Assembly (NCBI GenBank): GCA_965223945.1 | Contig: CBDCXW010000007.1 | Span: 1,502 to 65,501, forward strand | From: Dehalococcoidia bacterium | GTDB lineage: Bacteria; Chloroflexota; Dehalococcoidia; Lucifugimonadales; CATQGZ01 | DNA: 64,000 nt | Direction: 5' to 3' | In this document: one piece after another, positions 1 to 64,000 of the stretch | Numbering within the stretch: position 1 is the stretch's first letter | Layout: every line of letters begins with the position of its first letter | Position numbers and translations under genes: made by a program | Notes under the pieces: model-generated | What the model saw: only the letters and a program-made list of their open reading frames with translations | What the model was told of the DNA's origin: nothing | The model's database searches: none

Positions 1-358
1 GCATGAAGGAGGTGAACACTACGGCGAACATGGCGAGCGCGGGGTAGTACAGCACGAAGAAGGTGTTGTGGAATCCACTTGATGAGATGGCGATGCCCGC
101 CGTAATCATCGCCCCGTCCATCACGCTGAGAGCCAGCGCCCAGCGCCACGTAACCGTCCGATGCGACCGGATGCGGTAGTGAACGTAGCCGTTGAGGGCC
201 AGCACCGATACCGCCAACAGCATGGTGGGAATATAAGCAGGGTCCGCGAAGTTGGGCCGGTAGTTGAACTGCAACAGCCAGGCCGTTAGAAGAAACCATC
301 GTACCCACACCGAAATCCTCAGGCTGTAGCGCAGGTCGTCCCGATCACGCGAACTCAA
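1..358 (-). CDS. Integral membrane protein, N-terminal part (runs off the window); possibly the sensor domain of a histidine kinase
   Basis: Manual translation from TTG at 358, overlapping the integrase TGA: LSSRDRDDLRYSLRISVWVRWFLLTAWLLQFNYRP...FFVLYYPALAMFAVVFTSF; several hydrophobic helices and no stop. Confidence 0.65.
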   Translation of the reverse strand, partial: MSSRDRDDLRYSLRISVWVRWFLLTAWLLQFNYRPNFADPAYIPTMLLAVSVLALNGYVHYRIRSHRTVTWRWALALSVMDGAMITAGIAISSSGFHNTFFVLYYPALAMFAVVFTSFM

Positions 359-1636
359 GAGTTGACATGCAGGGAAATGCCGCTTTGCCCGGAGCCGCCA
401 TCTCCCCTGGTATGCCCCACAGGGTTCTCCCCCGTTGCAAAATCGGCCCAGGCCTGCATTAGTTCGCGCCGCTTCTCGAAGTAGTCCGTCCGGCGATAGG
501 CCCGGATCGTCGCGCTTCCCTCTTGGTGCGCCAGAGCGTGCTCGATGATTTCGGAGGGGAAGTCCGTCTTCTCCGCGGCCCAGTCACGGAAGGACGACCG
601 GAAACCGTGCGAGGTCGCCTTATACTTCCGGCGGAGAAGCTGGCGGATACCGTCCTGGGAAATCATCTCCCTACCACTGCGGTCTGGGAAGACCAGGTCA
701 TTGAAGTATTTCCGCTCCCTCTGAGCTCGTCTCAGAACGTCCAGGGCCGCCGTCGACAACGGGACACGGTGCTCGCGTTCGTTCTTCATGCGGTCTGCCG
801 GAATCGTCCACGTGGCTCTGTCAAAGTCGACCTCAGCCCACCGCGCGCCCCTGACCTTCGGAGGTCCGTGCCGCCGTCAAGACGAGAAACTCCAACGCCA
901 GCCGCTTGGACTCGTAGGACTCGGAGCTCCGAACGTCCTCCAACACCTCTCCGACTTGAGAGAAGGGAACGGCGGTATGGTGCTGGACAACCTGGCGCTG
1001 ACGGCCCAAGCCGGTCGAGGCCCGGGGGGTGGGATCGTGGGCGGTGTAGCCTTTGCTGAAGGCGAATTTGAAGACGGCCTGGATGTTCCGTTTGACTTTT
1101 CGGGCGGTCTCCGCCTTCTGGTGCCAGAGGGGGGACAGCACGTCCACAACCTGGGCCGGAGTCACCTTGTCAATCGCAACATTCCCAAGGGCAGGGGTGA
1201 CATAGCGGTCCAGCAGAGACCGGGTCTGCTGCTCGGTCTTGCTCCCTCGCTTCCATGAGGTCCGCCGAAACTTGATGGACTCCTCCGCCACGTCCGCGAA
1301 CGTCGGCCCCGCAGAGGCCGACGTGACGGCCGGAAGGCTTGCCTCCGCTAGGAGCCGGTCTATGCCGGTCCGTCGTGGGAAACGCTCCCGAACCTTCATG
1401 ACGTTCTCGGCGGCCAGATCTCGCGCCGCGCTGAGGGACACCTCGGGATAGGACCCCAAGCCCAAGCTTCTGACCTTTTCGTTCACTCGCACCCGCTGCT
1501 GCCAGTTCTTGCCGAGACCGCCCTCCACGGGTCTCGCCAACAGGGAGAGCCCAAAGCCCCCGCGGCCATCGCCGTAGCGCCCCGGCCGGTCGACCCTCTT
1601 CACGAAGTGCGCCGTCAGCCTTGCCGGTCTGTCCAT
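355..1636 (-). pseudogene. P4-like tyrosine integrase (arm-binding N-terminus), split by a 1-nt frameshift near 858
   Basis: N-part has PGRYGDG..GL.L and LGLGSYPEVSLSAAR; LTAARTSE continues as VRGARWAEVD in another frame (GAAGGTC, one extra base); C-part has HGFRSSFRDW, ALAH and AYRR motifs. Confidence 0.85.
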
Positions 1637-1651
1637 CTGAGCCCCTTCAGA

Positions 1652-1698
1652 TTGTTGCGTATCGCTTACGCGTATCCCTTCTAGTACCTGTTGCGTAC
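1652..1698. repeat. Short direct repeats (TGTTGCGTA / GCGTATC), candidate integrase arm-type binding sites
   Basis: TGTTGCGTATC at ~1653, GCGTATC at ~1669 and TGTTGCGTACC at ~1688, directly upstream of the integrase. Confidence 0.4.
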
Positions 1699-1701
1699 CA
1701 C

Positions 1702-1730
1702 ATTATGAAACGAGCATTCTAGGTTGTCAA
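1702..1730 (-). promoter_or_regulatory. Sigma70-type promoter of the integrase; weak LexA-like box in the spacer
   Basis: Minus strand TTGACA-accta-GAAT-gctc-GTTT-CATAAT, 17-nt spacer. Confidence 0.55.
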
Positions 1731-1825
1731 CGGCTCCGACGAGATTTCTATTATAGGGGGGTAAACTCCAGTAACGGGACATATTGTCAAGCTAGGACTC
1801 GGCTCTAGCCTGCGGAGCCAGTTCT

Positions 1826-2158
1826 ATGTACGATATGGTGCGAAGGCCAATGCGGGCTGATTTACGCAACGAAGTGCTCCGTATCTTGGAAGAATTGTCC
1901 AAGGGCGAAGGAATAGTTCTACACTTCGGAGACCAAGGCCTGACTTTTGAGGCCGTTTACTTGCTTGCGGAATATGGTGCCATGGAGGAGCAGGAAACCG
2001 GCTACTACAGAGTAACCATATCGGGCTACGACTACTACCAGAAACTGAAGGCGCCACGGGTCTATTGGGCCAAGAAAAACTGGTTTCCTGTAGCCGTTCT
2101 TATCGTGTCCAGTGCGGTGCCAGTGCTTGCCAAACTGGTGGAGATATGGCTAAGTTGA
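1826..2158 (+). CDS. Hypothetical protein, winged-helix-like domain plus C-terminal transmembrane helix
   Basis: 110-aa ORF with YRVTISGYDY (wHTH-wing-like) and hydrophobic C-terminus WFPVAVLIVSSAVPVLA; lower GC than flanks. Confidence 0.6.
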   Translation: MYDMVRRPMRADLRNEVLRILEELSKGEGIVLHFGDQGLTFEAVYLLAEYGAMEEQETGYYRVTISGYDYYQKLKAPRVYWAKKNWFPVAVLIVSSAVPVLAKLVEIWLS

Positions 2159-2251
2159 CCTAAGCCTGCCCAACGGTGCCTCCAATGCATTGAAGATGTT
2201 CCCGCGTGTGCACTATCCTCGATGTAGGTCAAACGCAGGGAGGGGTCAGCA

Positions 2252-3385
2252 ATGGAAGCTGGGATTGACACGCAACAGCGGCTCGACGCACTTCTGCGAA
2301 ACTTCGAGGAGCTGCGACACCGGCTCGTCGGTTATCCCTGCAACCAGAACTTCGACTACTCGGCGCTGCTACCCTTCCTGAGCTACTGTCCCAACAACGT
2401 TGGAGATCCCTTCCACGACAGTAACTTCCGCAGCAACACCCACGAGTTTGAGCGAGAGGTCATCGGCCTCTTCGCCGACCTGATGCACCTGCCACAAGAC
2501 CAGGCATGGGGCTACGTTACCTCGGGCGGCACCGAAGGCAACATGTATGGGCTCTACATCGGGCGCGAGATGTTCCCTGACGGCGTTGTCTACTTCTCCC
2601 AGGATACCCACTACAGCGTCGTCAAGATTCTGCGAGTTCTGAAGGCTCGCAATATCATGATCAAGAGCCTGGACAACGGTGAGATAGACTACGACGACCT
2701 CCATGAGACCATCCGTATCAACCGCGACGTGCCCGTCATCTTCATGGCAAACATAGGAACAACCATGAAGGGAGCGGTGGACGACGTCAGCAGGGTGCGG
2801 GCGATTCTCGACGATCTCGCAGTCACGAACTACTACATTCACGCGGACGCGGCCCTGAGCGGCATGATCCTGCCCTTCGTGGACGAACCGCAGCCCTACG
2901 GCTTCGATGCAGGCTTCGACAGTGTGGCCATAAGCGGCCACAAGATGATCGGCTCCCCGCTGCCGTGCGGTATAGCCCTCACCAGGGGCGACTACGTCTC
3001 GCGCATCGCCAGGTCCATCGAGTACGTGGGTGTGCTGGACACCACTCTGACCGGATCGCGCAACGCCCTCACACCACTGATGATGTGGTACGCTCTCCGC
3101 CAGCACGGCCTCGACGGCTTCCGTGAAATAGTGGCTGAATGCCTGGCTGTCGCCGAGTACGCCGTCGCCCGCTTCAACGACAGTGGGATCCCAGCTTGGC
3201 GTAACAGGAACTCTGTCACGGTCGTCTTCCCGAAGCCGTCCGACGACGTGGTCCGCAAGTGGCAGTTAGCTCCCTACGAGGACATCGCACACCTCATAGC
3301 AATGCCTCACGTGACGCGGGAGACCATAGACGCGGTGGTCGACGATTGCCTGGAGTACGATCAGGAGCAGAGGACAGCAGAATGA
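2252..3385 (+). CDS. hdcA: PLP-dependent histidine decarboxylase (group II)
   Basis: GYP.N, NNVGDP, WGYVTSGGTEGN, HADAALSGM and PLP-lysine motif SGHKMIGSPLPCG. Confidence 0.85.
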   Translation: MEAGIDTQQRLDALLRNFEELRHRLVGYPCNQNFDYSALLPFLSYCPNNVGDPFHDSNFRSNTHEFEREVIGLFADLMHLPQDQAWGYVTSGGTEGNMYGLYIGREMFPDGVVYFSQDTHYSVVKILRVLKARNIMIKSLDNGEIDYDDLHETIRINRDVPVIFMANIGTTMKGAVDDVSRVRAILDDLAVTNYYIHADAALSGMILPFVDEPQPYGFDAGFDSVAISGHKMIGSPLPCGIALTRGDYVSRIARSIEYVGVLDTTLTGSRNALTPLMMWYALRQHGLDGFREIVAECLAVAEYAVARFNDSGIPAWRNRNSVTVVFPKPSDDVVRKWQLAPYEDIAHLIAMPHVTRETIDAVVDDCLEYDQEQRTAE

Positions 3386-3774
3386 ACAGGATTATCGTCA
3401 TGGCAAAAAACGAGGTGGGGGTGATCGCCGACATCAGCAGGACGCTGGCCAACGAGGGTATCAACATAGAGACCATCAGTGCAGAGGGACTCGACGAGAA
3501 GGGCGTCATCACCCTGACCACAGAAGCCTACGACGATGCACTGCGAGCTCTGACCAATGCCGGCTTCAAGACGGTCTCCGACGACGCCCTGATCCTCAGG
3601 CTCCGGGACGAGCCCGGTGCATTGGCAAAAGTGGCCGAGAGGTTCAGGCACGCAGGCGTGAACATACAGAGCCTGCACATCGTGGAGCGCAAAGCCGGCC
3701 ACACCATCGTAGCGCTATCCGCCGATGACCGCGCACAGGCCGAAACCCTGGTCGACAAGACAACAGTCGTGTAG
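3382..3774 (+). CDS. Tandem ACT-domain protein
   Basis: Two ACT repeats (NEVGVIADISRTLANEGINIE; DEPGALAKVAERFRHAGVNIQ); ATGA overlap with hdcA. Confidence 0.85.
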   Translation: MNRIIVMAKNEVGVIADISRTLANEGINIETISAEGLDEKGVITLTTEAYDDALRALTNAGFKTVSDDALILRLRDEPGALAKVAERFRHAGVNIQSLHIVERKAGHTIVALSADDRAQAETLVDKTTVV

Positions 3775-3825
3775 CAACCGGCCCGACCCGCCCTGCCCTC
3801 ATGGTTGAGGCCGCCCGGCTGGTAA

Positions 3826-4533
3826 CTAGCCGAACTTGTCCGGCCAGTAGTCAGGCCAAATCGATTCGCCGGCGTAGTCGGCCTGGGCGTTCCAGAACTC
3901 GCTTGTCTGCAGCGTGAGCAGGCGGTTGTTTGGCATGTCCAGATGCTCCGGAAGCGGGGATATCCTGCCGGGCACGCCGGCGACGAAGCTCCGCGGCGGC
4001 ACGTCCCTGTTCACCACCGCGCCCGCCGCGATGAAGCTCCTCTCGCCGATGGTCACGCCGGGCAGTATCGTGCACCCGCCGCCTACCATCACGTCGTCGT
4101 GAATGGTCGCTCCCCGGGGCGTGGGCGGCGGATCGCGACGGCACGGGTACCGGTCGTTCAGGAACGTTGTCCCCGGCCCGACGAACACGTTGTCGCCAAA
4201 CCAGGTCCGCGACGGGATGTAGACGTGGGACATTATCCGGACCCCGTTCCCCATCCTGACCACACCCTCGATGGTAGAGTGGTTGAGGATGGTGCAATGG
4301 TCCCCGATCTTGACCATGGCGCGTATGACCGCGTAGTGGATCGCGTGGAAGTGATCGCCGATGCTCACGTCGCCGTATATGACCGTACCCTTGTGCAGGA
4401 TGCAGTTGTCGCCGATCCTGGCCGGGCCGCACTCCGGGTGGTACCGGTAGCCGACTGTAACGTCCGGGTCTATCTGGGGGTTGCTGCCGATAGTCGCGTT
4501 CTTGAAGAGTTCCCTCGGTTGGGGCGTCGACAT
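3826..4533 (-). CDS. Hexapeptide-repeat (left-handed beta-helix) acyltransferase
   Basis: Repeated [IV]G[DE]N motifs; FVGPGTTFLND; TIGERSFIAAGAVVNRDVPP. Confidence 0.85.
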   Translation of the reverse strand: MSTPQPRELFKNATIGSNPQIDPDVTVGYRYHPECGPARIGDNCILHKGTVIYGDVSIGDHFHAIHYAVIRAMVKIGDHCTILNHSTIEGVVRMGNGVRIMSHVYIPSRTWFGDNVFVGPGTTFLNDRYPCRRDPPPTPRGATIHDDVMVGGGCTILPGVTIGERSFIAAGAVVNRDVPPRSFVAGVPGRISPLPEHLDMPNNRLLTLQTSEFWNAQADYAGESIWPDYWPDKFG

Positions 4534-4795
4534 GGCGTTTCTCCTGGTGGGTGAATGTGTGGACCAAACTCTAGACAGGGGCTGCGCTCCGGTCAACAAT
4601 GGGCCGGCACGGACAGTCCCAGGAAGTTGTGCGGAGGCCGTCCTGAAGAGGAGCTTGTCATCCAGAATTAGGAGGGGCCGGAGACTGGCGAACCCATTCG
4701 ACTCCTTCTGGGATACAGGCCGCCCCTAGTTCCGTCCTATCACTCCACCACCACCCCAGCGTGAGTTACCCGCCCAAGACTACGGAGGCACCCAC

Positions 4796-5665
4796 ATGAC
4801 CACACTCGATTCGGCGATCGCGGCAGTCCCCGGCGTCACCGGCATGGCGGCGAAGCACCTGGTCACCGGACAAGAGCTCGCCCACAGTGCCGACGACATC
4901 TACTTCACGGCCAGCACCTTCAAGGTCCCGATACTGGTCGAGCTCTACCGGCAGGTGGACATGGGCATCGTCGACCCATCGGCGCGGCTGGAGCTGACGG
5001 ACGACGACCGTTCGCCGGGCAGCGGAGTGCTGAAGGAGCTTGCCAGCGGCCTCCGACCGACAGTCCGCGACCTCGCGACCCTCATGATCATCATCAGCGA
5101 CAACACCGCGACCGACATGCTCTACCGCCTCGTCGGCCCGGACCGCCTCGACAAGACCCTGCAGGACCTCGGCCTTCACCAGACGAGCCTGCCCATGTCC
5201 TGCAGGGACCTGCTCAACAGCATGTACGGCGTCGAAACGGACGACGTCTTCGAGGCGATCCGGCTGGTGTCCGACGCTCTCGCCCACGGGCGCGTCATCG
5301 CCGGCTCCGACGGCCTGTCCGAGGAACGCTCCGACGTATCCTCGCCCCGCGACATGGTGCGCCTCCTCGAGATGCTCCACCGGGGCGAGCTGCTCTCCGA
5401 ACCGTCGACGGCCGCCGTGATGGACATCCTCGGGCGCCAGCAGGCCGCGACCATCATCCCCTACGGCCTGCCCCCCGGCACCAGGACGGCCCACAAGACA
5501 GGCGGCGTCACCGGCGTCCGCTGCGACGTGGGAATCGTCTTCGCCCCGTCCGGCCCCTACGCCGTCGCCATCATGGCCAAGCAGGTCACCGACACAAAGG
5601 GCATAGACCGCACCCTGGCAGGCGTCTCCAAGGCCGTCTACGCCGAGCTAGGATCGTCTCTCTGA
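4796..5665 (+). CDS. Class A beta-lactamase-like serine hydrolase
   Basis: SxxK (ASTFK), SDN and HKTG motifs; GGAGG RBS; no signal peptide. Confidence 0.88.
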   Translation: MTTLDSAIAAVPGVTGMAAKHLVTGQELAHSADDIYFTASTFKVPILVELYRQVDMGIVDPSARLELTDDDRSPGSGVLKELASGLRPTVRDLATLMIIISDNTATDMLYRLVGPDRLDKTLQDLGLHQTSLPMSCRDLLNSMYGVETDDVFEAIRLVSDALAHGRVIAGSDGLSEERSDVSSPRDMVRLLEMLHRGELLSEPSTAAVMDILGRQQAATIIPYGLPPGTRTAHKTGGVTGVRCDVGIVFAPSGPYAVAIMAKQVTDTKGIDRTLAGVSKAVYAELGSSL

Positions 5666-5731
5666 GTTCCGCCGCCGAGCAGGGAGTCCCCCTCTCCCTT
5701 GGCGGGAGAAGGCTGTCAAGAGGAGGAATCG

Positions 5732-6262
5732 ATGGAGCAATTCCGTGACGAGCTATATGGACACCTAGAGGCGTTTTCTTTTCCGCCAGAACGTCCCAAG
5801 GTTCCGGTAACTGTAACAGGACATCCACGCCCGGGACTTACAGTGGCATATCGCCCGGGCAAGAACGCTGCCTCGCCAGATGAGATAGTCAAGGAAGCGT
5901 CCAAAGTGGGTGCCGCTGCCGGTGTGGGCGCTGGTGTCGGCATGGGTACCGGTGTAGTAATTGGTAAGTTTGTATTCGGAACTGTTGTGACTCGGGTCGG
6001 ACTAGCATCCGCAGGGGCCGCTATTGGAGTCGGTCTCGCTCCGCTTGCCGTCATTGGAGGGGTGGTAGGGACTTTTGTGTATGGGGCCTACAGACTCGGC
6101 ACACTGAGGCGCGATAACAAGATCGGCAAAGAGTTTGCGAAAGAGCTCGCAACTCACATGGAGCAATTCTGTCCGTCAGCCGAATGGCCGAGCGTCGAAG
6201 TCTATGTGTCCCTGCCCGATAGGGGTCTCTCAGCTGCATTTACAGGGACCGTCAGTTCCTAG
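5732..6262 (+). CDS. Hypothetical protein with glycine-zipper transmembrane segments
   Basis: GAGGA RBS; GAAAGVGAGVGMGTG and GGVVGTFVYG repeats; lower GC. Confidence 0.6.
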   Translation: MEQFRDELYGHLEAFSFPPERPKVPVTVTGHPRPGLTVAYRPGKNAASPDEIVKEASKVGAAAGVGAGVGMGTGVVIGKFVFGTVVTRVGLASAGAAIGVGLAPLAVIGGVVGTFVYGAYRLGTLRRDNKIGKEFAKELATHMEQFCPSAEWPSVEVYVSLPDRGLSAAFTGTVSS

Positions 6263-6307
6263 AACGCCTCGGCGTAAGCCCTTTGAGGATTTCTGGCCTA
6301 GTATGGG

Positions 6308-6378
6308 GGCGGCTGGAGCTGACGGACACCGACCGTTCGCCGGGCAGCGGAGTCCTGAAGGAACTTGCCTCCGGCCTC
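6308..6378 (+). pseudogene. Degenerate duplicate fragment of the upstream beta-lactamase-like gene
   Basis: Encodes RLELTDTDRSPGSGVLKELASGL, versus RLELTDDDRSPGSGVLKELASGL at ~4985-5053. Confidence 0.8.
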
Positions 6379-6390
6379 CTCTCGCCCGAC

Positions 6391-6477
6391 GAGACCTTTG
6401 CACAACCGTCATACCGGCGAAGGCCGGTATCCAGAGGGGTGCGGGGCCTGGGTGGGGGATGCGTCTACGCAGGTCTC
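6391..6477. mobile_element. Short MITE-like unit (GAGACC...GGTCTC ends) carrying REP GTCATACCGGCGAAGGCCGGTATCCAG
   Basis: Left ~50 nt near-identical to the 41266 element; REP at 6408-6434. Confidence 0.55.
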
Positions 6478-6511
6478 GGCACGTAGACCCTCCGGCCTCC
6501 TCTCAACCGAC

Positions 6512-6633
6512 AAGACCCTTGCAAGACCTCTCTCGCGGAGCGACAGAGTCCCTTCTCCCCTGGCGGGAGAAGGCTAGGATGAGGGGGCGTCTGGCGGTCC
6601 TCGTGGACCACCGGAGAGTTACCCAAAGGTCTC
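6512..6633. mobile_element. 122-bp MITE-like unit carrying a CCTTCTCCCC..GGGAGAAGG palindrome
   Basis: Ends AAGACCCTTG / CAAAGGTCTC; 5-bp direct repeat CCGAC on both sides (6507-6511, 6634-6638). Confidence 0.5.
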
Positions 6634-6731
6634 CCGACGGAAAAGGACTGAGAGCCCGCCCAGAGCTCGCCGAAAAGGTGAGGGGTGGCCCCCGGTCCCG
6701 CAATCCCAAAACCCTCAGCAGTGAGGTCCCC

Positions 6732-7886
6732 TCAGCCCCGCGGCAGCGGCAGGCTCACCTCTTCACCCCGCGCGGCCGAGACAAACCCCCCAAGGATCAC
6801 CTCGGTCAGCGCCGCCGCACCCCTAGCGTTCATGTCCGGCTGTTCGCCGCTGTCTATCGCTGCCACGAACGCCGCCACGTCGTCCGCCATCACGTCGCCG
6901 GACCCCAGCGGCACCCACCTGCGCTTCGGCATGGGGCTATACGCGGGATGCGACGCACCCCACATGCCCATCGGGTCGAGAGGGTCCACCGCTGGCTCCA
7001 CGAAGTCCGGCTCGTTGTTGTACAGCTCGATGCGGGGAGCGAATGGGTCGAAGGTCATCGTCGCCTCCGTACCCACCACGACGATCTTCTGAGGCCCGCT
7101 CAGCGGATGGCTCATCCACCCGAAACGCCCTCCCAGGACCGTCGCCGTCACGCCGCCCTCCAGCGTCGCCATCATCACCCCGAAATCCTCGACGCCCGCG
7201 CCCAGGTGCTCGGCGAAGAAGTAGATGCCCGTGTGACCCAGCACCGACTCGAAGCCCAGCCCGCCCGTGACCTCGTGGACGAAGCCGAGACTGTAGATGC
7301 TCACGTCGAACATCTCCCGCTTCGCCTCCAGGTACGTGTACCGGCCCAGATCCTCGCTCTCCCTGCGCACCGTCCCCTTCGGGACCGAGCCGGCCCGCCC
7401 CTTCGCGAAGATGTTCTCGGCGTGGATCGCCAGCAGCTCTCCGATTTCGCCGCCCTGCACGGCGCGTTTGGCATCCTGCACCCAGCCGGCGAGGTTCTGG
7501 GTGAACATCTGCGTCACGACGCCGTTCCGCTCTGCTGCCGACACGATCATGTCCAGGTCCGCCACCGTGCCCGCGAGCGGCTTGTCGAGATAGACGTGCT
7601 TGCCGGCGTCCATCGCCTTCGCCGCTACTATCCCGCGCCGCTCGACCGCCGGCGTCGAGCTGACGATGTGGACGTCGTCTCGGGCCAGGGCCTCGTCCAG
7701 GTCGGCGATGTGGGGCAGCCCCAGGTTGTCGGCGAGCTCCTGGTACTGGGCCGCGCGGCCCTCGGGATCGCCCTTCTCGCTCGCCACCGCCACCAGCTCG
7801 CACTTGGGGTGCGCCGCGAATACGTCCGCGTGGCTCTGCTGGTGGGTGCGCATCGCGCCTGCTAGGAGGACTCCGTACTTGCTCAT
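6732..7886 (-). CDS. Gfo/Idh/MocA family oxidoreductase
   Basis: N-terminal Rossmann-like domain; AMDAGKHVYLDKPLA motif. Confidence 0.85.
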   Translation of the reverse strand: MSKYGVLLAGAMRTHQQSHADVFAAHPKCELVAVASEKGDPEGRAAQYQELADNLGLPHIADLDEALARDDVHIVSSTPAVERRGIVAAKAMDAGKHVYLDKPLAGTVADLDMIVSAAERNGVVTQMFTQNLAGWVQDAKRAVQGGEIGELLAIHAENIFAKGRAGSVPKGTVRRESEDLGRYTYLEAKREMFDVSIYSLGFVHEVTGGLGFESVLGHTGIYFFAEHLGAGVEDFGVMMATLEGGVTATVLGGRFGWMSHPLSGPQKIVVVGTEATMTFDPFAPRIELYNNEPDFVEPAVDPLDPMGMWGASHPAYSPMPKRRWVPLGSGDVMADDVAAFVAAIDSGEQPDMNARGAAALTEVILGGFVSAARGEEVSLPLPRG

Positions 7887-7890
7887 GGTT

Positions 7891-8244
7891 TCATGCCTGG
7901 TGGTACAGCGTGCCGCGGCTGCCGACGACCATCAGGTCGATACCCGCTAGGGTCGGCCCGGCGGACGCGCTCACCGTGACCACGGCCGACTGGCCCGTGT
8001 CCCAAGTGGACATCTCCGTCAGGTAGACGCCGCTCCCCTCGCCCCGCCGCGTTCGAGTGGCCGCTGGACCCCCGAACCACGACTCCCCCATCGACACCAC
8101 AGCGTCGAGGACCGAGCCAAGAGATCCCCCGTCCGGCACCCGCGCGAGGCAGCGCATGAACTGCGGCTGTCCCAGCCTCTCCGTGTCGATGGCTTCCTGA
8201 ACGACACGCTGCAACGCGCCGCGGGCGTCCGTGCCTTCACCCAT
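7891..8244 (-). CDS. Hypothetical protein resembling the C-terminal domain of Gfo/Idh/MocA enzymes
   Basis: LGQPQFMR and LMVVGSRGTLYH; GGAGG RBS; 4 nt upstream of the oxidoreductase. Confidence 0.6.
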   Translation of the reverse strand: MGEGTDARGALQRVVQEAIDTERLGQPQFMRCLARVPDGGSLGSVLDAVVSMGESWFGGPAATRTRRGEGSGVYLTEMSTWDTGQSAVVTVSASAGPTLAGIDLMVVGSRGTLYHQA

Positions 8245-8365
8245 CCGTCGCCTCCGAAAAAAGCACGCTATCCAGACTCAATCCAGTCACCGCCAACCAG
8301 TCTACCACCCTCAAATGTCCACCGTGACCTGATAACCAGCCACATCCCGTGTCGCTGGGTCGGCC

Positions 8366-8391
8366 GTAGGGGCGGGTTTGAAACCCGCCCT
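8366..8391. repeat. GTAG-type REP (GTAGGGGCGGGTTTGAAACCCGCCCT)
   Basis: Palindrome; related copies at ~55904-55928 and ~60018-60044. Confidence 0.75.
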
Positions 8392-8436
8392 GTCCCCTTG
8401 CCGCGGGCCGCAGCCCCCTGTCATCCCCATCACACA

Positions 8437-8452
8437 AATCACAGTTCAGACA
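8437..8452. repeat. AATCACAGTTCAGACA repeat element
   Basis: Exact inverted copy at 55825-55840. Confidence 0.75.
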
Positions 8453-8453
8453 T

Positions 8454-8482
8454 TTGACAGACCCGCACACCCGTGCTAATCT
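8454..8482 (+). promoter_or_regulatory. Sigma70 promoter with a palindromic LexA-like operator in the spacer
   Basis: TTGACA-gaccc-GCAC-accc-GTGC-TAATCT, 17-nt spacer; operator has two symmetric changes from GAAC-N4-GTTC. Confidence 0.55.
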
Positions 8483-8552
8483 TTCCCTATGCCAACGACC
8501 AGTCCCCTTCCACGCTCCCGCGCCGCAGGCGCACATACCGGCGCCGTGGGCG

Positions 8553-8675
8553 CGTCGCACTTTGTCACAGTAATGGCACTAAATGTCGCTCCAATGTCCC
8601 TCAATGTCGCGCTCATGTCGCAATCCATAAGGTAGTCCCCAAAGCTGAAAGTCCCTAAATGTCTCACAATGCCGC
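8553..8675 (+). repeat. Helically phased TGTC-core repeat array
   Basis: Cores at 8553, 8563, 8574, 8584, 8595, 8605, 8616 (spacing 10/11), then 8650, 8660, 8670. Confidence 0.75.
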
Positions 8676-9105
8676 AGATATAGAGGAGTTCGACCCCACA
8701 GACGAGCCGTCCGATGACGATTCGGTCGCCCTTACCCACAGACAGATCACCGCCCTCCCATACCTCGTCGCCTCGCCTACCGTGACGGAAGGCGCCAGGC
8801 TGGCCGGCATGTCGCGCAGGACCGTCCACCGCTGGATGGAAGACGACCACTTCCGCGTCCAGTTCGAAAGACTCAGGGACGAGGCTCTGAGCCTCGCGCA
8901 GGCCGAGTTGAAGGGCCTTACCCTCAAGGGCGCCGGCGTACTCGCCGAAATGCTCGAAGACCCGTCGTCCAACATCCGACTCCGAGCCGCGCAGATCGCA
9001 ATCTCCGCGGGCACCAAGGTCAACGAGCAGTCCAACATCCAGGAGCGCATCGAACACCTTTCCGAGGCATTCCACCTCCAACGCTCGAGGAAGCCCCTCC
9101 TGTGA
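8659..9105 (+). CDS. HTH protein resembling phage small-terminase-like (phBC6A51-type) proteins
   Basis: LTHRQITALPYLVASPTVTEGARLAGMSRRTVHRWMEDDHF HTH followed by helical IRLRAAQIAI segment. Confidence 0.7.
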   Translation: MSHNAADIEEFDPTDEPSDDDSVALTHRQITALPYLVASPTVTEGARLAGMSRRTVHRWMEDDHFRVQFERLRDEALSLAQAELKGLTLKGAGVLAEMLEDPSSNIRLRAAQIAISAGTKVNEQSNIQERIEHLSEAFHLQRSRKPLL

Positions 9106-9446
9106 AAGCCGCGCTCAAAGCCCTCGAACGCGCCCTCATCCTCGAACGCACCGAGCTCGCCCTCGCCAACGCCCTCAAAGAGCTCATGAACAAGTGGGAT
9201 CCCCCCGACGTGGAACGTGGCCCCGAACCCTCTTCCTTCGACCTCCTCGATGCCCTCCACCGAAGCAGAGTCCCATCCCTCCCGGCAGTCCCTCGCGCCA
9301 TGAGCTACATCGACCAATGCAGGTACCAGGGCGCAGCTCCCGACATGGCCAGGATCTTCCGGACGCTCCTCCCCGAAGCCCCAGTGCCCGCCTTCCTAGA
9401 GACCGACGACTCCGACCACCTCTTTCCCGACGAAAAACCCTGCTAG
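9102..9446 (+). CDS. Hypothetical protein translationally coupled to the HTH gene
   Basis: GTGA overlap; 114 aa with typical codon usage. Confidence 0.6.
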   Translation: MKAALKALERALILERTELALANALKELMNKWDPPDVERGPEPSSFDLLDALHRSRVPSLPAVPRAMSYIDQCRYQGAAPDMARIFRTLLPEAPVPAFLETDDSDHLFPDEKPC

Positions 9447-9470
9447 ACTATTACCGGCCCCATCGACAGC

Positions 9471-9540
9471 CACCCCAGCCCTCTCCCTCGACGGGACCTC
9501 CACACTACCGTCATACCGGCGAAGGCCGGTATCCAGAGGG
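9471..9540. repeat. REP cluster (CCCTCTCCC palindrome plus GTCATACCGGCGAAGGCCGGTATCCAG)
   Basis: REP at 9510-9536 is identical to copies at 6408, 41283 and 54384 (inverted). Confidence 0.8.
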
Positions 9541-9614
9541 GCGGGGACGCAGGATACGGAGGCGAGAGTGTCCCTCGGGCAACCTCCCAAATTCACGCGG
9601 GAACGGAGAGAACC

Positions 9615-11306
9615 GTGAACGACAAACCGCCCGGCAACGCCGCCGAAGAAACGGCCCTCTCGGACTTCGTTAGAGACATAGTCGCCGAGGACCTCAAGTC
9701 CAACAAGAACGGCGGCCAGGTGGTCACCAGGTTCCCACCGGAGCCCAACGGCTACCTCCACATCGGCCACGCCAAGTCCGCCTGGCTCAACTTCGGAATC
9801 GCGTCGGAGAACGGCGGCGTATGCAATCTCAGATTCGACGACACCAACCCCACCAAGGAGGATGTCGAGTACATCAACTCCATCCAGGAGGACCTCCGCT
9901 GGCTGGGCGTCGAGTGGGGGAGGGATGCGCTCTACTCCTCCGACTACTTCGACGAAATCTACGAGTACGCCGTCAAGCTGGTCAAGAAGGGAAAGGCCTA
10001 CGTCTGCGACCTCAGCGCCGGCGAGATCAGGGAGTACCGCGGGACTCTGACCGAGCCCGGACGGGACAGCCCCTACCGGGTCCGCACCGTCGAGGAGAAC
10101 CTCGACCTGCTGGCCGGCATGAAGGCCGGCGAGTTCGAGGAGGGCTCTCGCGTGCTCCGGGCAAAGATCGACATGAGCTCGGGCAACGTGAATATGAGGG
10201 ACCCCGTACTCTACCGCATACTGAAAGCCCCCCACCCCAGGACAGGCGCCGGCTGGTGCATATACCCCACCTACGACTTCGCTCACGGGCAGTCCGACTC
10301 CATCGAGGGTGTGACTCACTCCATCTGCACCCTGGAGTTCGAAGACCACAGGCCCCTCTACGACTGGCTGCTCGACGAGCTGGAGATCCACCACCCCATG
10401 CAGATCGAGTTCGCGAGGCTCAACCTGACCAACACCGTCATGAGCAAGCGAATGCTGCTGGCGCTCGTCAATGACGGCATAGTTTTCGGCTGGGACGACC
10501 CGAGGATGCCCACGCTCTCCGCGATGCGGCGCAGGGGGTATACCCCGGCAGCCATTCGGACCTTCTGTGAGAGGATCGGCGTCGCCAGGAGAGAAAATAC
10601 CATCGAGATCGCGATGCTCGAGCACTGCGTCCGCGAGGACTTGAACAGGACCGCCCAGAGGGTCATGGGTGTCCTCCAGCCACTCAAGGTCGTCATCGAG
10701 AACTACCCTGAGGGCCAGACGGAGGAGATCGAGGCGGTCAACAATCCCGAAGACCCCTCCGCCGGATCGAGGATGCTTCCCTTCTCACGCGAGCTCTACA
10801 TTGAGAGGACCGACTTCGAGGAGGACCCGCCTCCGAAGTTCTACCGGCTGGCCCCGGGCCGGGAGGTGAGGCTCCGCTACGGGTACTTCATAAGGTGCGC
10901 GTCCGTGGTAAAGAACGACGACGGCGAGATCGTGGAGCTGCGGTGCACCTACGATCCCGAGACTCGTGGAGGCCACGCGCCGGACGGCCGCAGGGTCCGA
11001 GGCACGCTCCACTGGGTCTCCGCCCCCCACTCCATCGCGGTGGAGGTCAGGCTCTTCGACCATCTCTTAGTCTCGGACGACGGATGGAATGCCGCGGACG
11101 CCGTATTCAACCCCGGCTCCCTGGAGGTACTCACCGGGTGCAAGGTCGAACCGTCTCTCGCGTCCGCCGCCCCGGGCACGCCGTACCAGTTCGAGAGGCA
11201 GGGCTACTTCTGCGTCGACTCCGTCGACTCGTCGCCCGGCGCCCCAGTCTTCAACAGGACCGTGTCGCTCAGAGACTCGTGGAAGAAGGCCCGCGGCTCC
11301 AGCTAG
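9615..11306 (+). CDS. glnS: Glutamine--tRNA ligase
   Basis: [30 protein letters not shown] and QFERQGYF motifs. Confidence 0.96.
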
Positions 11307-11398
11307 CGTCTCCATACACTCGGCCGCGATGTTGACAGCCCGCCCCGTTCTTGCAAATATGGAGTCGAGGTGCTACTGACGACGCAGGGGGTGAAGCG

Positions 11399-12136
11399 AT
11401 GGCTGTGATAGCTCTTGGCGGCCTCACCGGCGGAGGCGGGCGGCATCTCGGGCCGCTGGTAGCCCGGGAGTTGGGGGCCGACTACGTTGACAGGCTCATG
11501 TTGACCGAAGTCGCTCGCGAGGTCGGCGCCACGGTCGAGGCTCTGCACCAGCGCGAGGAACGACCTCCCACACGAGGCGAGAAGTTCGCGAGGGTGCTCC
11601 AGCGCATCCTCGAGCGTTCGGCGGCCACCGGTGTCGGCAGTGATCCCTATTTCGGTCCGGGCGTCGCCCCCTTCCTCTCCGAGGAGTACGAGAACCTGCC
11701 CCAACCGACCATCACCCGCGGCCACGAGCTCGAAGATGACAAGTACATCGAGGCCATCCGCACAGTCATCCGAGACATGGCGGCGAGTGACAACACGGTC
11801 CTCGTCGGACGAGGCGCCTACATCATCCTGCGCGACAACCCGAAGGTCCTGCGAGTCGGAGTCGTCGCCGACTTCGAGGACCGCGTTACCACCATCATGA
11901 AACGCGAGCACCTCGGACACGATGAGGCCGTGCAGGTCATCCTGGCCCGCGACCAGGCCAGGTCCCTCTACTTCCAGAGGTTCTTCGGCATAGAGCACCC
12001 TGACAGCCCGGAGCTCTACCACCTGGTGATAAACTCCAGCGCCGTCGACATGGACTACGCAACCTCCGTCGTCATCCGGGCATCGGAGGCGCTCCTGGAC
12101 GGAAGACTTCCCGCCAAGACGGGCGCAGTCGTCTGA
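11399..12136 (+). CDS. Cytidylate kinase-like family protein
   Basis: VIALGGLTGGGGR, VLVGRGA, D..R..Y...FFG and YHLVINS motifs. Confidence 0.85.
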   Translation: MAVIALGGLTGGGGRHLGPLVARELGADYVDRLMLTEVAREVGATVEALHQREERPPTRGEKFARVLQRILERSAATGVGSDPYFGPGVAPFLSEEYENLPQPTITRGHELEDDKYIEAIRTVIRDMAASDNTVLVGRGAYIILRDNPKVLRVGVVADFEDRVTTIMKREHLGHDEAVQVILARDQARSLYFQRFFGIEHPDSPELYHLVINSSAVDMDYATSVVIRASEALLDGRLPAKTGAVV

Positions 12137-12229
12137 CCGGATTCGAGTGGGCTTGACCCTCCCGGCGTCCGAATTGGCCTGATCCCACGCACCACTAGCG
12201 GGTCCTGCACGCCTGCGAAAGGCGAGAGC

Positions 12230-12910
12230 GTGTCCCAGACCGCCGTGCTGATTGTCGAGGACGAAGAAAACCTCCTGGAAGCTCTCAAGTACAGCTTCGA
12301 GCGGGCCGGCTATAACGTCCTGTCTGCCAGCGACGGCGAGGCCGCGGTCACCGTGGCCCGCAGGCTGAAGCCCGACCTCGTCCTGTTGGATGTCATGCTG
12401 CCCAACCTCGACGGCTTCGAGGTCTGTCGTATCCTGCGGCTGGAGACCGACGCTCCTATTCTGATGCTCACGGCCAGGGGTGAGGAGGCCGACCGCATCA
12501 CAGGCCTCGAACTCGGCGCCGACGACTACGTAACCAAGCCCTTCAGCATGCGGGAGCTGCTGGTCAGAGTCCGCAATATCCTCAAGCGTACAGAGCCCCC
12601 GAGGACACGCGAGAAGCTTACGGCAGACGGGCTTGAGTTGGACCTTAACAGCTACATGGCCACCCTCGACGGCAAGGCGCTCAAACTGAGGCCGAGGGAA
12701 TTCGCGCTGCTCGCCATGCTCATAGGCAACAGAGGCCGCGCCCTCACCCGGTTGCAGATCCTCGAACACCTATGGGGTTATGACTATATAGGTGACACTC
12801 GCACCGTCGACGTGCACGTCCGATGGATTCGAGAAAAGATAGAGACAGACCCCTCGAAACCGAAGATGATCACGACGGTCCGCGGAGTCGGCTACAGGTT
12901 CGACGGATGA
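12230..12910 (+). CDS. phoP: OmpR/PhoB-family response regulator (phosphate regulon)
   Basis: Receiver LLDVMLP and GADDYVTKPF; wHTH RTVDVHVRWIREK; pst operon context. Confidence 0.88.
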   Translation: MSQTAVLIVEDEENLLEALKYSFERAGYNVLSASDGEAAVTVARRLKPDLVLLDVMLPNLDGFEVCRILRLETDAPILMLTARGEEADRITGLELGADDYVTKPFSMRELLVRVRNILKRTEPPRTREKLTADGLELDLNSYMATLDGKALKLRPREFALLAMLIGNRGRALTRLQILEHLWGYDYIGDTRTVDVHVRWIREKIETDPSKPKMITTVRGVGYRFDG

Positions 12911-14268
12911 GGCTGCCGGTACACTGGCGCGTCGTTCTCACCCTGGCAGCCCTGATGGTGGCCGGTCTGGTCGTACTGAGCATCTACCTCACCGCACAGG
13001 GGCATTCGGGCAGGCTGATCGGGGCCATCTGGCTCTGGGGAGCAGCGATCACCGCTGCCGCCGCGGCTACGGCTTACTACTCGATCGGCAGGATCGCGCG
13101 TTCGGTGGAGTCGGTGGTCGATGGGGCGCGCCGGCTGGCCAGGGGCGACTTCGAGCACCGGATACCTGCGGTCCAGACATCTGAGGCCAGAGAGATGGCC
13201 GACTCATTCAATACGATGGCGGCTACTATCCGAAACGTGGTCCGGGACCTGTCGGGCGAGCGGAACAAGCTGTCGGCGGTACTGAACACGATGGCGGACG
13301 GAGTCGTTGTACTCGAACCCAACGGCAGGGTCGCCCTGATGAATCAGGCGGCCCAGTGGCTGCTGGATATACGGACCATCGAACCGGTCGGCATCCGCCT
13401 GGTAGAGCAGGTGCGTGACAGCGAGCTCATCGAAGTCGTCACCGGGGCCCTCGAGTCTGGCCAGCTGCGGCACAATGAGCTCGAGATGCTGCACAGAGGG
13501 TCGTTCGTCAGCGTCATAGCCACACCGTTGAGCGGTGACGGCTCCGAGGGCGTCCTGTTGATGCTCCACGACCTGTCTAACCTGCGGCAGATCGAGACGA
13601 CCCGCAGGGAGTTCGTCAGCAACGTGTCCCACGAGCTTCGCAGCCCCCTCGCTTCCATAAAGGCCCTGACCGAGTCCCTCCAGGACGGCGCCTTCGATGA
13701 GCCCGCGGTCGCGGCGGACTTCATGGAGCGTATCCAGAAGGAAGTGACCCGCATGGGCAGCCTCGTCGACGATCTGCTCGCCCTCTCACGCCTGGAGAGC
13801 GGACAGACGCCGCTCAATCTCGGCCCCCTCGATCTCAGGGCTCTCACGGACGATCTTGTGGACTCGTACTCAACCCACTCGGACGGGGTGAGAATCGAGC
13901 AGACCATGCCCGCGGATCTTCCCCTGGTGACAGGCGATGAAGGGATGGTACGCCAGGTTCTGGTCAATCTGCTCGAGAACGCCCTCAAGTTCACATCAGA
14001 GGGCGGACGGATCGGTGTCGGTGCCGTGGCCGGCGGCAAGTTCGTAGAGGTCAGGGTCAAGGACACCGGGGCCGGCATCCCGCCGGAGCATCTGCCCCAC
14101 GTCTTCGAGCGCTTCTACAAGGTCGACCGTGCCCGCCGAGATGGAGGGACAGGCCTGGGCCTCGCCATCGTAAAGCACATCGTGCAGGTGCACGGAGGCG
14201 ACGTCAGCGTCGAAAGCGAAGAGGGGGCCGGGAGTACGTTTGCCTTCACGCTTTCCCGCGCCTTCTGA
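12907..14268 (+). CDS. phoR: Phosphate sensor histidine kinase (HAMP-PAS-HisKA-HATPase)
   Basis: [31 protein letters not shown] and [12 protein letters not shown]. Confidence 0.88.
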
Positions 14269-14344
14269 AGAACACCCGTCTTCCCGTCCACCCGTCCTGA
14301 GGGGCCTCTCTCCCGGTGCCCAGCCATTTGACGGGCCCGCCAGA

Positions 14345-14382
14345 TTTAACAAGACTTTAAACCCCGGCGCGCTCATCTTAAA
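14345..14382 (+). promoter_or_regulatory. Candidate PHO box
   Basis: TTTAAC (14345) and TTTAAA (14356) 11 bp apart, plus CTTAAA at 14377, upstream of pstC. Confidence 0.55.
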
Positions 14383-14503
14383 GCTCAGCACGCTATGCTG
14401 TCGCCATGTTGTGTCGCCCCCACGTGTCATGAGCCTCAAGATGGGACGTTCTCGTCACATCGCTGCGGAGCCGAGACAAGCCTCAGCCACCGGCGAGGTG
14501 TCT

Positions 14504-15397
14504 ATGTTCAGACGCTCCCGGGTCAGAAACCTGGAGGGGCAAGCCGCCCGCATCTTCTTCCTCCTCTGCGCGGTGCTGTCCATCTTCACGACTGTCGGGA
14601 TAGTCGCCAGCCTGTTCAGCCAGGCACTTGCGTTCTTCGGGGAAGTCTCCGTCTGGGAGTTCCTCACGGGGACACGGTGGTCGCCCATCCTCAAGCCGAG
14701 CTCGTTCGGTGTCCTGCCTCTGGTGGGAGGGACGCTGCTCGTGGCCCTTCTGGCTGCGGTGGTCGCCGTCCCCGTCGGCCTCGGGACCGCGATATTCCTG
14801 GCCGAGTACGCCCCCGACTCCATCCGCCGGATCGTGAAGCCGACCCTGGAGGTACTTGCCGGTATCCCAACCGTCGTCTACGGGTACTTTGCCCTCACCT
14901 TCGTTACGCCCCTGATTCAGATCATCTTCCCCGATATGATCGTCTTCAACGCCCTCAGCGCCGGCATGGTCATGGGCATCATGATAATCCCGATGGTCTC
15001 CTCCCTGAGCGAAGACGCGATGGTGGCCGTGCCGCGCTCCCTCCGTCAGGCCGCATACGCCCTGGGAGCGACCAGGCTTGAGGTGAGCCTGCGAGTCGTC
15101 GTGCCTGCTGCGCTCTCGGGCATCGTGGCCTCCTTCATACTGGCTATGTCGAGGGCTATCGGCGAGACGATGCTTGTGACCATCGCGGCTGGCGCGACGC
15201 CGAACCTGACCTGGAACCCTCTTGAGAGTGTCCAGGCGATGACGGCGTACATCGTGCAGGTCAGCCTCGGAGAAGCCGCGCACGGCTCCTTGGAATACAA
15301 CACGATCTTCGCCGTCGGCCTCCTGCTCTTCATGATGACCCTCCTGATGAGCTTGTTGGGCCAGTGGGTCGTCCGCCGGTGGCGTGAGGAGTATTGA
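14504..15397 (+). CDS. pstC: Phosphate ABC transporter permease
   Basis: [25 protein letters not shown]. Confidence 0.93.
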
Positions 15398-16278
15398 TGA
15401 CGGCGAAGACGCAGACCTTCGACAGGAAGGCGAAGTTCAGGAAGACCCAGGGCGCGATCTTCTATGTCGTCTTCTTGGGTGCCGTACTTGTCGGCATTGT
15501 CGGACTGGTCACGCTTCTCGTGCAAGTTCTGATTCAAGGGGTCCCTTGGCTGAGCCTGCATCTCCTGACAGACTACCCCTCTCGCCATCCGGAGCAGGCT
15601 GGGCTCAAAGCCGCTATATTCGGGACCCTCTGGATCATGGGGCTCACCGCCGCGCTCACGATCCCGATTGGCGTGAGCGCAGCCGTCTACCTTGAAGAGT
15701 ACGCACCCAAGAACTGGCTCACCTCAGTGCTGGAAGTCAACATATCCAATTTGGCGGGGGTTCCGTCGATCGTATACGGGCTCTTGGGGCTGGGCCTGTT
15801 CGTCCAGCTCATGGCCCTGGGCAAGACCGTCATCGCTGGGGCTATGACCCTCACACTCTTGGTCCTGCCCATAGTGATACTGGCCTCGCGGGAGGCCATC
15901 AGGGCGGTACCAGGCACATACAGAGAGGCAGCCTACGCCCTCGGCGCGGACCAGTGGCAAGTCATAAAGAGCGTTGTGCTGCCGGCCGCCTCTCCCGGAA
16001 TCCTGACGGGGACCATCCTTGCGATGTCCCGAGCCATCGGCGAGGCCGCGCCGATCGTCGTAATCAGCGGCCTGGTCTACCTGACCTTCGTTCCTGCCAA
16101 CCCGCTCGACCGTTTCACTGCCCTCCCACTTCAGATCTTCAACTGGGCCTCCCGGCCCCAGGAAGACTTCCGGGAGCTGGCCGCCGCGGGTATCATCGTT
16201 CTGCTGGTCGTCCTGCTGTCAATGAATGCAGTGTCCATCGTGCTCCGCAATCGGTTCCAGACCAGGTCGGAGGAGTAA
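15397..16278 (+). CDS. pstA: Phosphate ABC transporter permease
   Basis: [20 protein letters not shown]. Confidence 0.93.
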
Positions 16279-16279
16279 C

Positions 16280-17053
16280 GTGAACGGAAGAGACGTCGTG
16301 CTGAAGGCCGACCAGCTGCGGGTCTGGTACGGGTCGTTCCTCGCCATCAAGGACATCGACTTCGAGGCCCAGACAAACATGGTGACCGCGCTGATCGGGC
16401 CCTCCGGCTGCGGGAAGAGCACCCTGCTGCGGAGCTTCAACCGGATGAACGACCTCATACCAGGCGTGAAGATCGAAGGGTCCGTCGAGTTCAGAGGACA
16501 GAACATGTACGAGAGCGCGGTGGACCCCACCGCGCTGCGGTCGCGCATCGGCATGGTCTTTCAGAAGCCCAACCCGTTCCCAAAGTCGATCTTCGACAAT
16601 GTAGCCTTCGGCCTCCGCGTCAATGGATACACGGGCGATATCGCAGAGGCCGTCGAACGGTCGTTGCATCAGGCCGCCCTTTGGGAGGAAGTCAAGGACC
16701 GCCTGAACAAGAGCGCCTTCGCCCTTTCCGGCGGTCAGCAGCAGCGGCTCTGCATCGCGCGCGCCTTGGCAGTCGAGCCCGAGGTGATCCTTATGGACGA
16801 GCCTGCCTCCGCACTCGACCCCATTGCCACGCTGGCCATTGAGCAGCTCATCCGCGAGTTGAGCCAGGCATACACGATCGTCATAGTCACACACAACATG
16901 CAGCAGGCGGCGCGGGTCTCAGACGAGACCGCCTTCCTGATGGTCGACGAAAACAGGTCCGGGTACCTGGTCGAGCACGGCGACACCCAGCAGATATTCA
17001 CCAACCCGAAAGACGAGCGCACGGAAGCGTACATCACCGGCCGCTTCAGCTAG
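16280..17053 (+). CDS. pstB: Phosphate ABC transporter ATPase
   Basis: [36 protein letters not shown] start with AGGAG RBS. Confidence 0.95.
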
Positions 17054-17065
17054 GGAGCATTCAGA

Positions 17066-17734
17066 ATGACACCCAGGACCGATTTCGACAAGGACCTCAC
17101 ACACCTTCAGGACGAGCTGCTCCTTCTGGGCGGTATGGTCGAGAAGGCCGTAGCCAGGTCGATGGACGCCCTGAGGCGTCGCGACCTGGAGGCCTCGCGC
17201 CAAGTGGTCAAAGAGGACGACATAATCGATCAAAAGCGGTTCGACCTTGAGGAGAGATGCATCGAGCTGATAGCGACTCAGCAGCCTCTGGCGGGTGACC
17301 TGAGGATCCTCATCACTGTCCTGCACGTGGCGGTCGAGTTGGAGCGGATGGGTGACTATGCCGAGGGCATCGCGAGGATCAGCCTCATGATGGGAGACGA
17401 GCCGCCCCTGAAGCCCCTGATCGACATCCCGCGAATGGCAGACCTGTCGGCCGGCATGCTTCGGAGGAGCCTCGACGCCTTCGTGAACCGCGATATCGTC
17501 AGCGCTATGGCCGTGTGTGACGACGACGACAAGGTTGACGACCTTTACGATCAGGTCTACCGCGAGCTGCTTACCTATATGCTGGAGGACTCCGGGGCGA
17601 TCCGCAGGGCCACCTATCTCCTCTGGGTAGCACACAACCTCGAGCGCATCGCCGATCGCACGACCAATATCGCAGAGCGGGTGATATTCTTGGTCACAGG
17701 CAAATTGACGGAGATCACCGTCTCCAGGTACTAG
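17066..17734 (+). CDS. phoU: Phosphate signalling protein PhoU
   Basis: QQPLAGDLR, ELERMGDYA, LERIADRTTNIAE. Confidence 0.95.
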   Translation: MTPRTDFDKDLTHLQDELLLLGGMVEKAVARSMDALRRRDLEASRQVVKEDDIIDQKRFDLEERCIELIATQQPLAGDLRILITVLHVAVELERMGDYAEGIARISLMMGDEPPLKPLIDIPRMADLSAGMLRRSLDAFVNRDIVSAMAVCDDDDKVDDLYDQVYRELLTYMLEDSGAIRRATYLLWVAHNLERIADRTTNIAERVIFLVTGKLTEITVSRY

Positions 17735-17860
17735 CCATGGGGAACCCCTGGGTCCTGATCTGATCAAGGGCCGGATTGTCGCCCCATCCTCCAACGCCCT
17801 GCACGCCAATTCCAAAACAGCTTCGCTCGCTCATTCCCAGCTTCATGGATGGAATCGGGG

Positions 17861-17890
17861 TTGACAGTAGTAGTAGACGTAACGTATAAA
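17861..17890 (+). promoter_or_regulatory. Sigma70-type promoter of the ABC binding-protein operon
   Basis: TTGACA at 17861 and TATAAA at 17885 (18-nt spacer). Confidence 0.55.
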
Positions 17891-18001
17891 GTACCGCGGG
17901 CTTCGGCACGGAAGGCCGTCGCTTGCGCGTGTCGGACAGGTAGAAATCCATAGAGGGACTTGAAACGTAGCATTAGTGAATCGAACACCAGGAGGCGGAC
18001 T

Positions 18002-19939
18002 GTGAAAGGTACTATTTCGTTTGGACTGAGGTTGTTGCCTCTCGTTGCGATAGCCTCGTTGGCATTTGTGCTGGCTTGTGGCAGCCCCGAAGAGCCGGAG
18101 GCGCCCAAGCAGCCTGCACCGGCAGCCCCGGCGGCGGAAGCCCCGGCCGCGATGGCGGGAGAGGGTATGGCCGCGGCTAAGCCGGACCAGCCTGCCCCGG
18201 CCGCAATGGCTCAGGACCCTGTGGCTATGACTATGACTATGCCGGAAACCATGAAGCCGACTACTGAGGAGCCTTCGCGCCCCCTGATCCAGTACGAGGG
18301 GATGATGGAGGACCCGGGAACTCCTAAGGAGGGCGGCACCGTGCTCTGGGCCGTCGGTAACACACCGAGCGTCGACTGGTCCTGCCACACCACCTTCAGG
18401 GGCGGCGTGTCTGGCCATGTTTACGAGGGCTTCTTCGTCTCTAACAATGACAGGACCGAAACACTCCCGCTGTCGATAGGGTCGTGGTCGCTGAGCGACG
18501 ACGGCACGGAGTACACCTTTACTCTCAGGGACGGTCAGACCTTCCACGACGGCACGCCCGTCGAGTCGGCGGACGCCATAGCGTCTACCGAGAGGTGGTT
18601 CGGTAGTACCCACGCAATCTCAAAACAGATCCACGGCCTCATCAAGCCCGTGTCGCACGCGGTCGTCGACAGCAAGACATACACGATGGGCATGGGCCGC
18701 GCGTTCGCCCTGTGGCCGGTCTACCAGGCCTTCAACGGCGCCTGGATACAGCCGGAAGCCATCTCGAAGACGGACCCCCACGACTGCATCGACACCCAGA
18801 CCCAGGTCATCGGCCACGGTCCTTACAGCTACGTCGAGTGGATACCGGGTGACCGCGTCTCCATGGAGCGCTTCGACGACTACGTTCCGCGGGACGAGCC
18901 CGCGAACGGCGGTGGCGGCGGGAAGATCGCATACTTCGACCGGATCGAGGCGATAGTGGTCCCTGACCACTCGACCCGTGTAGCCGGTCTCAAGACTGGG
19001 CAGATACACATCGTGTCAGGCGACGTGCCGGGCGACTTCAAGGCCGACCTGCAGGCTGACCCTGAGGTGGAAGTGGCCGTGATAGGTCCAGGCCGCCCGC
19101 CCTACCTGGTCTTCAACCTGGGCACCAAGCCCTTCAACAACAAGAAGGCTCGGCAGGCTGTCCTCATGGCAGCCGACATGGAAGCGTGGATGACCGCCGC
19201 CTACGGCGCGGGCGCCGACTGGGCGCTTGACGGCGCCATCTTCATGTCCGACGGACCGTGGGCCACGCAGGTAGCGACCGATAAGTACTACAAGCCCAAC
19301 GGAATCGACCTCGACGCCGCAAAGGCCCTCATGGCCGAGGCGATTGCAGAAGAGAACTATGACGGCGAGGTACTAGTGCTGGGCGGCAACGACACCCAGT
19401 TCGGAAGAGGCTCCAGCGCCTACACGCAGCAGGTCCTGGAGTCCCTCGGGCTCAAGGTCAACAGGCCCAACGTCGACTGGGCAACCGTCATAGGGTGGAA
19501 GAACTCGACCCCGGAGCAGGCGGGCACCCCCGGCCTGTCGCACTGCGTCAAGCCCATCCAGCCAGGCGCGACCAGGCCAGGCGAAGGCTGGAACATGTAC
19601 CACACGCGCACGGCGCCGGAGAACCCGCTGGCTCTTGAACCCGCCAGCATCGCCTGGTCGTGCGGCTGGCTCGTCAACGAGGCCGACTACGCAATACCCA
19701 GGGGGGAAAGAGTCGACGCCGGAGTGAAAGGCGTCATGGATGACCTGATCGACAAGTGGTTGGACGCCCCCACGCTCGAAGAAGCCAGGGCGGCGGTCGA
19801 CGAGATGCAGGAGCTGGTCTACGAGGAAGCGCGATACATCCAGCTGGGCGCGACCCTCGGCCTGATGGCGTTCCGCAGCGAGATGTCCTTCACGCCGTCG
19901 GCCGGCGGCTTCGTCCTGACGGGAGCCTGGTTCAAGTAG
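18002..19939 (+). CDS. Family-5 (peptide/nickel) ABC substrate-binding lipoprotein, copy 1
   Basis: Lipobox LACG; YTFTLRDGQTFHDG; IGHGPY; AGGAGG RBS before GTG. Confidence 0.9.
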   Translation: MKGTISFGLRLLPLVAIASLAFVLACGSPEEPEAPKQPAPAAPAAEAPAAMAGEGMAAAKPDQPAPAAMAQDPVAMTMTMPETMKPTTEEPSRPLIQYEGMMEDPGTPKEGGTVLWAVGNTPSVDWSCHTTFRGGVSGHVYEGFFVSNNDRTETLPLSIGSWSLSDDGTEYTFTLRDGQTFHDGTPVESADAIASTERWFGSTHAISKQIHGLIKPVSHAVVDSKTYTMGMGRAFALWPVYQAFNGAWIQPEAISKTDPHDCIDTQTQVIGHGPYSYVEWIPGDRVSMERFDDYVPRDEPANGGGGGKIAYFDRIEAIVVPDHSTRVAGLKTGQIHIVSGDVPGDFKADLQADPEVEVAVIGPGRPPYLVFNLGTKPFNNKKARQAVLMAADMEAWMTAAYGAGADWALDGAIFMSDGPWATQVATDKYYKPNGIDLDAAKALMAEAIAEENYDGEVLVLGGNDTQFGRGSSAYTQQVLESLGLKVNRPNVDWATVIGWKNSTPEQAGTPGLSHCVKPIQPGATRPGEGWNMYHTRTAPENPLALEPASIAWSCGWLVNEADYAIPRGERVDAGVKGVMDDLIDKWLDAPTLEEARAAVDEMQELVYEEARYIQLGATLGLMAFRSEMSFTPSAGGFVLTGAWFK

Positions 19940-19970
19940 CCGGAACCTGAAAGCGACATAAGCGCAAAGT

Positions 19971-20004
19971 CAGACAAGGCCGGAGGCTCCTCCGGCCTTG
20001 TCTG
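19971..20004. terminator. Perfect 16-bp stem-loop after SBP copy 1
   Basis: CAGACAAGGCCGGAGG-CT-CCTCCGGCCTTGTCTG; no U-tract. Confidence 0.55.
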
Positions 20005-20137
20005 CGTCACCCGCCAGCCATGACGCTGGCGCACGGCGACGGCCACACGGAACAGTCATGGTAATCGTCGCTCGGCAGCGATCAGCGCGTGGGCTGTCAC
20101 AATGATCGGAGCCGTGATAAAGCTAACGGCCAGGGGA

Positions 20138-20238
20138 GCCCTCGGTGCCATCGTGTTCGATACCACCTTCGGTCTGCTCTCCGGGTACCATAGAGTGCTT
20201 GACTTCCTCATCATGCGGATCGCGGATGGGTTGATGGC
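20138..20238 (+). pseudogene. Remnant of the dppC-like permease at the duplication junction
   Basis: Near-identical to ~23798-23898 (TTCGGTCTGCTCTCCGGGTACCATAGAG...CATCATGCGGATCGCGGATGGGTTGATGGC). Confidence 0.85.
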
Positions 20239-20306
20239 GGACAGGTAGAAATCCGCAGAGGGACTTGAAACGCAGCAATAGTGAATCGAACACCAGGAGG
20301 CGGACT

Positions 20307-22241
20307 GTGAAAGGTACTATTTCGTTTGGACTGAGGTTGTTGCCTCTCGTTGCGATAGCCTCGTTGGCATTTGTGCTGGCTTGTGGCAGCCCCGAAGAGC
20401 CGGAGGCGCCCAAGCAGCCTGCCCCGGCAGCCCCGGCGGCGGAAGCCCCGGTCGCGATGGCGGGAGAGGCTATGGCCCCTGCCAAGCCGGACCAGCCTGC
20501 CCCGGCAGCAATGGCTCAGAACCCTGTGGCTATGACGATGCCGGAAACCATGAAGCCGACTCCTGTCGCCCCTTCGGGGCCCCTGATCGAGTACGAGGGG
20601 ATGATGGAGGACCCGGGAGCACCTAAATACGGTGGCACCGTGCTCTGGGCCGTCGGCAATACGCCTAGCGTTGACTGGTCATGCCACACCACCTTTAGAG
20701 GCGGCGTGTCTAACCATGTCTACGAGAGCTTCTTTGTCTTCGACCACAACCGTGTGGAAGCCATCCCGATGTCTCTGTCGTCGTGGTCGCTCAATGACGC
20801 CGGTGACCAGTTCACCTTCACCCTGAGGGACGGGCAGACGTTCCACGACGGCACGCCCCTTGAGTCGGCGGACGCGATAGCCTCCACCGAGAGGTGGTTC
20901 GGAAGCACTCACGCAATCGCAGGCGAGGTCTACGGACTCATCAAGCCTGTGGAGCACGCGGTCGTCGACAGCAAATCCTACACGATGAGCATGTCTCGCC
21001 CGTTCGGCCTCTGGCCGGTCTACCAGGCGTTTAACGGCGCCTGGATACAGCCGGAAGCCATCTCGAACACGGACCCCCACGACTGCATCGACACCCAGAC
21101 CCAGGTCATCGGGCACGGCCCGTACAGCTACGTCGAATGGATACCGGGTGACCGGGTCTCCATGGAGCGCTTCGAGGACTACGTCCCCCGCGACGAGCCC
21201 AAGAACGGCGGCGGCGGCGGGAAGATCGCCTACTTCGACCGGATCGAGGCGATCGTGGTTCCTGACCACTCTACCCGTATAGCAGGTCTCAAGACTGGAC
21301 AGATACACGTAGTGTCCAGCGACGTGCCGGGCGACTTCAAGGCCGGCCTGCAGGCCGACCCTGAGGTGGAAGTGGCCGTCATAGGCCCAGGCCAGCCACC
21401 ATACCTGGTCTTCAATCTTGGTACCAAGCCCTTCAACAACAAGAAGGCTCGGCAGGCCGTCCTCATGGCAGCCGATATGGAAGCCTGGATGACCGCCGCC
21501 TACGGCTCGGGCTCCGACTGGAGACTCGACGGCGCCGCTTTCATGTCGGACGGTCCGTGGGCCACGCAGGTAGCACTCGACAAGTACTACAAGCCCAATG
21601 GCATCGACCTCGACGCCGCAAAGGCCCTCATGGCTGAGGCGGTTGCAGAAGAGAACTACGACGGCGAGGTATTAGTGCTGGGCGGCAACGACACTCAGTT
21701 CGGGAGAGGCTCGAGCGCCTACACGCAGCAGCTCCTGGAGTCCCTCGGGCTCAAGGTCAACAGGCCCAACGTTGACTGGGCAACGGTCATAGGATGGAAG
21801 AACGCGAACCCCGAGCAGGCGGGCACCCCCGGCGTGTCGCACTGCGTCAAGCCCGTCGAGCCCGGCGCGACCAGGCCAGGCGAAGGCTGGAACATGTACC
21901 ACACACGCACGTCCCCGTTCGACCCGCTGACCCTTGAGCCCGCCAGCATCAACTGGTCGTGCGGCTGGCTCGTCAACGACGCGGACTACGCGATCCCGAG
22001 AGGGGCGGCTAGAGTCGAAGCCGGTGTTAAGGGCGCCCTGGGGCCGCTGACCGACGAGTGGCTGTCAGCCGCTACGCTCGAGGACGCCAGGGCGGCGATC
22101 GACGAGATCCAGGAGTTCATCTACGATGAGGTCCGGTACATCCAGCTGGGCGCGGTCCTCGGCCTGATGGCCTTCCGCAACGAGATGGCCTTCACGCCGT
22201 CGGCCGGCGGATTCAACCTGACGGGAGCCTGGTTCAAGTAG
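20307..22241 (+). CDS. Family-5 ABC substrate-binding lipoprotein, copy 2
   Basis: Close paralogue of 18002-19939 with the same motifs. Confidence 0.9.
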   Translation: MKGTISFGLRLLPLVAIASLAFVLACGSPEEPEAPKQPAPAAPAAEAPVAMAGEAMAPAKPDQPAPAAMAQNPVAMTMPETMKPTPVAPSGPLIEYEGMMEDPGAPKYGGTVLWAVGNTPSVDWSCHTTFRGGVSNHVYESFFVFDHNRVEAIPMSLSSWSLNDAGDQFTFTLRDGQTFHDGTPLESADAIASTERWFGSTHAIAGEVYGLIKPVEHAVVDSKSYTMSMSRPFGLWPVYQAFNGAWIQPEAISNTDPHDCIDTQTQVIGHGPYSYVEWIPGDRVSMERFEDYVPRDEPKNGGGGGKIAYFDRIEAIVVPDHSTRIAGLKTGQIHVVSSDVPGDFKAGLQADPEVEVAVIGPGQPPYLVFNLGTKPFNNKKARQAVLMAADMEAWMTAAYGSGSDWRLDGAAFMSDGPWATQVALDKYYKPNGIDLDAAKALMAEAVAEENYDGEVLVLGGNDTQFGRGSSAYTQQLLESLGLKVNRPNVDWATVIGWKNANPEQAGTPGVSHCVKPVEPGATRPGEGWNMYHTRTSPFDPLTLEPASINWSCGWLVNDADYAIPRGAARVEAGVKGALGPLTDEWLSAATLEDARAAIDEIQEFIYDEVRYIQLGAVLGLMAFRNEMAFTPSAGGFNLTGAWFK

Positions 22242-22271
22242 CCGGAACCTTCAAACGGAATACAGGAAAGT

Positions 22272-22305
22272 CAGACAAGGCCGGAGGCTCCTCCGGCCTT
22301 GTCTG
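22272..22305. terminator. Identical stem-loop after SBP copy 2 (attenuator or mRNA stabiliser)
   Basis: Same sequence as 19971-20004. Confidence 0.55.
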
Positions 22306-22496
22306 CGTCAGCCGCCAGCCATGACGCCGGCGCAAGGCGACCACACGGAACGGTCATGGTAATCGTCGCTCGGCAGCGATCAGCGCCTGGGCTGTCGCAA
22401 TGATCGGAGCCGTGGTAACATTGGCTGGTTAGCTGGGCAGGGGATAATGGCCGCGGTGCCACCCCGACTTCGACAGACGCACCCAGGGAGCAGCCT

Positions 22497-23438
22497 TTGA
22501 AAGAGTACATCGCCCAGCGCGTCGTTGCGATGCTCCCCGTGCTGCTGATAGTCGCCGTATTTACCTTCTCCCTGGTCCACATCGTGCCGGGAGACCCCGC
22601 AATCATACTGGCCGGAGACTCAGGCACGCCCGAGACCATAGCGGATATGCGCGCCAACTTGGGGCTGGACAAGCCGATATACGAACAATTTATCGTCTGG
22701 CTGACCAAAGCGCTCCAGGGCGACCTGGGCATTTCTCCGGCGTCGAAGGTTCCCGTGGCTTCCCAGATCATGCGCCGCTTCGAGCCGACGCTCTCCATAG
22801 GCTTCCTTGCCATGTTCCTGTCGATAGTCGTGGCGGTCCCTCTGGGTGTGCTGGCCGCCTGGAAACAGAACACCTGGATCGACAGGTCCTCCATGATTTT
22901 CGCCGTGCTCGCCTTCTCGATCCCCGTGTTCTGGCTCGAGTACAACATGATCTATCTGTTCGCCGTCGAGCTCGGCTGGATGCCCGCCCTCGGTTACAAG
23001 CCCATTTCGGAGGGCATTGGCCCGTGGCTCAGGCACATCACCCTTCCTGCCATAGCCGTCGGCATCATCTCAGCCGCCCTGCCCGCCAGGGTGACCCGCT
23101 CCACCATGCTGGAGATTCTGAAGGAGGACTACGTCCGCACCGCCAGGGCCAAGGGCCTCGTCGAGCGCGTCGTTCTAGTAAGGCACGCCCTCAAGAACGC
23201 CATGGTGCCGATCCTCACCATGTTCGGCCTTGGCCTCGCCGGGATGATCGGCGGCCTGGTCATCAGCGAGCAGGTGTTCGCCATTCCGGGCATGGGCAGG
23301 CTCATCGTCGACGCCGTGGCCACCCGAGACTACCCCCTCATCCAGGGTACTCTCCTCCTCATCGCAGTCTCGTACGTAGTTATCAATCTGCTGATAGACC
23401 TCACCTATCTTTACTTTGACCCGAGGATTCGGTACTGA
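22497..23438 (+). CDS. dppB: Peptide/nickel ABC permease (DppB/OppB-like)
   Basis: PGDPA, GLDKP, DYVRTARAKGL, DPRIRY. Confidence 0.88.
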   Translation: MKEYIAQRVVAMLPVLLIVAVFTFSLVHIVPGDPAIILAGDSGTPETIADMRANLGLDKPIYEQFIVWLTKALQGDLGISPASKVPVASQIMRRFEPTLSIGFLAMFLSIVVAVPLGVLAAWKQNTWIDRSSMIFAVLAFSIPVFWLEYNMIYLFAVELGWMPALGYKPISEGIGPWLRHITLPAIAVGIISAALPARVTRSTMLEILKEDYVRTARAKGLVERVVLVRHALKNAMVPILTMFGLGLAGMIGGLVISEQVFAIPGMGRLIVDAVATRDYPLIQGTLLLIAVSYVVINLLIDLTYLYFDPRIRY

Positions 23439-24379
23439 TGGCACAGGGCGCAAGAGTCCGACCGTCCGGTGAGTTCCTGCTCCAGCGCAGGACCAGGCTT
23501 GACCGGTACAGGGAACGCGCGGCCAACGCACGCCAGGCGCTGCGCAAGAACCCCAACATGCTGCTCGGGCTCGTCATCATCGTCGCCATGGTTCTCATCG
23601 CCGTCACGGCGGGTGTACTTTCTACACACGACCCGAGGTACCTCGTCCCCTTCGACCGCCTGGTCGCACCGGCTCTGTCAGTAGAGGAAGGGGCCCTGGG
23701 AACCGCGCATTTCTTCGGCTCCGACGATCTCGGGCGCGACGTCTTCTCCCGCACGCTCTTCGGCAGCCGCGCCTCGCTTCAGGTGGGCCTGCTCGTAGCC
23801 CTCGGCACCATCACTTTCGGTACCACGTTCGGTCTGCTCTCCGGGTACCATAGAGCGCTGGACTTCCTCATCATGCGGATCGCGGATGGGTTGATGGCCA
23901 TCCCGTCGTTCCTGCTGGCCATCGCGCTGATGACCCTGCTGGGCCCAAGCCTGCGCAACGTGGTCATAGCGCTTGTCATCTCCTCCGTGCCGGGGACTAC
24001 ACGCTTCGTGCGCTCCATTGTCCTGAGCCTCAGGGAGAGGGAGTTCGTCCTCGCCGCCCGCGCCATCGGAGGCGGCCCTGTCAGGCTTCTGTCACGTCAC
24101 ATCTTCCCCAACACGATACCGCCCGTCCTGGTGCTGGCCAGCTTCATCACAGCGGGAGCGATACTCTCCGAGGCGGGGCTCAGCTTCCTGGGCGCGGGCC
24201 TGCCGCCAGACGTGCCGAGTTGGGGCAACATGATGGGCCAGGGGCGCTACTTCAACGCCATCGCCCCCTGGATGCTCTTCTTCCCCGGTCTGTTCCTGTC
24301 GCTGACCGTCCTGGGGGCCAACCTCCTGGGTGACGGCCTCAGGGACTCCCTCGATCCCAGGCTGCGCCGACTCCAGTAG
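23438..24379 (+). CDS. dppC: Peptide/nickel ABC permease (DppC/OppC-like)
   Basis: HFFGSDDLGRDVFSR, EFVLAARAIG, GDGLRDSLDPR. Confidence 0.88.
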   Translation: MAQGARVRPSGEFLLQRRTRLDRYRERAANARQALRKNPNMLLGLVIIVAMVLIAVTAGVLSTHDPRYLVPFDRLVAPALSVEEGALGTAHFFGSDDLGRDVFSRTLFGSRASLQVGLLVALGTITFGTTFGLLSGYHRALDFLIMRIADGLMAIPSFLLAIALMTLLGPSLRNVVIALVISSVPGTTRFVRSIVLSLREREFVLAARAIGGGPVRLLSRHIFPNTIPPVLVLASFITAGAILSEAGLSFLGAGLPPDVPSWGNMMGQGRYFNAIAPWMLFFPGLFLSLTVLGANLLGDGLRDSLDPRLRRLQ

Positions 24380-24388
24380 CCTACCCGG

Positions 24389-25585
24389 CTACCAGCTGTC
24401 GATGCACCACGGCATAAGGTCTGTGGCGAACATCGCGTCCGCGCGGGCGAGCGCGCCGGGCGTATTCTCCTCCAACCTCCCCGCGTGGTACAGCGTGCGG
24501 AACTTGACGCCGCCCAGGTAGACCGCTCCTAGATCGGCTGCTGACAGGGTCAGGTCCGGCTCCTCATCGGTGGCCCGGCAGTCAGCCCCCTCAGGCCCGC
24601 CATCGAGCCGTACCCTTCCGTCGTTCCACTCCAGGAAGGGGTCCAGTACCCGTAGTACCAGACCGTCGTTGGCGGAGTATGTCCTCGCCGATAGGGCCGC
24701 CGGGACGTCCACCAGCCTGAACCACGATGCGTCCTTGAACGTCTGCTTCAGCCGGCGTGGGTCCGCCAAAAGCCAGGGGAGAGGCTCGTCGGCCGCCCGC
24801 CTGTCGGCGGTCACCGTCGATACCAGGTCCATGTCGAAGCAGAACTGCCACAGGGCCGCGTAGGCGTCGTCGGTAGCCGTAACCAGCTCCTTGACTATCA
24901 TCAGGTGGGCTTCCTTGATGGTGAACCAGACATAGCCGTCCGGGCGGCCGTCGACCTCGTACTTGACGAACCAGGCCCGCGGGTCGGCGCCGCGCATCGC
25001 GCCCTGGACGAAGCGGAACTTCCACCACGTGTCGTTTCGCTTGACCATGCCGTTCCTGAGGAGAGTCGCCCGCTCGAAGACCGGCGGGAAGACCTCGCGG
25101 GCCTCGTCCTCTTCGATGAAGAGCACGCGGCCCTTCGGCCCATAGCGGCGCGAGAACGCGCCGTGGGGGCGCTCCAGCTCGAACGTGTACTCGAACGATC
25201 CCATCCCGTAGCCGTAGCGGCCGTATATGACGCTCTCCGAGGCCTGAAGCACGGCCAGGGAGTCTCCCCACTCGTGCATGTCGGTCAACTGGCGCCTCAT
25301 CAGCTGGGTGTTGATGCCGCGGCGCCTGTGAGTCGCCTGCACGGACACCTGTGCCACCGCGCCGATTGGGACGGTGCCGCCCGGCACCATCATCTCCAGC
25401 GAATAGCTGGTGGTGCAGCCGACGATCCGTCCCTCCTCGAACGCGCACACGCTGCGCTCCGGCTCGAAGATGATCCCGAACCTCTGGACGTCGCTATCGA
25501 CATAGAAATTGTTCTGAGCGCGGGCGTTCACCTTCTTGAGAGTCGGAAATTCTTCCCAGGTGTTTGGTCTTATCTCCAGATTCAT
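24389..25585 (-). CDS. Eis-like GNAT acetyltransferase with C-terminal SCP2-like domain
   Basis: VSVQATHRRRGI, LQASESVIYGRYGYG, RLVDVPAALSARTY, LGAVYLGG. Confidence 0.88.
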   Translation of the reverse strand: MNLEIRPNTWEEFPTLKKVNARAQNNFYVDSDVQRFGIIFEPERSVCAFEEGRIVGCTTSYSLEMMVPGGTVPIGAVAQVSVQATHRRRGINTQLMRRQLTDMHEWGDSLAVLQASESVIYGRYGYGMGSFEYTFELERPHGAFSRRYGPKGRVLFIEEDEAREVFPPVFERATLLRNGMVKRNDTWWKFRFVQGAMRGADPRAWFVKYEVDGRPDGYVWFTIKEAHLMIVKELVTATDDAYAALWQFCFDMDLVSTVTADRRAADEPLPWLLADPRRLKQTFKDASWFRLVDVPAALSARTYSANDGLVLRVLDPFLEWNDGRVRLDGGPEGADCRATDEEPDLTLSAADLGAVYLGGVKFRTLYHAGRLEENTPGALARADAMFATDLMPWCIDSW

Positions 25586-25757
25586 CTCAGGCAGCTCCTC
25601 TGTCGCGGGCGATTCCGGGCCCGGCGAGACGCGGATTATAGCATGGGGCTTCGGCCTCGATCCATGTGATCGAATCCGGCGGCGCGACGTGGGCTTACGT
25701 ACGGCCCCGGGCTGCGGTAGAATCACCCCGACTCGTAGCACATGGAGGTCTTGCCGG

Positions 25758-28127
25758 ATGCCCGGAGCATTGGACGGGGTTACTGTCGTCGATCTCTCCG
25801 ACGGAAGGGCGGGTGCCCTGTTCACCATGATGATGTGCGACAACGGAGCCCGGGTCATCAGGCTGGAGCGCCCGGGGTGTGGGGCTGAACGTCAGACCTC
25901 CCTCTACCGCATGCTCGACCGAGGCAAGGAGAGCGTCTTCCTGAACCTAGACGGCGCGCTGGAGGACACAACCGCTTCAGTGCCCCGGAACGGAGGTCCC
26001 CTTGCGGACTTCGACGCGCTGGTCGGGATGGCCGATGTGCTCGTCGATACCTATTCGCCCTCCTCGGCATTCCAGTCTCTCGTGGACTACGGGCGGCTCG
26101 AGGAGAAGAACCCCGGTCTCGTCCGCTGCTCCATCACCGCCTACGGACAGCACGGCCCTCACCGGGGTGAGCCTCCATTGGATGACCTCGTCATGGCGCG
26201 CACCGGTATTCTGACTGCCCAGCCAGCCTTCAGGCCCGGGCCAGTCCACGTTGTGCACCCGATTCCGAGCATAGGCGCCGCGATGCTGGCGACGCAGGGG
26301 ACGGTCGCCGCCCTTATCGCCCGTGAGCGCACCGGAAGGGGCCGCCACGTGAACACCTCGCTGATGGGCGGGGTACTGGCCAACGCGCCCAAAGCTCAGA
26401 GTGCGCGTCTGAAGCCCTGGAGCGGACGCCAGCAGCGTCCCACGGGAGATTGGCCCTTCTACAGCGTATTCAGGTGCTCCGACGGCAGGTGGCTTCAGAT
26501 CGGCTGCATCCACGACGGCTTCGTGAACCGCGCGATAGACGCGCTGGGCATCCGAGACAGCGTGTCGGAACTGGATATCGGCACCCGCTACTCCCAGCCG
26601 TCCGAGGAGAGCAGGGCCAAGGTCTATGACATAGTCGCCCGCGCCTTCGCCACCCGGCCCATGGCCGAGTGGGCCCAGGCCATGGAGGAGGCGGACGTTC
26701 CCTACGCGCCCATACTTTCGACGGATGACGCCGTGTCCGACTCCCAGGCGATACACAACGAGATGTTCGTCAAGGTGGATGACCCGGAGCTGGGCCCCAC
26801 GACCCAGGTGGGGCTGCCTGTTAAGCTGATCAACACGCCGGGCTCTGTCACAGCCCCGGCGCCGAGACCTGGCGAGCACACCGAGACCGTCCTCGCCGGT
26901 CTGCGCGCCCCTGGCACTACGCCCCGACCTCAGCAGCAGCCCCGGTCGTCCGGTCCCGACGGCCCGCCGCTGGAGGGGGTCAGGGTGCTGGGCATCGACA
27001 ACGTGATCGCTGGCCCCATGTCTACCCGCCTGTTGGCTGACCTGGGAGCCGACGTGGTCAAGCTGGAGCCGCCCGGAGGCGAGATCAGCCGTCCGTCCGG
27101 CAGCAGCCAGTTCTCCTCCTTCAACTGCAACAAGCGCTCCGTGGCCGTGAACGGCAAGGAGCCCGACGGCCAGGAGATCGTGCGCAGGCTGGGCGCGTGG
27201 GCGGATGCCATATCAGAGAATATGCGCTCCGGGGCCGCGGCGCGCATAGGACTCACTCCCGAGGCGCTCGACCAGCTGAATCCTACCGTCGCCTACACCC
27301 ACATCACCGGGTTCGGCTCCAACGGACCCTACTCCCACAGGCCCGGCCTCGACCCGCTGGCCCAGGCCATGGCCGGGCTTCAGGTTGCCCAGGCAGGCCC
27401 GGGCAATCCCCCCGCCTATCTGGGCATGCTGGCCCCGGGAGACTACGTTGCGGCGATGCTCGGCGCCGTGGGCACCGTCCTGGGTCTGTTCGCGAGGGCC
27501 AGGACCGGCGTGGGACAGCGCACCGAGACCTGCCTCCTCAACGCCGGTATTCTCGTCGCCCTGATGGGCCGGGACCGCTCTGGAGACAGCGGGCAGTACG
27601 GCCGGCATGCACTCTCACGCCTGTACGAGACCGGGAAGGGCTGGCTGTACGTCGTCGTGGAGTCCGAGGACGAGTGGCAGGCGATGTGCCGTGTGCTCCA
27701 ACGGCCCGACCTACCCGCCGATCCCAGGTTCTCGACACCGCAGGCGCGCACCGAGCACGATTCGGCCCTCGCTGAGGAGCTTGGAGCCGTCTTCACGCGG
27801 CGTGCAGCGGAAGACTGGGCCGACGCCCTGCTGGACGCATCGGTCCCGGCCGCGCCGGCGGTGGAGAACTACGAAGCAGGCTTCTTCTCCGATCCCCAGG
27901 CGAGCGCGAACCGGATGGTGTCGGAGCATCAGGACTCACCTCTCGGCCCCGTCAAGTTCTCCTCTCACCTCGTCGACTTTTCGAACACACGGGACGTCGC
28001 ATCCAGGGTCACACCCCAGCTGGGCGAGCACAACCGGGAGGTGCTCTCGGACCTCGGGTACTCGGAGGCCGAGATCGAGAGTCTGTACGCCAGGGGCATC
28101 ATCAACACCGACGCCCCTCCGTCCTAG
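25758..28127 (+). CDS. Family III CoA-transferase (CaiB/BaiF) with two fused domains
   Basis: Two repeats (ALDGVTVVDLS...GARVIRLE; PLEGVRVL...LADLGADVVKLEPP) ending in P.PGEH and P.LGEH. Confidence 0.88.
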   Translation: MPGALDGVTVVDLSDGRAGALFTMMMCDNGARVIRLERPGCGAERQTSLYRMLDRGKESVFLNLDGALEDTTASVPRNGGPLADFDALVGMADVLVDTYSPSSAFQSLVDYGRLEEKNPGLVRCSITAYGQHGPHRGEPPLDDLVMARTGILTAQPAFRPGPVHVVHPIPSIGAAMLATQGTVAALIARERTGRGRHVNTSLMGGVLANAPKAQSARLKPWSGRQQRPTGDWPFYSVFRCSDGRWLQIGCIHDGFVNRAIDALGIRDSVSELDIGTRYSQPSEESRAKVYDIVARAFATRPMAEWAQAMEEADVPYAPILSTDDAVSDSQAIHNEMFVKVDDPELGPTTQVGLPVKLINTPGSVTAPAPRPGEHTETVLAGLRAPGTTPRPQQQPRSSGPDGPPLEGVRVLGIDNVIAGPMSTRLLADLGADVVKLEPPGGEISRPSGSSQFSSFNCNKRSVAVNGKEPDGQEIVRRLGAWADAISENMRSGAAARIGLTPEALDQLNPTVAYTHITGFGSNGPYSHRPGLDPLAQAMAGLQVAQAGPGNPPAYLGMLAPGDYVAAMLGAVGTVLGLFARARTGVGQRTETCLLNAGILVALMGRDRSGDSGQYGRHALSRLYETGKGWLYVVVESEDEWQAMCRVLQRPDLPADPRFSTPQARTEHDSALAEELGAVFTRRAAEDWADALLDASVPAAPAVENYEAGFFSDPQASANRMVSEHQDSPLGPVKFSSHLVDFSNTRDVASRVTPQLGEHNREVLSDLGYSEAEIESLYARGIINTDAPPS

Positions 28128-28167
28128 CCCTCCCTTCAAGCGGCGAAGAACCGTGAGCCGCCGTCCA

Positions 28168-28998
28168 ATGGCAACCCTGTACCTGGTCGCTACGCCCATA
28201 GGCAACATCGAGGACATCACCCTCCGCGCCCTGCGGGTCCTGGGCGAGGTCGACCTGATAGCCGCCGAAGACACGCGCGTCACGCGCAAGCTGCTGTCCC
28301 ACTACGATATCCACACCCGGACCACCAGCTACCACGAGCACAACCGCGCCTCGAAGACTCCCGTGCTCCTGGCCGCGCTGGCGGAGGGGAAGGACGTGGC
28401 GCTGGTCACCGACGCAGGCACCCCGGCGGTCAGCGATCCAGGAGACGACCTCGTCCGCGCGGCACTGGACCAGGGCATTCGAGTCGCCTCTGTGCCCGGC
28501 CCCTCAGCGGTCACGGCAGCCCTGGCGGCATCTGGCATACCCGCTGACCAGTTCGTGTACCTAGGCTTTCTCCCAAGACGAGGGGCCGACCGCAGGAGGC
28601 TTCTGAGGTCGCTGGCCGAAGAGCAGCGCGCTATCGTACTGCTGGAGGCGCCTCACAGGATCCGTGCGGGGCTGACAGACGCCCTGGGCGCGCTGGGCGA
28701 CCGCCCCGTATCGGTATGCCGCGAGCTGACCAAGCTCCACGAGGAGGTCTTTAGAGGCCTGCTGTCCGAGGCAATCGACCACTTCGACCAGCCGCGTGGC
28801 GAGTTCACCGTGGTGATCGGAGGCGGTCACCGCGGCAGACAGATAAAGAGCTTGGATCAGGCCCGCAGTCTGATTGAGGAGTCGCGTGCGAAGGGAGTCG
28901 GGGCCACCGAGTCCGTGAGGCAGGTCGTCCGCGAGACCGGGCTGCCCCGAAGCGAGGTCTACCGCCTCTGGGTCGAGGGATCGCAACAGATGCGTTAG
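28168..28998 (+). CDS. rsmI: 16S rRNA C1402 2'-O-methyltransferase
   Basis: LYLVATPIGNIEDIT, AAEDTR, DAGTPAVSDPG, RELTKLHEE. Confidence 0.95.
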   Translation: MATLYLVATPIGNIEDITLRALRVLGEVDLIAAEDTRVTRKLLSHYDIHTRTTSYHEHNRASKTPVLLAALAEGKDVALVTDAGTPAVSDPGDDLVRAALDQGIRVASVPGPSAVTAALAASGIPADQFVYLGFLPRRGADRRRLLRSLAEEQRAIVLLEAPHRIRAGLTDALGALGDRPVSVCRELTKLHEEVFRGLLSEAIDHFDQPRGEFTVVIGGGHRGRQIKSLDQARSLIEESRAKGVGATESVRQVVRETGLPRSEVYRLWVEGSQQMR

Positions 28999-29271
28999 GG
29001 CGTCCACGGCGACGGTACGAAGGAGGATGGGTTCCCGCCGTCAACGGTGTGGGGATTGTCCCGGATACCCGGTCCACTAGGCAGCGCTGCACTGTTGGTC
29101 TCTGCCCATCGAGCGCGTGACACGGCTGCAAGATGAGGCTCTCACGCGTACCCACTTTTAACTTCCAGGTATCGAGTATGCGGCTCGGGGTTCGTAGCCT
29201 TCGCCGAAAACTGCTGAAACTGTCCACTTTCTTACAATCTCATAGCTGGAGGCTCCCACTCAGACGTCAGA

Positions 29272-29325
29272 TACTGGACACAAACTGAACAGAATCTTCG
29301 ACACTTACTGGACATTTACTGGACA
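29272..29325 (-). repeat. Helically phased TGTCCAGTA repeat array
   Basis: Plus strand TACTGGACA (29272), AACTGAACA (29283), TCTTCGACA (29295), TACTGGACA (29306), TACTGGACA (29317). Confidence 0.7.
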
Positions 29326-29402
29326 GTCCGGGAGGCAGGCTCCCGTATGGAGTACGGATCGGGCTCTGCACTGCAATGCTGGAAGGGGATCGGGACATAA
29401 GA

Positions 29403-29433
29403 ACATTAAGCGGACAGAAGTTCTGTTTGTCAA
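29403..29433 (-). promoter_or_regulatory. Sigma70 promoter with LexA-like box
   Basis: Minus strand TTGACA-aaca-GAAC-ttct-GTCC-g-CTTAATGT; the -10 match is weak. Confidence 0.6.
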
Positions 29434-29436
29434 GAG

Positions 29437-29650
29437 ATGATAGTCGGAGAGTTCGCCGCGATGCAGGTCATCGAGATAGACGCGGCCCTCATCCGGCGGG
29501 CGATCGGAGTGTGCCGGCGTAGCCGGATCTCCTATTGGGACGCGCTCGTCGTCGCCGCAGCCAAGCGGGCCCGCTGCAGCCGCATACTGTCCGAGGTCCT
29601 GGACCCGGGACAGTCCTACGACGGGGTAGTCGTCGTCAATCCCTTCCAGT
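29437..29650 (+). pseudogene. PIN-domain (VapC) toxin remnant, C-terminal half
   Basis: ISYWDALVVAAAKRARCSRILSE...GQSYDGVVVVNPF; N-terminal DTN motif missing and no nearby stop. Confidence 0.75.
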
Positions 29651-29664
29651 GCCTTCCTCCTCAA

Positions 29665-30900
29665 TCAAGCGGCGTGGCGCAACCTCAACGCCTCATTACG
29701 CAGCGCCTTCACCCTGCCCGCCACGTTGCCGACGCGCTCGAGCACCTCGTCGAGAGTGCCGGACAGGTCGAGTGTCGCGACCTCCAGCCGCTTGCAGGAG
29801 TGCCGCACATGGTATGTCGCAGGCTCCCTCTCCCCCTTCGCGTAGACCAGCAGCCCGCCCGGCAGATCAAGCGCGGTGGCATACGCAAGCAGCTGGTACA
29901 GATCGGCGTTAGAGGCACGGTCGTCAGTGAGGTCCTTGTACTTCGCATCGCCCACGAACACGCATTCCCTGCCTTCCCACCAGGTGAGATCAGGTTCAAG
30001 CTTCACTCGACTTGCCTTGGCCAAGTAGATCCGGCGGCTCCCCGTGAGTTGCTTGTCGGAACAGAACAGGCTCGCTGAGACGCCAAGCGACTCCCGGAGC
30101 GCCACCGTTACGAACTCCTGGAACACGACGTTCATGTTCATCAGGAACCCGGAAGCACGCAGATCCCCGCGCCCAGACTCGAACGCGCCGTGTCGAAGGA
30201 TGAGCCGCGACAGCGCCACCACGTCGGCGTAGTGCTCGTTCAGCCGGTCGAACGGGACCTCCGGCACGTTGTCCGGCGGGAACTCCACGAAAGACACGTT
30301 GTCCAGCATCCCGGCAATCCAGCCCAGGCCCCTGCGCGCGCCATGGGAGCGCAGCTGCATCATGCCCAACCGCCCGACCGCCGCCTTCACCAGCCGGTTT
30401 GGCCGGACGTCGTCGGTGAACTCGTCGTAGCGCACCTCGACCGGCAGAGGGACGCCGAACCTGCGCCGCAGCTGCTCGTCGAACCGGATGCGCCCACGCA
30501 CGGTGTACAGCGCCTCCTCCTCAGTGAGATAACCGTGGAGCAGCCCGCGCGAGAAGGCCCGCCGCGCGGCCGCTCCCAGCGCCAGCGCCAACGCATCGGG
30601 CAGCGCCGCGTGCTCCTCGAAGTCGAACAGCCGCTTCTCCTGGAGCTTGTACGCCCCAATCGCGTAGCACGCGAGCGAGAGCAGCTTCGGGATGCCGATC
30701 TTGGGCTGTATGAGCACGGACAGGCCGCCAATCTCGACGGCGCCGACAGTAGAGCCGGGCTTCAGTACGTAGCTACTGCTTTCGCTGGCGGCCGGCGTGA
30801 TGGCGAGCGACGGAATCTCGCTCCGCAAGGCATCACGCTCAGCCACCGAAAGCTGAAGCGGCCCGCTCTCCTCGTATTCTTGTAGGTCAATTCGACGCAT
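29665..30900 (-). CDS. mcrC: McrC-family restriction endonuclease subunit
   Basis: MNVVFQEFV, LEPDL, VGDAKYK, ADLYQLLAYA (PD-(D/E)xK nuclease). Confidence 0.9.
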   Translation of the reverse strand: MRRIDLQEYEESGPLQLSVAERDALRSEIPSLAITPAASESSSYVLKPGSTVGAVEIGGLSVLIQPKIGIPKLLSLACYAIGAYKLQEKRLFDFEEHAALPDALALALGAAARRAFSRGLLHGYLTEEEALYTVRGRIRFDEQLRRRFGVPLPVEVRYDEFTDDVRPNRLVKAAVGRLGMMQLRSHGARRGLGWIAGMLDNVSFVEFPPDNVPEVPFDRLNEHYADVVALSRLILRHGAFESGRGDLRASGFLMNMNVVFQEFVTVALRESLGVSASLFCSDKQLTGSRRIYLAKASRVKLEPDLTWWEGRECVFVGDAKYKDLTDDRASNADLYQLLAYATALDLPGGLLVYAKGEREPATYHVRHSCKRLEVATLDLSGTLDEVLERVGNVAGRVKALRNEALRLRHAA

Positions 30901-32234
30901 CACCCGTCAGTGTTCTCTGCGTCACTATCGCCAATGATCCAATAGTGGTTCGGCCTGCGGTCCATGTCAGCCCTGTTTTCGCACGCCTCGAAAGCCTCTC
31001 CGTTGATCACCGCTACCAGGTGCATTCTCACCCGCGCTATGAATCGCGGGTTGGTCTCTGCAAGTTGACGCAGCGTGGGCCTCCCATCTTTTGGGAGCGT
31101 GACGCGCTTCAGACCTGAGGCCCCGAAGGCCGCGTGCCAGTTGCGCCAGCGGGCTGAGATGTTGGCCTGGGCCGCACCTCCCGCAGCCTCTATGCGGCTG
31201 GACGCTTCCTCCCTGCTGATGTTTGTCAGTCGGCTCAGGCCGTCCACGATGCAGTTGAGAGGGGCTGCGCTGTCCATTAGCCTATCCAGGTCGAACTTGC
31301 CGCGGCTGTCGTCCTCTCCGAAGCGGCGCTCCTCGATGTACGGCAGGACGCTGTGCTTCCAGATGCGGCGGACTGAATCCTCGTCGAGGTTCTCCTTCAT
31401 GAAATAGCTCGGCCCGATCGCGGCGTGACGGTCGGCCTCCAGCAGCTCATTGACCTGCTCAACCACGTCGGCCAGCCACTCCATATCATCGTGCGTGTTC
31501 GCCTCCAGCCAGCGCCGGAGCACGCCTTTGACCGGCTCGTCATCCGGGTGGAACTCCACGAAGTAGAAGCGGCGGCGCAGTGCCAGGTCCACCAGAGCGA
31601 TGGAGCGGTCGGCGGTGTTCATCGTCCCGATGATGTACAGATTGTCGGGCAGAGAGAAGGGCTCGTCCGAGTATTGGAGAAGTATCTTCTCGTCGCGGTA
31701 CTCCAGCAGGAAGTACAGCTCCCCTAACACCTTGGCTAGGCTGCCCCGGTTGATCTCGTCGATGACGAGAAAGTGCTTGGCATCCGGCTCCGCCCGGGCG
31801 CGCTTGGTCGCCCGCAACAGCGGTCCGTCCCTCATCTCGAATCCGGGCCGTCCATCCACCAGCGTAGGGCGGAAGCCCTGCACGAAGTCCTCGTAGGCGT
31901 AGGAGGGGTGTAGCTGCACCAGCGTAACCCGCTCCTCCGACCCCGCGAGATGCTTCGCGAGTTTCAGCGCGACGTATGTCTTCCCAGTGCCGGGCGGACC
32001 CTGGAAGATGACCTGGAGCTTTTCATCCAGCAGGGACTCGATCTCCTCCAGAAAGTCGACTGGGAGGTGTGACCCGTTGGCGAGCGCTTGCAGGGAAGTC
32101 TGTGGGTGTGGTCGGGGGTCTTCCACATTCGTCGCTTCGCGGCCGTGGTAGAGTGCCCAAACCACGGACTGCGCGTCAAGACGATGGCGCAAGGTCAGCT
32201 CACGCTCCAACGCTTCTTCAATGAACCTGTCTAG

Positions 32235-32382
32235 GAGCCTGTCCGAGGATTCGTTCCGGGAGACGAAACCCGCCACGCAATAACCTGCTTACAGCAATCT
32301 GGACCTTGTCGTGGAGTAATTAGCATCTTTACACTCCACTAATGACGCATATCGTTTAGGACATTGTTTCTCGGACAGACTC
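32235..32382. mobile_element. 148-bp non-autonomous MITE
   Basis: Terminal IRs GAGCCTGTCCGAG / CTCGGACAGACTC (12/13 match); CTAG duplicated at 32231-32234 and 32383-32386. Confidence 0.85.
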
Positions 32383-32664
32383 CTAGGAAACCAAGAGCAT
32401 GCTCATATAATGCGCGCTCGTCCGCGTCCTGCTCCGGTTGGTCGTAGCTGGTGCGCACGTATGCGTCATTGAACACGGTGACCCCAAATGGCGGGTACCG
32501 CTCAACGTCCAAACCCATCAGCAACACGGATGCAACATTCGTGCGGGTTCCCGAGCCGCTTATCTCCGATGAGGGGAGTAGGTTATTGAAGGAATCCACG
32601 CGCTCGGCAACGGGCAAGTCATCCCGCGTCCAGATCGCCTCCAGCGCCTTCAAGGCAGGGCTAG

Positions 32665-33861
32665 GGATGCTCTGAATAAGTCCCGGTGGTTTGCGGGATA
32701 GTAACATAGGGCCAAGGCCTGAAGACGTGGGAGGCGAGGCAATGAACCAGCCGACGTTTGCGGACTTGGACTACGAGAGCAAGAAGCGAAAGACTCGCAG
32801 GGGGAAGTTCCTTGAGCGCATGGATGGACTGATCCCGTGGGAAGAGTTGGAAGAGCGCATCCGACCGTTCTATCCCAATGCTGGCCGAGGTCGGCGTCCC
32901 TACGAGTTGTCGGCGATGCTTCGCATACACTGCGTGCAGTTGTTCTACAACCTGAGCGACCCTGGGATGGAGGACATGCTCTACGAGGTCGAATCGGTGA
33001 GGCGGTTCGTAGGGCTGAGACTGCCTGGGCCGCTGCCGGACGAGACGACGATTCTGAACTTCCGCCACCTGCTGGAAGAGCATGCGTTAGGCTCGGGTCT
33101 GTTCGAGGAGATCAACCGCTATCTGGAGTCCAAGGGTCTCCGTCTTCAGGAGGGGACGATAGTGGACGCGAGCATCATAGCGGCGCCCTCATCGACGAAG
33201 AATCGGGCTAAAGAGCGCGACCCCGAGATGCACCAGACGAAGAAGGGTAACGAGTGGCACTTCGGGATGAAGGTGCACATCGGTGTGGACTCGCAGACGG
33301 GAGTGGTGCACAGCATGACCACGACATCTGCGAACGTGCATGACCTGACTGAGTTGCCCCGGTTGCTGCACGGTGGGGAGTCTCAGGTGTGGGGAGATGC
33401 TGGGTATCAGGGAGTTGACAAGAGGCCGGGCAACCGGGGCTTGGATGTGGAGTGGCAGGTCGCGATGAGGCCCGGCCAGCGTCGGAAGCTGGAGCCTGAG
33501 AGTCCTGAGGCGGTGTCGGAGAAGCGCAAAGCGTCGGTCAGAGCTAAGGTGGAGCATCCGTTCCTGTACATCAAGCGGCACTTCGGCTACGCCAAGGTCC
33601 GCTACAGGGGACTGTCCAAGAACACGCAGCGGCTGATGACGCTGCTGGGGTTTGCCAACTTGATGAGGGCCGAACAGTACCTGGCGGCGTGAAACCTTGT
33701 ATAAGTGCGCCCAAAATCAGGCCTAACGGCGGCGAAACGCCCTGTCAGGGCCGGTTGTAGGCCGAGATTAACCCCCACCACGGCGCCATAAGGCAATTCA
33801 ACGCCCCCAAAACCACTCCGGTCAACTCGGCCCAGCCTGAAGCCGATTGTTCAGAGCATCC
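32665..33861 (+). mobile_element. IS5-family insertion sequence, 1197 bp, copy 1
   Basis: IRs GGATGCTCTGAA / TTCAGAGCATCC; CTAG target duplication. Confidence 0.95.
32742..33692 (+). CDS. IS5-family DDE transposase
   Basis: PDETTILNFRH, IVDASII, WHFGMKVH, GDAGY, RAKVEHPF. Confidence 0.95.
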   Translation: MNQPTFADLDYESKKRKTRRGKFLERMDGLIPWEELEERIRPFYPNAGRGRRPYELSAMLRIHCVQLFYNLSDPGMEDMLYEVESVRRFVGLRLPGPLPDETTILNFRHLLEEHALGSGLFEEINRYLESKGLRLQEGTIVDASIIAAPSSTKNRAKERDPEMHQTKKGNEWHFGMKVHIGVDSQTGVVHSMTTTSANVHDLTELPRLLHGGESQVWGDAGYQGVDKRPGNRGLDVEWQVAMRPGQRRKLEPESPEAVSEKRKASVRAKVEHPFLYIKRHFGYAKVRYRGLSKNTQRLMTLLGFANLMRAEQYLAA

Positions 33862-34896
33862 CTAGGGGACTTATCGACCCAGTCACGGAGCTTCTTTTGT
33901 TGAACGCTGTAGATGAGATTGCCACCGATTCCGCTCTTCACCAGACCGGTCCAGTCACGGTCACCTCTAAGCACGGCTTCTCGCGCCGTTGCGAGCTTTC
34001 GACCTATCTCAACTTTGTAGTCGATCTCCTCGCTCTCCAGTCGTCCAGTGTTGATGTACGCTTGGGCGCGCCTGACGAACTCATCCCAAGGGTCGGACGG
34101 CTTCGGGTCCCACTGGCTGCGGATGTCGTCCTCGTAGAGATGGATACCAACTCCATACTTGGCCTCTAAGTGTGGTCGGATCTGCCCCAAGTCGCGGTCA
34201 ACATCGTTTGTCTTCTGCTCGACGACGTTCGCGAATGTGCTGGCAATCATCTTCTTGTGTTCGACGTTGACTATCCTCTCAAAGGTATCGGGAAAGACAA
34301 GGTGAAGTATTGATTCCCGTAGTGCGCGGTTGGCTCCTTCAACCTCATAGGCGAATCTCTTGAATTCCCATGGATCATCAAGTAGGCGCTTGTGTTCACT
34401 CGAGCTTTTCTCCTTCCATTGCTTGGCAAACGCGATAAGAAACCCGAGGTTGGCTGAGCGGTTGGTGTGGTAAAGCCCTGTGCCAATAAGGCCGCTCTTG
34501 AGGCCCGCAACAAGTTCTGGAGGAATCTCTACGCCAGGGGCTCCGGTGAGCACTCTTTCAACCTGTTCCTGCTTGTTTGAAGGCTCATGGGGAATTAGGA
34601 GATTGATGTAGAACACCTCGGCCATGAGTTGGTGGATCTCCGGCGGACTATTTGCCAGCATGGACTCCAACCTCTGGAAGAAGGCGCTACCACCCTGGAT
34701 AGACAGTCTGTGGAGCTCCCCTAACCACCGACTCCTCCAGATGGCCTTGCCCGGCGTAAAGAGCGAATCGTCGGTCCGCAGCGCGCAATCAACCCACTTC
34801 TGCGCAGCCTCGTAAACCTTCTCTACGCCGTATCCCGTCTTCCTGCTACCCATAGTTTCTCCTTCACCCTTATTCGCAAATATCGCCGCAAGCAAA

Positions 34897-36492
34897 TCAC
34901 CCCGCCCGCCGCACGACCCTCCCCGGCCGGGCCCCCGTGTGGCTGCCGTCGGAGATCACGGCCTCGCCCTGGACGAAGACGTGCCGGACCCCCTCAGAGA
35001 GCTGGTGCGGGTCGTCGAAGGTCGAGTGGTCGATGACGCTGTCAGGGTCGAACGCGACCAGGTCGGCGACCGCCCCTTCGGCCACCAGGCCGCGGTCCGG
35101 CAGCTTGAGCCGGTCCGCCGGCATCCCCGTCATCTTGTGCACCGCCGTCTCCAGCGACATGAGCGACTGCTCCCGCACGTACCGTCCCAGGATGCGCGGG
35201 TACGTGCCGTAGAAGCGCGGGTGAGGCTTCTCACCAGCGTGTACGCCGGTCGGGGAGATCGCGTTGCCGTCCGAGCCGATCATGGCGAGGGGATGCGTCA
35301 GGAAGAAGCGGACGTCGCTCTCCACCCTGTTGTGGACGACCGCCCCGACGTGGTTGTCTTCCTCCTCGATCAGGTCGAGGAAGGTCTCGTGGGGGTCCTG
35401 CCCCCGCTCCACGGCGATCTGCTCCACGGACTTGCCGACCACGCCGCTGTTGGCCTCCGTCTTGACGTAGCTGATCACGAAGGTGTCGAACTTCCACGGC
35501 AGCCCGCCGAAGAAGCCCTGCCGCATGTCGTCGAGCGCCCTCCTCCGGGTCTCGGGGTCGCGGAGCCGCCGCACCATCGCGCCCTCGCCCCCTTCCTGCA
35601 GCCACATGGGCACCATCTGCGCGAGGTGCGACCCGGCCGACGTGTACGGGTACACGTCGTACGTCGCGTCGAGGCCCTCGTCATGCGCCTGCTCGATCGA
35701 CCTGACCATCTCGTCTCCCGTGCCGAAGTAGCGCGGGTCTATGATGGCCATATGCGAGTACTGCACCGGGACTCCCGCCCGCCTGCCGATCTCGATAGCC
35801 TCCTCGACCGCTTTCACGTGGTTGCCGGCCCAGAGGCGCGCGTGCGTGACGTAGAAGGCACCCTCGAATGGGGACATCGCCTCGGCGAGCGCGACGACCT
35901 CCTCCGTGTCCCCGTACATGGACGGAGCCACCGTCAGTCCTGTCGAGAAGCTGAAGGCGCCCTGTTCGATAGACTCGGCCACCAGCCTTCGCATCGCCTC
36001 CAGCTCGTCCGCCGTCGGTCGGCGGTTGTCTCTCAGGCCCACGGCTGAACGAATCGAGGAGTGGCCGACCTGGGGAGCCACGTTGATGCTGATGCCGCTC
36101 GACTCGAGCGCGTCAGCCCAGCCGTCAAGGTCCTTCCAGTTCCACGGATAGATCGACGCCATGTCCGGGTCGCCCGCTCCCTCCGGCCCGCTGGGCCCGA
36201 TCGGGAACGGAGAGAAGCCGCAGTTGCCAGTGACCTCGGTCGTAACCCCCTGGAACGCCTTGCTCTCGCCGCCCGGGTCGTCGAGGAGGGTGACGTCCGA
36301 GTGGGAGTGCATGTCGATGAACCCAGGGCATACGACCAGTCCTGCCGCATCGACAACTCGTCCGGCTTGAGCGTCGTCCAGTTCGCCGACGGCGGCGATC
36401 CTGCCTCCTGCCAGTCCGACGTCGGCCTGGTACCGAAGCCCGCCCGTTCCGTCGATCACAGTCCCGTTCCTGATAAGCGTGTCGAGTTGCAT
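34897..36492 (-). CDS. N-acyl-D-amino acid deacylase (D-aminoacylase)
   Basis: PGFIDMHSHSD, QGVTTEVTGNCG, IGSDG, PHPRFYGTYPR. Confidence 0.9.
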   Translation of the reverse strand: MQLDTLIRNGTVIDGTGGLRYQADVGLAGGRIAAVGELDDAQAGRVVDAAGLVVCPGFIDMHSHSDVTLLDDPGGESKAFQGVTTEVTGNCGFSPFPIGPSGPEGAGDPDMASIYPWNWKDLDGWADALESSGISINVAPQVGHSSIRSAVGLRDNRRPTADELEAMRRLVAESIEQGAFSFSTGLTVAPSMYGDTEEVVALAEAMSPFEGAFYVTHARLWAGNHVKAVEEAIEIGRRAGVPVQYSHMAIIDPRYFGTGDEMVRSIEQAHDEGLDATYDVYPYTSAGSHLAQMVPMWLQEGGEGAMVRRLRDPETRRRALDDMRQGFFGGLPWKFDTFVISYVKTEANSGVVGKSVEQIAVERGQDPHETFLDLIEEEDNHVGAVVHNRVESDVRFFLTHPLAMIGSDGNAISPTGVHAGEKPHPRFYGTYPRILGRYVREQSLMSLETAVHKMTGMPADRLKLPDRGLVAEGAVADLVAFDPDSVIDHSTFDDPHQLSEGVRHVFVQGEAVISDGSHTGARPGRVVRRAG

Positions 36493-36670
36493 GGCTCCTC
36501 CGTGGTGTGCGTCGAATTGTCGATTTCAGGCCGCTATTCTCGCCCCTGCCGCTCGATATCCGCAAGAGAAGGCAGAGCCTCACAAGTCAAACTGACGCGC
36601 CACTAGTCCGTCTACGTCGTTCCGGTTTGGTGATAAACTATCTCGCGTAACGAGACAACGAGAGGAAATC

Positions 36671-37855
36671 GTGATAACCCATCCTGTGATAAAGAGCATC
36701 ACTCCAAGGGGGCTCCTCTCGTTCGGGCCCGACACGCCGCCTCTGGAGCTGGGCATGCTCAACGTGCTGATTGGGCCGAACGCCTCCGGCAAGTCCAACC
36801 TGTTCGACGTGCTAGGTCTGGCTCGTAGCATCCCTTCGGACCTGCAAGAGGGCGTGCGCGGCGGCGGCGGCGTGAGAAGCTGGTTGTGGGAGAGCGATGC
36901 TGCTCAAGAGCCGGAATTGGAGCTGGTTGTGGGTTCTGGCGATTTGGAGCTCCGCCATCGGATTGTGCTGGGAGCCATTGACTCCGAGCTGTGGCCTGTT
37001 GTGGAACAGGTTCACCACTTGCCGGACACCTTGCTGTACGAGTCCCGACTTGATTCTCTTCAAGCGACGATACGGGTCAGGTTGCGGGACCAGAACCCGC
37101 TCGATTCACGCGATGGAGAGCTGGTCGAATTCGGTTATCCCGATGAGAAGGACCAATCGATTTTGGCACAGCTCCGGTCTCAATTCGACTACCCCCAGAT
37201 GACGATCCTGGCCAGCATATACAACTCCATCCAGATGTACGGCACATGGCACTTTGGCCGAGACGCCCTGCTGCGCCGGTCTCAACCTGCGAATAGACGA
37301 GGCGACCGACTGGAGGAGGACTACACCAACCTCGGCATGGTCCTCAATCAGATGGGTACATCGCCGGAAGCAAAGCGGAGCATAATAGAGGGCTTGCGGG
37401 AGCTGTACGAGGGCTTCACCAACTACGAGGCCGTCGTCAACAGCGGTTCCGTCCAGATCTACTTCACAGAGGGAAAGCGGCGCTCCATACCGGCGACCAG
37501 ACTCTCGGACGGCACGCTCCGTTACCTGTGCCTCCTGGCCATGCTCTACAACCCCAACTCACTGCCCGTGATCTGCATCGAGGAGCCCGAACTTGGCCTG
37601 CACCCCGACATCGTCGCGGGGCTGACCAAGCACCTCCGCGCGGCCAGCGAGCGAACGCAGGTCATCGTTACAACGCACTCGGACATCCTCATCGACGCTC
37701 TGTCCGATACGCCAGAGTCGATCGTCGTGTTCGAGAGTCACGACGGCGCGACGCAGATGGAACGCCTCAAGCGAGACGACCTTAGCGTCTGGTTGGAGAA
37801 GTACCGCCTCGGCGAGCTCTGGACTAGCGGCCAGATCGGGGGCAATCGCTGGTGA
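36671..37855 (+). CDS. AAA_21/ABC-type ATPase
   Basis: LIGPNASGKSN, LSDGTLRYL, IEEPELGLHP, VIVTTHS, LGELWTSGQIGG. Confidence 0.88.
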   Translation: MITHPVIKSITPRGLLSFGPDTPPLELGMLNVLIGPNASGKSNLFDVLGLARSIPSDLQEGVRGGGGVRSWLWESDAAQEPELELVVGSGDLELRHRIVLGAIDSELWPVVEQVHHLPDTLLYESRLDSLQATIRVRLRDQNPLDSRDGELVEFGYPDEKDQSILAQLRSQFDYPQMTILASIYNSIQMYGTWHFGRDALLRRSQPANRRGDRLEEDYTNLGMVLNQMGTSPEAKRSIIEGLRELYEGFTNYEAVVNSGSVQIYFTEGKRRSIPATRLSDGTLRYLCLLAMLYNPNSLPVICIEEPELGLHPDIVAGLTKHLRAASERTQVIVTTHSDILIDALSDTPESIVVFESHDGATQMERLKRDDLSVWLEKYRLGELWTSGQIGGNRW

Positions 37856-38463
37856 GCGTGTTGCTGTACGTGGAAGGCGGCGGGAACAGGGCAGAACTCA
37901 AGAGCCAATGCCGGAAGGGCTTCCACGACCTGCTCACCAGCGCGGGATTCGCTGGCCGTTTGCCAAGGGTGGTCGCATGCGGCCCGCGCAATGCTGCGTT
38001 CGACCGCTTCGAGACTACTCTCGGCGGCGCGAGAGACTACCCTGTCCTCCTGGTCGACAGTGAGGGCCCTGTTGCGAGCCCCAATCAACCTCACAACCCA
38101 TCCGGCGCATGGCGGCACCTTGATTCGCAGGATGGGTGGCAGCGTCCCAAAGTCGCGCGGGACGATCAGGCGCAGCTGATGGTCACCTGCATGGAGACCT
38201 GGCTGGTGGCCGACCGAACCGAGCTCGCCAGCCATTTCCATGGCATGAACCAGAATGCGCTCCCCTCCGGTGTTGGGTTGGAGAGCCGCCGCAAGGAAGA
38301 CGTGAGCGCCGCGCTCGACAGCGCCACATCACCCTCGCGCAAAGGCCGCTACGACAAGAGGCGCGACTCGTTCGATCTGCTGGGCAGGGTCGATCCCGTC
38401 GAGCTGAAGCGCGAGCTGCCCCACTTCCGGCGCTTCATCGACACGCTGGATGCGCACCTCTGA
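37852..38463 (+). CDS. DUF4276-like (TOPRIM-type) protein
   Basis: LYVEGGG, VVACG, LLVDSE, METWLVAD; GTGA overlap with the ATPase. Confidence 0.8.
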   Translation: MSVLLYVEGGGNRAELKSQCRKGFHDLLTSAGFAGRLPRVVACGPRNAAFDRFETTLGGARDYPVLLVDSEGPVASPNQPHNPSGAWRHLDSQDGWQRPKVARDDQAQLMVTCMETWLVADRTELASHFHGMNQNALPSGVGLESRRKEDVSAALDSATSPSRKGRYDKRRDSFDLLGRVDPVELKRELPHFRRFIDTLDAHL

Positions 38464-38538
38464 CGTATCCTCGCACAACCCACACCCACGCCGGCCTCCG
38501 GTGCCGCCGCCGCGTATGAGGGCCCACTGTGATACCAT

Positions 38539-40215
38539 ATGTCGGACATGTCCGAGCGCATTCTCGTAGCTGTAGCGTGGCCTTACGCCAACGGATCCAT
38601 ACACCTCGGACAGGTCGCAGGTTGCTACCTGCCAGCCGACATCTTCGCCCGTTACCACCGCCTCAAGGGCAACGATGTCCTGATGGTCTCCGGGAGCGAC
38701 GCCCACGGCACACCGGTAACGCTGTCCGCTGAGAAGCGCGGTGTGAGTCCCGAGGAGGTGTTCGAGGAGTATCAGGCCGAGTTCCTCGACAACTGGAAGC
38801 GCCTGGGTATCGACTTCGACCTCTTCACGACCACTCACACCGACAACCACGCTGCGGTCTCCCAGGACATGTTCCTGACCCTCTACGAGAAGGGCTACAT
38901 CAAGAAGGACACGATGATGCAGCCCTACTGCGAGACCGACGGCCGGTTCCTGGCCGACCGCTACGTCGAGGGAGAGTGCCCTCACTGCGGGTTCGACAGC
39001 GCCCGCGGCGACCAGTGCGACAACTGCGGCCGCACTCTCGATCCTCACGAGCTTATCGGCATGACCTGCAAGCTGTGCGGGGGCAGCCCGGTTATCAGGG
39101 AGACTGAGCACTTCTTTCTGCGCCTGAGCGCCTTCGAGGACCAGCTTCTGGAGTGGGTCCGCGCCCAGGACCACTGGCGGCCGAACGTGCGCAACTTCAC
39201 CATAGGCTTCCTGGAGGGCGGACTCCACGACCGCGCGATTACCCGCGACATCGACTGGGGCGTGCCGGTGCCGCTGGAGGGCTACGAGTCGAAGCGCATA
39301 TACGTCTGGTTCGAAGCGGTGATCGGCTATCTGTCGGCCTCGAAGGAGGCGAGCCTGCCCGGCGGCGATCGCTGGCGGGACTTCTGGCAGAAGGACTGCC
39401 GCTCGTACTACTTCATGGGGAAGGACAACATACCGTTCCATACCGTTATCTGGCCGGCGATGCTTCTGGGCTACGGCGGCCTCAACCTGCCCTACGACGT
39501 TCCCGCCAACGAGTTCCTCAACCTGGAGGGGCTCCAGTTCTCCACCAGCAGGAACTGGGCCGTCTGGCTGCCGGACTACCTGGACAGGCACGACCCGGAC
39601 CCGCTTCGTTACGTGCTGGCGGCCAACATGCCGGAGACGAGCGACTCGGACTTCTCCTGGCAGGAGTACGTCCGCAGCAACAACGACGAGCTGGTCGCCA
39701 CCTACGGGAACCTGGTCCACCGCGTCCTGACCATGCTTGCCCGCAACTTCGACGGACGGGTGCCGGAGGCGGGTAGCCTGGAGGAAGGGGACGTCGAGCT
39801 GCTGGACCACGCGAGCCGTACCGTCGACGAGGCCGGAGCGGCGATTGAGGCATGCCGGTTTCGAGCGGCGCTCCAGGCCGCAATGGCCCTGGCCCGGGAG
39901 GCCAACCGCTACCTCGAGCGCCAGGCCCCGTGGCAGGCCGTCCGCACGGACCGCCAAAAGGCCGCCAGGACGCTGTCCGTCGCCCTGTCCGTCGTCAACT
40001 GCCTGAAGACTGTCATGTACCCCTTCTTGCCCTTCTCGTCGGAGAAGCTCCATGGCTTGCTCGGCTTCGAGGGAAGCATCGTCGAGCAGGGCTGGAGATG
40101 GGAGCGCAACGGTCTTCCGCCCGGCCACCCTCTGCCGGCGCCCGAACCTCTCTTCAAGAAGCTGGACGAAGCCGTCGAGAAAGAGGAAGCGGAAAGAATC
40201 GGAAGGCAGGCGTAG
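38539..40215 (+). CDS. metG: Methionine--tRNA ligase (short form)
   Basis: AWPYANGSIHLG, SGSDAHGTP, Zn knuckles, GKDNIPFH, FSTSR. Confidence 0.95.
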   Translation: MSDMSERILVAVAWPYANGSIHLGQVAGCYLPADIFARYHRLKGNDVLMVSGSDAHGTPVTLSAEKRGVSPEEVFEEYQAEFLDNWKRLGIDFDLFTTTHTDNHAAVSQDMFLTLYEKGYIKKDTMMQPYCETDGRFLADRYVEGECPHCGFDSARGDQCDNCGRTLDPHELIGMTCKLCGGSPVIRETEHFFLRLSAFEDQLLEWVRAQDHWRPNVRNFTIGFLEGGLHDRAITRDIDWGVPVPLEGYESKRIYVWFEAVIGYLSASKEASLPGGDRWRDFWQKDCRSYYFMGKDNIPFHTVIWPAMLLGYGGLNLPYDVPANEFLNLEGLQFSTSRNWAVWLPDYLDRHDPDPLRYVLAANMPETSDSDFSWQEYVRSNNDELVATYGNLVHRVLTMLARNFDGRVPEAGSLEEGDVELLDHASRTVDEAGAAIEACRFRAALQAAMALAREANRYLERQAPWQAVRTDRQKAARTLSVALSVVNCLKTVMYPFLPFSSEKLHGLLGFEGSIVEQGWRWERNGLPPGHPLPAPEPLFKKLDEAVEKEEAERIGRQA

Positions 40216-40223
40216 GGACGACC

Positions 40224-41189
40224 TTGCGAGCCTCCGAGATCTACGCGCCCGTCCGGGAGTCCCTCGACCGTGTCGAGCGGAACCTGCTGGACGTCTCCAG
40301 GCTGGATTTCCCCTTCCTCACCGAGCTCCTGGGCCACGTCCTGGCCTCCAAAGGCAAGAGGCTGCGGCCCACCATAGCGCTCCTCGCGTCGAGGTTCTCC
40401 CAGCACGATCACGAGACGACCGAGAAGATGGCTACGGCCGTCGAGCTCCTGCACATCGCCTCGCTCATCCACGACGACACCGTGGACGGGTCGGCGACAC
40501 GGCACGGGCGGGCCACGATCAGCAGCCTGTGGGGACGCGATGTCGCCGTGCAGACGGGCGACTACGTCTTCGCCTCAGCCGCCGCACTCGTCTGCGAGAC
40601 GGGGAACATCCGGGTCATCCGACGCTTCTCCCAGACGATCATGGACCTGGCGACCGGGCAGCTCCGGGAGGTGGCCGAGACCCACGACCCCGACGGCACT
40701 CGCGAAGACTACATGGCCCGCATCTACGCCAAGACGGCCTCGCTCTTTGTCGTGGCCGCCGAAGCAGGCGCGGCCCTCAGCGGCGCGTCGGTAGAGACCG
40801 TCGAGGCCATGAGCAGCTATGGGCGCAGCCTGGGCCTCGCCTTCCAGATAGTGGACGACATCCTCGACTTCGAGGGAGTGGAGGACCACATTGGAAAGCC
40901 GGTGGGCAGCGATCTTGCCAACGGCGTGCTGACCCTGCCCACGATAATCGCCATGGAGCGGTCGCCCAACGGCAATCCCGTCCGGGACCTCTTCCGAGAT
41001 CCGGGCAACGAGCGCTACCTCCGCGAGGCCGTCGTGATGGTCCAGGACCCCGCCGTCATAAAGGACGCCTACGCCGTGGCCCGCAGCTACTGCGAGAGCG
41101 CACACGACAGCCTCAAGGCCGTGCCAGTCGGTCCCGAAAGAGACTCCCTCTCCGAAATCGTCGACTACGTCCTCAAGCGGAGCAAGTAG
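40224..41189 (+). CDS. Polyprenyl diphosphate synthase
   Basis: GKRLRP, HDDTVD and FQIVDDILD aspartate-rich motifs; TTG start is approximate. Confidence 0.9.
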   Translation: MRASEIYAPVRESLDRVERNLLDVSRLDFPFLTELLGHVLASKGKRLRPTIALLASRFSQHDHETTEKMATAVELLHIASLIHDDTVDGSATRHGRATISSLWGRDVAVQTGDYVFASAAALVCETGNIRVIRRFSQTIMDLATGQLREVAETHDPDGTREDYMARIYAKTASLFVVAAEAGAALSGASVETVEAMSSYGRSLGLAFQIVDDILDFEGVEDHIGKPVGSDLANGVLTLPTIIAMERSPNGNPVRDLFRDPGNERYLREAVVMVQDPAVIKDAYAVARSYCESAHDSLKAVPVGPERDSLSEIVDYVLKRSK

Positions 41190-41198
41190 ACGCTTGGC

Positions 41199-41236
41199 CC
41201 CCTCTCCCTCGACGGGAGAGGGCTGGGGTGAGGGGG
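41199..41236. repeat. CCCTCTCCC..GGGAGAGGGCTGGGGTGAGGG palindromic REP
   Basis: Related copies at ~5688, 6551, 9471, 53079 and 54469. Confidence 0.75.
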
Positions 41237-41265
41237 TCGAGCCACCCCTCCCGTCTCCCCTGGCG

Positions 41266-41387
41266 GAGACCCTTGCACAACCGTCATACCGGCGAAGGCC
41301 GGTATCCAGAGGGGTGGGGCCTTAGCTAGGATGGTGTCGTTTACAACTCCCGCCGTCGCCTCGTGCGGTAGGTTACGCAAAGGTCCC
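41266..41387. mobile_element. 122-bp MITE-like unit containing a REP
   Basis: Ends GAGACCCTTGCACAACC / GGTTACGCAAAGGTCCC; flanks TGGCG/CGGCG; splits a TCTCCCCTGGCG-GGAGAAGG palindrome. Confidence 0.7.
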
Positions 41388-41468
41388 CGGCGGGAGAAGG
41401 TTAGAGGCTGCCCCGGGACTTGGTTCGGGGCCGAGAGGCACAACGGCGCTCACAGTCCAGACGAGGAC

Positions 41469-41497
41469 TTGACAAACCGAACATAAGTCCGCATAGT
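41469..41497 (+). promoter_or_regulatory. Sigma70 promoter with LexA-like box
   Basis: TTGACA-aacc-GAAC-ataa-GTCC-g-CATAGT, 17-nt spacer. Confidence 0.65.
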
Positions 41498-41545
41498 GGA
41501 AAGAGTCACCCAGTTCGCCGAAGCCCTCACCCGGGCAAATACGGA

Positions 41546-41713
41546 ATGAGACAGTATGAGACAAAATGAAGCAATTTCACGGAAATCGCGGGCCCGCCCC
41601 GAACAAACCGGCCCGGATTAGCTACGAATCAAGTGTCTCACAGTCGTCGCAAACCGTCTCGAAACCGTCTGTTTACGTCTCACAAGTGTCTCTTGCGCGT
41701 CTCACGGTGTCTC
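41546..41713. repeat. Helically phased GAGACA / GTCTC repeat arrays
   Basis: ATGAGACA at 41546 and 41556, ATGAAGCA at 41566; GTC(T/G)(C/G) at 41635, 41646, 41656, 41667, 41677, 41688, 41699, 41709. Confidence 0.85.
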
Positions 41714-41726
41714 GCCGGAGCCGCCC

Positions 41727-43256
41727 TCACCCCGACCATACCACCCGGCCGCCCACCATGGTAAGGCTCACCCTTGCGCTCAGGAGCTCGTGGGGCTCCA
41801 CGGCCGTCGGGTCCCTGTCGATCAAAGCGAAGTCGGCGAGCTTGCCGGCCTCTATCGTTCCCCGATCGGCTTCATGGCGCGCCGCGTAGGCCGCGTTAAC
41901 CGTGTGCATCGCCAGCGCGCTCTCAGCCGGCACCGCCTCGTCCGCTCCCACCAAGTCCCCGCCCTCGGACCTGCGGGTCATCGCGGCGTACATGCCCAGC
42001 AGAGGGTGCGGCTCCGAGACCGGCGCGTCGGAGCTCGCGGCCACTACGCCCGCCTCCTGGAGGGATCGCATCCGGTAGAGCCACGGCCGGACATCTTCAG
42101 CCACTTGGCAGAGGTATCGCGCTCCACTGTCGTAGATGAACCTGGGCTGCGTGACCACGACTATTCCGGAGCCTCGCAGCCTGCGAAGGACGCTGGGAGG
42201 ACACTCAGAGCAGTGCTCGATCCGGTCCCTGTGTCCGCCCTCCAGGACGCCTGCCGCAGCCTCCACCGCGGATGCCTCGACGGCATGCACCGCGGCCTGG
42301 AAGCCCGCTTCGTGCACTGAGCTGACGGCGTCGGCCAGCTCGTCCACCGGCGGCTCCAGGCGGCCCGCGTCGACCGACAGCATGAGCTTCGCCGGGCCGA
42401 TGTCCATGTCGTGGTTTCCGGCGCCCGGGCCGAGGCCGCGCTCCAGGAACCGGCCGATGTGCTCGACGCCTGCCATGACGGTCAGGCGAGGCGTCAGGCT
42501 GCCGGTCCGCTTCAGCCGGGCCAGAAGGTCCCACCGTTCGGGCGAGTTCGACGGCGTGGCGTCCTGGACTGACGTGATGCCCCGCGACACCATGAGCCTG
42601 CTGGCCTGCCGGCCGCCCTGCTCCAGCTCCCTCTCGCTCAGCCGTGGAATACGGCCGTCGAGGAACGAGCTCATGTCCAGCAGGAGGCCGGTGGGCTCCC
42701 CGGTATCCGGGTCCCTGTCGATCATCCCTCCGGGCGGGTCCGGCGTATCCGCCGATACTCCAACGGCCGCCAGCGCCGCGCTGTTCAGAACGATGGCATG
42801 GCCTGAGCGGTGGTCGAGCCTGGCAGGGTGGCCGGGAGCTGCGGCGTCCAGGTCCCATCTCGTGGGGTGGCGCCTCTCATCCAACGCGAATTCGTCGTAG
42901 CCTCCCGCCCGTATCCAGCCTCCCGGCAGCGCCGCCGCGGCCCGCTCTCGCAACGCCGACTGGATATCCCTGATCGAGGACACCGCCCGCGCCCCGCAAT
43001 TTACAGCCACCAGTCTAGCCGCGAACGCCAGGACGTGGACGTGGGCGTCGATGAATCCCGGTACGAGGGTCTGCCCTTCACAGTCGATCATGCGGACGCC
43101 AGGCCACCTGGTCGAGACGACATCGTCCGCCGTCCCAACCCAGGCGATTCGCTCCCCGCGTACAGCCACAGCCTGGGCCCTCGGCAGGCGAGGGTCCAGG
43201 GTCAGCACATTCGCGTTGTGGAGGATCAGGTCAGGGGGACCGGTCGAGTGTGGCAT
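41727..43256 (-). CDS. YtcJ-like metal-dependent amidohydrolase
   Basis: PGFIDAHVH, AAVHAV, RDRIEHCS, SSDAP, GTIEAGKLADF. Confidence 0.88.
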   Translation of the reverse strand: MPHSTGPPDLILHNANVLTLDPRLPRAQAVAVRGERIAWVGTADDVVSTRWPGVRMIDCEGQTLVPGFIDAHVHVLAFAARLVAVNCGARAVSSIRDIQSALRERAAAALPGGWIRAGGYDEFALDERRHPTRWDLDAAAPGHPARLDHRSGHAIVLNSAALAAVGVSADTPDPPGGMIDRDPDTGEPTGLLLDMSSFLDGRIPRLSERELEQGGRQASRLMVSRGITSVQDATPSNSPERWDLLARLKRTGSLTPRLTVMAGVEHIGRFLERGLGPGAGNHDMDIGPAKLMLSVDAGRLEPPVDELADAVSSVHEAGFQAAVHAVEASAVEAAAGVLEGGHRDRIEHCSECPPSVLRRLRGSGIVVVTQPRFIYDSGARYLCQVAEDVRPWLYRMRSLQEAGVVAASSDAPVSEPHPLLGMYAAMTRRSEGGDLVGADEAVPAESALAMHTVNAAYAARHEADRGTIEAGKLADFALIDRDPTAVEPHELLSARVSLTMVGGRVVWSG

Positions 43257-43315
43257 CGAGCGGTGTTATGCCGCCGAGTCCCTGACATAGGAGGGACTCA
43301 GGCCGCACTTCCACG

Positions 43316-44395
43316 TCAGGTTAGCTTGAATACGAGCAGGCTGGCCGCCACGTACAGGCCGATGAGGACGACAGCCTCCAGCCTCCAGTAGACTCGCGGA
43401 ATGAATCTCGACCACAGCGGTCGCTGCCCGTCGGCGGGAGAGCCCGAAACGGCCTCCACCGGTCGGGGTTTCCCGGCCCTGGTGACCAGGGTGATTACGA
43501 CAACGGCCGTCATCAGAATGGCGACCACGGTCGTAAGCGTGTGAATCTCCGAGACCCCCGTCCAGAGCGACCCCTTCGTGTAAGCGGCGTCGTCCAGGAA
43601 TAGCACGAAGCCCATGTTGAACATGTTGCTGCCGAGGATGTTGGAGATCGCTAGCTCCGGGGCCCCGATGCGGATCGCCGCGAAGGAAGCCGCCAGCTCC
43701 GGCAGCGACGTGCTCAGTGCCAGGAACTGGGTACCTACGAAGCTGGCGTCCCAGCCCATCTCCTCCGAGATGCCTTCGCCCGTGTGGGCCAGCCATATCG
43801 CCGCGACTATGATCACCGACGCGGCTCCTGCGTAGACGGCAGCTGCCCCGAACAGAGACCTCGAGGCATACTTGTCCTCCTCGTCCGGTGTGGCCGAGTG
43901 CTCCTGAATCTGACCGGAGCGGTATGTCATATACATGGCGGCCAGGAAGACCAGCCCCAGCACCAAGCTCACGGGGCTGAGATACCATCCAGAGGCGGCA
44001 GTGGTCTGGTGATGTACGACGATGCCCAGGCCGGCCAGTGATATCAGGACGATGCCCAAGGCGGCGACCAGGGTGGCAGTCGGGCTTACCCGGCCCAGGA
44101 TCGGCCCACCCCGCCAGAAGGTGTCCAGCAGCCCTATGATGAGCAGGTTGAATAGGTTGCTGCCGAATGCGTCGCCCGCGGCCAGGTCGGGCTGGTCGAT
44201 CAGCACGATAGAGCTTACCCCTGTTCCAAGCTCGGGGAGAGAGGTGGCGGTCGCGAGCAGGATGACTCCGGCGAAGGACCTGCCCAGCCCCGTCTTGAGC
44301 GCGATCACGTCGGCCGAGCGGGCCAGGTACATCGAAGCCCCGAGGATCAGCGCGGCGGACGCCGCCAGTTGAAGCCATAGGAAGGTCGTGGTCAT
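43316..44395 (-). CDS. Sodium/calcium exchanger family antiporter
   Basis: Two alpha-repeats: ATSLPEL..GSNLFN and STSLPEL..GSNMFN. Confidence 0.9.
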   Translation of the reverse strand: MTTTFLWLQLAASAALILGASMYLARSADVIALKTGLGRSFAGVILLATATSLPELGTGVSSIVLIDQPDLAAGDAFGSNLFNLLIIGLLDTFWRGGPILGRVSPTATLVAALGIVLISLAGLGIVVHHQTTAASGWYLSPVSLVLGLVFLAAMYMTYRSGQIQEHSATPDEEDKYASRSLFGAAAVYAGAASVIIVAAIWLAHTGEGISEEMGWDASFVGTQFLALSTSLPELAASFAAIRIGAPELAISNILGSNMFNMGFVLFLDDAAYTKGSLWTGVSEIHTLTTVVAILMTAVVVITLVTRAGKPRPVEAVSGSPADGQRPLWSRFIPRVYWRLEAVVLIGLYVAASLLVFKLT

Positions 44396-44787
44396 GAGGA
44401 CTCGCCGGCCTCCGCTAACACCCGCTCGAACGCGTCCCGCAGATCGTCTGTCAGAGACCTCATCGTCTGTCTCACGTTCCTGTCGCTCAGTCCTCCGCAG
44501 AGCGTATCCAGGAAGTCCGCCACGCCCTCGGTCAGGGCATCCATCACCAGCCGCTCGACGTCGATACCGCTCGAGTGCACGACAACCAGCAGGTCGTTCA
44601 TGCCTCCGCTCGACACGATCATGCTGACGAGGTCGTCGTCCCTCTTGAATTCGTGGGTGCTGTATCTGCCCAGGCGCCCGCCGATGGCTATGTGGGCGAA
44701 GCCTAGGCCCGTCATGTAACGCATGAAGGCGTCCTGGAACAGCTCCCTCGCAACCTTCGGTATGACCGTTTCGTACGAGTCAGCCAT
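44392..44787 (-). CDS. Hypothetical protein in the antiporter operon
   Basis: AGGAG RBS; ATGA overlap with the Na/Ca exchanger gene. Confidence 0.65.
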   Translation of the reverse strand: MADSYETVIPKVARELFQDAFMRYMTGLGFAHIAIGGRLGRYSTHEFKRDDDLVSMIVSSGGMNDLLVVVHSSGIDVERLVMDALTEGVADFLDTLCGGLSDRNVRQTMRSLTDDLRDAFERVLAEAGESS

Positions 44788-44809
44788 GGAGTCTCCTTTC
44801 TTCCGATGC

Positions 44810-46090
44810 CTAATCACCCTCCTGCGACCGGAGTCCTGGGACCCCCTCCGGGAAGGAGCGCGCCAGCACCAGCGGCGCCAGCACCGTCGTCACAACGGTC
44901 ACGATGATGGCGACTCCAAACAGCTCCTGGCGTATGAGTCCAGCCCCGACTCCTATCCCCGCCATGATAAGGGCGACCTCTCCTCTGGGCAGCATCCCGA
45001 TACCGATTCTCCAGGCCCCGAAGAGATTGAAGCCGGTGAAGAGCGCCGGGACCCCGCTTCCCACGACCTTGCCGATGATCGCCAGCGCGGTTGCCGCGAT
45101 ACCGAACTGCCACACGCCCCCCAGAGCGGTGACGTCCACCAGCATGCCCATGACGACGAAGAAAATGGGTATGAGCGCCGCGTAGACTCCCCGCAGGGGC
45201 TCCTCCAGCCGATGGGCGAGGTCCGTCCCGGAGAGGGCGAGGCCGATGGAGAAAGCGCCTATTATCATGGCCAGACCGAACATCTCCGCCAGTGCGGAGG
45301 CCAGGAACGCCAGTCCCAGCGCCAGCCCCATTGCGGCTCCGCTCACCCTGAACCGCCCGAACAGGGCGGATATGCGCTTCGACAGCAGCACCCCCAGGCC
45401 TGTCAGGGCAACCCAGAAGCCGATGGTCTTCAATGCGATCAGGCCTGTTGAGGACGCGGAGAACTCCCCTTCTATGGCGATCCCCAGCACCACCGTGAGG
45501 ATCAGTATGCCGAGGACGTCGTCCAGGACCGCAGCGGCCAGGATGGTGACCCCCTCCGCCGTATCGAGCCGCCTGAGGTCTCCGAGCACGCGCACGGAGA
45601 TTCCGATTGAGGTTGCCGTGAAGATCGCGCCGACGAACAGGGCCTTGGGATCGCCGAACCCGTCGGCATACCCGAACGCCACGGTGACGGCCACCCCCAG
45701 GATGAAGGGAACGACGGACCCCCCGACCGCGACGATGGACGCCGGCCCCGCATATCTAACGAACTGCCGCAGGTTGGTCTCAAGCCCGGCAGTGAACAGC
45801 AGGATGATCGCCCCGATCTGCGCAATCGACCAGAGGCTCTCGGAGATCGGGAGCGTGAACCCTTCTGTGCCGCTAGCGGCCGAGTGCAGGTCCTCGAAGA
45901 GAGGACCCAAGCCTGGTATATCCACTCCACCAAGAGCGAACGGCCCGATCAATATCCCCGCGCCCAACTCGCCGAGCACGGGAGGGATCTTGAGGAATCG
46001 CTCGCATATTTCTCCGCTCAGCTTCGCCGCTAGCAGTATTACGCCGAGCTGGAGGACCAGCCTTACGATCTCCTCGGAGCTATGCTCCAA
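44810..46090 (-). CDS. CPA2-family cation/H+ antiporter
   Basis: GILIGP, ATSIGIS, AAVLDDVLG, GMLPRGEV. Confidence 0.9.
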   Translation of the reverse strand: MEHSSEEIVRLVLQLGVILLAAKLSGEICERFLKIPPVLGELGAGILIGPFALGGVDIPGLGPLFEDLHSAASGTEGFTLPISESLWSIAQIGAIILLFTAGLETNLRQFVRYAGPASIVAVGGSVVPFILGVAVTVAFGYADGFGDPKALFVGAIFTATSIGISVRVLGDLRRLDTAEGVTILAAAVLDDVLGILILTVVLGIAIEGEFSASSTGLIALKTIGFWVALTGLGVLLSKRISALFGRFRVSGAAMGLALGLAFLASALAEMFGLAMIIGAFSIGLALSGTDLAHRLEEPLRGVYAALIPIFFVVMGMLVDVTALGGVWQFGIAATALAIIGKVVGSGVPALFTGFNLFGAWRIGIGMLPRGEVALIMAGIGVGAGLIRQELFGVAIIVTVVTTVLAPLVLARSFPEGVPGLRSQEGD

Positions 46091-46208
46091 TTTCAGATTC
46101 CGTCATACGAGTACCTCGCTGAATTCTCGTCAATCAACACGGGGGAATTATAGCAAAGGTAGCGACTGCACCGTGTGGTACGATGTTGACTGCGCTTGAG
46201 GAGTCACC

Positions 46209-47243
46209 GTGCAGCCACCTGGACTTATAACCCTCATGGGGTCGGGTGAGACCGCTCCCGGCGGTCGCGTCCTCTACGAGACGGCGTTCGAGAGGCTGCC
46301 CCGCCCAGTGAAGGTCGCCATCATGGAGACGCCCGCGGGCTTCGAGCTAAACTCGTCCTACGTAGCAAATCGAGTCTCCGAGTTCATCCAACACCGCCTC
46401 CAGAACTACAGTCCGGAAGTGACGGTTATTCCGGCGCGAAGGCGAGACTCGGAGCTTGGCACCAACAACCCGGATGTCCTGAGACCTCTTCTTGATGCGG
46501 ACTGCATCTTCATGGGGCCGGGCAGTCCCAGCTACGCGGTCCGCCACCTGGCGGGAAGCCGCGCTTGGGACATGATCCAGGCCCGCCATCGCCTCGGCGC
46601 GTGCCTGGCGTTTGCGAGCAGCGCCGCCATAGCAATCGGCGCTAGTGCTGTCCCGATCTACGAGATATACAAGGTCGGCGAAGACCCGCGTTGGATACCG
46701 GGGCTCGACCTGCTGGGGCAGCTCGGTCTCAACATCGCGTGCATCACTCACTGGAACAATACGGAGGGAGGGGCGAACCTGGACACGAGCCGCTGCTACA
46801 TGGGCAGTTCTCGAATGGAGGCCCTGTTCCCCCTGCTTCCCGGCGGTACTACGGTGGTGGGCATCGATGAGCATACGGCGCTGACGCTCGACTTTTCCGA
46901 CCAGTCGTGCCGGGTCGTCGGAAGGGGAGCAGTCACTCTCATACGAGATGGACAGGCGCGGGTGTTCGCGCCCGGCCCCGGCTTCCCTATGAGCGAGATC
47001 GGCGCCGTAAGCATCCCGGAGGCTTCACAAGGCATACGGCCTGACGTATGGGCTGAGGCTGTCGAGGCTCAACAAACAGAACCTCCGCAGCTGTCTGAAG
47101 AGGCTGAGGGGCTGATCGCCGACCGCGAGGAGGCTCGGCGCGCGAAGGACTGGCGGAGGGCCGACATGCTGAGGGACCGGCTGTCGGACATGGGCTACGC
47201 CGTCGTTGATACGCCCGACGGGCCCAGGTGGGAGGCCGCTTAG
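46209..47243 (+). CDS. Cyanophycinase/peptidase S51-like domain fused to a CysRS-like C-terminal tRNA-binding segment
   Basis: LMGSGE, FMGPGSP, ASSAAA, GIDEHTAL; C-terminus REEARRAKDWRRADMLRDRL..MGYAVVDTPDGPRW. Confidence 0.75.
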   Translation: MQPPGLITLMGSGETAPGGRVLYETAFERLPRPVKVAIMETPAGFELNSSYVANRVSEFIQHRLQNYSPEVTVIPARRRDSELGTNNPDVLRPLLDADCIFMGPGSPSYAVRHLAGSRAWDMIQARHRLGACLAFASSAAIAIGASAVPIYEIYKVGEDPRWIPGLDLLGQLGLNIACITHWNNTEGGANLDTSRCYMGSSRMEALFPLLPGGTTVVGIDEHTALTLDFSDQSCRVVGRGAVTLIRDGQARVFAPGPGFPMSEIGAVSIPEASQGIRPDVWAEAVEAQQTEPPQLSEEAEGLIADREEARRAKDWRRADMLRDRLSDMGYAVVDTPDGPRWEAA

Positions 47244-48697
47244 CGTCCCGTTGACTGGCCGATGGTGAGCACTCTCAGCAGATTCGTGCCTCCAGAGACT
47301 CCTATCGGCAGCCCGGCCACAAGCACGACGAGGTCTCCCGGCCCGACGCCGACGGTTTCGATAGCCTGGCGCTCTCCCTCCTCGAAGAAGTCGTCCACGC
47401 TCTCCAGCCTATCGACAGTCAGCGGTGTCACGCCCCACCGCAGGACGAGCCGCCTCTGGACCCGCTCGTTCGGTGTAATCGCCAGGATTGGCGGCTGAGG
47501 CCGGTACTTCGACACGCGCCCCGCCGTCGACCCGGACTCGGTGAACGCCACGATCGCCTTCGCTTTTAGCTGGTGGGCGGTCCGGCAGGCATCGTAGCTG
47601 ATCGCGTCGTCCGTCTGCTCCACCAACTCCAGCGCCTTCTCCAAGATGATCGACTCGTACGCCAGGACAGACTCGGCCTCGATGGCGACGCGCGCCATCA
47701 AGTCAACGGCCTCGACAGGGTACCGTCCTATCGAAGTCTCGCCCGACAGCATTATGGCATCCGTGCCGTCGAAGACGGCGTTGGCAACGTCGGTCACCTC
47801 GGCCCGGGTCGGCACGGGGGACTGGACCATAGACTCCAGCATCTGCGTCGCGGTTATGACGGGCTTGCCGACGGCGTTGCACCGACGGATGAGCTCCTTC
47901 TGTATGCTGGGCACCTTCTCAATGGGCACGTCGACCCCAAGGTCGCCGCGCGCCACCATGAGAGCGTCGCTGACCTCCAGGATGCTGTCCATGCTGTCCA
48001 CGGCCTCCGACCGCTCGATCTTGGAGATGATCTCCGGCTCGCGGCCGAGCTCGCGGAGGTACTCTCTGGCGGAGGTGACGTTCTCATCCTCGGTGACCAC
48101 GGACAGGGCAACGAAATCGGCATCCTGCTCGGCGGCGAACTCCAGCGCCGCCCTCGTCTGCTTGCTGTGGAAGGGCTGCGATGGGGCCTTGCCGGGCGTC
48201 GTGACTCCTCGTTGCTCCGTCATCCTGCCGCCAGCGGCCACCCGGCAACGGACGGACTCGCCGTCGACGGCAACCACCTCTAACGCGATGAGACCGTCGT
48301 CTATCAGGACCGAGCCGCCCACCGAGGCGTCGCGATGGATACCCGGCGGCGATACCGACACGACCTCATGGTTGCCAACCACGTCGCGGCTGGTCAGGGC
48401 GATCTCGTCGCCCGCCTTAAGCTCCACGACGCCCGTCGACAGCTCCCCCGTTCGGTACTTCGGGCCCGGAACGTCGACCATGATGCCCACAGGCTCGCCC
48501 AGCCGGTCCGCCTCTCGACGCACCGTACGTATCGCAATCGCGTGCGAATCGAGGGAGCCGTGCGAGAGGTTTAGGCGGGCGATGCTCATCCCGGCTTCGA
48601 TCAGAGCCCGGATCTGCTCCGCGCTTTCAGTAGAAGGGCCCAGCGTGCAGACTATCTTCGTCTTGGGCCGTCCCGTCCCATTTGTACCAGCGCTCAA
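47240..48697 (-). CDS. pyk: Pyruvate kinase
   Basis: KTKIVCTLGP, SKIE, MVARGDLG, ATQMLESM, PTRAEVTDV; start approximate. Confidence 0.95.
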   Translation of the reverse strand: MSAGTNGTGRPKTKIVCTLGPSTESAEQIRALIEAGMSIARLNLSHGSLDSHAIAIRTVRREADRLGEPVGIMVDVPGPKYRTGELSTGVVELKAGDEIALTSRDVVGNHEVVSVSPPGIHRDASVGGSVLIDDGLIALEVVAVDGESVRCRVAAGGRMTEQRGVTTPGKAPSQPFHSKQTRAALEFAAEQDADFVALSVVTEDENVTSAREYLRELGREPEIISKIERSEAVDSMDSILEVSDALMVARGDLGVDVPIEKVPSIQKELIRRCNAVGKPVITATQMLESMVQSPVPTRAEVTDVANAVFDGTDAIMLSGETSIGRYPVEAVDLMARVAIEAESVLAYESIILEKALELVEQTDDAISYDACRTAHQLKAKAIVAFTESGSTAGRVSKYRPQPPILAITPNERVQRRLVLRWGVTPLTVDRLESVDDFFEEGERQAIETVGVGPGDLVVLVAGLPIGVSGGTNLLRVLTIGQSTGR

Positions 48698-48800
48698 GCC
48701 GCCAGCTCCCTTCGCTCCCGGTTTCTCTGATACTACACGATTCAGTGCATAGGGGAACACTCGGCGGTCGCTGCGCAATCGAATTATGGCGGGTTCCGTC

Positions 48801-48893
48801 CGTCGTTACTCCGGCGAAGGGCCTGCTCAGTACTCGATAGGGGGCAGCGTCCAGAGGCGCAGGGACTGGATTTCGGCCTTCGCCGGAACGACG
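48801..48893. repeat. Degenerate inverted REP pair (CCGGCGAAGG family)
   Basis: CGTCGTTACTCCGGCGAAGG ... CTGGATTTCGGCCTTCGCCGGAACGACG. Confidence 0.55.
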
Positions 48894-48970
48894 GACAGGT
48901 AGTACCGCCTCGGAAGGCCGTGCTAGGATGTCGGCTCCACTTCCGTAGGAATTGCTGTCAGGAGGCGGCC

Positions 48971-50362
48971 TTGGCGTCCGATATCGCGCTCATGGCCCAC
49001 CTCTTCCGCCGCGCCGGGTTCGGCGCGAGCCGCGACGAGCTGGAGGCCTGCGCGGCACGTGGATATGAGGCCGTGGTTGACGACCTGCTTCACCCGGAGC
49101 GCTTCCCAGAGGTGGAGGACGACCTCATAGGCCGCTACAACCACGGCGTGCTCCTGCAGGCCTCTATCGAGGGCGAGGCGCAGCGGTGGTTCTATCGCAT
49201 GATTAACACCAGGCGGCCTCTCCAGGAGAAGGTCGCGCTATTCTGGCACCACGTCTTCGCGACCGCCTGGTACAAGACCGAGCACAACCCCGATATGGTG
49301 CGCCAGATCGACATGTTCCGCGAGGTCGGTCTCTCCAGGTTCCGTACCATCCTGGCGCGGCTCTCCAGAGATCCGGCCATGCTGGACTGGCTGGACAACC
49401 AGGAGAACCACAAGGGCGAGCCCAACGAGAACTACGCCCGCGAGCTCCTCGAGCTCTTCTCGATGGGCGTGGGCAACTATACGGAGAACGACGTCAAGAA
49501 CGCAGGCCTGAGCTTCACCGGCTGGTCCTTCATTCAGCCGATCCCCGGCTACCCGTACGGCCAGTACAGGTCGGAGTTCGCCTACAGCGCGGACGACCAC
49601 GACGACAGCGTGAAGACCTTTCTGGGGGAGACGGGACGCTTCGACGGCGAGGACATAATCGAGATCATAGTCAGACAGCCCGCGACCGCGGAGTTCGTGT
49701 CGCGCCACCTGTACAACTTCTTCGTTGCCGACGAGCCTCAGGTGCCGTCCTGGGGCAAAGTCTCCCCTCGCGACCCCGCCGCCATCGACACGCTGGCGGA
49801 AGCGTACTTTCAGTCGGACGGGGAGATCAGGGCGGTCCTGGGCGTGCTGTTCCGCTCCGACTTCTTCAAGGAGGCCACCTTCGAGCGGGTGAAGTGCCCG
49901 GCGGAGCTGGTCGCGGGCACCGTGAAGCTGGTCGGCACAGACCGCTTTCCGAGGCCCGAGCTGGGCCGCCTGCCCGCGGCCGTGACGGCGATGGGACAGG
50001 AGCTGTTGAACCCGCCGACCGTCGAGGGCTGGCACACGGGCAAGGAGTGGATCGACGGCGGCACGCTGTCCGAGCGCGTGGAGTTTGCTGTCGGCGAGGT
50101 GTCTGGCGTGTCCAGCCCTGGGGTCAGGTCGATCATCGACAGGCTTGAGGCGGTGGGACATCCGCTCGCCCCCGATGCGGTCGTTGACGCCTGCCTGGAC
50201 CTCGTGGGGCCTCTGACTGTGGGACCCGACGCGCGCGACGCCATGATAGGGCACGTCCGCGAAGAGGGCCCCCTGGCCTTCCATGACAAGGACGCCGCGG
50301 CCGATAGGGTCGTGCGGCTGCTCCAGGTCATCGTATCGACGAGAGAATACCAGCTCGCCTAG
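48971..50362 (+). CDS. DUF1800 family protein
   Basis: AHLFRRAGFG, LFWHHVFA, NENYARELLELFSMG, PPTVEGW, EYQLA. Confidence 0.88.
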   Translation: MASDIALMAHLFRRAGFGASRDELEACAARGYEAVVDDLLHPERFPEVEDDLIGRYNHGVLLQASIEGEAQRWFYRMINTRRPLQEKVALFWHHVFATAWYKTEHNPDMVRQIDMFREVGLSRFRTILARLSRDPAMLDWLDNQENHKGEPNENYARELLELFSMGVGNYTENDVKNAGLSFTGWSFIQPIPGYPYGQYRSEFAYSADDHDDSVKTFLGETGRFDGEDIIEIIVRQPATAEFVSRHLYNFFVADEPQVPSWGKVSPRDPAAIDTLAEAYFQSDGEIRAVLGVLFRSDFFKEATFERVKCPAELVAGTVKLVGTDRFPRPELGRLPAAVTAMGQELLNPPTVEGWHTGKEWIDGGTLSERVEFAVGEVSGVSSPGVRSIIDRLEAVGHPLAPDAVVDACLDLVGPLTVGPDARDAMIGHVREEGPLAFHDKDAAADRVVRLLQVIVSTREYQLA

Positions 50363-50381
50363 CATAGCGAGGCGCGGTCTC

Positions 50382-51425
50382 ATGTCCCAGAACGGAACCG
50401 GTAACGGGAGCGGCCCACCCCACGCACTGTTGAGAGCGGGGTTCCCCTACGTAAAGACGATCGGAATGATCCGGACCACGCCCGCGCCTGTCGACGTGGC
50501 CATAGGCTCCGACCGCCGCATCTACGTGCTGAGCCGCGGCCGCGCCGGGGTCCTGATCGACAGCTGGGACGACGACTACCCCCTCAGGCACCCGGTCATC
50601 GGAGGACCCGGGACCGCCCCGGGCCAGCTTGTCTGGCCGGCCTCCATGGTCCTGGACGGCGAGGAGAATATCTTCGTCGTGGACGAGGCCCTCCACCGCA
50701 TCACCGCCTTCGATCGGGATGGCAGGCTTCTTAGCGTCTGGGGAGAACACGGGCCCGGAGACGGACTTCTCGATCATCCATCGGGGGTGGCACTCGACTC
50801 CGACGGCGACCTCTACGTCTCGGACACCGGGAACCACCGCATCCAGAAGCTCACCAGAGACGGCAGATTCCTGGAGTCGTGGGGAGAGTTCGGCGATGGG
50901 CCGGGCCAGTTCAACATGCCATGGGGCATCGCCATCGACGACTGGGGTTTCGTATACGTCGCGGACTGGCGGAACGACAGAATCCAGAAGTTCACACCGG
51001 AAGGCCGCTTTCTGTTCGCCCTGGGCGGATCCGGGAGCGGCGACGGGGAGTTCAAGAGGCCCTCCGGAGTGGCCGTCGACATGCACGGGGACATATACGT
51101 GGCGGACCGGGAGAATCACAGAATCCAGCTCTTCAGCAGGGAAGGGCGGTATGTGGAGAAGTTCATCGGCGACGCGACCATCTCGCGGTCCGGCCGCATG
51201 TACCTGACGAACAACCCGGGGCCGCTCCGGCAGCGCGAGTCGACGGACCTGGAGCCCCAGAAGCGGTTCAGAGGGCCGGTCTCGGTCAGAGTCGATAGAG
51301 ACGGTGCGATGTACGTGGCCGACTACGGCTCATCCCGCATACAGGTCTACCAGAAAGAAGCGTACCCCCTGGCCCCCGACCAGATCGGCCCTCCCCTCCG
51401 CTCGCCGCGCCTCTACACGATGTAG
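50382..51425 (+). CDS. NHL-repeat (beta-propeller) protein
   Basis: Repeated P.GVA.D..G..YVAD..N.RIQKF units. Confidence 0.88.
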   Translation: MSQNGTGNGSGPPHALLRAGFPYVKTIGMIRTTPAPVDVAIGSDRRIYVLSRGRAGVLIDSWDDDYPLRHPVIGGPGTAPGQLVWPASMVLDGEENIFVVDEALHRITAFDRDGRLLSVWGEHGPGDGLLDHPSGVALDSDGDLYVSDTGNHRIQKLTRDGRFLESWGEFGDGPGQFNMPWGIAIDDWGFVYVADWRNDRIQKFTPEGRFLFALGGSGSGDGEFKRPSGVAVDMHGDIYVADRENHRIQLFSREGRYVEKFIGDATISRSGRMYLTNNPGPLRQRESTDLEPQKRFRGPVSVRVDRDGAMYVADYGSSRIQVYQKEAYPLAPDQIGPPLRSPRLYTM

Positions 51426-51442
51426 GCTGGGGCCGTTCTAAC

Positions 51443-51544
51443 ATGCGGAAGAAGCTGACTATCACCATAGATGAGGATGTGTACGACGGCCTCTACCGCA
51501 TCGCGGGAAAACGCGGTCAGGACGTTTGGGCGAGATCGTCATAG
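51443..51544 (+). pseudogene. Ribbon-helix-helix antitoxin remnant
   Basis: MRKKLTITIDEDVYDGLYRIAGKR, then premature end (33 aa). Confidence 0.6.
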
Positions 51545-51583
51545 GCAATCATTAGTTGATGATGCGCTCCAGCTCGTCGGCGG

Positions 51584-51784
51584 TCAAACCGTCTCGAATT
51601 GCAGGACGGAGAGGTTCAGATTGGATGAGCGCTCCGAGAGGCGGAGCATCTCCACGCCCACCGCTTCGTTCGACTCGTTGTAATCGAGCACCACTCCGGG
51701 CGAGACCTCCTCGGACTCGACTATGTTGGAGTCGTCTAGCCGCAGGTAGAGGGCGTCCGCTTCCTAATCGACGGTCAGTTTCAC
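51584..51784 (-). pseudogene. DUF2283-family small protein with an in-frame TAG at codon 7
   Basis: MKLTVD*EADALYLRLDDSNIVESEEVSPGVVLDYNESNEAVGVEML; TAG at 51764-51766. Confidence 0.75.
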
Positions 51785-51788
51785 ACCC

Positions 51789-52994
51789 CTACTCGCCGAC
51801 CGACGCCTCCAGCACCCGCAGCACGTTCAGTCCCAGTACCTTTCGGATGTCCTCCTCGGAGTAACCGCGGTTCATCATCTCCTCGGTGATGCGGGGGACC
51901 CTGGAGCAGTCCTCCATCCCGGTGGGCGTCCTCGATCCGTCGAAGTCGGAGCCGAGGCCGACGTGGTCGATGCCTGCGATGTTGACCATGTGGTCTATGT
52001 GATCGACGATCTCGGTGTACTGAGGCTTCCTCAGCTCGGGGGCCGAGCGCTTCCCGTGCTCCTCTTGCACGGCGTCCCGCGCCTCCTTCAGCCCTGCGGG
52101 GTCGCCTGTGTACTCCTTCTCGATCTCCTCGATCCTCCGGTCGCGCCACCTGTCGATCTCGCGCGTCGCCAGGTTGCAGGAGTCCGATATGAAGGTGACC
52201 TCGTAGTTCACGCAGACGACGCCGTGGTTCTCCCCGACGGCCCTGAGCTGGTCGTCGTCGATGTTTCGAGGGTTCTTGCAGATGGTCCACGACGATGAGT
52301 GAGAGGCTATTACTGGCTTGGTCGTGGTCTCTATCGCGTCCCAGAAGGTCTTCCTGGCCACGTGGGAGATATCCACGATCACTCCGAGCCGGTTCATCTC
52401 CAGCACCACCTCGCGCCCGAAGTCGGTCAGGCCGTTGTGCCAGGGCTCGTTCAGGACCCAGCCCTTGCGGGCCATCGCATCCCGCACCTTGTACCAGTCG
52501 GTGGGAGCTTCGCGGCCCGCCTCCTCCTGGATGCCGTCAGCCCAGTTATTGCTGTTGTTATGGGTCAGGGTCATGTAGCGGGCGCCGCGCTCGTGAAACA
52601 TACGGAGGACGTCGAGGCTGTCCACCATCGCGTGTCCGCCCTCGACGCACAGGACGCCGGCGATCTTGCCGCTCTCGGTTATGCGCCGCACGTCCGCGGC
52701 ACTCCTCGCCTGCTCGATCTCGCCAGGGTACGCGGCGCAGAGCGCGTCGAACGCGTCGAAGTAGGAGGTCGTCCGCTTGGCTGCGTCCTCCGGAGTGAAC
52801 CTGTTCGGGTCCACGAAGGACGCGAAGAACTGGGCTTTCTGGTTGCCCGTCCGCATCCGTGGAAGGTCCATGTGGCCCTTTCCGGTTTCGGCGCCCAGGT
52901 CTTCGCCGTCGTCCACGGTCCTGGCAAGACTGTCCGAGTGAGTGTCGAAGACTAGCGATGAGAAGTGGAGTTTGGATGCCCGCTCGCCGATCAT
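51789..52994 (-). CDS. Membrane dipeptidase (peptidase M19)
   Basis: DTHSD, VEGG, YMTLTHN, VDISH, ASHS, HVGLGSDFDG. Confidence 0.92.
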   Translation of the reverse strand: MIGERASKLHFSSLVFDTHSDSLARTVDDGEDLGAETGKGHMDLPRMRTGNQKAQFFASFVDPNRFTPEDAAKRTTSYFDAFDALCAAYPGEIEQARSAADVRRITESGKIAGVLCVEGGHAMVDSLDVLRMFHERGARYMTLTHNNSNNWADGIQEEAGREAPTDWYKVRDAMARKGWVLNEPWHNGLTDFGREVVLEMNRLGVIVDISHVARKTFWDAIETTTKPVIASHSSSWTICKNPRNIDDDQLRAVGENHGVVCVNYEVTFISDSCNLATREIDRWRDRRIEEIEKEYTGDPAGLKEARDAVQEEHGKRSAPELRKPQYTEIVDHIDHMVNIAGIDHVGLGSDFDGSRTPTGMEDCSRVPRITEEMMNRGYSEEDIRKVLGLNVLRVLEASVGE

Positions 52995-53166
52995 GTTTCC
53001 CTCCCTTTGTCGTCTGATGAATGCCCGGTCGATTCTATCAGCACAGGGCCGCGCCTGGGTATCCGGCGGGCGTCGTCACCCTCACCCCAGCCCTCTCCCG
53101 TCGAGGGACCTTTGCGTAGCCTACCGGACGAGGCGACGTCGGGAGTTGCAAACGACACCACCCTAG

Positions 53167-54363
53167 GGATGCTCTGAATAAGTCCCGGTGGTTTGCGGGA
53201 TAGTAACATAGGGCCAAGGCCTGAAGACGTGGGAGGCGAGGCAATGAACCAGCCGACGTTTGCGGACTTGGACTACGAGAGCAAGAAGCGAAAGACTCGC
53301 AGGGAGAAGTTCCTTGAGCGCATGGATGGACTGATCCCGTGGGAAGAGTTGGAAGAGCGCATCCGACCGTTCTATCCCAATGCTGGCCGAGGTCGGCGTC
53401 CCTACGAGTTGTCGGCGATGCTTCGCATACACTGCGTGCAGTTGTTCTACAACCTGAGCGACCCTGGGATGGAGGACATGCTCTACGAGGTCGAATCGGT
53501 GAGGCGGTTCGTAGGGCTGAGACTGCCTGGGCCGCTGCCGGACGAGACGACGATTCTGAACTTCCGCCACCTGCTGGAAGAGCATGCGTTAGGCTCGGGT
53601 CTGTTCGAGGAGATCAACCGCTATCTGGAGTCCAAGGGTCTCCGTCTTCAGGAGGGGACGATAGTGGACGCGAGCATCATAGCGGCGCCCTCATCGACGA
53701 AGAATCGGGCTAAAGAGCGCGACCCCGAGATGCACCAGACGAAGAAGGGTAACGAGTGGCACTTCGGGATGAAGGTGCACATCGGTGTGGACTCGCAGAC
53801 GGGAGTGGTGCACAGCATGACCACGACATCTGCGAACGTGCATGACCTGACTGAGTTGCCCCGGTTGCTGCACGGTGGGGAGTCTCAGGTGTGGGGAGAT
53901 GCTGGGTATCAGGGAGTTGACAAGAGGCCGGGCAACCGGGGCTTGGATGTGGAGTGGCAGGTCGCGATGAGGCCCGGCCAGCGTCGGAAGCTGGAGCCTG
54001 AGAGTCCTGAGGCGGTGTCGGAGAAGCGCAAAGCGTCGGTCAGAGCTAAGGTGGAGCATCCGTTCCTGTACATCAAGCGGCACTTCGGCTACGCCAAGGT
54101 CCGCTACAGGGGACTGTCCAAGAACACGCAGCGGCTGATGACGCTGCTGGGGTTTGCCAACTTGATGAGGGCCGAACAGTACCTGGCGGCGTGAAACCTT
54201 GTATAAGTGCGCCCAAAATCAGGCCTAACGGCGGCGAAACGCCCTGTCAGGGCCGGTTGTAGGCCGAGATTAACCCCCACCACGGCGCCATAAGGCAATT
54301 CAACGCCCCCAAAACCACTCCGGTCAACTCGGCCCAGCCTGAAGCCGATTGTTCAGAGCATCC
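53167..54363 (+). mobile_element. IS5-family insertion sequence, 1197 bp, copy 2
   Basis: Same IRs and CTAG duplication; transposase differs from copy 1 at one residue (RRGK vs RREK). Confidence 0.95.
53244..54194 (+). CDS. IS5-family DDE transposase
   Basis: Same motifs as copy 1. Confidence 0.95.
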   Translation: MNQPTFADLDYESKKRKTRREKFLERMDGLIPWEELEERIRPFYPNAGRGRRPYELSAMLRIHCVQLFYNLSDPGMEDMLYEVESVRRFVGLRLPGPLPDETTILNFRHLLEEHALGSGLFEEINRYLESKGLRLQEGTIVDASIIAAPSSTKNRAKERDPEMHQTKKGNEWHFGMKVHIGVDSQTGVVHSMTTTSANVHDLTELPRLLHGGESQVWGDAGYQGVDKRPGNRGLDVEWQVAMRPGQRRKLEPESPEAVSEKRKASVRAKVEHPFLYIKRHFGYAKVRYRGLSKNTQRLMTLLGFANLMRAEQYLAA

Positions 54364-54552
54364 CTAGCTAAGCCCCCACCCCTCTGGATACCGGCCTTCG
54401 CCGGTATGACGGTTGTGCAAAGGTCTCCTTTCGCCGGTATGACGGTTGTGTGGTGAAGGGCGCTCTCACCCTCACCCCAGCCCTCTCCCGTCGAGGGAGA
54501 GGGGGCGGGCACCCCTCGCCCCGGTCCTCTTCCCGTCAGGAGAGAGGGGGCT

Positions 54553-55788
54553 CTAACCGTCAGGGAGGCCAAAGTGGACGAGCACCCTGGGCTTGGGCGG
54601 CGGAGGGTCTGGGCCGTTGTCGAGGTGGTCGGGGGGTTGGTCGGCGGCGGCGATGAGGGCGAGCCTCAGCTTCTCCTTGTGGTCCATGGCCCCCATGTAG
54701 CCCACCCTGGCCGTGGCCTTGTCGCTGTATATGTAGACGAGGGCGTTGTAGCCGTAGGTGTGCCGGCCGAAGGAGTCGTCGTCTGGGGGATCGGGGACCC
54801 GACAGCTCGGGCAGGGATCGTAGGGCTGGCAGGTATCGTGGTCGGAGTGGACGGCGGCCCTCTGAGCCTCAATCTGGTCGACTTTGTAGTCCAAGACGGC
54901 CTGGTTGGCGGCGCTCTTGGTCTCGTCGTCTCCGAATATGTGTACGAGGGCTTTGTCGCCGTAGCGGTCGCGTCGGTAGTCCTCTTCGCCGTAGCTGTCG
55001 AAGTCGTAGGTGTGGTCTTCGGGATACTCGAAGTACTTCCACTCCGGCTTCCGCGGCGTCTTCCAGGGCGTGGCCGCGGACACCGTGTCGTGGTCGGAAG
55101 CGGGCTGGCGCGCGGCCGGCTGCGGCGCGGGCACGCAGGGTGTCTGGTCGGAGGAAAGGCTCACGAGCCTATCGGCGGCGTCCATCCTCTGGTGGGTCTT
55201 GAAGCCGGTGAGGACGCCGCGCATGACGTCGGCGTAGAAGCGGACGATGTCCCTGCCGTCGTTGGTCTCCTGCCGGACGATCTCATCGAGGGAGGTTCCC
55301 ACGTCGGCGGCGCCCACGGCGCCGGTGTGTAGGGGAGCGAGGGTGAGCAGGGGAGCGAGGGATGGGTTCCCGCCTTCGCGGGAACGACGGTCCGGGCCGC
55401 GGGAACGACGGGGGGTGCTGTCTTTGGCGAGGGCTCGCGCCATCTTGGGGTCGAGCCTGGCGAGTTGCTTTCCGGTTTCGTTCCTGTGGTGATGGTTGGC
55501 TCCTTCGATCTCCCCCATCATGACGGAGAAGAGGAAGCTGATGACGCGGTCTCCGTCGTCGGTCTCGTCGCGGACGACGTCGGCGAAGGAGCTGTCCTGT
55601 TGGAGGATGATGAGCTGCTTCGCGGCGTCGACGCGGTGGTGGACCCTGGCACCTTCGAAGTCTCCCTCCATGGTGGAGAGGAAGAACCGGACGATGAGCC
55701 TTCCGCCCTGGGTCTTCTCGCGGACGATGTCAGCGAGGGAGGGAGCAGGGGCGTGGGGTAGTGGTGCTGTCTGGGCTTCAGGGAACAT
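54553..55788 (-). CDS. Hypothetical protein with three copies of a small-terminase-like helical module
   Basis: SLADIVREKTQGGRLIVRFFLSTMEG..HHRVDAAKQL / SFADVVRDETDDGDRVISFLFSVMMG..HHRNETGKQL / SLDEIVRQETNDGRDIVRFYADVMRG..HQRMDAADRL; ATG 7 nt after TATAAT. Confidence 0.7.
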   Translation of the reverse strand: MFPEAQTAPLPHAPAPSLADIVREKTQGGRLIVRFFLSTMEGDFEGARVHHRVDAAKQLIILQQDSSFADVVRDETDDGDRVISFLFSVMMGEIEGANHHHRNETGKQLARLDPKMARALAKDSTPRRSRGPDRRSREGGNPSLAPLLTLAPLHTGAVGAADVGTSLDEIVRQETNDGRDIVRFYADVMRGVLTGFKTHQRMDAADRLVSLSSDQTPCVPAPQPAARQPASDHDTVSAATPWKTPRKPEWKYFEYPEDHTYDFDSYGEEDYRRDRYGDKALVHIFGDDETKSAANQAVLDYKVDQIEAQRAAVHSDHDTCQPYDPCPSCRVPDPPDDDSFGRHTYGYNALVYIYSDKATARVGYMGAMDHKEKLRLALIAAADQPPDHLDNGPDPPPPKPRVLVHFGLPDG

Positions 55789-55814
55789 AAGTTCCATTAT
55801 AGCGGATCTGTCAA
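55782..55814 (-). promoter_or_regulatory. Promoter (-10 TATAAT) with a perfect LexA-type box over the start codon
   Basis: Minus strand TTGACAGATCCGC-TATAAT-GGAACTTATGTTCC; TTGACA is only 7 nt from the -10. Confidence 0.7.
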
Positions 55815-56030
55815 GGGGGGGCGATGTCTGAACTGTGATTCGTGTGATGGACGTGATGGGGATGATGGGGGACATCCTCACCCCTGTGGATACCCGGCAA
55901 GGGGTAGGCGGGTTTAAAACGCCCCTACGACGTGATGTCTGATAGCCACTTTCGTACCAACGACGGGGGTGGGAATCCGGGGGTAACAGTTCAGTGTTGG
56001 TGAGAAATGCAGGAATCGACCTGTCCTGTT

Positions 56031-56062
56031 GTCTTTCTGAGGAGCCCGGCGACGAAGAATCT
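56031..56062. repeat. GTC(A/T)TTC..GAATCT-type REP
   Basis: GTCTTTCTGAGGAGCCCGGCGACGAAGAATCT; related inverted copy at ~58443-58480. Confidence 0.55.
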
Positions 56063-56211
56063 AAGACCTCATCGGCCTGTTCAACCTCGCCGCCGAGATG
56101 GAACTGCTTCACATCCTACTGCCTGCTGTCGGGGAACTGGGGGCCGTTGAGCGACAGATCGTTTGACGGTAGTAAACTTAGACAGCATCGCAAGTGGAAC
56201 GCTTCCCCGGG

Positions 56212-58193
56212 TCACTGATCGCAGAACCCCAGCCCTGTAAGCCGCTTCAATCTTTCACGCAATGCCGTCGGGACACATCCTGTCAAACCCTCGTTCCCCA
56301 CCAGAAGCAACTCCTTCAACTCTTCAAGAGCCTGCAACTCCGATGGCAACTCGCCACGCAAGCCGTTTGAGGTCAGCATCAAGTGAGTCACTCGGCCACT
56401 TTCGTGGTTCACGACCACTCCCTGCCATCTCCGCATGCTGACATCGCTAATCCAATTCTGACTACGCCTCCATTCAGTCCCACCTGTCGCATCGAACAGT
56501 GCAGCCAATGCGGCGCGGTCTTCCGAAGACTCATTCGCAGGCATTGGATAGCCACAATTCTTGTCAAAGTCCCGATTCTCAACTACCTCCAAAGCCGCAA
56601 AAAAGATGCACATGGGGTAATGCGGTTGCGCAGAGGAAAGTTCCCATCGTGATAGAACCATTCTCCGTCTAATGCTACGGCACCCGTTCTATACCCTTCT
56701 TTCGGGCTAAGGAACTGCTCAGCTTTAAGGCCTAAGGCACGAAGAGCTGAGACTGTGGTGCCCGTAGAAGACGGGCTGCCAGCCTCCCGTACTATAAGAA
56801 GGTACCCGGGCTCAGGGGTATAGGGTGTCTGGGAGTAAGGGCGGTAGAGATTCGCAAAATCTTCCACACCCCCGATGAAGTGGCTCATAATGGCGTTGAA
56901 GTTGTCGAACCACCGCTCGGCGGCCTCCCTCTCGCTTCCCGCGTCTCCAACAATCTCGTAAACCTGGGTCGGAAAGCTCTCAACAGTCCCATCAGGCGAC
57001 TTAATTTGAGACATGAAGAAAAGATTTCGCCGGCCAAATTCAGTAACGGTAAAACTGCCAAGCTTTCGCAGTGCTTCAAGGTCACGCTTGTACAGCATTT
57101 CAAAATCGTCAGCATCATTTTCCATAAAACTTCTTATAAGTATTCCCTCGCCATCTGCCTTTGCAAGATAAGCAAAAGTCTCCAGCATCCCCCTGTGAAC
57201 GTGACGTTGGTCGGCTACGATGGGTTCGTAATTATCGACAACTTTATCCACAGTATCATAAGCCTTCCCATAACAGGACACGCATACACCCTTATAAATC
57301 CCTAAATCGTCTAGGATTCTATCCAGGCTGTCAACTTCCCAGTTGATTACATGCTTTCCGTCGGCTTTTTTCTCAATGTCAATTGCGTTCATCAGAAGCG
57401 GGATGGCCTGGACGGATGCCAGCTTGACGTCTGAAGGCCAGTTGTTTGGGCTGTATTTGCTTGCCAGAAAACTTTCATTACTGAAAAGCCTGCTGTCAGC
57501 CCAGTCCAGAACGTTCTGCTCGTCCGGGCTCAGGCCGTCGCCGATGAAATCGAGGCCCGCCGGATAGCTGGAGACGGCCTCGACCAGCAGCGGGGAATAG
57601 CCTGCCAGAGCGGGGTCGACCGACGGCGTGGGCACGGGAGTGTTCGTGGGAGTGGGGGTAGGCGTCGGCGTGGACGTGGGGAGTGGAGTGGCGGTGGGTA
57701 CCGGAGTCTCCGTTGCCGTGGGAACGGGGGTGTTCGTGGCGGTTGCCGTGTGGGTGGCTGTGGGGACCGCGGTGCCGGTCGCCCTCGGGACGGGCGTCGA
57801 AGCGGTCGTGGGAGCCTTCGTTGCCGTGGAAACGGGACTGGGTGTCTCCGTGGCCGTGGGGGACGACGTTGGAGTGTCCGTGGGGACCGGCGCTAGCGTG
57901 GGCGTGCGAGTCGAGGTGGGCGTGGGAGTCGGAGCCTGCGCTGGGGTGGGCGGCTGCGTGGAAGTTGGAGTCGGTGAGTGAGCCGGTGCGACCTCCACTG
58001 CGACTGCCATTACAGGCGTAACCGTGGGAGCGGAAGCCGGGGCTTTCAGGGCTGCGCTTGCCGGAGCGGTCGGCGCGGAGAGAGGCGTGTCGGTGGGCGC
58101 AGGGGCTGGCGCACCAGTCTGGTCGTCCCCGCAGGCGACGACGGCCAGCATGATGATCGCTGTCAATGCAAGGGCGAGAGGCCTCACGTACAC
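56212..58193 (-). pseudogene. Lipoprotein with Pro/Thr-rich stalk, low-GC middle domain and C-terminal LRR cap; frameshift near 56600-56620
   Basis: Lipobox VVACG; (PT)n linker; downstream frame has DRAALAALFDATGG..W..W.GV..RVTHL.L..NGLRGELPSEL; GTG start with GGAGG RBS. Confidence 0.7.
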
Positions 58194-58541
58194 GCCTCCA
58201 TTCTCACGAGGCTCTGGTTGGGCTCCTTTACCGGGATTCCCCATATTGGCAGTCTTCAGGCTCAGAGGCCAGCCTAAATGAGATGGTAGTATCATAGTCA
58301 GGTCCTGCAAGGCCAGTCAGTCTCCAGTCTATACAATAAGGGATGCGTTTCTTGTCGTGAACCATGCTTCTTGTCCATCTTTGTCGTCTTCGGGCCCCGC
58401 CAATGGGGTGAAAGCGCATTGAAGACAAGCTGACTCCCCCCTAGATTCCTCCCTCCGCTGGCGCTGCGTTCGGAATGACAATTCGGGGGTCCTCACGATT
58501 CGAACCATGGAGACTGAACAGTACGGGGAGTGGGTTCCGGC

Positions 58542-58570
58542 TTGACAGGACGTACATGCGTTCTTATAAT
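58542..58570 (+). promoter_or_regulatory. Consensus sigma70 promoter with LexA-like box, upstream of the terminase
   Basis: TTGACA-ggac-GTAC-atgc-GTTC-t-TATAAT, exact consensus hexamers, 17-nt spacer. Confidence 0.75.
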
Positions 58571-58641
58571 GGATGCGAGAGGGACGGACCCCGAGGGGCT
58601 GCAGCATGCCCCGAAACCGAAGTTGGGATGCATCTCAACAC

Positions 58642-59964
58642 ATGTCCGACCACCTTTCGACCCGCCGGCCCGAGGGGCCCACGGACCCCGTCAGCTTCGT
58701 GGAGGAGACCCTCGGAGAGGAACCCCACCGCAAGCAGACCGACATCCTGAGCGCAGTCGCCCGGTCCCGCCGGGTCTCCGTCGTCGGATGCCACGGCTCG
58801 GGCAAGGACTGGGCCGCCGCAAGAGCCGTCCTCTGGTGGCTCCACTCACACTCCCCCGCCAAGGCCATAGTCACCGGCCCGACCACGCGCCAAGTCGACG
58901 ACATCTTGTGGAGGGAGATCAGGACTGCCCACGGCCACGCCGCACACCGCCTGCGGGGCCGCGTCTTCCGGACCTCCCGGTACGAGATCGACGACCAGAC
59001 CTTCGCCATCGGATTCTCCACCAGCTCCCCGTACAACCTACAGGGCTTCCACTCCCCCAACCTGATGGTCGTCGTCACCGAGGCCCACGCCGTCCCTGGG
59101 ACCGACATCGACGCCCTCAGGCGCCTCAACCCCGCCCTGACCCTCATGACCGGCAACCCCCTCGTGTCGGCCGGACCCTTCTACGACTCCCACCACTCGA
59201 AGCGGGCGATGTACGACACCGTGCGGATCGGCGCGGGCGACATCCCCAACCTCACCCGCCTCGCCGTGCCCGGCATGGTCGCCGCGGAGCACGTCGCCGA
59301 CCGCAAAACCGAATGGGGCCGGAGCGACGCCATGTACGTCGGCGGCGTGCTCGGCAGGTTCCCGGACAACCTCAACGACGCCGTCGTACGCCTCCGCGAC
59401 GCGACCGGCGCAGCCGAGAGGAGCCTCCAGCCAGAGGGAGAGGTCGTCGTCGCGTGCGACGTATCCCGCTTCGGACAGGCGAAGACCGTCGTCGTCAGGC
59501 GGCAGGGCCCGGTCGCCAGGATCGTCTGGAGAGTGCGAGGCCGCGACACCATGAGCATCGCCGAGTTCCTCGAGTCTTACTGCGACAGGGAGAGGGTCGA
59601 CAGCCTCGTAGTCGACGACTCCGGCGTGGGCGGAGGGGTCGTCGACAGGCTCAAGCAGCTCCGACTCCCCCACACCAGGCTCGTGCCCTTCGTCGGCGGC
59701 AAGAAGGCCAGGAATCCCGACCGCTTCGCAAACCTGATCACCGAGGCCTGGTTCGCCATGGGGAGGAGGTACGAGGAGGGAACGCTCGACACCGACGACG
59801 ACCCCGCCCTCATCGCCCAGGTATCCACCCGGAGGTGCCACCATCCGCGCGGCGGGGCTATGGCTCTCGAGAGCAAGGACGGCAAGCGCGATTCGCCCGA
59901 CGAGGCCGACGCCCTCGCCATGACCTTCGCGGTGTCCAGAGGAGGCTTCAAGATATGGATCTGA
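58642..59964 (+). CDS. Phage terminase large subunit-like protein (orphan)
   Basis: Walker A VVGCHGSGKD, variant Walker B VVVTEAH, motif III TGNP, RNase-H-like ACDVSRFG / VVDDSGVGGG / SPDEADAL; start approximate. Confidence 0.85.
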   Translation: MSDHLSTRRPEGPTDPVSFVEETLGEEPHRKQTDILSAVARSRRVSVVGCHGSGKDWAAARAVLWWLHSHSPAKAIVTGPTTRQVDDILWREIRTAHGHAAHRLRGRVFRTSRYEIDDQTFAIGFSTSSPYNLQGFHSPNLMVVVTEAHAVPGTDIDALRRLNPALTLMTGNPLVSAGPFYDSHHSKRAMYDTVRIGAGDIPNLTRLAVPGMVAAEHVADRKTEWGRSDAMYVGGVLGRFPDNLNDAVVRLRDATGAAERSLQPEGEVVVACDVSRFGQAKTVVVRRQGPVARIVWRVRGRDTMSIAEFLESYCDRERVDSLVVDDSGVGGGVVDRLKQLRLPHTRLVPFVGGKKARNPDRFANLITEAWFAMGRRYEEGTLDTDDDPALIAQVSTRRCHHPRGGAMALESKDGKRDSPDEADALAMTFAVSRGGFKIWI

Positions 59965-59987
59965 GGCGGCGCCCCCGGCGCCGGTGG

Positions 59988-60099
59988 GTAGGGGCGCTCG
60001 TGCGCGCGGGCACTGGGGAGGACGGGTTTGAAACCCGCCTCTACGGCACGTCAGGGAAATGGCGCAGGGGATGGGTTCCCGCCTGCGCGGGAACGACGG
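59988..60099. repeat. REP cluster (GTAG-type and GGGTTCCCGCCTGCGCGGGAACGAC)
   Basis: Palindromes related to those at 8366 and 55361. Confidence 0.65.
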
Positions 60100-60202
60100 A
60101 GGTGCGCCGTGGGCGTTCGTTGACCGGTTCAGGGGCGTACCCTACAATCTTGAAGACCCCCGAACACCCAATCCACGGCGTTCCTGCCTGATGTGAGGCC
60201 TC

Positions 60203-62860
60203 ATGACCGGAGACGAGATCAGAGAGTCGTTCCTCAGCTATTTCGAGAGTAAGGGCCACCTGCGGGTCGCCAGCTCGTCCCTGATTCCCGTCGGCGATCC
60301 CACCCTGCTGCTGACCAATGCCGGCATGGTGCAGTTCAAGCCCTACTTCACCGGGGAGACGGCCCCCCCAAACCGGCGGTTGACGACAGCCCAGAAGTCC
60401 TTCCGAACGGTTGATATCGACGAGGTCGGCGACGCCACGCACCTGACCCTGTTCGAGATGCTGGGCAACTTCAGCATCGGTGACTATTTCAAGAAGGATG
60501 CCATAACCTTCGCGCTGGAGTTCGTTACCGAAAAGCTGGGCCTGCCGCAGGAGCGGTTTTCGGCCACCATATTCGAGGACGACGACGAGGCGCGCGACCT
60601 CTGGCTGAGGGCCGGAATCCCCGCCGACCGCATCTTCCGTTTCGGCGAGGAGGACAACTGGTGGGGCCCGCCGATACACGGGACCGAGGGCCCGTGCGGG
60701 CCCTGCAGCGAGCTGCACTACGACTTCGGAGCTGGCAGGGGATGCGGCAAGCCGGGCTGCGCGCCGAACTGCGCCAACGTGATGAACGAGCACGGCGATA
60801 CATGCAGCCGGTACGTCGAGCTGTGGAACCTGGTCTTCATGCAGTTCGACCGCCAGCCGGACGGCTCCCTCCCTCCACTGCCCGCTCCCAGCGTCGACAC
60901 CGGAATGGGGCTGGAGCGTGCCGCCGTCATCCTTCAGGACGTCGATACGATCTACAAGACCGACCTGTTCACGCCGCTGATCGCCAAGGTAGAGGCCCTG
61001 AGCGGCAGGAGGTACGGCGAGGACCACGACACCGACTACGCGATGCACGCGGTCGCTGAACACGGCCGCAGCGCTACGTTCCTGATCGCCGACGGGGTCG
61101 TCCCCGGCAACGAGGGGCGTGGGTACGTCCTGCGCAGGGTAGTGCGCCGCGCCATCAGGCATGCGCGCCGCATCGGCATCGACGGTCCCTTCCTCCAGGA
61201 CGTCTCAGACGCTGCCGTCGCCGTCATGGGGAACGCCTACCCGGAGCAGGTACGCCACCGCGAGTTCATTCACACAGTGCTCCGTCTCGAGGAGGAGAGG
61301 TTCCAGCAGGCTTACTCCAACGGCTACGCCGTGCTCAGCGACGCCCTGAAAGGCGCGGAGTCCCTCCCGGGCGACGTGGTCTTCAGGCTCTGGGACACAT
61401 ACGGGTTCCCGGTCGAGATGACTCAGGAGATCGGACGGGAGGCCGGAGTGGAGGTCGATCTCGAAGGCTTCGAAAGGGAGATGGCAAGCCAGCGGGAGCG
61501 GGCGAGGGCCAGCGGCCAGTTCGGCGGAGACCGTGCCAAGATTCGCGTCTACGAGAGCCTGGGCGTCGGCGCCACGAAATTCCTGGGCTACGACCAGTTG
61601 AACGCGTCATCGGTCGTGGTTGGACTGGTGTCGGGGGGCGAGGCAGTCAACGAGGCCTCTGAGGGGGACGACGTGGAGGTCGTCCTCTTGGAGACTCCTT
61701 TCTACGCCGAGGGCGGCGGTCAGATCGGCGACGCGGGAGACCTCGCCGGGCCCCGCGGACGGATAGAGGTCAGCGACACGCGGATGGCGATGCCGGACGC
61801 GATCTTCCACTTCGGCGCCGTCACCAGGGGGACTATCGCTGTCGGCGACACCCTCGACGCCTCGGTCGATCAGGTTCGCCGGGAGGACACGGCGCGCAAC
61901 CACACCGCCACTCATCTCCTGCACGCGGCGCTCAGACAGGTGCTCGGCCCCCACGTCAGACAGGCCGGATCGCTCGTGGCGCCTGACCGGCTCCGGTTCG
62001 ACTTCAGCCACGTCCAGCCGGTGACCCGCGACGAGCTCTGGCAGGTCCAGCTCCTCGTTAACGAGAAGATCAGGCAGAACGCGCGCGTAATCAAGGGAGA
62101 GGACGCCTACACCGAGGCCGTAAGGCGCGGCGCGCTGGCCTTCTTCGGCGACAAGTACGGCGACCAGGTGCGCCTGATCGAGATCGCGAACGGTGAGACG
62201 TTCAGCTTCGAGGTGTGCGGCGGCACCCACGTCCACCATACCGGCGAGGTGGGCGCGGTCTACGTTCTCGGCGAGTCCAGCATCGGGGCGGGCATGCGCA
62301 GGATCGAGGCGGTCAGCGGACGCTCCGCCGAAAGAATGGTCTGGGACAGGTTCGACATGGAGGACAGGCTGGCCCTGAAGCTCCAGGCGGGTCTGCCCGA
62401 CATCGAGACTCGGATCGATAGCCTCATCGACGAGACCGGCAGGCTCGCACGCAGCAACCAGGCCCTCGAGCGCAGACTCGCGCTTCGAGACGCAGAGGGC
62501 CTGCTGGAATCTCGACAGGACGTGGACGGCGTCACGGTCCTTTCGGCGCGCGCCGACGCCTCAAACATCGAGTCCCTTCGCGAGACCGGCGACTGGCTGC
62601 GGGACAAGCTCGGAAGCGGTGTGGTCGTGCTTGGCTCGGTTCTCAACGACCGACCCATGCTGATAGCCATGGTAACTTCCGACCTGGTCGAGAAGGGCTT
62701 CGACGCGACCAGCATCGCCCGAGGCGCCGCCAAGGCCATCCAGGGCGGAGGCGGAGGCAGGCCGGATGTCGCCCAGGCAGGCGGCAAGCTGGCCCACAAG
62801 CTGGACGATGCCCTCGGTCTCGTGCCCGCGCTGGTCCGCGAGAAGAGCGGAGCCGGTTGA
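60203..62860 (+). CDS. alaS: Alanine--tRNA ligase
   Basis: LLTNAGMVQFK, FEMLGNFS, DTGMGLER, NHTATHLL, CGGTH, GGGGRPDVAQAGG. Confidence 0.97.
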   Translation: MTGDEIRESFLSYFESKGHLRVASSSLIPVGDPTLLLTNAGMVQFKPYFTGETAPPNRRLTTAQKSFRTVDIDEVGDATHLTLFEMLGNFSIGDYFKKDAITFALEFVTEKLGLPQERFSATIFEDDDEARDLWLRAGIPADRIFRFGEEDNWWGPPIHGTEGPCGPCSELHYDFGAGRGCGKPGCAPNCANVMNEHGDTCSRYVELWNLVFMQFDRQPDGSLPPLPAPSVDTGMGLERAAVILQDVDTIYKTDLFTPLIAKVEALSGRRYGEDHDTDYAMHAVAEHGRSATFLIADGVVPGNEGRGYVLRRVVRRAIRHARRIGIDGPFLQDVSDAAVAVMGNAYPEQVRHREFIHTVLRLEEERFQQAYSNGYAVLSDALKGAESLPGDVVFRLWDTYGFPVEMTQEIGREAGVEVDLEGFEREMASQRERARASGQFGGDRAKIRVYESLGVGATKFLGYDQLNASSVVVGLVSGGEAVNEASEGDDVEVVLLETPFYAEGGGQIGDAGDLAGPRGRIEVSDTRMAMPDAIFHFGAVTRGTIAVGDTLDASVDQVRREDTARNHTATHLLHAALRQVLGPHVRQAGSLVAPDRLRFDFSHVQPVTRDELWQVQLLVNEKIRQNARVIKGEDAYTEAVRRGALAFFGDKYGDQVRLIEIANGETFSFEVCGGTHVHHTGEVGAVYVLGESSIGAGMRRIEAVSGRSAERMVWDRFDMEDRLALKLQAGLPDIETRIDSLIDETGRLARSNQALERRLALRDAEGLLESRQDVDGVTVLSARADASNIESLRETGDWLRDKLGSGVVVLGSVLNDRPMLIAMVTSDLVEKGFDATSIARGAAKAIQGGGGGRPDVAQAGGKLAHKLDDALGLVPALVREKSGAG

Positions 62861-63267
62861 AGGTCGTACTGGCCCTGGACGTAGGAGACAGGAGAATAGG
62901 TGTCGCGGCCTGCGATCCGACCGGCACCCTTGCCAGCCCCGTCACGACGATCGAGCGCAGCCACGAGGCATCCGATATCGAGGCCGTCCTGGGACTCGCT
63001 TCCGAGCGCGGGGCGGCGGAGATCGTCGTCGGGATGCCCTTGAGCATGTCGGGCGCGCGAGGCCCTCAGGCGCGCAAGGTAGAGGCGTTCACCCGCGCCC
63101 TCGCGAGCGTGGCGTCCTTTCCGGTGAATGTGATCGACGAGAGACTGTCCTCGGCTCAGGCGGAGCGCCTGATGAGGGAGTCCGGGAGGAAGCCATCAGT
63201 AAACAGGGCTCTTGTCGATGCCGCCGCCGCAACCGTGATACTTCAGGCGTACTTAGACCGATCCTAA
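62857..63267 (+). CDS. ruvX: YqgF/RuvX resolvase-like nuclease
   Basis: LALDVGDRRIGVA, IVVGMP, DERLSS, VDAAAATVILQ; follows alaS. Confidence 0.93.
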   Translation: MKVVLALDVGDRRIGVAACDPTGTLASPVTTIERSHEASDIEAVLGLASERGAAEIVVGMPLSMSGARGPQARKVEAFTRALASVASFPVNVIDERLSSAQAERLMRESGRKPSVNRALVDAAAATVILQAYLDRS

Positions 63268-63336
63268 GTCACGTCATGCCCTGGGGACTCTGATGGAACG
63301 ACGACCCGGCGCTGCTGGTGACCGAATGCCCTTTTC

Positions 63337-64000
63337 TTACCGGGCCTGGGGTTCAACGACCATCTGAAGCTGAGTGGTCGGCGAGATCAGCGCCTCGAAT
63401 GCTCCCTGTATGCCGTCCAGCCCGATCACTCCGGTGTCCGTGACCATCGCTGCCATGTGGATCTTCCGGTCCCGGATGAGGTCGAGAGCGGTCGACCAGT
63501 CCCGCGGCTCGGTGCCAAAGCTGGTCGCGAGCCGGATTTCCCTGGCCATCCATTCGACGGGAACGACCCCGGTGGGCTCCCACGCTATGGCGACCAGCAT
63601 CACCTCACCGTTGCGGCGGGCCATGTTGAGGGCCTGACTCAGGGTCGATTTGGCGGAGGCACACTCGAACACCACCTCGGGGCCGAAGCCGTCCGTGAGC
63701 TCAACCATGCGCTCCACAGCGTCGGCGGCGGTCGGATCGATCACAACGTCCGCGCCAATCTCAAGAGCCGCCTCTCCCCTGGTGGCCGAGGGCTCGGAAA
63801 CGAAGACCCTCTTCGCGCCCGCCGCTTTGGCTGCCTGCACTGTGAACAGGCCGATCGGGCCAGCCCCCAGCACCGCGACCGAGTCGCCGAGCCTCAAGGC
63901 GGACTTGCGGACGGCCCGAACGGCCACGGCGGCCGGCTCGCACAGCGCGGCCTCCATGTCCGAGACCCCCTCCGGGATGCCGATGACCTCCCAGTCCTTG
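63337..64000 (-). CDS. Zn-dependent (MDR) dehydrogenase, C-terminal part (start outside the window)
   Basis: EAALCEPAAVA, VAVLGAGPIGL, VVFECA. Confidence 0.85.
   Translation of the reverse strand, partial: KDWEVIGIPEGVSDMEAALCEPAAVAVRAVRKSALRLGDSVAVLGAGPIGLFTVQAAKAAGAKRVFVSEPSATRGEAALEIGADVVIDPTAADAVERMVELTDGFGPEVVFECASAKSTLSQALNMARRNGEVMLVAIAWEPTGVVPVEWMAREIRLATSFGTEPRDWSTALDLIRDRKIHMAAMVTDTGVIGLDGIQGAFEALISPTTQLQMVVEPQAR

Follow-up and report, generated by a model that had tools for sequence, protein, structure and literature searches.

Scattered phage head genes and multiplied terS leaders behind LexA-type promoters: a candidate DNA-packaging system in Dehalococcoidia

Introduction

Bacillus subtilis PBSX is a defective phage, induced by DNA damage, that packs host DNA and occupies one compact tailed locus. 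On the prevailing view, known GTAs came to package host DNA through a loss of sequence specificity. The part of PMC11841831 cited here describes them as independent of a pac site and as having a small terminase (TerS) without a DNA-binding domain. Capsid-forming PICIs (cf-PICIs) carry head and packaging genes without a tail and are compact, self-packaging mobile islands, according to the portion of bioRxiv 10.1101/2025.02.11.637232 used here. Among mobile elements, the cited section of PMC3942029 places insertions of TnGBS/ISLre2/ISKra4 and p-MULT 3/4 15-17 bp upstream of -35 boxes.

The window, the whole stretch of 64,000 nucleotides analysed here, had been read in a first-pass annotation as part of a domesticated, SOS-controlled packaging apparatus. 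The LexA-type box, the head genes, their conservation and the arrays copied from a leader agree with that proposal, which overlooked a broken portal gene. This lineage appears to have taken the opposite course to GTAs, in that a DNA-binding TerS is kept and its leader is multiplied over the chromosome, at about 90-170 places. We give somewhat short of an even chance to a GTA-like system that has been domesticated, consists of heads only and has had its pac-like sites amplified. No description of such a system was found in the literature searched, whose coverage excludes subscription journals.

Results

Promoters with a LexA-type box

The features of the window on which the analysis turns are as follows, with the kind of evidence in brackets.

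8454..8482, plus strand: sigma70-type promoter with a LexA-type box, GCAC-N4-GTGC, between -35 and -10 (sequence, genome-wide motif)
8563..8658, plus strand: terS leader, with a TGTC array at 10-11 bp and AAAGCTG (a CAGCTAC variant), running into the terS start
8659..9105, plus strand: small terminase-like protein with HTH and helical hairpin (PHROG, model)
9102..9446, plus strand: 114-aa partner gene, found after most terS copies in several families
29141..29433, minus strand: gene-less type-B element (sequence, element comparison)
41469..41720, plus strand: gene-less type-A element (sequence, element comparison)
54553..55801, minus strand: 411-aa helical-repeat protein without HTH, with a LexA-type box over its start codon (sequence, profile)
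58542..58570, plus strand: terL promoter with a LexA-type box, GTAC-N4-GTTC (sequence)
58642..59964, plus strand: intact large terminase (phrog_2, E 2e-27)

The five promoter strings listed in the first-pass annotation are all found where it placed them, at 8454 (+), 29433 (-), 41469 (+) and 58542 (+) and as a TATAAT at 55801 (-). The single design proposed for all five applies to the first four. The promoter at 55.8 kb has a different layout, because its -35-like TTGACA lies just 7 bp ahead of the TATAAT; its box, a GAAC-N4-GTTC that spans the start codon, is downstream of the -10. At 8454 an ATG follows 6-7 nt past the -10, and the design at 58542 recurs at the terL copy on contig C3 and at the native terL operon.

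Genome-wide, a relaxed definition of this promoter returned 102 matches against 3 in the reversed genome that served as control, so the co-occurrence of its motifs is above chance. Counted by its offset from TTGACA, GAAC occurs 40 times at offset 4 and 20 times at offset 5, with 1-9 at other offsets. The same box stands at recA, at imuB-dnaE2 and at lexA, which bears two AGAACAGATGTAT boxes, and is absent from uvrA and uvrB. Both the protease-capsid operon and the terL-portal operon bear a LexA-box promoter and are predicted to be under LexA control.

Small terminase-like genes

The product of 8659, one of five full paralogs in this genome (G000), had been called TerS-like, and it does match PHROG TerS families (best E 3e-8). 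Its predicted structure (pLDDT 83) resembles the TerS proteins of phBC6A51, PaP3 and NV1 as top PDB matches, weakly (E 0.013-0.4). All five terS genes of this genome, and the terS of G002, share a leader of the form array-AGCT-SD-ATG. The terS genes diverge fast, with dN/dS of 0.55-1.15 by a crude Nei-Gojobori estimate. The 114-aa partner gene has no Pfam or PHROG match, and its G002 homolog has no useful Atlas match. A search for viral carriers of this terS family yielded two weak viral loci and no phage, and in G004, G023 and G024 no terS of the family adjoins terL.

The gene at 55788 belongs to a family with six full paralogs in this genome. As an ordinary TerS it was rejected, having no Pfam or PHROG match and an hhalign probability of 0.05 to the 8659 profile; it also has no viral fold match and no Atlas match. 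The suggestion that it is nonetheless TerS-like, although without a profile match, gains from a related gene upstream of TerL in the relative G025, where the family HMM matches 12 of 12 such genes at E 2e-12 to 6e-8 (13-protein set). The C3 paralog likewise lies directly upstream of terL. Any likeness to TerS would then rest on gene position in a relative.

TGTC arrays and gene-less elements

The three TGTC arrays described earlier for the window are present, but with a period of 11 bp rather than 10.5 bp: 212 of 238 gaps between units are 10 or 11, with a mean of 10.9. Three-unit TGTC arrays at 10-11 bp numbered 96 in a spacing scan, compared with 1-5 at five control spacings. What the first-pass annotation missed is that the arrays belong to a genome-wide mobile family of elements, about one third of them by MITE ends. 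This genome holds 87 such non-coding elements, 52 of them type-B. Type-B elements are copies of the terS leader, comprising promoter, TGTC array, AGCTAC and an inverted arm that matches the first terS codons. The best match is a terS leader of the same genome for 36 of 51 type-B elements in G000, and G002's own terS leader for all 40 elements sampled there. The left arm shares its box variant with the right arm in 40 of 76 elements, against a mean of 13 and a maximum of 24 in shuffles.

In the type-B element at 29433, promoter and box (29433-29405) are followed by an 11-bp TGTCCAG array (~29325-29270), AGCTAT at 29247, an inverted GGACA arm (29225-29211) and a MITE right end (29158-29141), the left end being lost. 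The type-A element at 41469 runs from promoter and box through a short GAGACA arm (41548), a conserved core and AGCTAC (41620) to a TGTCTC array (41634-41715). Its array-neighbour junction recurs in contigs of runs X3, X5 and X7, and contigs of four runs contained no clear empty-site allele. Elements in G002 lie on both strands (53 forward, 58 reverse). Position in or before terS and the two-arm layout fit a pac-type site; the arrays themselves are not pac-specific, because arrays of four TGTC units are also present at 58 viral loci, often within replication-initiator-like ORFs or ahead of HTH genes.

We consider it very improbable that an SOS-induced product, either a structured RNA or a leader peptide, is encoded by the elements. 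The promoter is strong, an ATG or GTG stands 6-7 nt after the -10 in 35 of 37 type-B promoters, and the inverted arms could pair. Folding, however, is no better than in shuffles (median z -0.3 and -0.5), and Rfam gave no match over 20 loci beyond one unrelated tRNA, on which grounds a structured RNA was rejected, and the gain and loss of 11-bp units among elements breaks any reading frame that a peptide would need.

The orientation of the elements bears on another possibility, namely that they are mobile SOS promoters, driving LexA-controlled reading into host genes or titrating LexA, with the arrays as passengers. Consistent with this, 75 of 87 point at a downstream gene on their own strand (p 3e-12 against 50:50), a terminator of the hairpin+T4 type lies within 200 nt of none of the 87, and one copy sits within the recA promoter region. 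The downstream genes, however, are mixed metabolic genes, the bias is what oriented insertion ahead of host promoters would produce, and arrays and AGCTAC core are conserved as well as the promoter is. We regard mobile promoters as quite unlikely.

Association with MITEs

An 18-bp MITE end adjoins 24 of the 87 elements and a second type of end adjoins 4. Target duplications of 8-10 bp occur at 8 of 13 MITE end pairs, and the ends lie 12-13 bp ahead of the -35 hexamer in 11 of 38 cases in this genome and 18 of 91 in others. The same MITE is found in other Dehalococcoidia without element cargo, and an autonomous DDE_Tnp_1 element exists there; in G000 no autonomous transposase for it was found, and a search for the p-MULT (UPF0236) transposase gave none, its control being silent too. 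A MITE is marked by TIRs, target duplication, the lack of an ORF and an autonomous partner, and such marks are seen for a subset of elements.

These observations, and the broken portal gene described below, favour a selfish origin, in which the terS leader is no more than an operator for a TerS-like or other HTH protein, its copies have spread with no packaging role after promoter-seeking MITEs and REP-like repeats captured it as a strong promoter cassette, and the head genes either are retained on other grounds or are in slow decay. Several findings fit this poorly: 59 of the 87 elements have no MITE end nearby, no TIR was seen in the 40 G002 copies read, and the -35, the box, the -10, the 11-bp phase and AGCTAC persist through divergent families and 6 host families. 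Moreover, terS, terL and terS-terL cassettes have expanded independently, which points to the terminase loci themselves and not one captured cargo. We hold selfish spread, the foremost alternative, to be rather less likely than not.

The head module in this genome

The terL at 58642 is intact, as had been claimed from its sequence, and is one of three copies (89% to the C3 copy, 70% to the C4 copy). A TerL sequence search of the PDB gave no match, and the Walker motifs are atypical (GSGKD/TEA) in 8 of 8 TerL homologs. The 47 other genes of the window yielded no portal, capsid or tail match, in keeping with the earlier remark that its 64 kb lack them. Head genes do exist elsewhere in the genome: protease, capsid and portal, each single-copy, lie on contig C4 with the same promoter design. 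No tail genes, head-tail connector or tape measure were found in G000.

The single portal gene has an in-frame TAG at codon 278, seen also in the best-matching sequencing run, which may be the source sample. Its 90% cluster has 5 members, every one of them short or frameshifted, as is a 96% relative; a cluster of full-length portals at 91% identity comprises 86. IS insertions lie between the native terL-portal operon and the promoter that belongs to it, another point overlooked in the first-pass annotation. Because of the stop codon, prohead filling would be disabled in this strain unless a helper supplies portal. The complete structural set of a GTA, with intact portal and tail, is thus lacking in G000, as is the compact att-flanked island of a PICI or cf-PICI: the genes lie dispersed between housekeeping genes, and no integrase/replication/packaging island surrounds any copy read.

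Conservation and element expansions in relatives

Capsid is present in 13 of 41 relatives and TerL in 9 of 41, with head genes beside rplY in four genomes of three families. Crude Nei-Gojobori dN/dS values are 0.07-0.27 for capsid, 0.11-0.35 for portal and 0.20-0.45 for TerL, against 0.24-0.38 for rplY. By these crude values and by their distribution, head genes are conserved and subject to purifying selection in different families of the order, and appear vertically kept as in GTAs.

A congener carries at least 167 elements, and expansions (at least seven hits) occur in 15 of 141 genomes of the order, in 6 families; all 15 have TerL. Many TerL-bearing genomes are without such elements, among them G004, G007, G016, G024 and G025. 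Kinship and genome size confound the co-occurrence of elements with TerL. G025 has 12 scattered cassettes of a small gene plus TerL, with one portal found; the portal of G023 is frameshifted, and neck and tail-tube-like genes persist in G004.

The elements could instead act on other phages, as sites for a phage late activator, as defensive decoys that soak up the TerS of infecting phages, or as sites directing helper-phage terminases, in the manner of generalized transduction by SaPIs, in place of a capsid made by the host. G011, G031 and G040 contain tailed prophages whose capsid is related. Direct repeats upstream of terS are the binding sites of Ltr activators (PMC3753634, in the part cited), helper phages are diverted to pseudo-pac sites by the SOS-induced TerS of PICIs (PMC9006064, likewise in part), and the fast divergence of terS would suit this reading. 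The arrays, however, lie downstream of the promoter and reach into terS codons, unlike Ltr sites, and the host's own capsid and portal are conserved. We think this unlikely.

Discussion

On the reading of a domesticated head-only system, the window contains dispersed parts of a conserved phage head module that lacks a tail, together with gene-less copies of the terS leader. LexA would repress all element and head promoters, and its RecA-driven cleavage would switch them on together. A ring-forming TerS, by analogy with TerS binding to pac in or near terS, may bind one TGTY box per helical turn in two inverted arms around the AGCTAC core. TerL would then cut near the core and fill proheads made from the single portal/protease/capsid locus. 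The leader copies would thereby offer chromosome-wide starts for loading TerL and packing host DNA after DNA damage, and the resulting GTA-like particles would have to borrow a tail or take a tail-free route. Promoter-seeking MITEs and other repeats probably carried the leaders to new places as their cargo, and did so independently in more than one lineage, a step shown in part.

A more specific proposal, which we advance tentatively and consider rather less than probable, is that SAR202-type Dehalococcoidia have an addressable, SOS-triggered packaging system with one capsid/portal locus, terminase cassettes, tail-less particles and 100-200 sequence-specific start sites, spread over the chromosome as a mobile-element class of their own. 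Each TerS paralog would then have a cognate element family, and the sites would be for packaging what DNA uptake sequences are for uptake.

The element expansion is the new part of the finding. If packaging is its function, genome-wide transduction would be reached by a new route, in a marine group that is abundant and uncultured; the ends of packaged DNA would be expected to fall at the elements, and there would be consequences for the origin and cargo bias of GTAs. Even if the elements are selfish, 90-170 terminase-derived elements with LexA-box promoters constitute an undescribed repeat class, expanded independently in at least 6 host families, that would distort SOS-regulon predictions.

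Comparison with known systems

The proposed system would resemble PBSX in packing host DNA upon DNA damage but is not one compact tailed locus. Like Ltr/RinA late-activator repeats (PMC3753634, section cited), its direct repeats precede terS; those repeats, as that section describes them, lie upstream of the promoter by the activator gene, whereas here a LexA-type promoter precedes them and they extend into terS in inverted orientation. Promoter-targeting transposons and MITEs, so far as the cited text covers them, share the fixed distance to the -35 (12-13 bp here) and the target duplications, but the autonomous partner found is DDE_Tnp_1, at most a putative p-MULT, and most elements lack MITE ends. 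The head and packaging genes without a tail recall cf-PICIs as presented in that preprint portion, except that here they are scattered and G000 has no detectable head-tail connector.

Generalized and lateral transduction by SaPIs and PICIs (PMC9006064, in the part cited) likewise involve SOS-induced terS and chromosomal pac-like sites, both predicted here. There is no island or prophage context in our case, however, the host retains its own capsid genes, and in place of chance pseudo-pac sites whole promoter-leader cassettes are amplified genome-wide. Likeness to GTAs (RcGTA, CcGTA, DsGTA, VSH-1, BaGTA) lies in vertically kept, selected phage head genes with no replication genes nearby, in split loci, in a predicted host regulation through LexA-type boxes, and in the 55788 family, which lacks an HTH as GTA TerS does in the cited part of PMC11841831. 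G000 differs from GTAs in its missing tail and multi-copy terS and terL. A further difference is that the TerS at 8659 has an HTH and a repeat leader, where a GTA is described as having neither DNA-binding domain nor start site, and that the leader occurs in 90-170 copies in this genome and its relatives.

SOS-type promoters and gene-less elements

All five promoter strings that the first-pass annotation had claimed for the window are present, and a genome-wide scan under a relaxed definition returned 102 such promoters in the genome studied (G000; 4.02 Mb in 8 contigs, the window being C7:1502-65501, 63% GC, genes called with our own dicodon model) vs 3 in the reversed genome. Genome-wide, GAAC follows TTGACA at offset 4 in 40 cases and at offset 5 in 20, vs 1-9 at other offsets. 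GAAC-N4-GTTC is the LexA box of Chloroflexi, on which no paper was found in the literature searched; this perfect form occurs in only 8 of the 102 boxes, the commonest variant being GAAC-N4-GTCC (35). Two box copies lie upstream of lexA and one upstream of recA, rather than a different box, and the full promoter design precedes an IMS-family gene plus dnaE2; the box of the cassette promoters is therefore probably a LexA site. Neither uvrA nor uvrB carries it. Directly before several cassette promoters (window 8425-8453 and 55850-55825; also in the congener G002 and in the relative G025) stands a periodic repeat ending in TTCAGACA, with 27 copies in G000, 15 of them with TTGAC within 25 bp.

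Most of the G000 promoters open onto a non-coding element instead of a gene. HMMs found at least 87 non-redundant elements (about one per 46 kb) in two layouts, 52 of type B and 35 of type A, a lower bound since an Infernal model gives at least 68 type-B matches. A promoter lies within 330 bp of 67 of the 87, and one overlaps a confident gene. Window examples are:

8.5 kb, leader with its terS (small terminase) gene
29.3 kb, gene-less type-B element
41.6 kb, gene-less type-A element

Type B runs from promoter through ATG/GTG (6-7 nt after the -10 in 35 of 37 promoters), TGTY array, CAGCTAC/T and short inverted arm to an A/T tract; in each of the five G000 terS copies and in G002 terS, the leader with the opening codons is made up in this way. 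In type A the short arm comes first, followed by AGCTAC and then the array. The array period, put at 10.5 bp in the annotation, measured 11 bp. In 40 of 76 elements the box variant of one arm recurs in the other, vs a shuffle mean of 13 and maximum of 24, the families not being independent. A same-strand downstream gene is faced by 75 of the 87; that the elements are mobile SOS promoters we consider improbable, and that they act as RNA scarcely credible.

At window 29437-29664 a type-B promoter abuts, at its -35 box, a + strand sequence that looks like the 3' half of a PIN-type gene. An McrBC-like pair (29665-32276 and 33822-34853; PF10117, AAA_5) is interrupted upstream by an IS5-type transposase, and a split tyrosine integrase (355-1636) stands at the window start.

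Distribution and movement of the elements

In G002, one 18-bp box/-10 string, nearly identical to the box of that genome's capsid operon, has 111 matches vs 0 in the reversed control. Of the 67 model matches listed, 56 are separated by over 450 bp from the 99 listed string sites compared, which points to a further element family. G002 has at least 167 elements in total, the median gap being 13 kb for the 155 whose positions were available; the 40 copies examined all match its own terS leader best and start at TTGAC, followed by 4 variable bases and the invariant box. The design recurs in G014 and G023. G015 (loci L157-L184, L267) has a different SOS-promoter-plus-array layout, a third family with an 11-bp GCGACG array and its own conserved tail, and an orphan TerL (large terminase) behind the same promoter type. 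Scoring 19 candidates per genome in 141 genomes of the order gave at least 7 matches in 15, in 6 families; all 15 carry TerL (phrog_2 matches), a relation that kinship and genome size confound, and five genomes (G004, G007, G016, G024, G025) have TerL with zero element matches.

Some elements are embedded in a MITE of 330-430 bp that has an inverted repeat of 18 bp and duplicates 9-10 bp of target; two are in a second type with an 8-bp duplication. The first MITE, common in Dehalococcoidia without element cargo, has a 1.18-kb DDE_Tnp_1 partner, which a search of G000 did not find; at L277:2501-3681, L290, L303 and L315 this is an autonomous IS of Dehalococcoidia with a 10-bp target duplication and many 130-450-bp MITEs. 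The first MITE, like the IS, prefers sites 12-13 bp before -35 boxes, similar to the 15-17-bp rule given for p-MULT elements (PMC3942029). One MITE-borne type-B element lies inside the recA promoter region (G000:C1:124390-124821), part of that region's LexA-type box being duplicated. Since 59 of the 87 elements have no MITE end, MITEs would explain a minority, the main spreading route perhaps lying elsewhere. Selfish hitch-hiking of the elements is a reading that we rate as possible but rather unlikely.

Terminase genes

Window gene 58642 is a TerL by profile match, as proposed, and the TerS-like assignment of 8659 is supported by profile and weakly by fold. For 55788, gene position and a repeat motif favour TerS, and the profile does not; the position argument is that its HMM matches all 12 small proteins preceding TerL in G025 (E 2e-12 to 6e-8 in a 13-protein set). 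These belong to 12 scattered two-gene cassettes (L254-L265, closed genome), each a promoter, a ~300-aa helical protein and an overlapping TerL of another family, the TerL copies being 62-99% identical; a single portal was found in that genome. This terminase pair behaves like a mobile element.

In G000, TerL genes number 3; terS-like genes and 55788 paralogs are present in 5 and 6 full copies, respectively, with one broken and two split relatives besides. Several relatives have multi-copy, scattered terS-like genes, most with the promoter and a partner of ~100 aa. TerL homologs occur in 9 of 41 relatives, G000 included, and of 201 genomes of the order, 104 have a phrog_2 match when weak ones are counted. 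In all 8 TerL homologs compared, including window 58642-59964, Walker B is TEA, and Walker A, where found, ends GKD, as if the usual Thr and Asp had changed places. A simple estimator at high GC gave dN/dS of 0.55-1.15 for terS, 0.27-0.87 for the 55788 family and 0.20-0.45 for TerL.

The head module

Head genes, which the first-pass annotation had proposed to look for elsewhere in the genome, are on contig C4: a protease-capsid pair adjoins rplY behind the same promoter design, and 24 kb away follow an XRE gene, a zinc-finger gene, terS, its partner, a promoter, IS insertions, terL and the portal. The module lies beside rplY in G000, G002, G023 and G024. Of 41 relatives, G000 included, 13 have a capsid homolog, three of these matches (53-54% identity) lying in tailed prophages. 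By the same estimator, with its high-GC limit, dN/dS is 0.07-0.27 for capsid and 0.11-0.35 for portal, with 0.24-0.38 for rplY. Searches of the 96% complete G000 turned up neither PF05135 nor PF10145, and nothing homologous to the neck and tail genes that G004, G023 and G031 carry. A fuller module in G004 (L050, G004:C1:750000-769999), with head-tail adaptor, tail-completion and tube-like genes, is likely to be close to the ancestral prophage.

The G000 portal has a TAG at codon 278, which a 2,229-bp contig of run X1, possibly the source sample, carries without difference. Because short or frameshifted forms make up its own 5-member 90% cluster, with a 96% relative likewise affected, and an 86-member cluster at 91% identity is 414 aa, portal decay in this sub-lineage is possible.

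Elements as candidate packaging start sites

In headful phages such as P22 and SPP1, pac sites fall in the terS leader/start region, exactly the unit amplified here. For this reason, and because the elements track each genome's own terS paralogs and the per-start parts (leader, terS, terL) are multiplied while the per-cell parts (portal, capsid) are not, we favour, tentatively, a reading of the elements as pac-like start sites of a domesticated head-only packaging system; the two-arm, one-box-per-turn layout would suit a TerS ring. Against it stand the broken G000 portal and similar arrays in at least 58 viral loci, often inside ORFs that look initiator-like from their N-termini. Also against it, Ltr activators bind repeats in front of terS (PMC3753634), and GTAs are described as needing no packaging start site (PMC11841831). 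Redirection or decoying of a helper phage (PMC9006064) is an unlikely alternative, marginally less so than mobile promoters.

Comparison with known systems

No description of this element and head-module system was found in the literature searched. The predicted packaging system would work like a GTA or a PICI-type transduction system. We do not class it as a GTA, from which it differs, because no tail was found, its TerS bears an HTH, and transfer is a prediction. For tail-less capsids that borrow tails, the cf-PICIs offer a precedent (bioRxiv 10.1101/2025.02.11.637232).

Follow-up and report, generated by a model that had tools for sequence, protein, structure and literature searches.

A solo large terminase gene behind a predicted LexA-type operator, and a dispersed, perhaps GTA-like, set of head genes in a Dehalococcoidia genome

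The window analysed here, a 64,000-nucleotide stretch of contig CBDCXW010000007.1 from a Dehalococcoidia bacterium (assembly GCA_965223945.1, genome G000 below), carries a large terminase gene (terL) with its own promoter, flanked on both sides by multi-copy repeats (Table 1). On balance, we lean towards the reading that this terL is an extra, selected copy of the packaging motor in a dispersed, SOS-induced, GTA-like system of marine Dehalococcoidia. Judged by sequence comparison, it descends from the lineage's own portal-linked terL.

Table 1. Features of the terL cassette and its surroundings (window coordinates)
Feature	Position	Strand	Remarks
Multi-copy intergenic repeats, left of cassette	58230..58500	.	
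Consensus sigma70 promoter, TTGACA-17-TATAAT	58542..58570	+	12/12 match; 5′ edge of duplicated cassette
LexA-type operator GTAC-N4-GTTC (predicted)	58552..58563	+	between −35 and −10, layout as at lexA
Leader with conserved GGGACGGACCC motif	58577..58641	+	lacks 3′ arm and U-tract of terminator-like hairpin
Large terminase gene, 440 aa	58642..59964	+	no stops; stop codon is 3′ edge of cassette
Walker A GCHGSGKD (residues 49–56)	58786..58809	+	Asp replaces Ser/Thr after lysine
Walker B MVVVTE (residues 142–147)	59065..59082	+	Thr replaces Asp; catalytic Glu147 retained
RNase H-like nuclease acidic residues D273, D325, D420, D423	59458..59910	+	conserved in 118–121 of 121 homologues
Multi-copy palindromic repeats, right of cassette	60010..60100	.	
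alaS, incidental neighbour	60203..62860	+	own promoter at 60120–60148

The original prediction described the gene as standing alone, which is true of the locus but not of the genome. No phage gene besides terL appears in the ORF list of 48–64 kb of the window, and the nearest integrase-family match lies 58 kb away on the contig. Elsewhere in G000, on different contigs, there are two more terL genes (three in all), five scattered terS-like genes, one HK97-type portal, one protease and one capsid. The terL copies are designated C7 (the window copy), C3 (90.5% identical to it) and C4 (69%). The DNA that C7 and C3 have in common begins precisely at the −35 hexamer and ends with the stop codon, and multi-copy repeats flank both copies. 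C4 is the original terL locus of G000; its gene order (XRE, terS, a 97-aa gene, terL, portal, small gene) is syntenic with that of congener G002. IS21-like insertions with a target duplication have cut C4 terL from its promoter and first codons, and the sole portal of G000 contains a TAG at codon 278. The protease and capsid genes lie 22 kb from the C4 locus, beside a gene that we take to be rplY. Copy numbers have risen for terL and terS, whereas portal and capsid are mostly single. No adaptor, tail terminator, tail tube or tape measure was detected in G000, and no tape measure scored over the cut-off in five genomes; the neck and tail genes not found in G000 leave delivery unexplained, which counts against a GTA-like reading. 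Two side observations concern the terS-like genes. Specifically, tandem 11-bp repeats lie directly upstream of two terS genes in G000 and two in G002 (L153 1390–1460, L162, L154 and L163), G000 holding 18 such arrays, all intergenic; and a conserved 95–115-aa gene with no family match usually follows terS-like genes (L002 3813–4519 and other terS loci).

The open reading frame is intact, as had been claimed, and its product matches the terminase large subunit family PHROG 2 in a profile search (E 2e-27), with no match in Pfam, NCBIfam or PADLOC. The top structural match of its AlphaFold model (pLDDT 85.6) is the Sf6 large terminase gp2 (E 3e-21), with the predicted nuclease domain superimposing on that of gp2 at an rmsd of 2.4 Å. 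The protein has the architecture of a TerL, an N-terminal P-loop ATPase joined to a C-terminal RNase H-like nuclease. The further claim that the motifs of both activities are present is borne out by Walker A, Walker B, a TGN motif at residues 170–172 and the four nuclease aspartates. A TerS–TerL complex prediction scored 0.00, giving no answer either way. Assembled contigs of 152–292 nt, 88–97% identical and at a depth of 2–7, match stretches of terL in one presumed RNA run and in three RNA libraries from two studies; having no silent control and not separating paralogues, these data carry no weight here. The codon usage, previously called host-like, fits that description loosely, but GC3 (0.905) is at the 95th percentile of host genes and C-ending bias at the 99th.

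The ATPase motifs of the window TerL read GKD and TE in place of the canonical Walker A GK[ST] and Walker B hhhhDE. TE is found in all 121 close homologues, portal-linked copies included, and Asp follows the Walker A lysine in 117 of them. To place these motifs more broadly, 150 representatives were taken at 50% clustering, and alignment of the 137 shorter than 620 aa left 125 with K and E in register; these 125 comprise 59 D/[TS], 58 [TS]/D, 4 G/D, 3 T/E and 1 D/D pairs of Walker A and Walker B residues, and no [TS]/[TS] pair. According to the accessible part of PMC9599734, the Walker A Ser/Thr and Walker B Asp normally hydrogen-bond; this bond, together with the reciprocal pairing, makes a compensatory swap the simple reading of GKD/TE. 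The 59 D/[TS] representatives may derive from one event. The D/T pair recurs in 19 of the 23 closest IMG/VR contigs (the other four were unparsed), and some of these contigs carry polymerase, primase or terS genes. The original prediction had thus read the TE correctly, but the TE is no argument for repurposing, being paired with GKD and present likewise in free phages. We therefore discarded it as a mark of a dead or repurposed ATPase; its occurrence in all close homologues and in free-phage terminases points to an old terminase subfamily used by phages. The reversed pair also offers a natural test of the Ser/Thr–Asp proton relay proposed for P-loop NTPases in the accessible part of PMC9599734.

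Between C7 and C3 terL, omega is 0.089 under a model that includes codon frequencies, and neutrality is rejected at p 1e-23. The dN/dS analysis proposed with the original prediction thus finds purifying selection (omega ~0.09), in agreement with the view that the gene is maintained rather than decaying. For the same pair, codon-model values are 0.075–0.089 and the NG86 estimate is 0.33, the latter inflated by the GC3 bias. Between congeners, omega is 0.012 for the capsid and 0.038 for alaS. Solo terL copies give 0.052 in G340 and 0.033 in G343, and independent terL amplifications in other lineages give NG86 values of 0.04–0.19. Furthermore, the window terL departs from its own clade at 1 of 178 conserved sites and at 13 of 106 variable sites, and its 90% cluster has 68 members, of which, among those listed, 14 of 15 keep all 12 motif residues checked. 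Close relatives include a full-length portal (414 aa, an 86-member cluster, 91% identical) and two portals truncated at other positions than that of G000, some possibly through assembly errors.

The neighbourhood of the cassette is repeat-rich, and its association with alaS is incidental. Synteny with alaS in relatives, which the original prediction had offered as a check, is absent: terL and alaS are adjacent in 0 of 24 other genomes (most loci with only 1.5 kb of flank), and a conserved link was discarded. An apparent empty-site joint of 58480–60020, present in three runs, is uninterpretable, lying between two multi-copy repeats with a spacer absent from G000. One contig from another study spans the terL stop codon (59893–60079), partly across repeats. 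G000 as a whole has ~595 genes in 91 near-identical families, the largest of which are transposases. Several neighbours to the left were noted in passing. A DDE transposase lies at 53244–54194 (+), and a lipoprotein is predicted at 56583–58151 (−); it has a long Pro/Thr linker, its C-terminal half is low in GC (0.45 at 57000–57500), and a short LRR-like gene fragment follows it at 56212–56661 (−). A 411-aa gene at 54553–55788 (−), with three N-terminal repeats, belongs to a family of about nine copies in the genome, one of them directly upstream of C3 terL; it has a leaderless promoter with a GAAC-N4-GTTC box over the start codon and an omega of 0.14 against its closest paralogue, and the family has no match in Pfam, PHROG, NCBIfam or PADLOC and no usable match in the ESM Atlas.

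The promoter was correctly called perfect, and the accompanying SOS box is confirmed at the level of its letters. In the 4.0-Mb genome, TTGACA/TATAAT with 17-bp spacing occurs in five copies only, the terL promoter among them. The box letters, GTAC-ATGC-GTTC, fill the spacer and have one mismatch to GAAC-N4-GTTC, a motif that reportedly also holds for LexA of Dehalococcoides. The G000 lexA gene carries one box right behind its −35 element, as at terL, together with a second box, and recA and ruvB carry LexA-type boxes too. The terL operator is akin to these host boxes and overlaps the promoter, as expected of a LexA regulon member. In Gram-positive bacteria, GAAC-N4-GTTC is the LexA motif (PMC3323433, in its accessible part). 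The layout of TTGAC plus box occurs 78 times in G000 against 1–4 times in each of five shuffles, far above chance but not particular to the window terL. Because ~55 of these 78 stand before members of a non-coding repeat family, a promoter of this type does not by itself prove a regulon. LexA control of the window terL is nevertheless likely, though such promoters abound in G000. Within G000, promoters of this type stand before terL C7, C3 and C4, before the protease–capsid pair and before three of the five terS genes (the last scored by eye). A matching layout is present upstream of 22 of 34 Dehalococcoidia terL loci, and the promoter pattern upstream of 10 of 13 capsid loci, the latter counted without a shuffle control. 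As a separate observation, the ~55 non-coding units are dispersed, ~300 bp long and each preceded by a strong, LexA-boxed promoter (for example, C1:182087, C7:127732 and C8:514951), and such boxed units are expanded in G000 relative to G002: counts of the strict pattern are 61 for G000, 5 for G002, 1 for G023 and 0 for the remaining 38 of 41 genomes. Downstream of the promoter, a terminator-like hairpin with a U-tract is found in the leaders of 12 of 22 loci and in that of the portal-linked C4 copy, with folding z-scores of just −1.3 to −1.6. Loss of this terminator as a trait specific to solo copies was discarded, since the terminator persists in the G340 solos and is absent from the portal-linked copy of G002.

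Across an order-wide sample of 201 genomes, in which kin are not independent, 71 have a terL match, 79 a capsid match, 65 both and 116 neither; 6 of the 71 terL genomes are without a capsid match, and 14 of the 79 capsid genomes without a terL match. Two or more terL matches (matches, not copy numbers) occur in 15 of the 71. Class-wide, terL is found in 21 of 301 genomes. Two genera offer natural contrasts in this survey: in genus g24, 7 of 8 genomes have the capsid and none matches the window terL, and in genus g9 terL is present in 5 of 5 genomes and the capsid in 2 of 5. The phylogenetic comparison proposed with the original prediction shows terL and capsid following the host: FastTree trees share 8 of 12 splits between terL and alaS and 16 of 22 between capsid and alaS, the single host marker used, with no conflict among splits with support of at least 0.95. 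Identities across host families are 69–70% for terL, 71–72% for portal, 75–77% for capsid and 69–72% for alaS, and integrase-family genes are at least 41 kb from head-gene units in the five genomes searched. In quick trees, made without a clade test, the solo terLs of four lineages (G000, G340, G342/G343 and G007) cluster with the portal-linked terL of the lineage concerned. From these sequences, solo terL evidently originated independently in four or more lineages, as cassettes that run from promoter to stop codon and are under purifying selection.

The nearest homologues of the window TerL are database proteins 84–94% identical that come without genomic context, followed by chromosomal Dehalococcoidia copies at 50–70%; free-virus TerLs reach 48–53% (IMG/VR), and the best GenBank phage match is 32% identical. 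The closest homologues of known context are thus chromosomal, contrary to what an origin in intact prophages would predict. Weakly supported branches place free-phage terLs within the wider Dehalococcoidia tree of terL, so a single domestication is not established. The phages of IMG/VR loci L172–L194, mostly of 36–45% GC, encode GKD/TE terminases close to the Dehalococcoidia enzymes and may be kin of the phage that was domesticated. As to source labels, related loci carry the name Dehalococcoidia and one close portal homologue that of SAR202, and one run containing a small share of the window is a sponge metagenome. The gene set is fuller in G004, where an adaptor, a tail terminator and a major tail protein lie among host genes. 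This cluster (L252 11734–17953, L031) was further seen to comprise head genes, six small structural-type genes and a 653-aa gene, and to end at what are presumably NADH dehydrogenase genes. G014 and G340 retain adaptor and terminator-like genes, and no adaptor was found in G000, G002 or G024.

These features invite comparison with known systems. Like the GTAs of Alphaproteobacteria (RcGTA and CcGTA), the Dehalococcoidia set has Caudoviricete-derived HK97-type head genes, occupies several loci, is inherited with the host and has no integrase nearby. Specifically, of six GTA criteria in the accessible part of bioRxiv 10.1101/2022.06.10.494566, three apply at the genome level, namely Caudoviricete-derived particle proteins (here for protein ancestry only), full endogenisation, over several loci, and mostly vertical inheritance (one host marker, alaS, with free-phage terLs nesting in the wider tree at weak support); the other three concern particles. 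The best structural match of the window TerL model is a headful-type terminase (Sf6), and headful ancestry is described for RcGTA terminases in the accessible part of PMC7947584. The terminator-like leader hairpin of Dehalococcoidia terL recalls CcGTA antitermination (PMC11150451, in part). Unlike these GTAs, the present system has a Chloroflexota host, a separate terminase lineage, predicted direct LexA control and terL and terS cassettes in multiple copies, and in this lineage it is without neck and tail genes; the structural gene set includes neck and tail-tube genes in G004, whereas G000 is without both and has the portal stop. The system likely works like a GTA, of which it is a putative member. 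With cf-PICIs, as described in the accessible part of PMC10085698, it shares TerS, TerL, portal, protease and capsid without a full tail, but its genes are dispersed and vertically inherited and form no mobile island; membership fails because no integrase lies nearby (five genomes) and G000, like G002 and G024, has no adaptor, which G014 and G340 do have. SaPI operon I (PMC3152322, in part) likewise places a packaging gene under the host SOS repressor, as predicted here, whereas in Dehalococcoidia no island is involved, and the genes for the large subunit and the capsid reside in the host. Finally, the free-phage PHROG 2 terminases of L172–L194 include the closest viral relatives (48–53% identical) and have the same swapped Walker pair, but they occur in phage genomes that encode a polymerase, a primase or a terS of their own and whose portals are larger.

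In the packaging-motor reading that we lean towards, DNA damage would trigger RecA-dependent cleavage of LexA, and the scattered units would be derepressed together. Procapsids would assemble from the host-encoded head genes, TerS would recruit TerL to DNA, and TerL would cut chromosomal DNA and pump it, headful-style and in trans, into the host-made capsids. The cassette would have been copied through recombination among the abundant flanking repeats, and the extra terL retained for dosage and as a back-up, the original copy having been severed from its promoter in an IS-riddled genome. The portal stop may currently disable the system in this strain. It counts against this reading, as do the neck and tail genes not found in G000, the amplification of terL and terS but mostly not of portal and capsid, the genomes that match only one of terL and capsid, and the 116 of 201 genomes that match neither.

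The broken portal and the neck and tail genes not found in G000 keep two other roles for the solo terLs in view. One, to which we give a low chance, is that they have become a portal-independent SOS enzyme, a nuclease or translocase that TerS would direct to damaged or foreign DNA with no capsid involved. Two solo terLs are intact in G000 beside the interrupted portal, portal truncations recur in close relatives, terL and terS amplify where portal and capsid do not, some terL genomes have no capsid match, and the stem of the solo clade is long (0.47) with 10 changes at otherwise conserved sites. Yet the capsid is kept in 65 of 71 terL genomes and strongly conserved in G000 (omega 0.012), the TerL has gained no new domain, the solo and portal-linked copies of G342/G343 are 96–98% identical, and GKD/TE is ancestral and shared with free phages. 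The arguments for repurposing do not survive, given that the TE is ancestral, packaging partners exist elsewhere in the genome and alaS synteny is not conserved. The other role is interference with phages, in which, on SOS or prophage induction, excess TerL and TerS would poison or redirect the packaging of related phages. Free phages with this terminase type do exist at 48–53% identity, a LexA-controlled terS has a precedent in SaPI operon I (PMC3152322, in part), and copy-number gains would suit a contest of dosage; but we rate this as rather unlikely, because there is no PADLOC match, both active sites are fully conserved although a pure decoy would need neither, evolution is slow and host-congruent rather than showing arms-race divergence, and the portals of related phages are just 23–28% identical to the host-type portal.

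It is also unlikely, in our judgement, that the window terL is a lagging remnant of a system once functional in ancestral lineages and now disappearing from this species, with the solos appearing selected because the loss is recent. Such loss would account for the IS insertion with target duplication at the 5′ end of C4 terL, the portal stop, the neck and tail genes not found in G000, the ~595 genes in near-identical, mostly transposase, families and the patchy distribution. It sits poorly with the window terL's own changes, which avoid conserved sites, with the predominance of full-length proteins among the listed members of its 68-member cluster, and with the independent amplifications elsewhere at NG86 omega 0.04–0.19. 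An ordinary prophage fragment or a cf-PICI-like, capsid-forming satellite that packages its own DNA and borrows tails is very improbable and largely refuted. Head genes without a tape measure, and the XRE and ImmA-like regulators beside the cluster in several genomes, would fit a satellite, but no unit in five genomes has an integrase nearby, no primase-replicase or HNH gene was noticed in the ORF lists, the genes lie on different contigs and have vertical trees, and the best phage matches are 32% (GenBank) and 53% (IMG/VR) identical.

Beyond the packaging-motor reading itself, we put forward a broader proposal, which is tentative and less likely than not. Host-associated SAR202-type Dehalococcoidia would carry a new viriform family in which the head module is split into single-gene, LexA-controlled cassettes, terL and terS are repeatedly amplified, and the ATPase has a reversed Walker Thr–Asp pair; the 11-bp repeat arrays would be packaging starts, a role that is a guess on our part; neck and tail would have been shed in this lineage, and tailless, DNA-filled capsids would form on DNA damage. 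A surface-level literature search found no description of a dispersed terminase and capsid system in Dehalococcoidia, and Chloroflexota are unmentioned in the accessible parts of the GTA literature checked for the phylum name. If true, this would be a GTA-like system in Chloroflexota that is modular, SOS-wired and partly tailless, and it would provide a route of gene exchange among uncultured symbionts.
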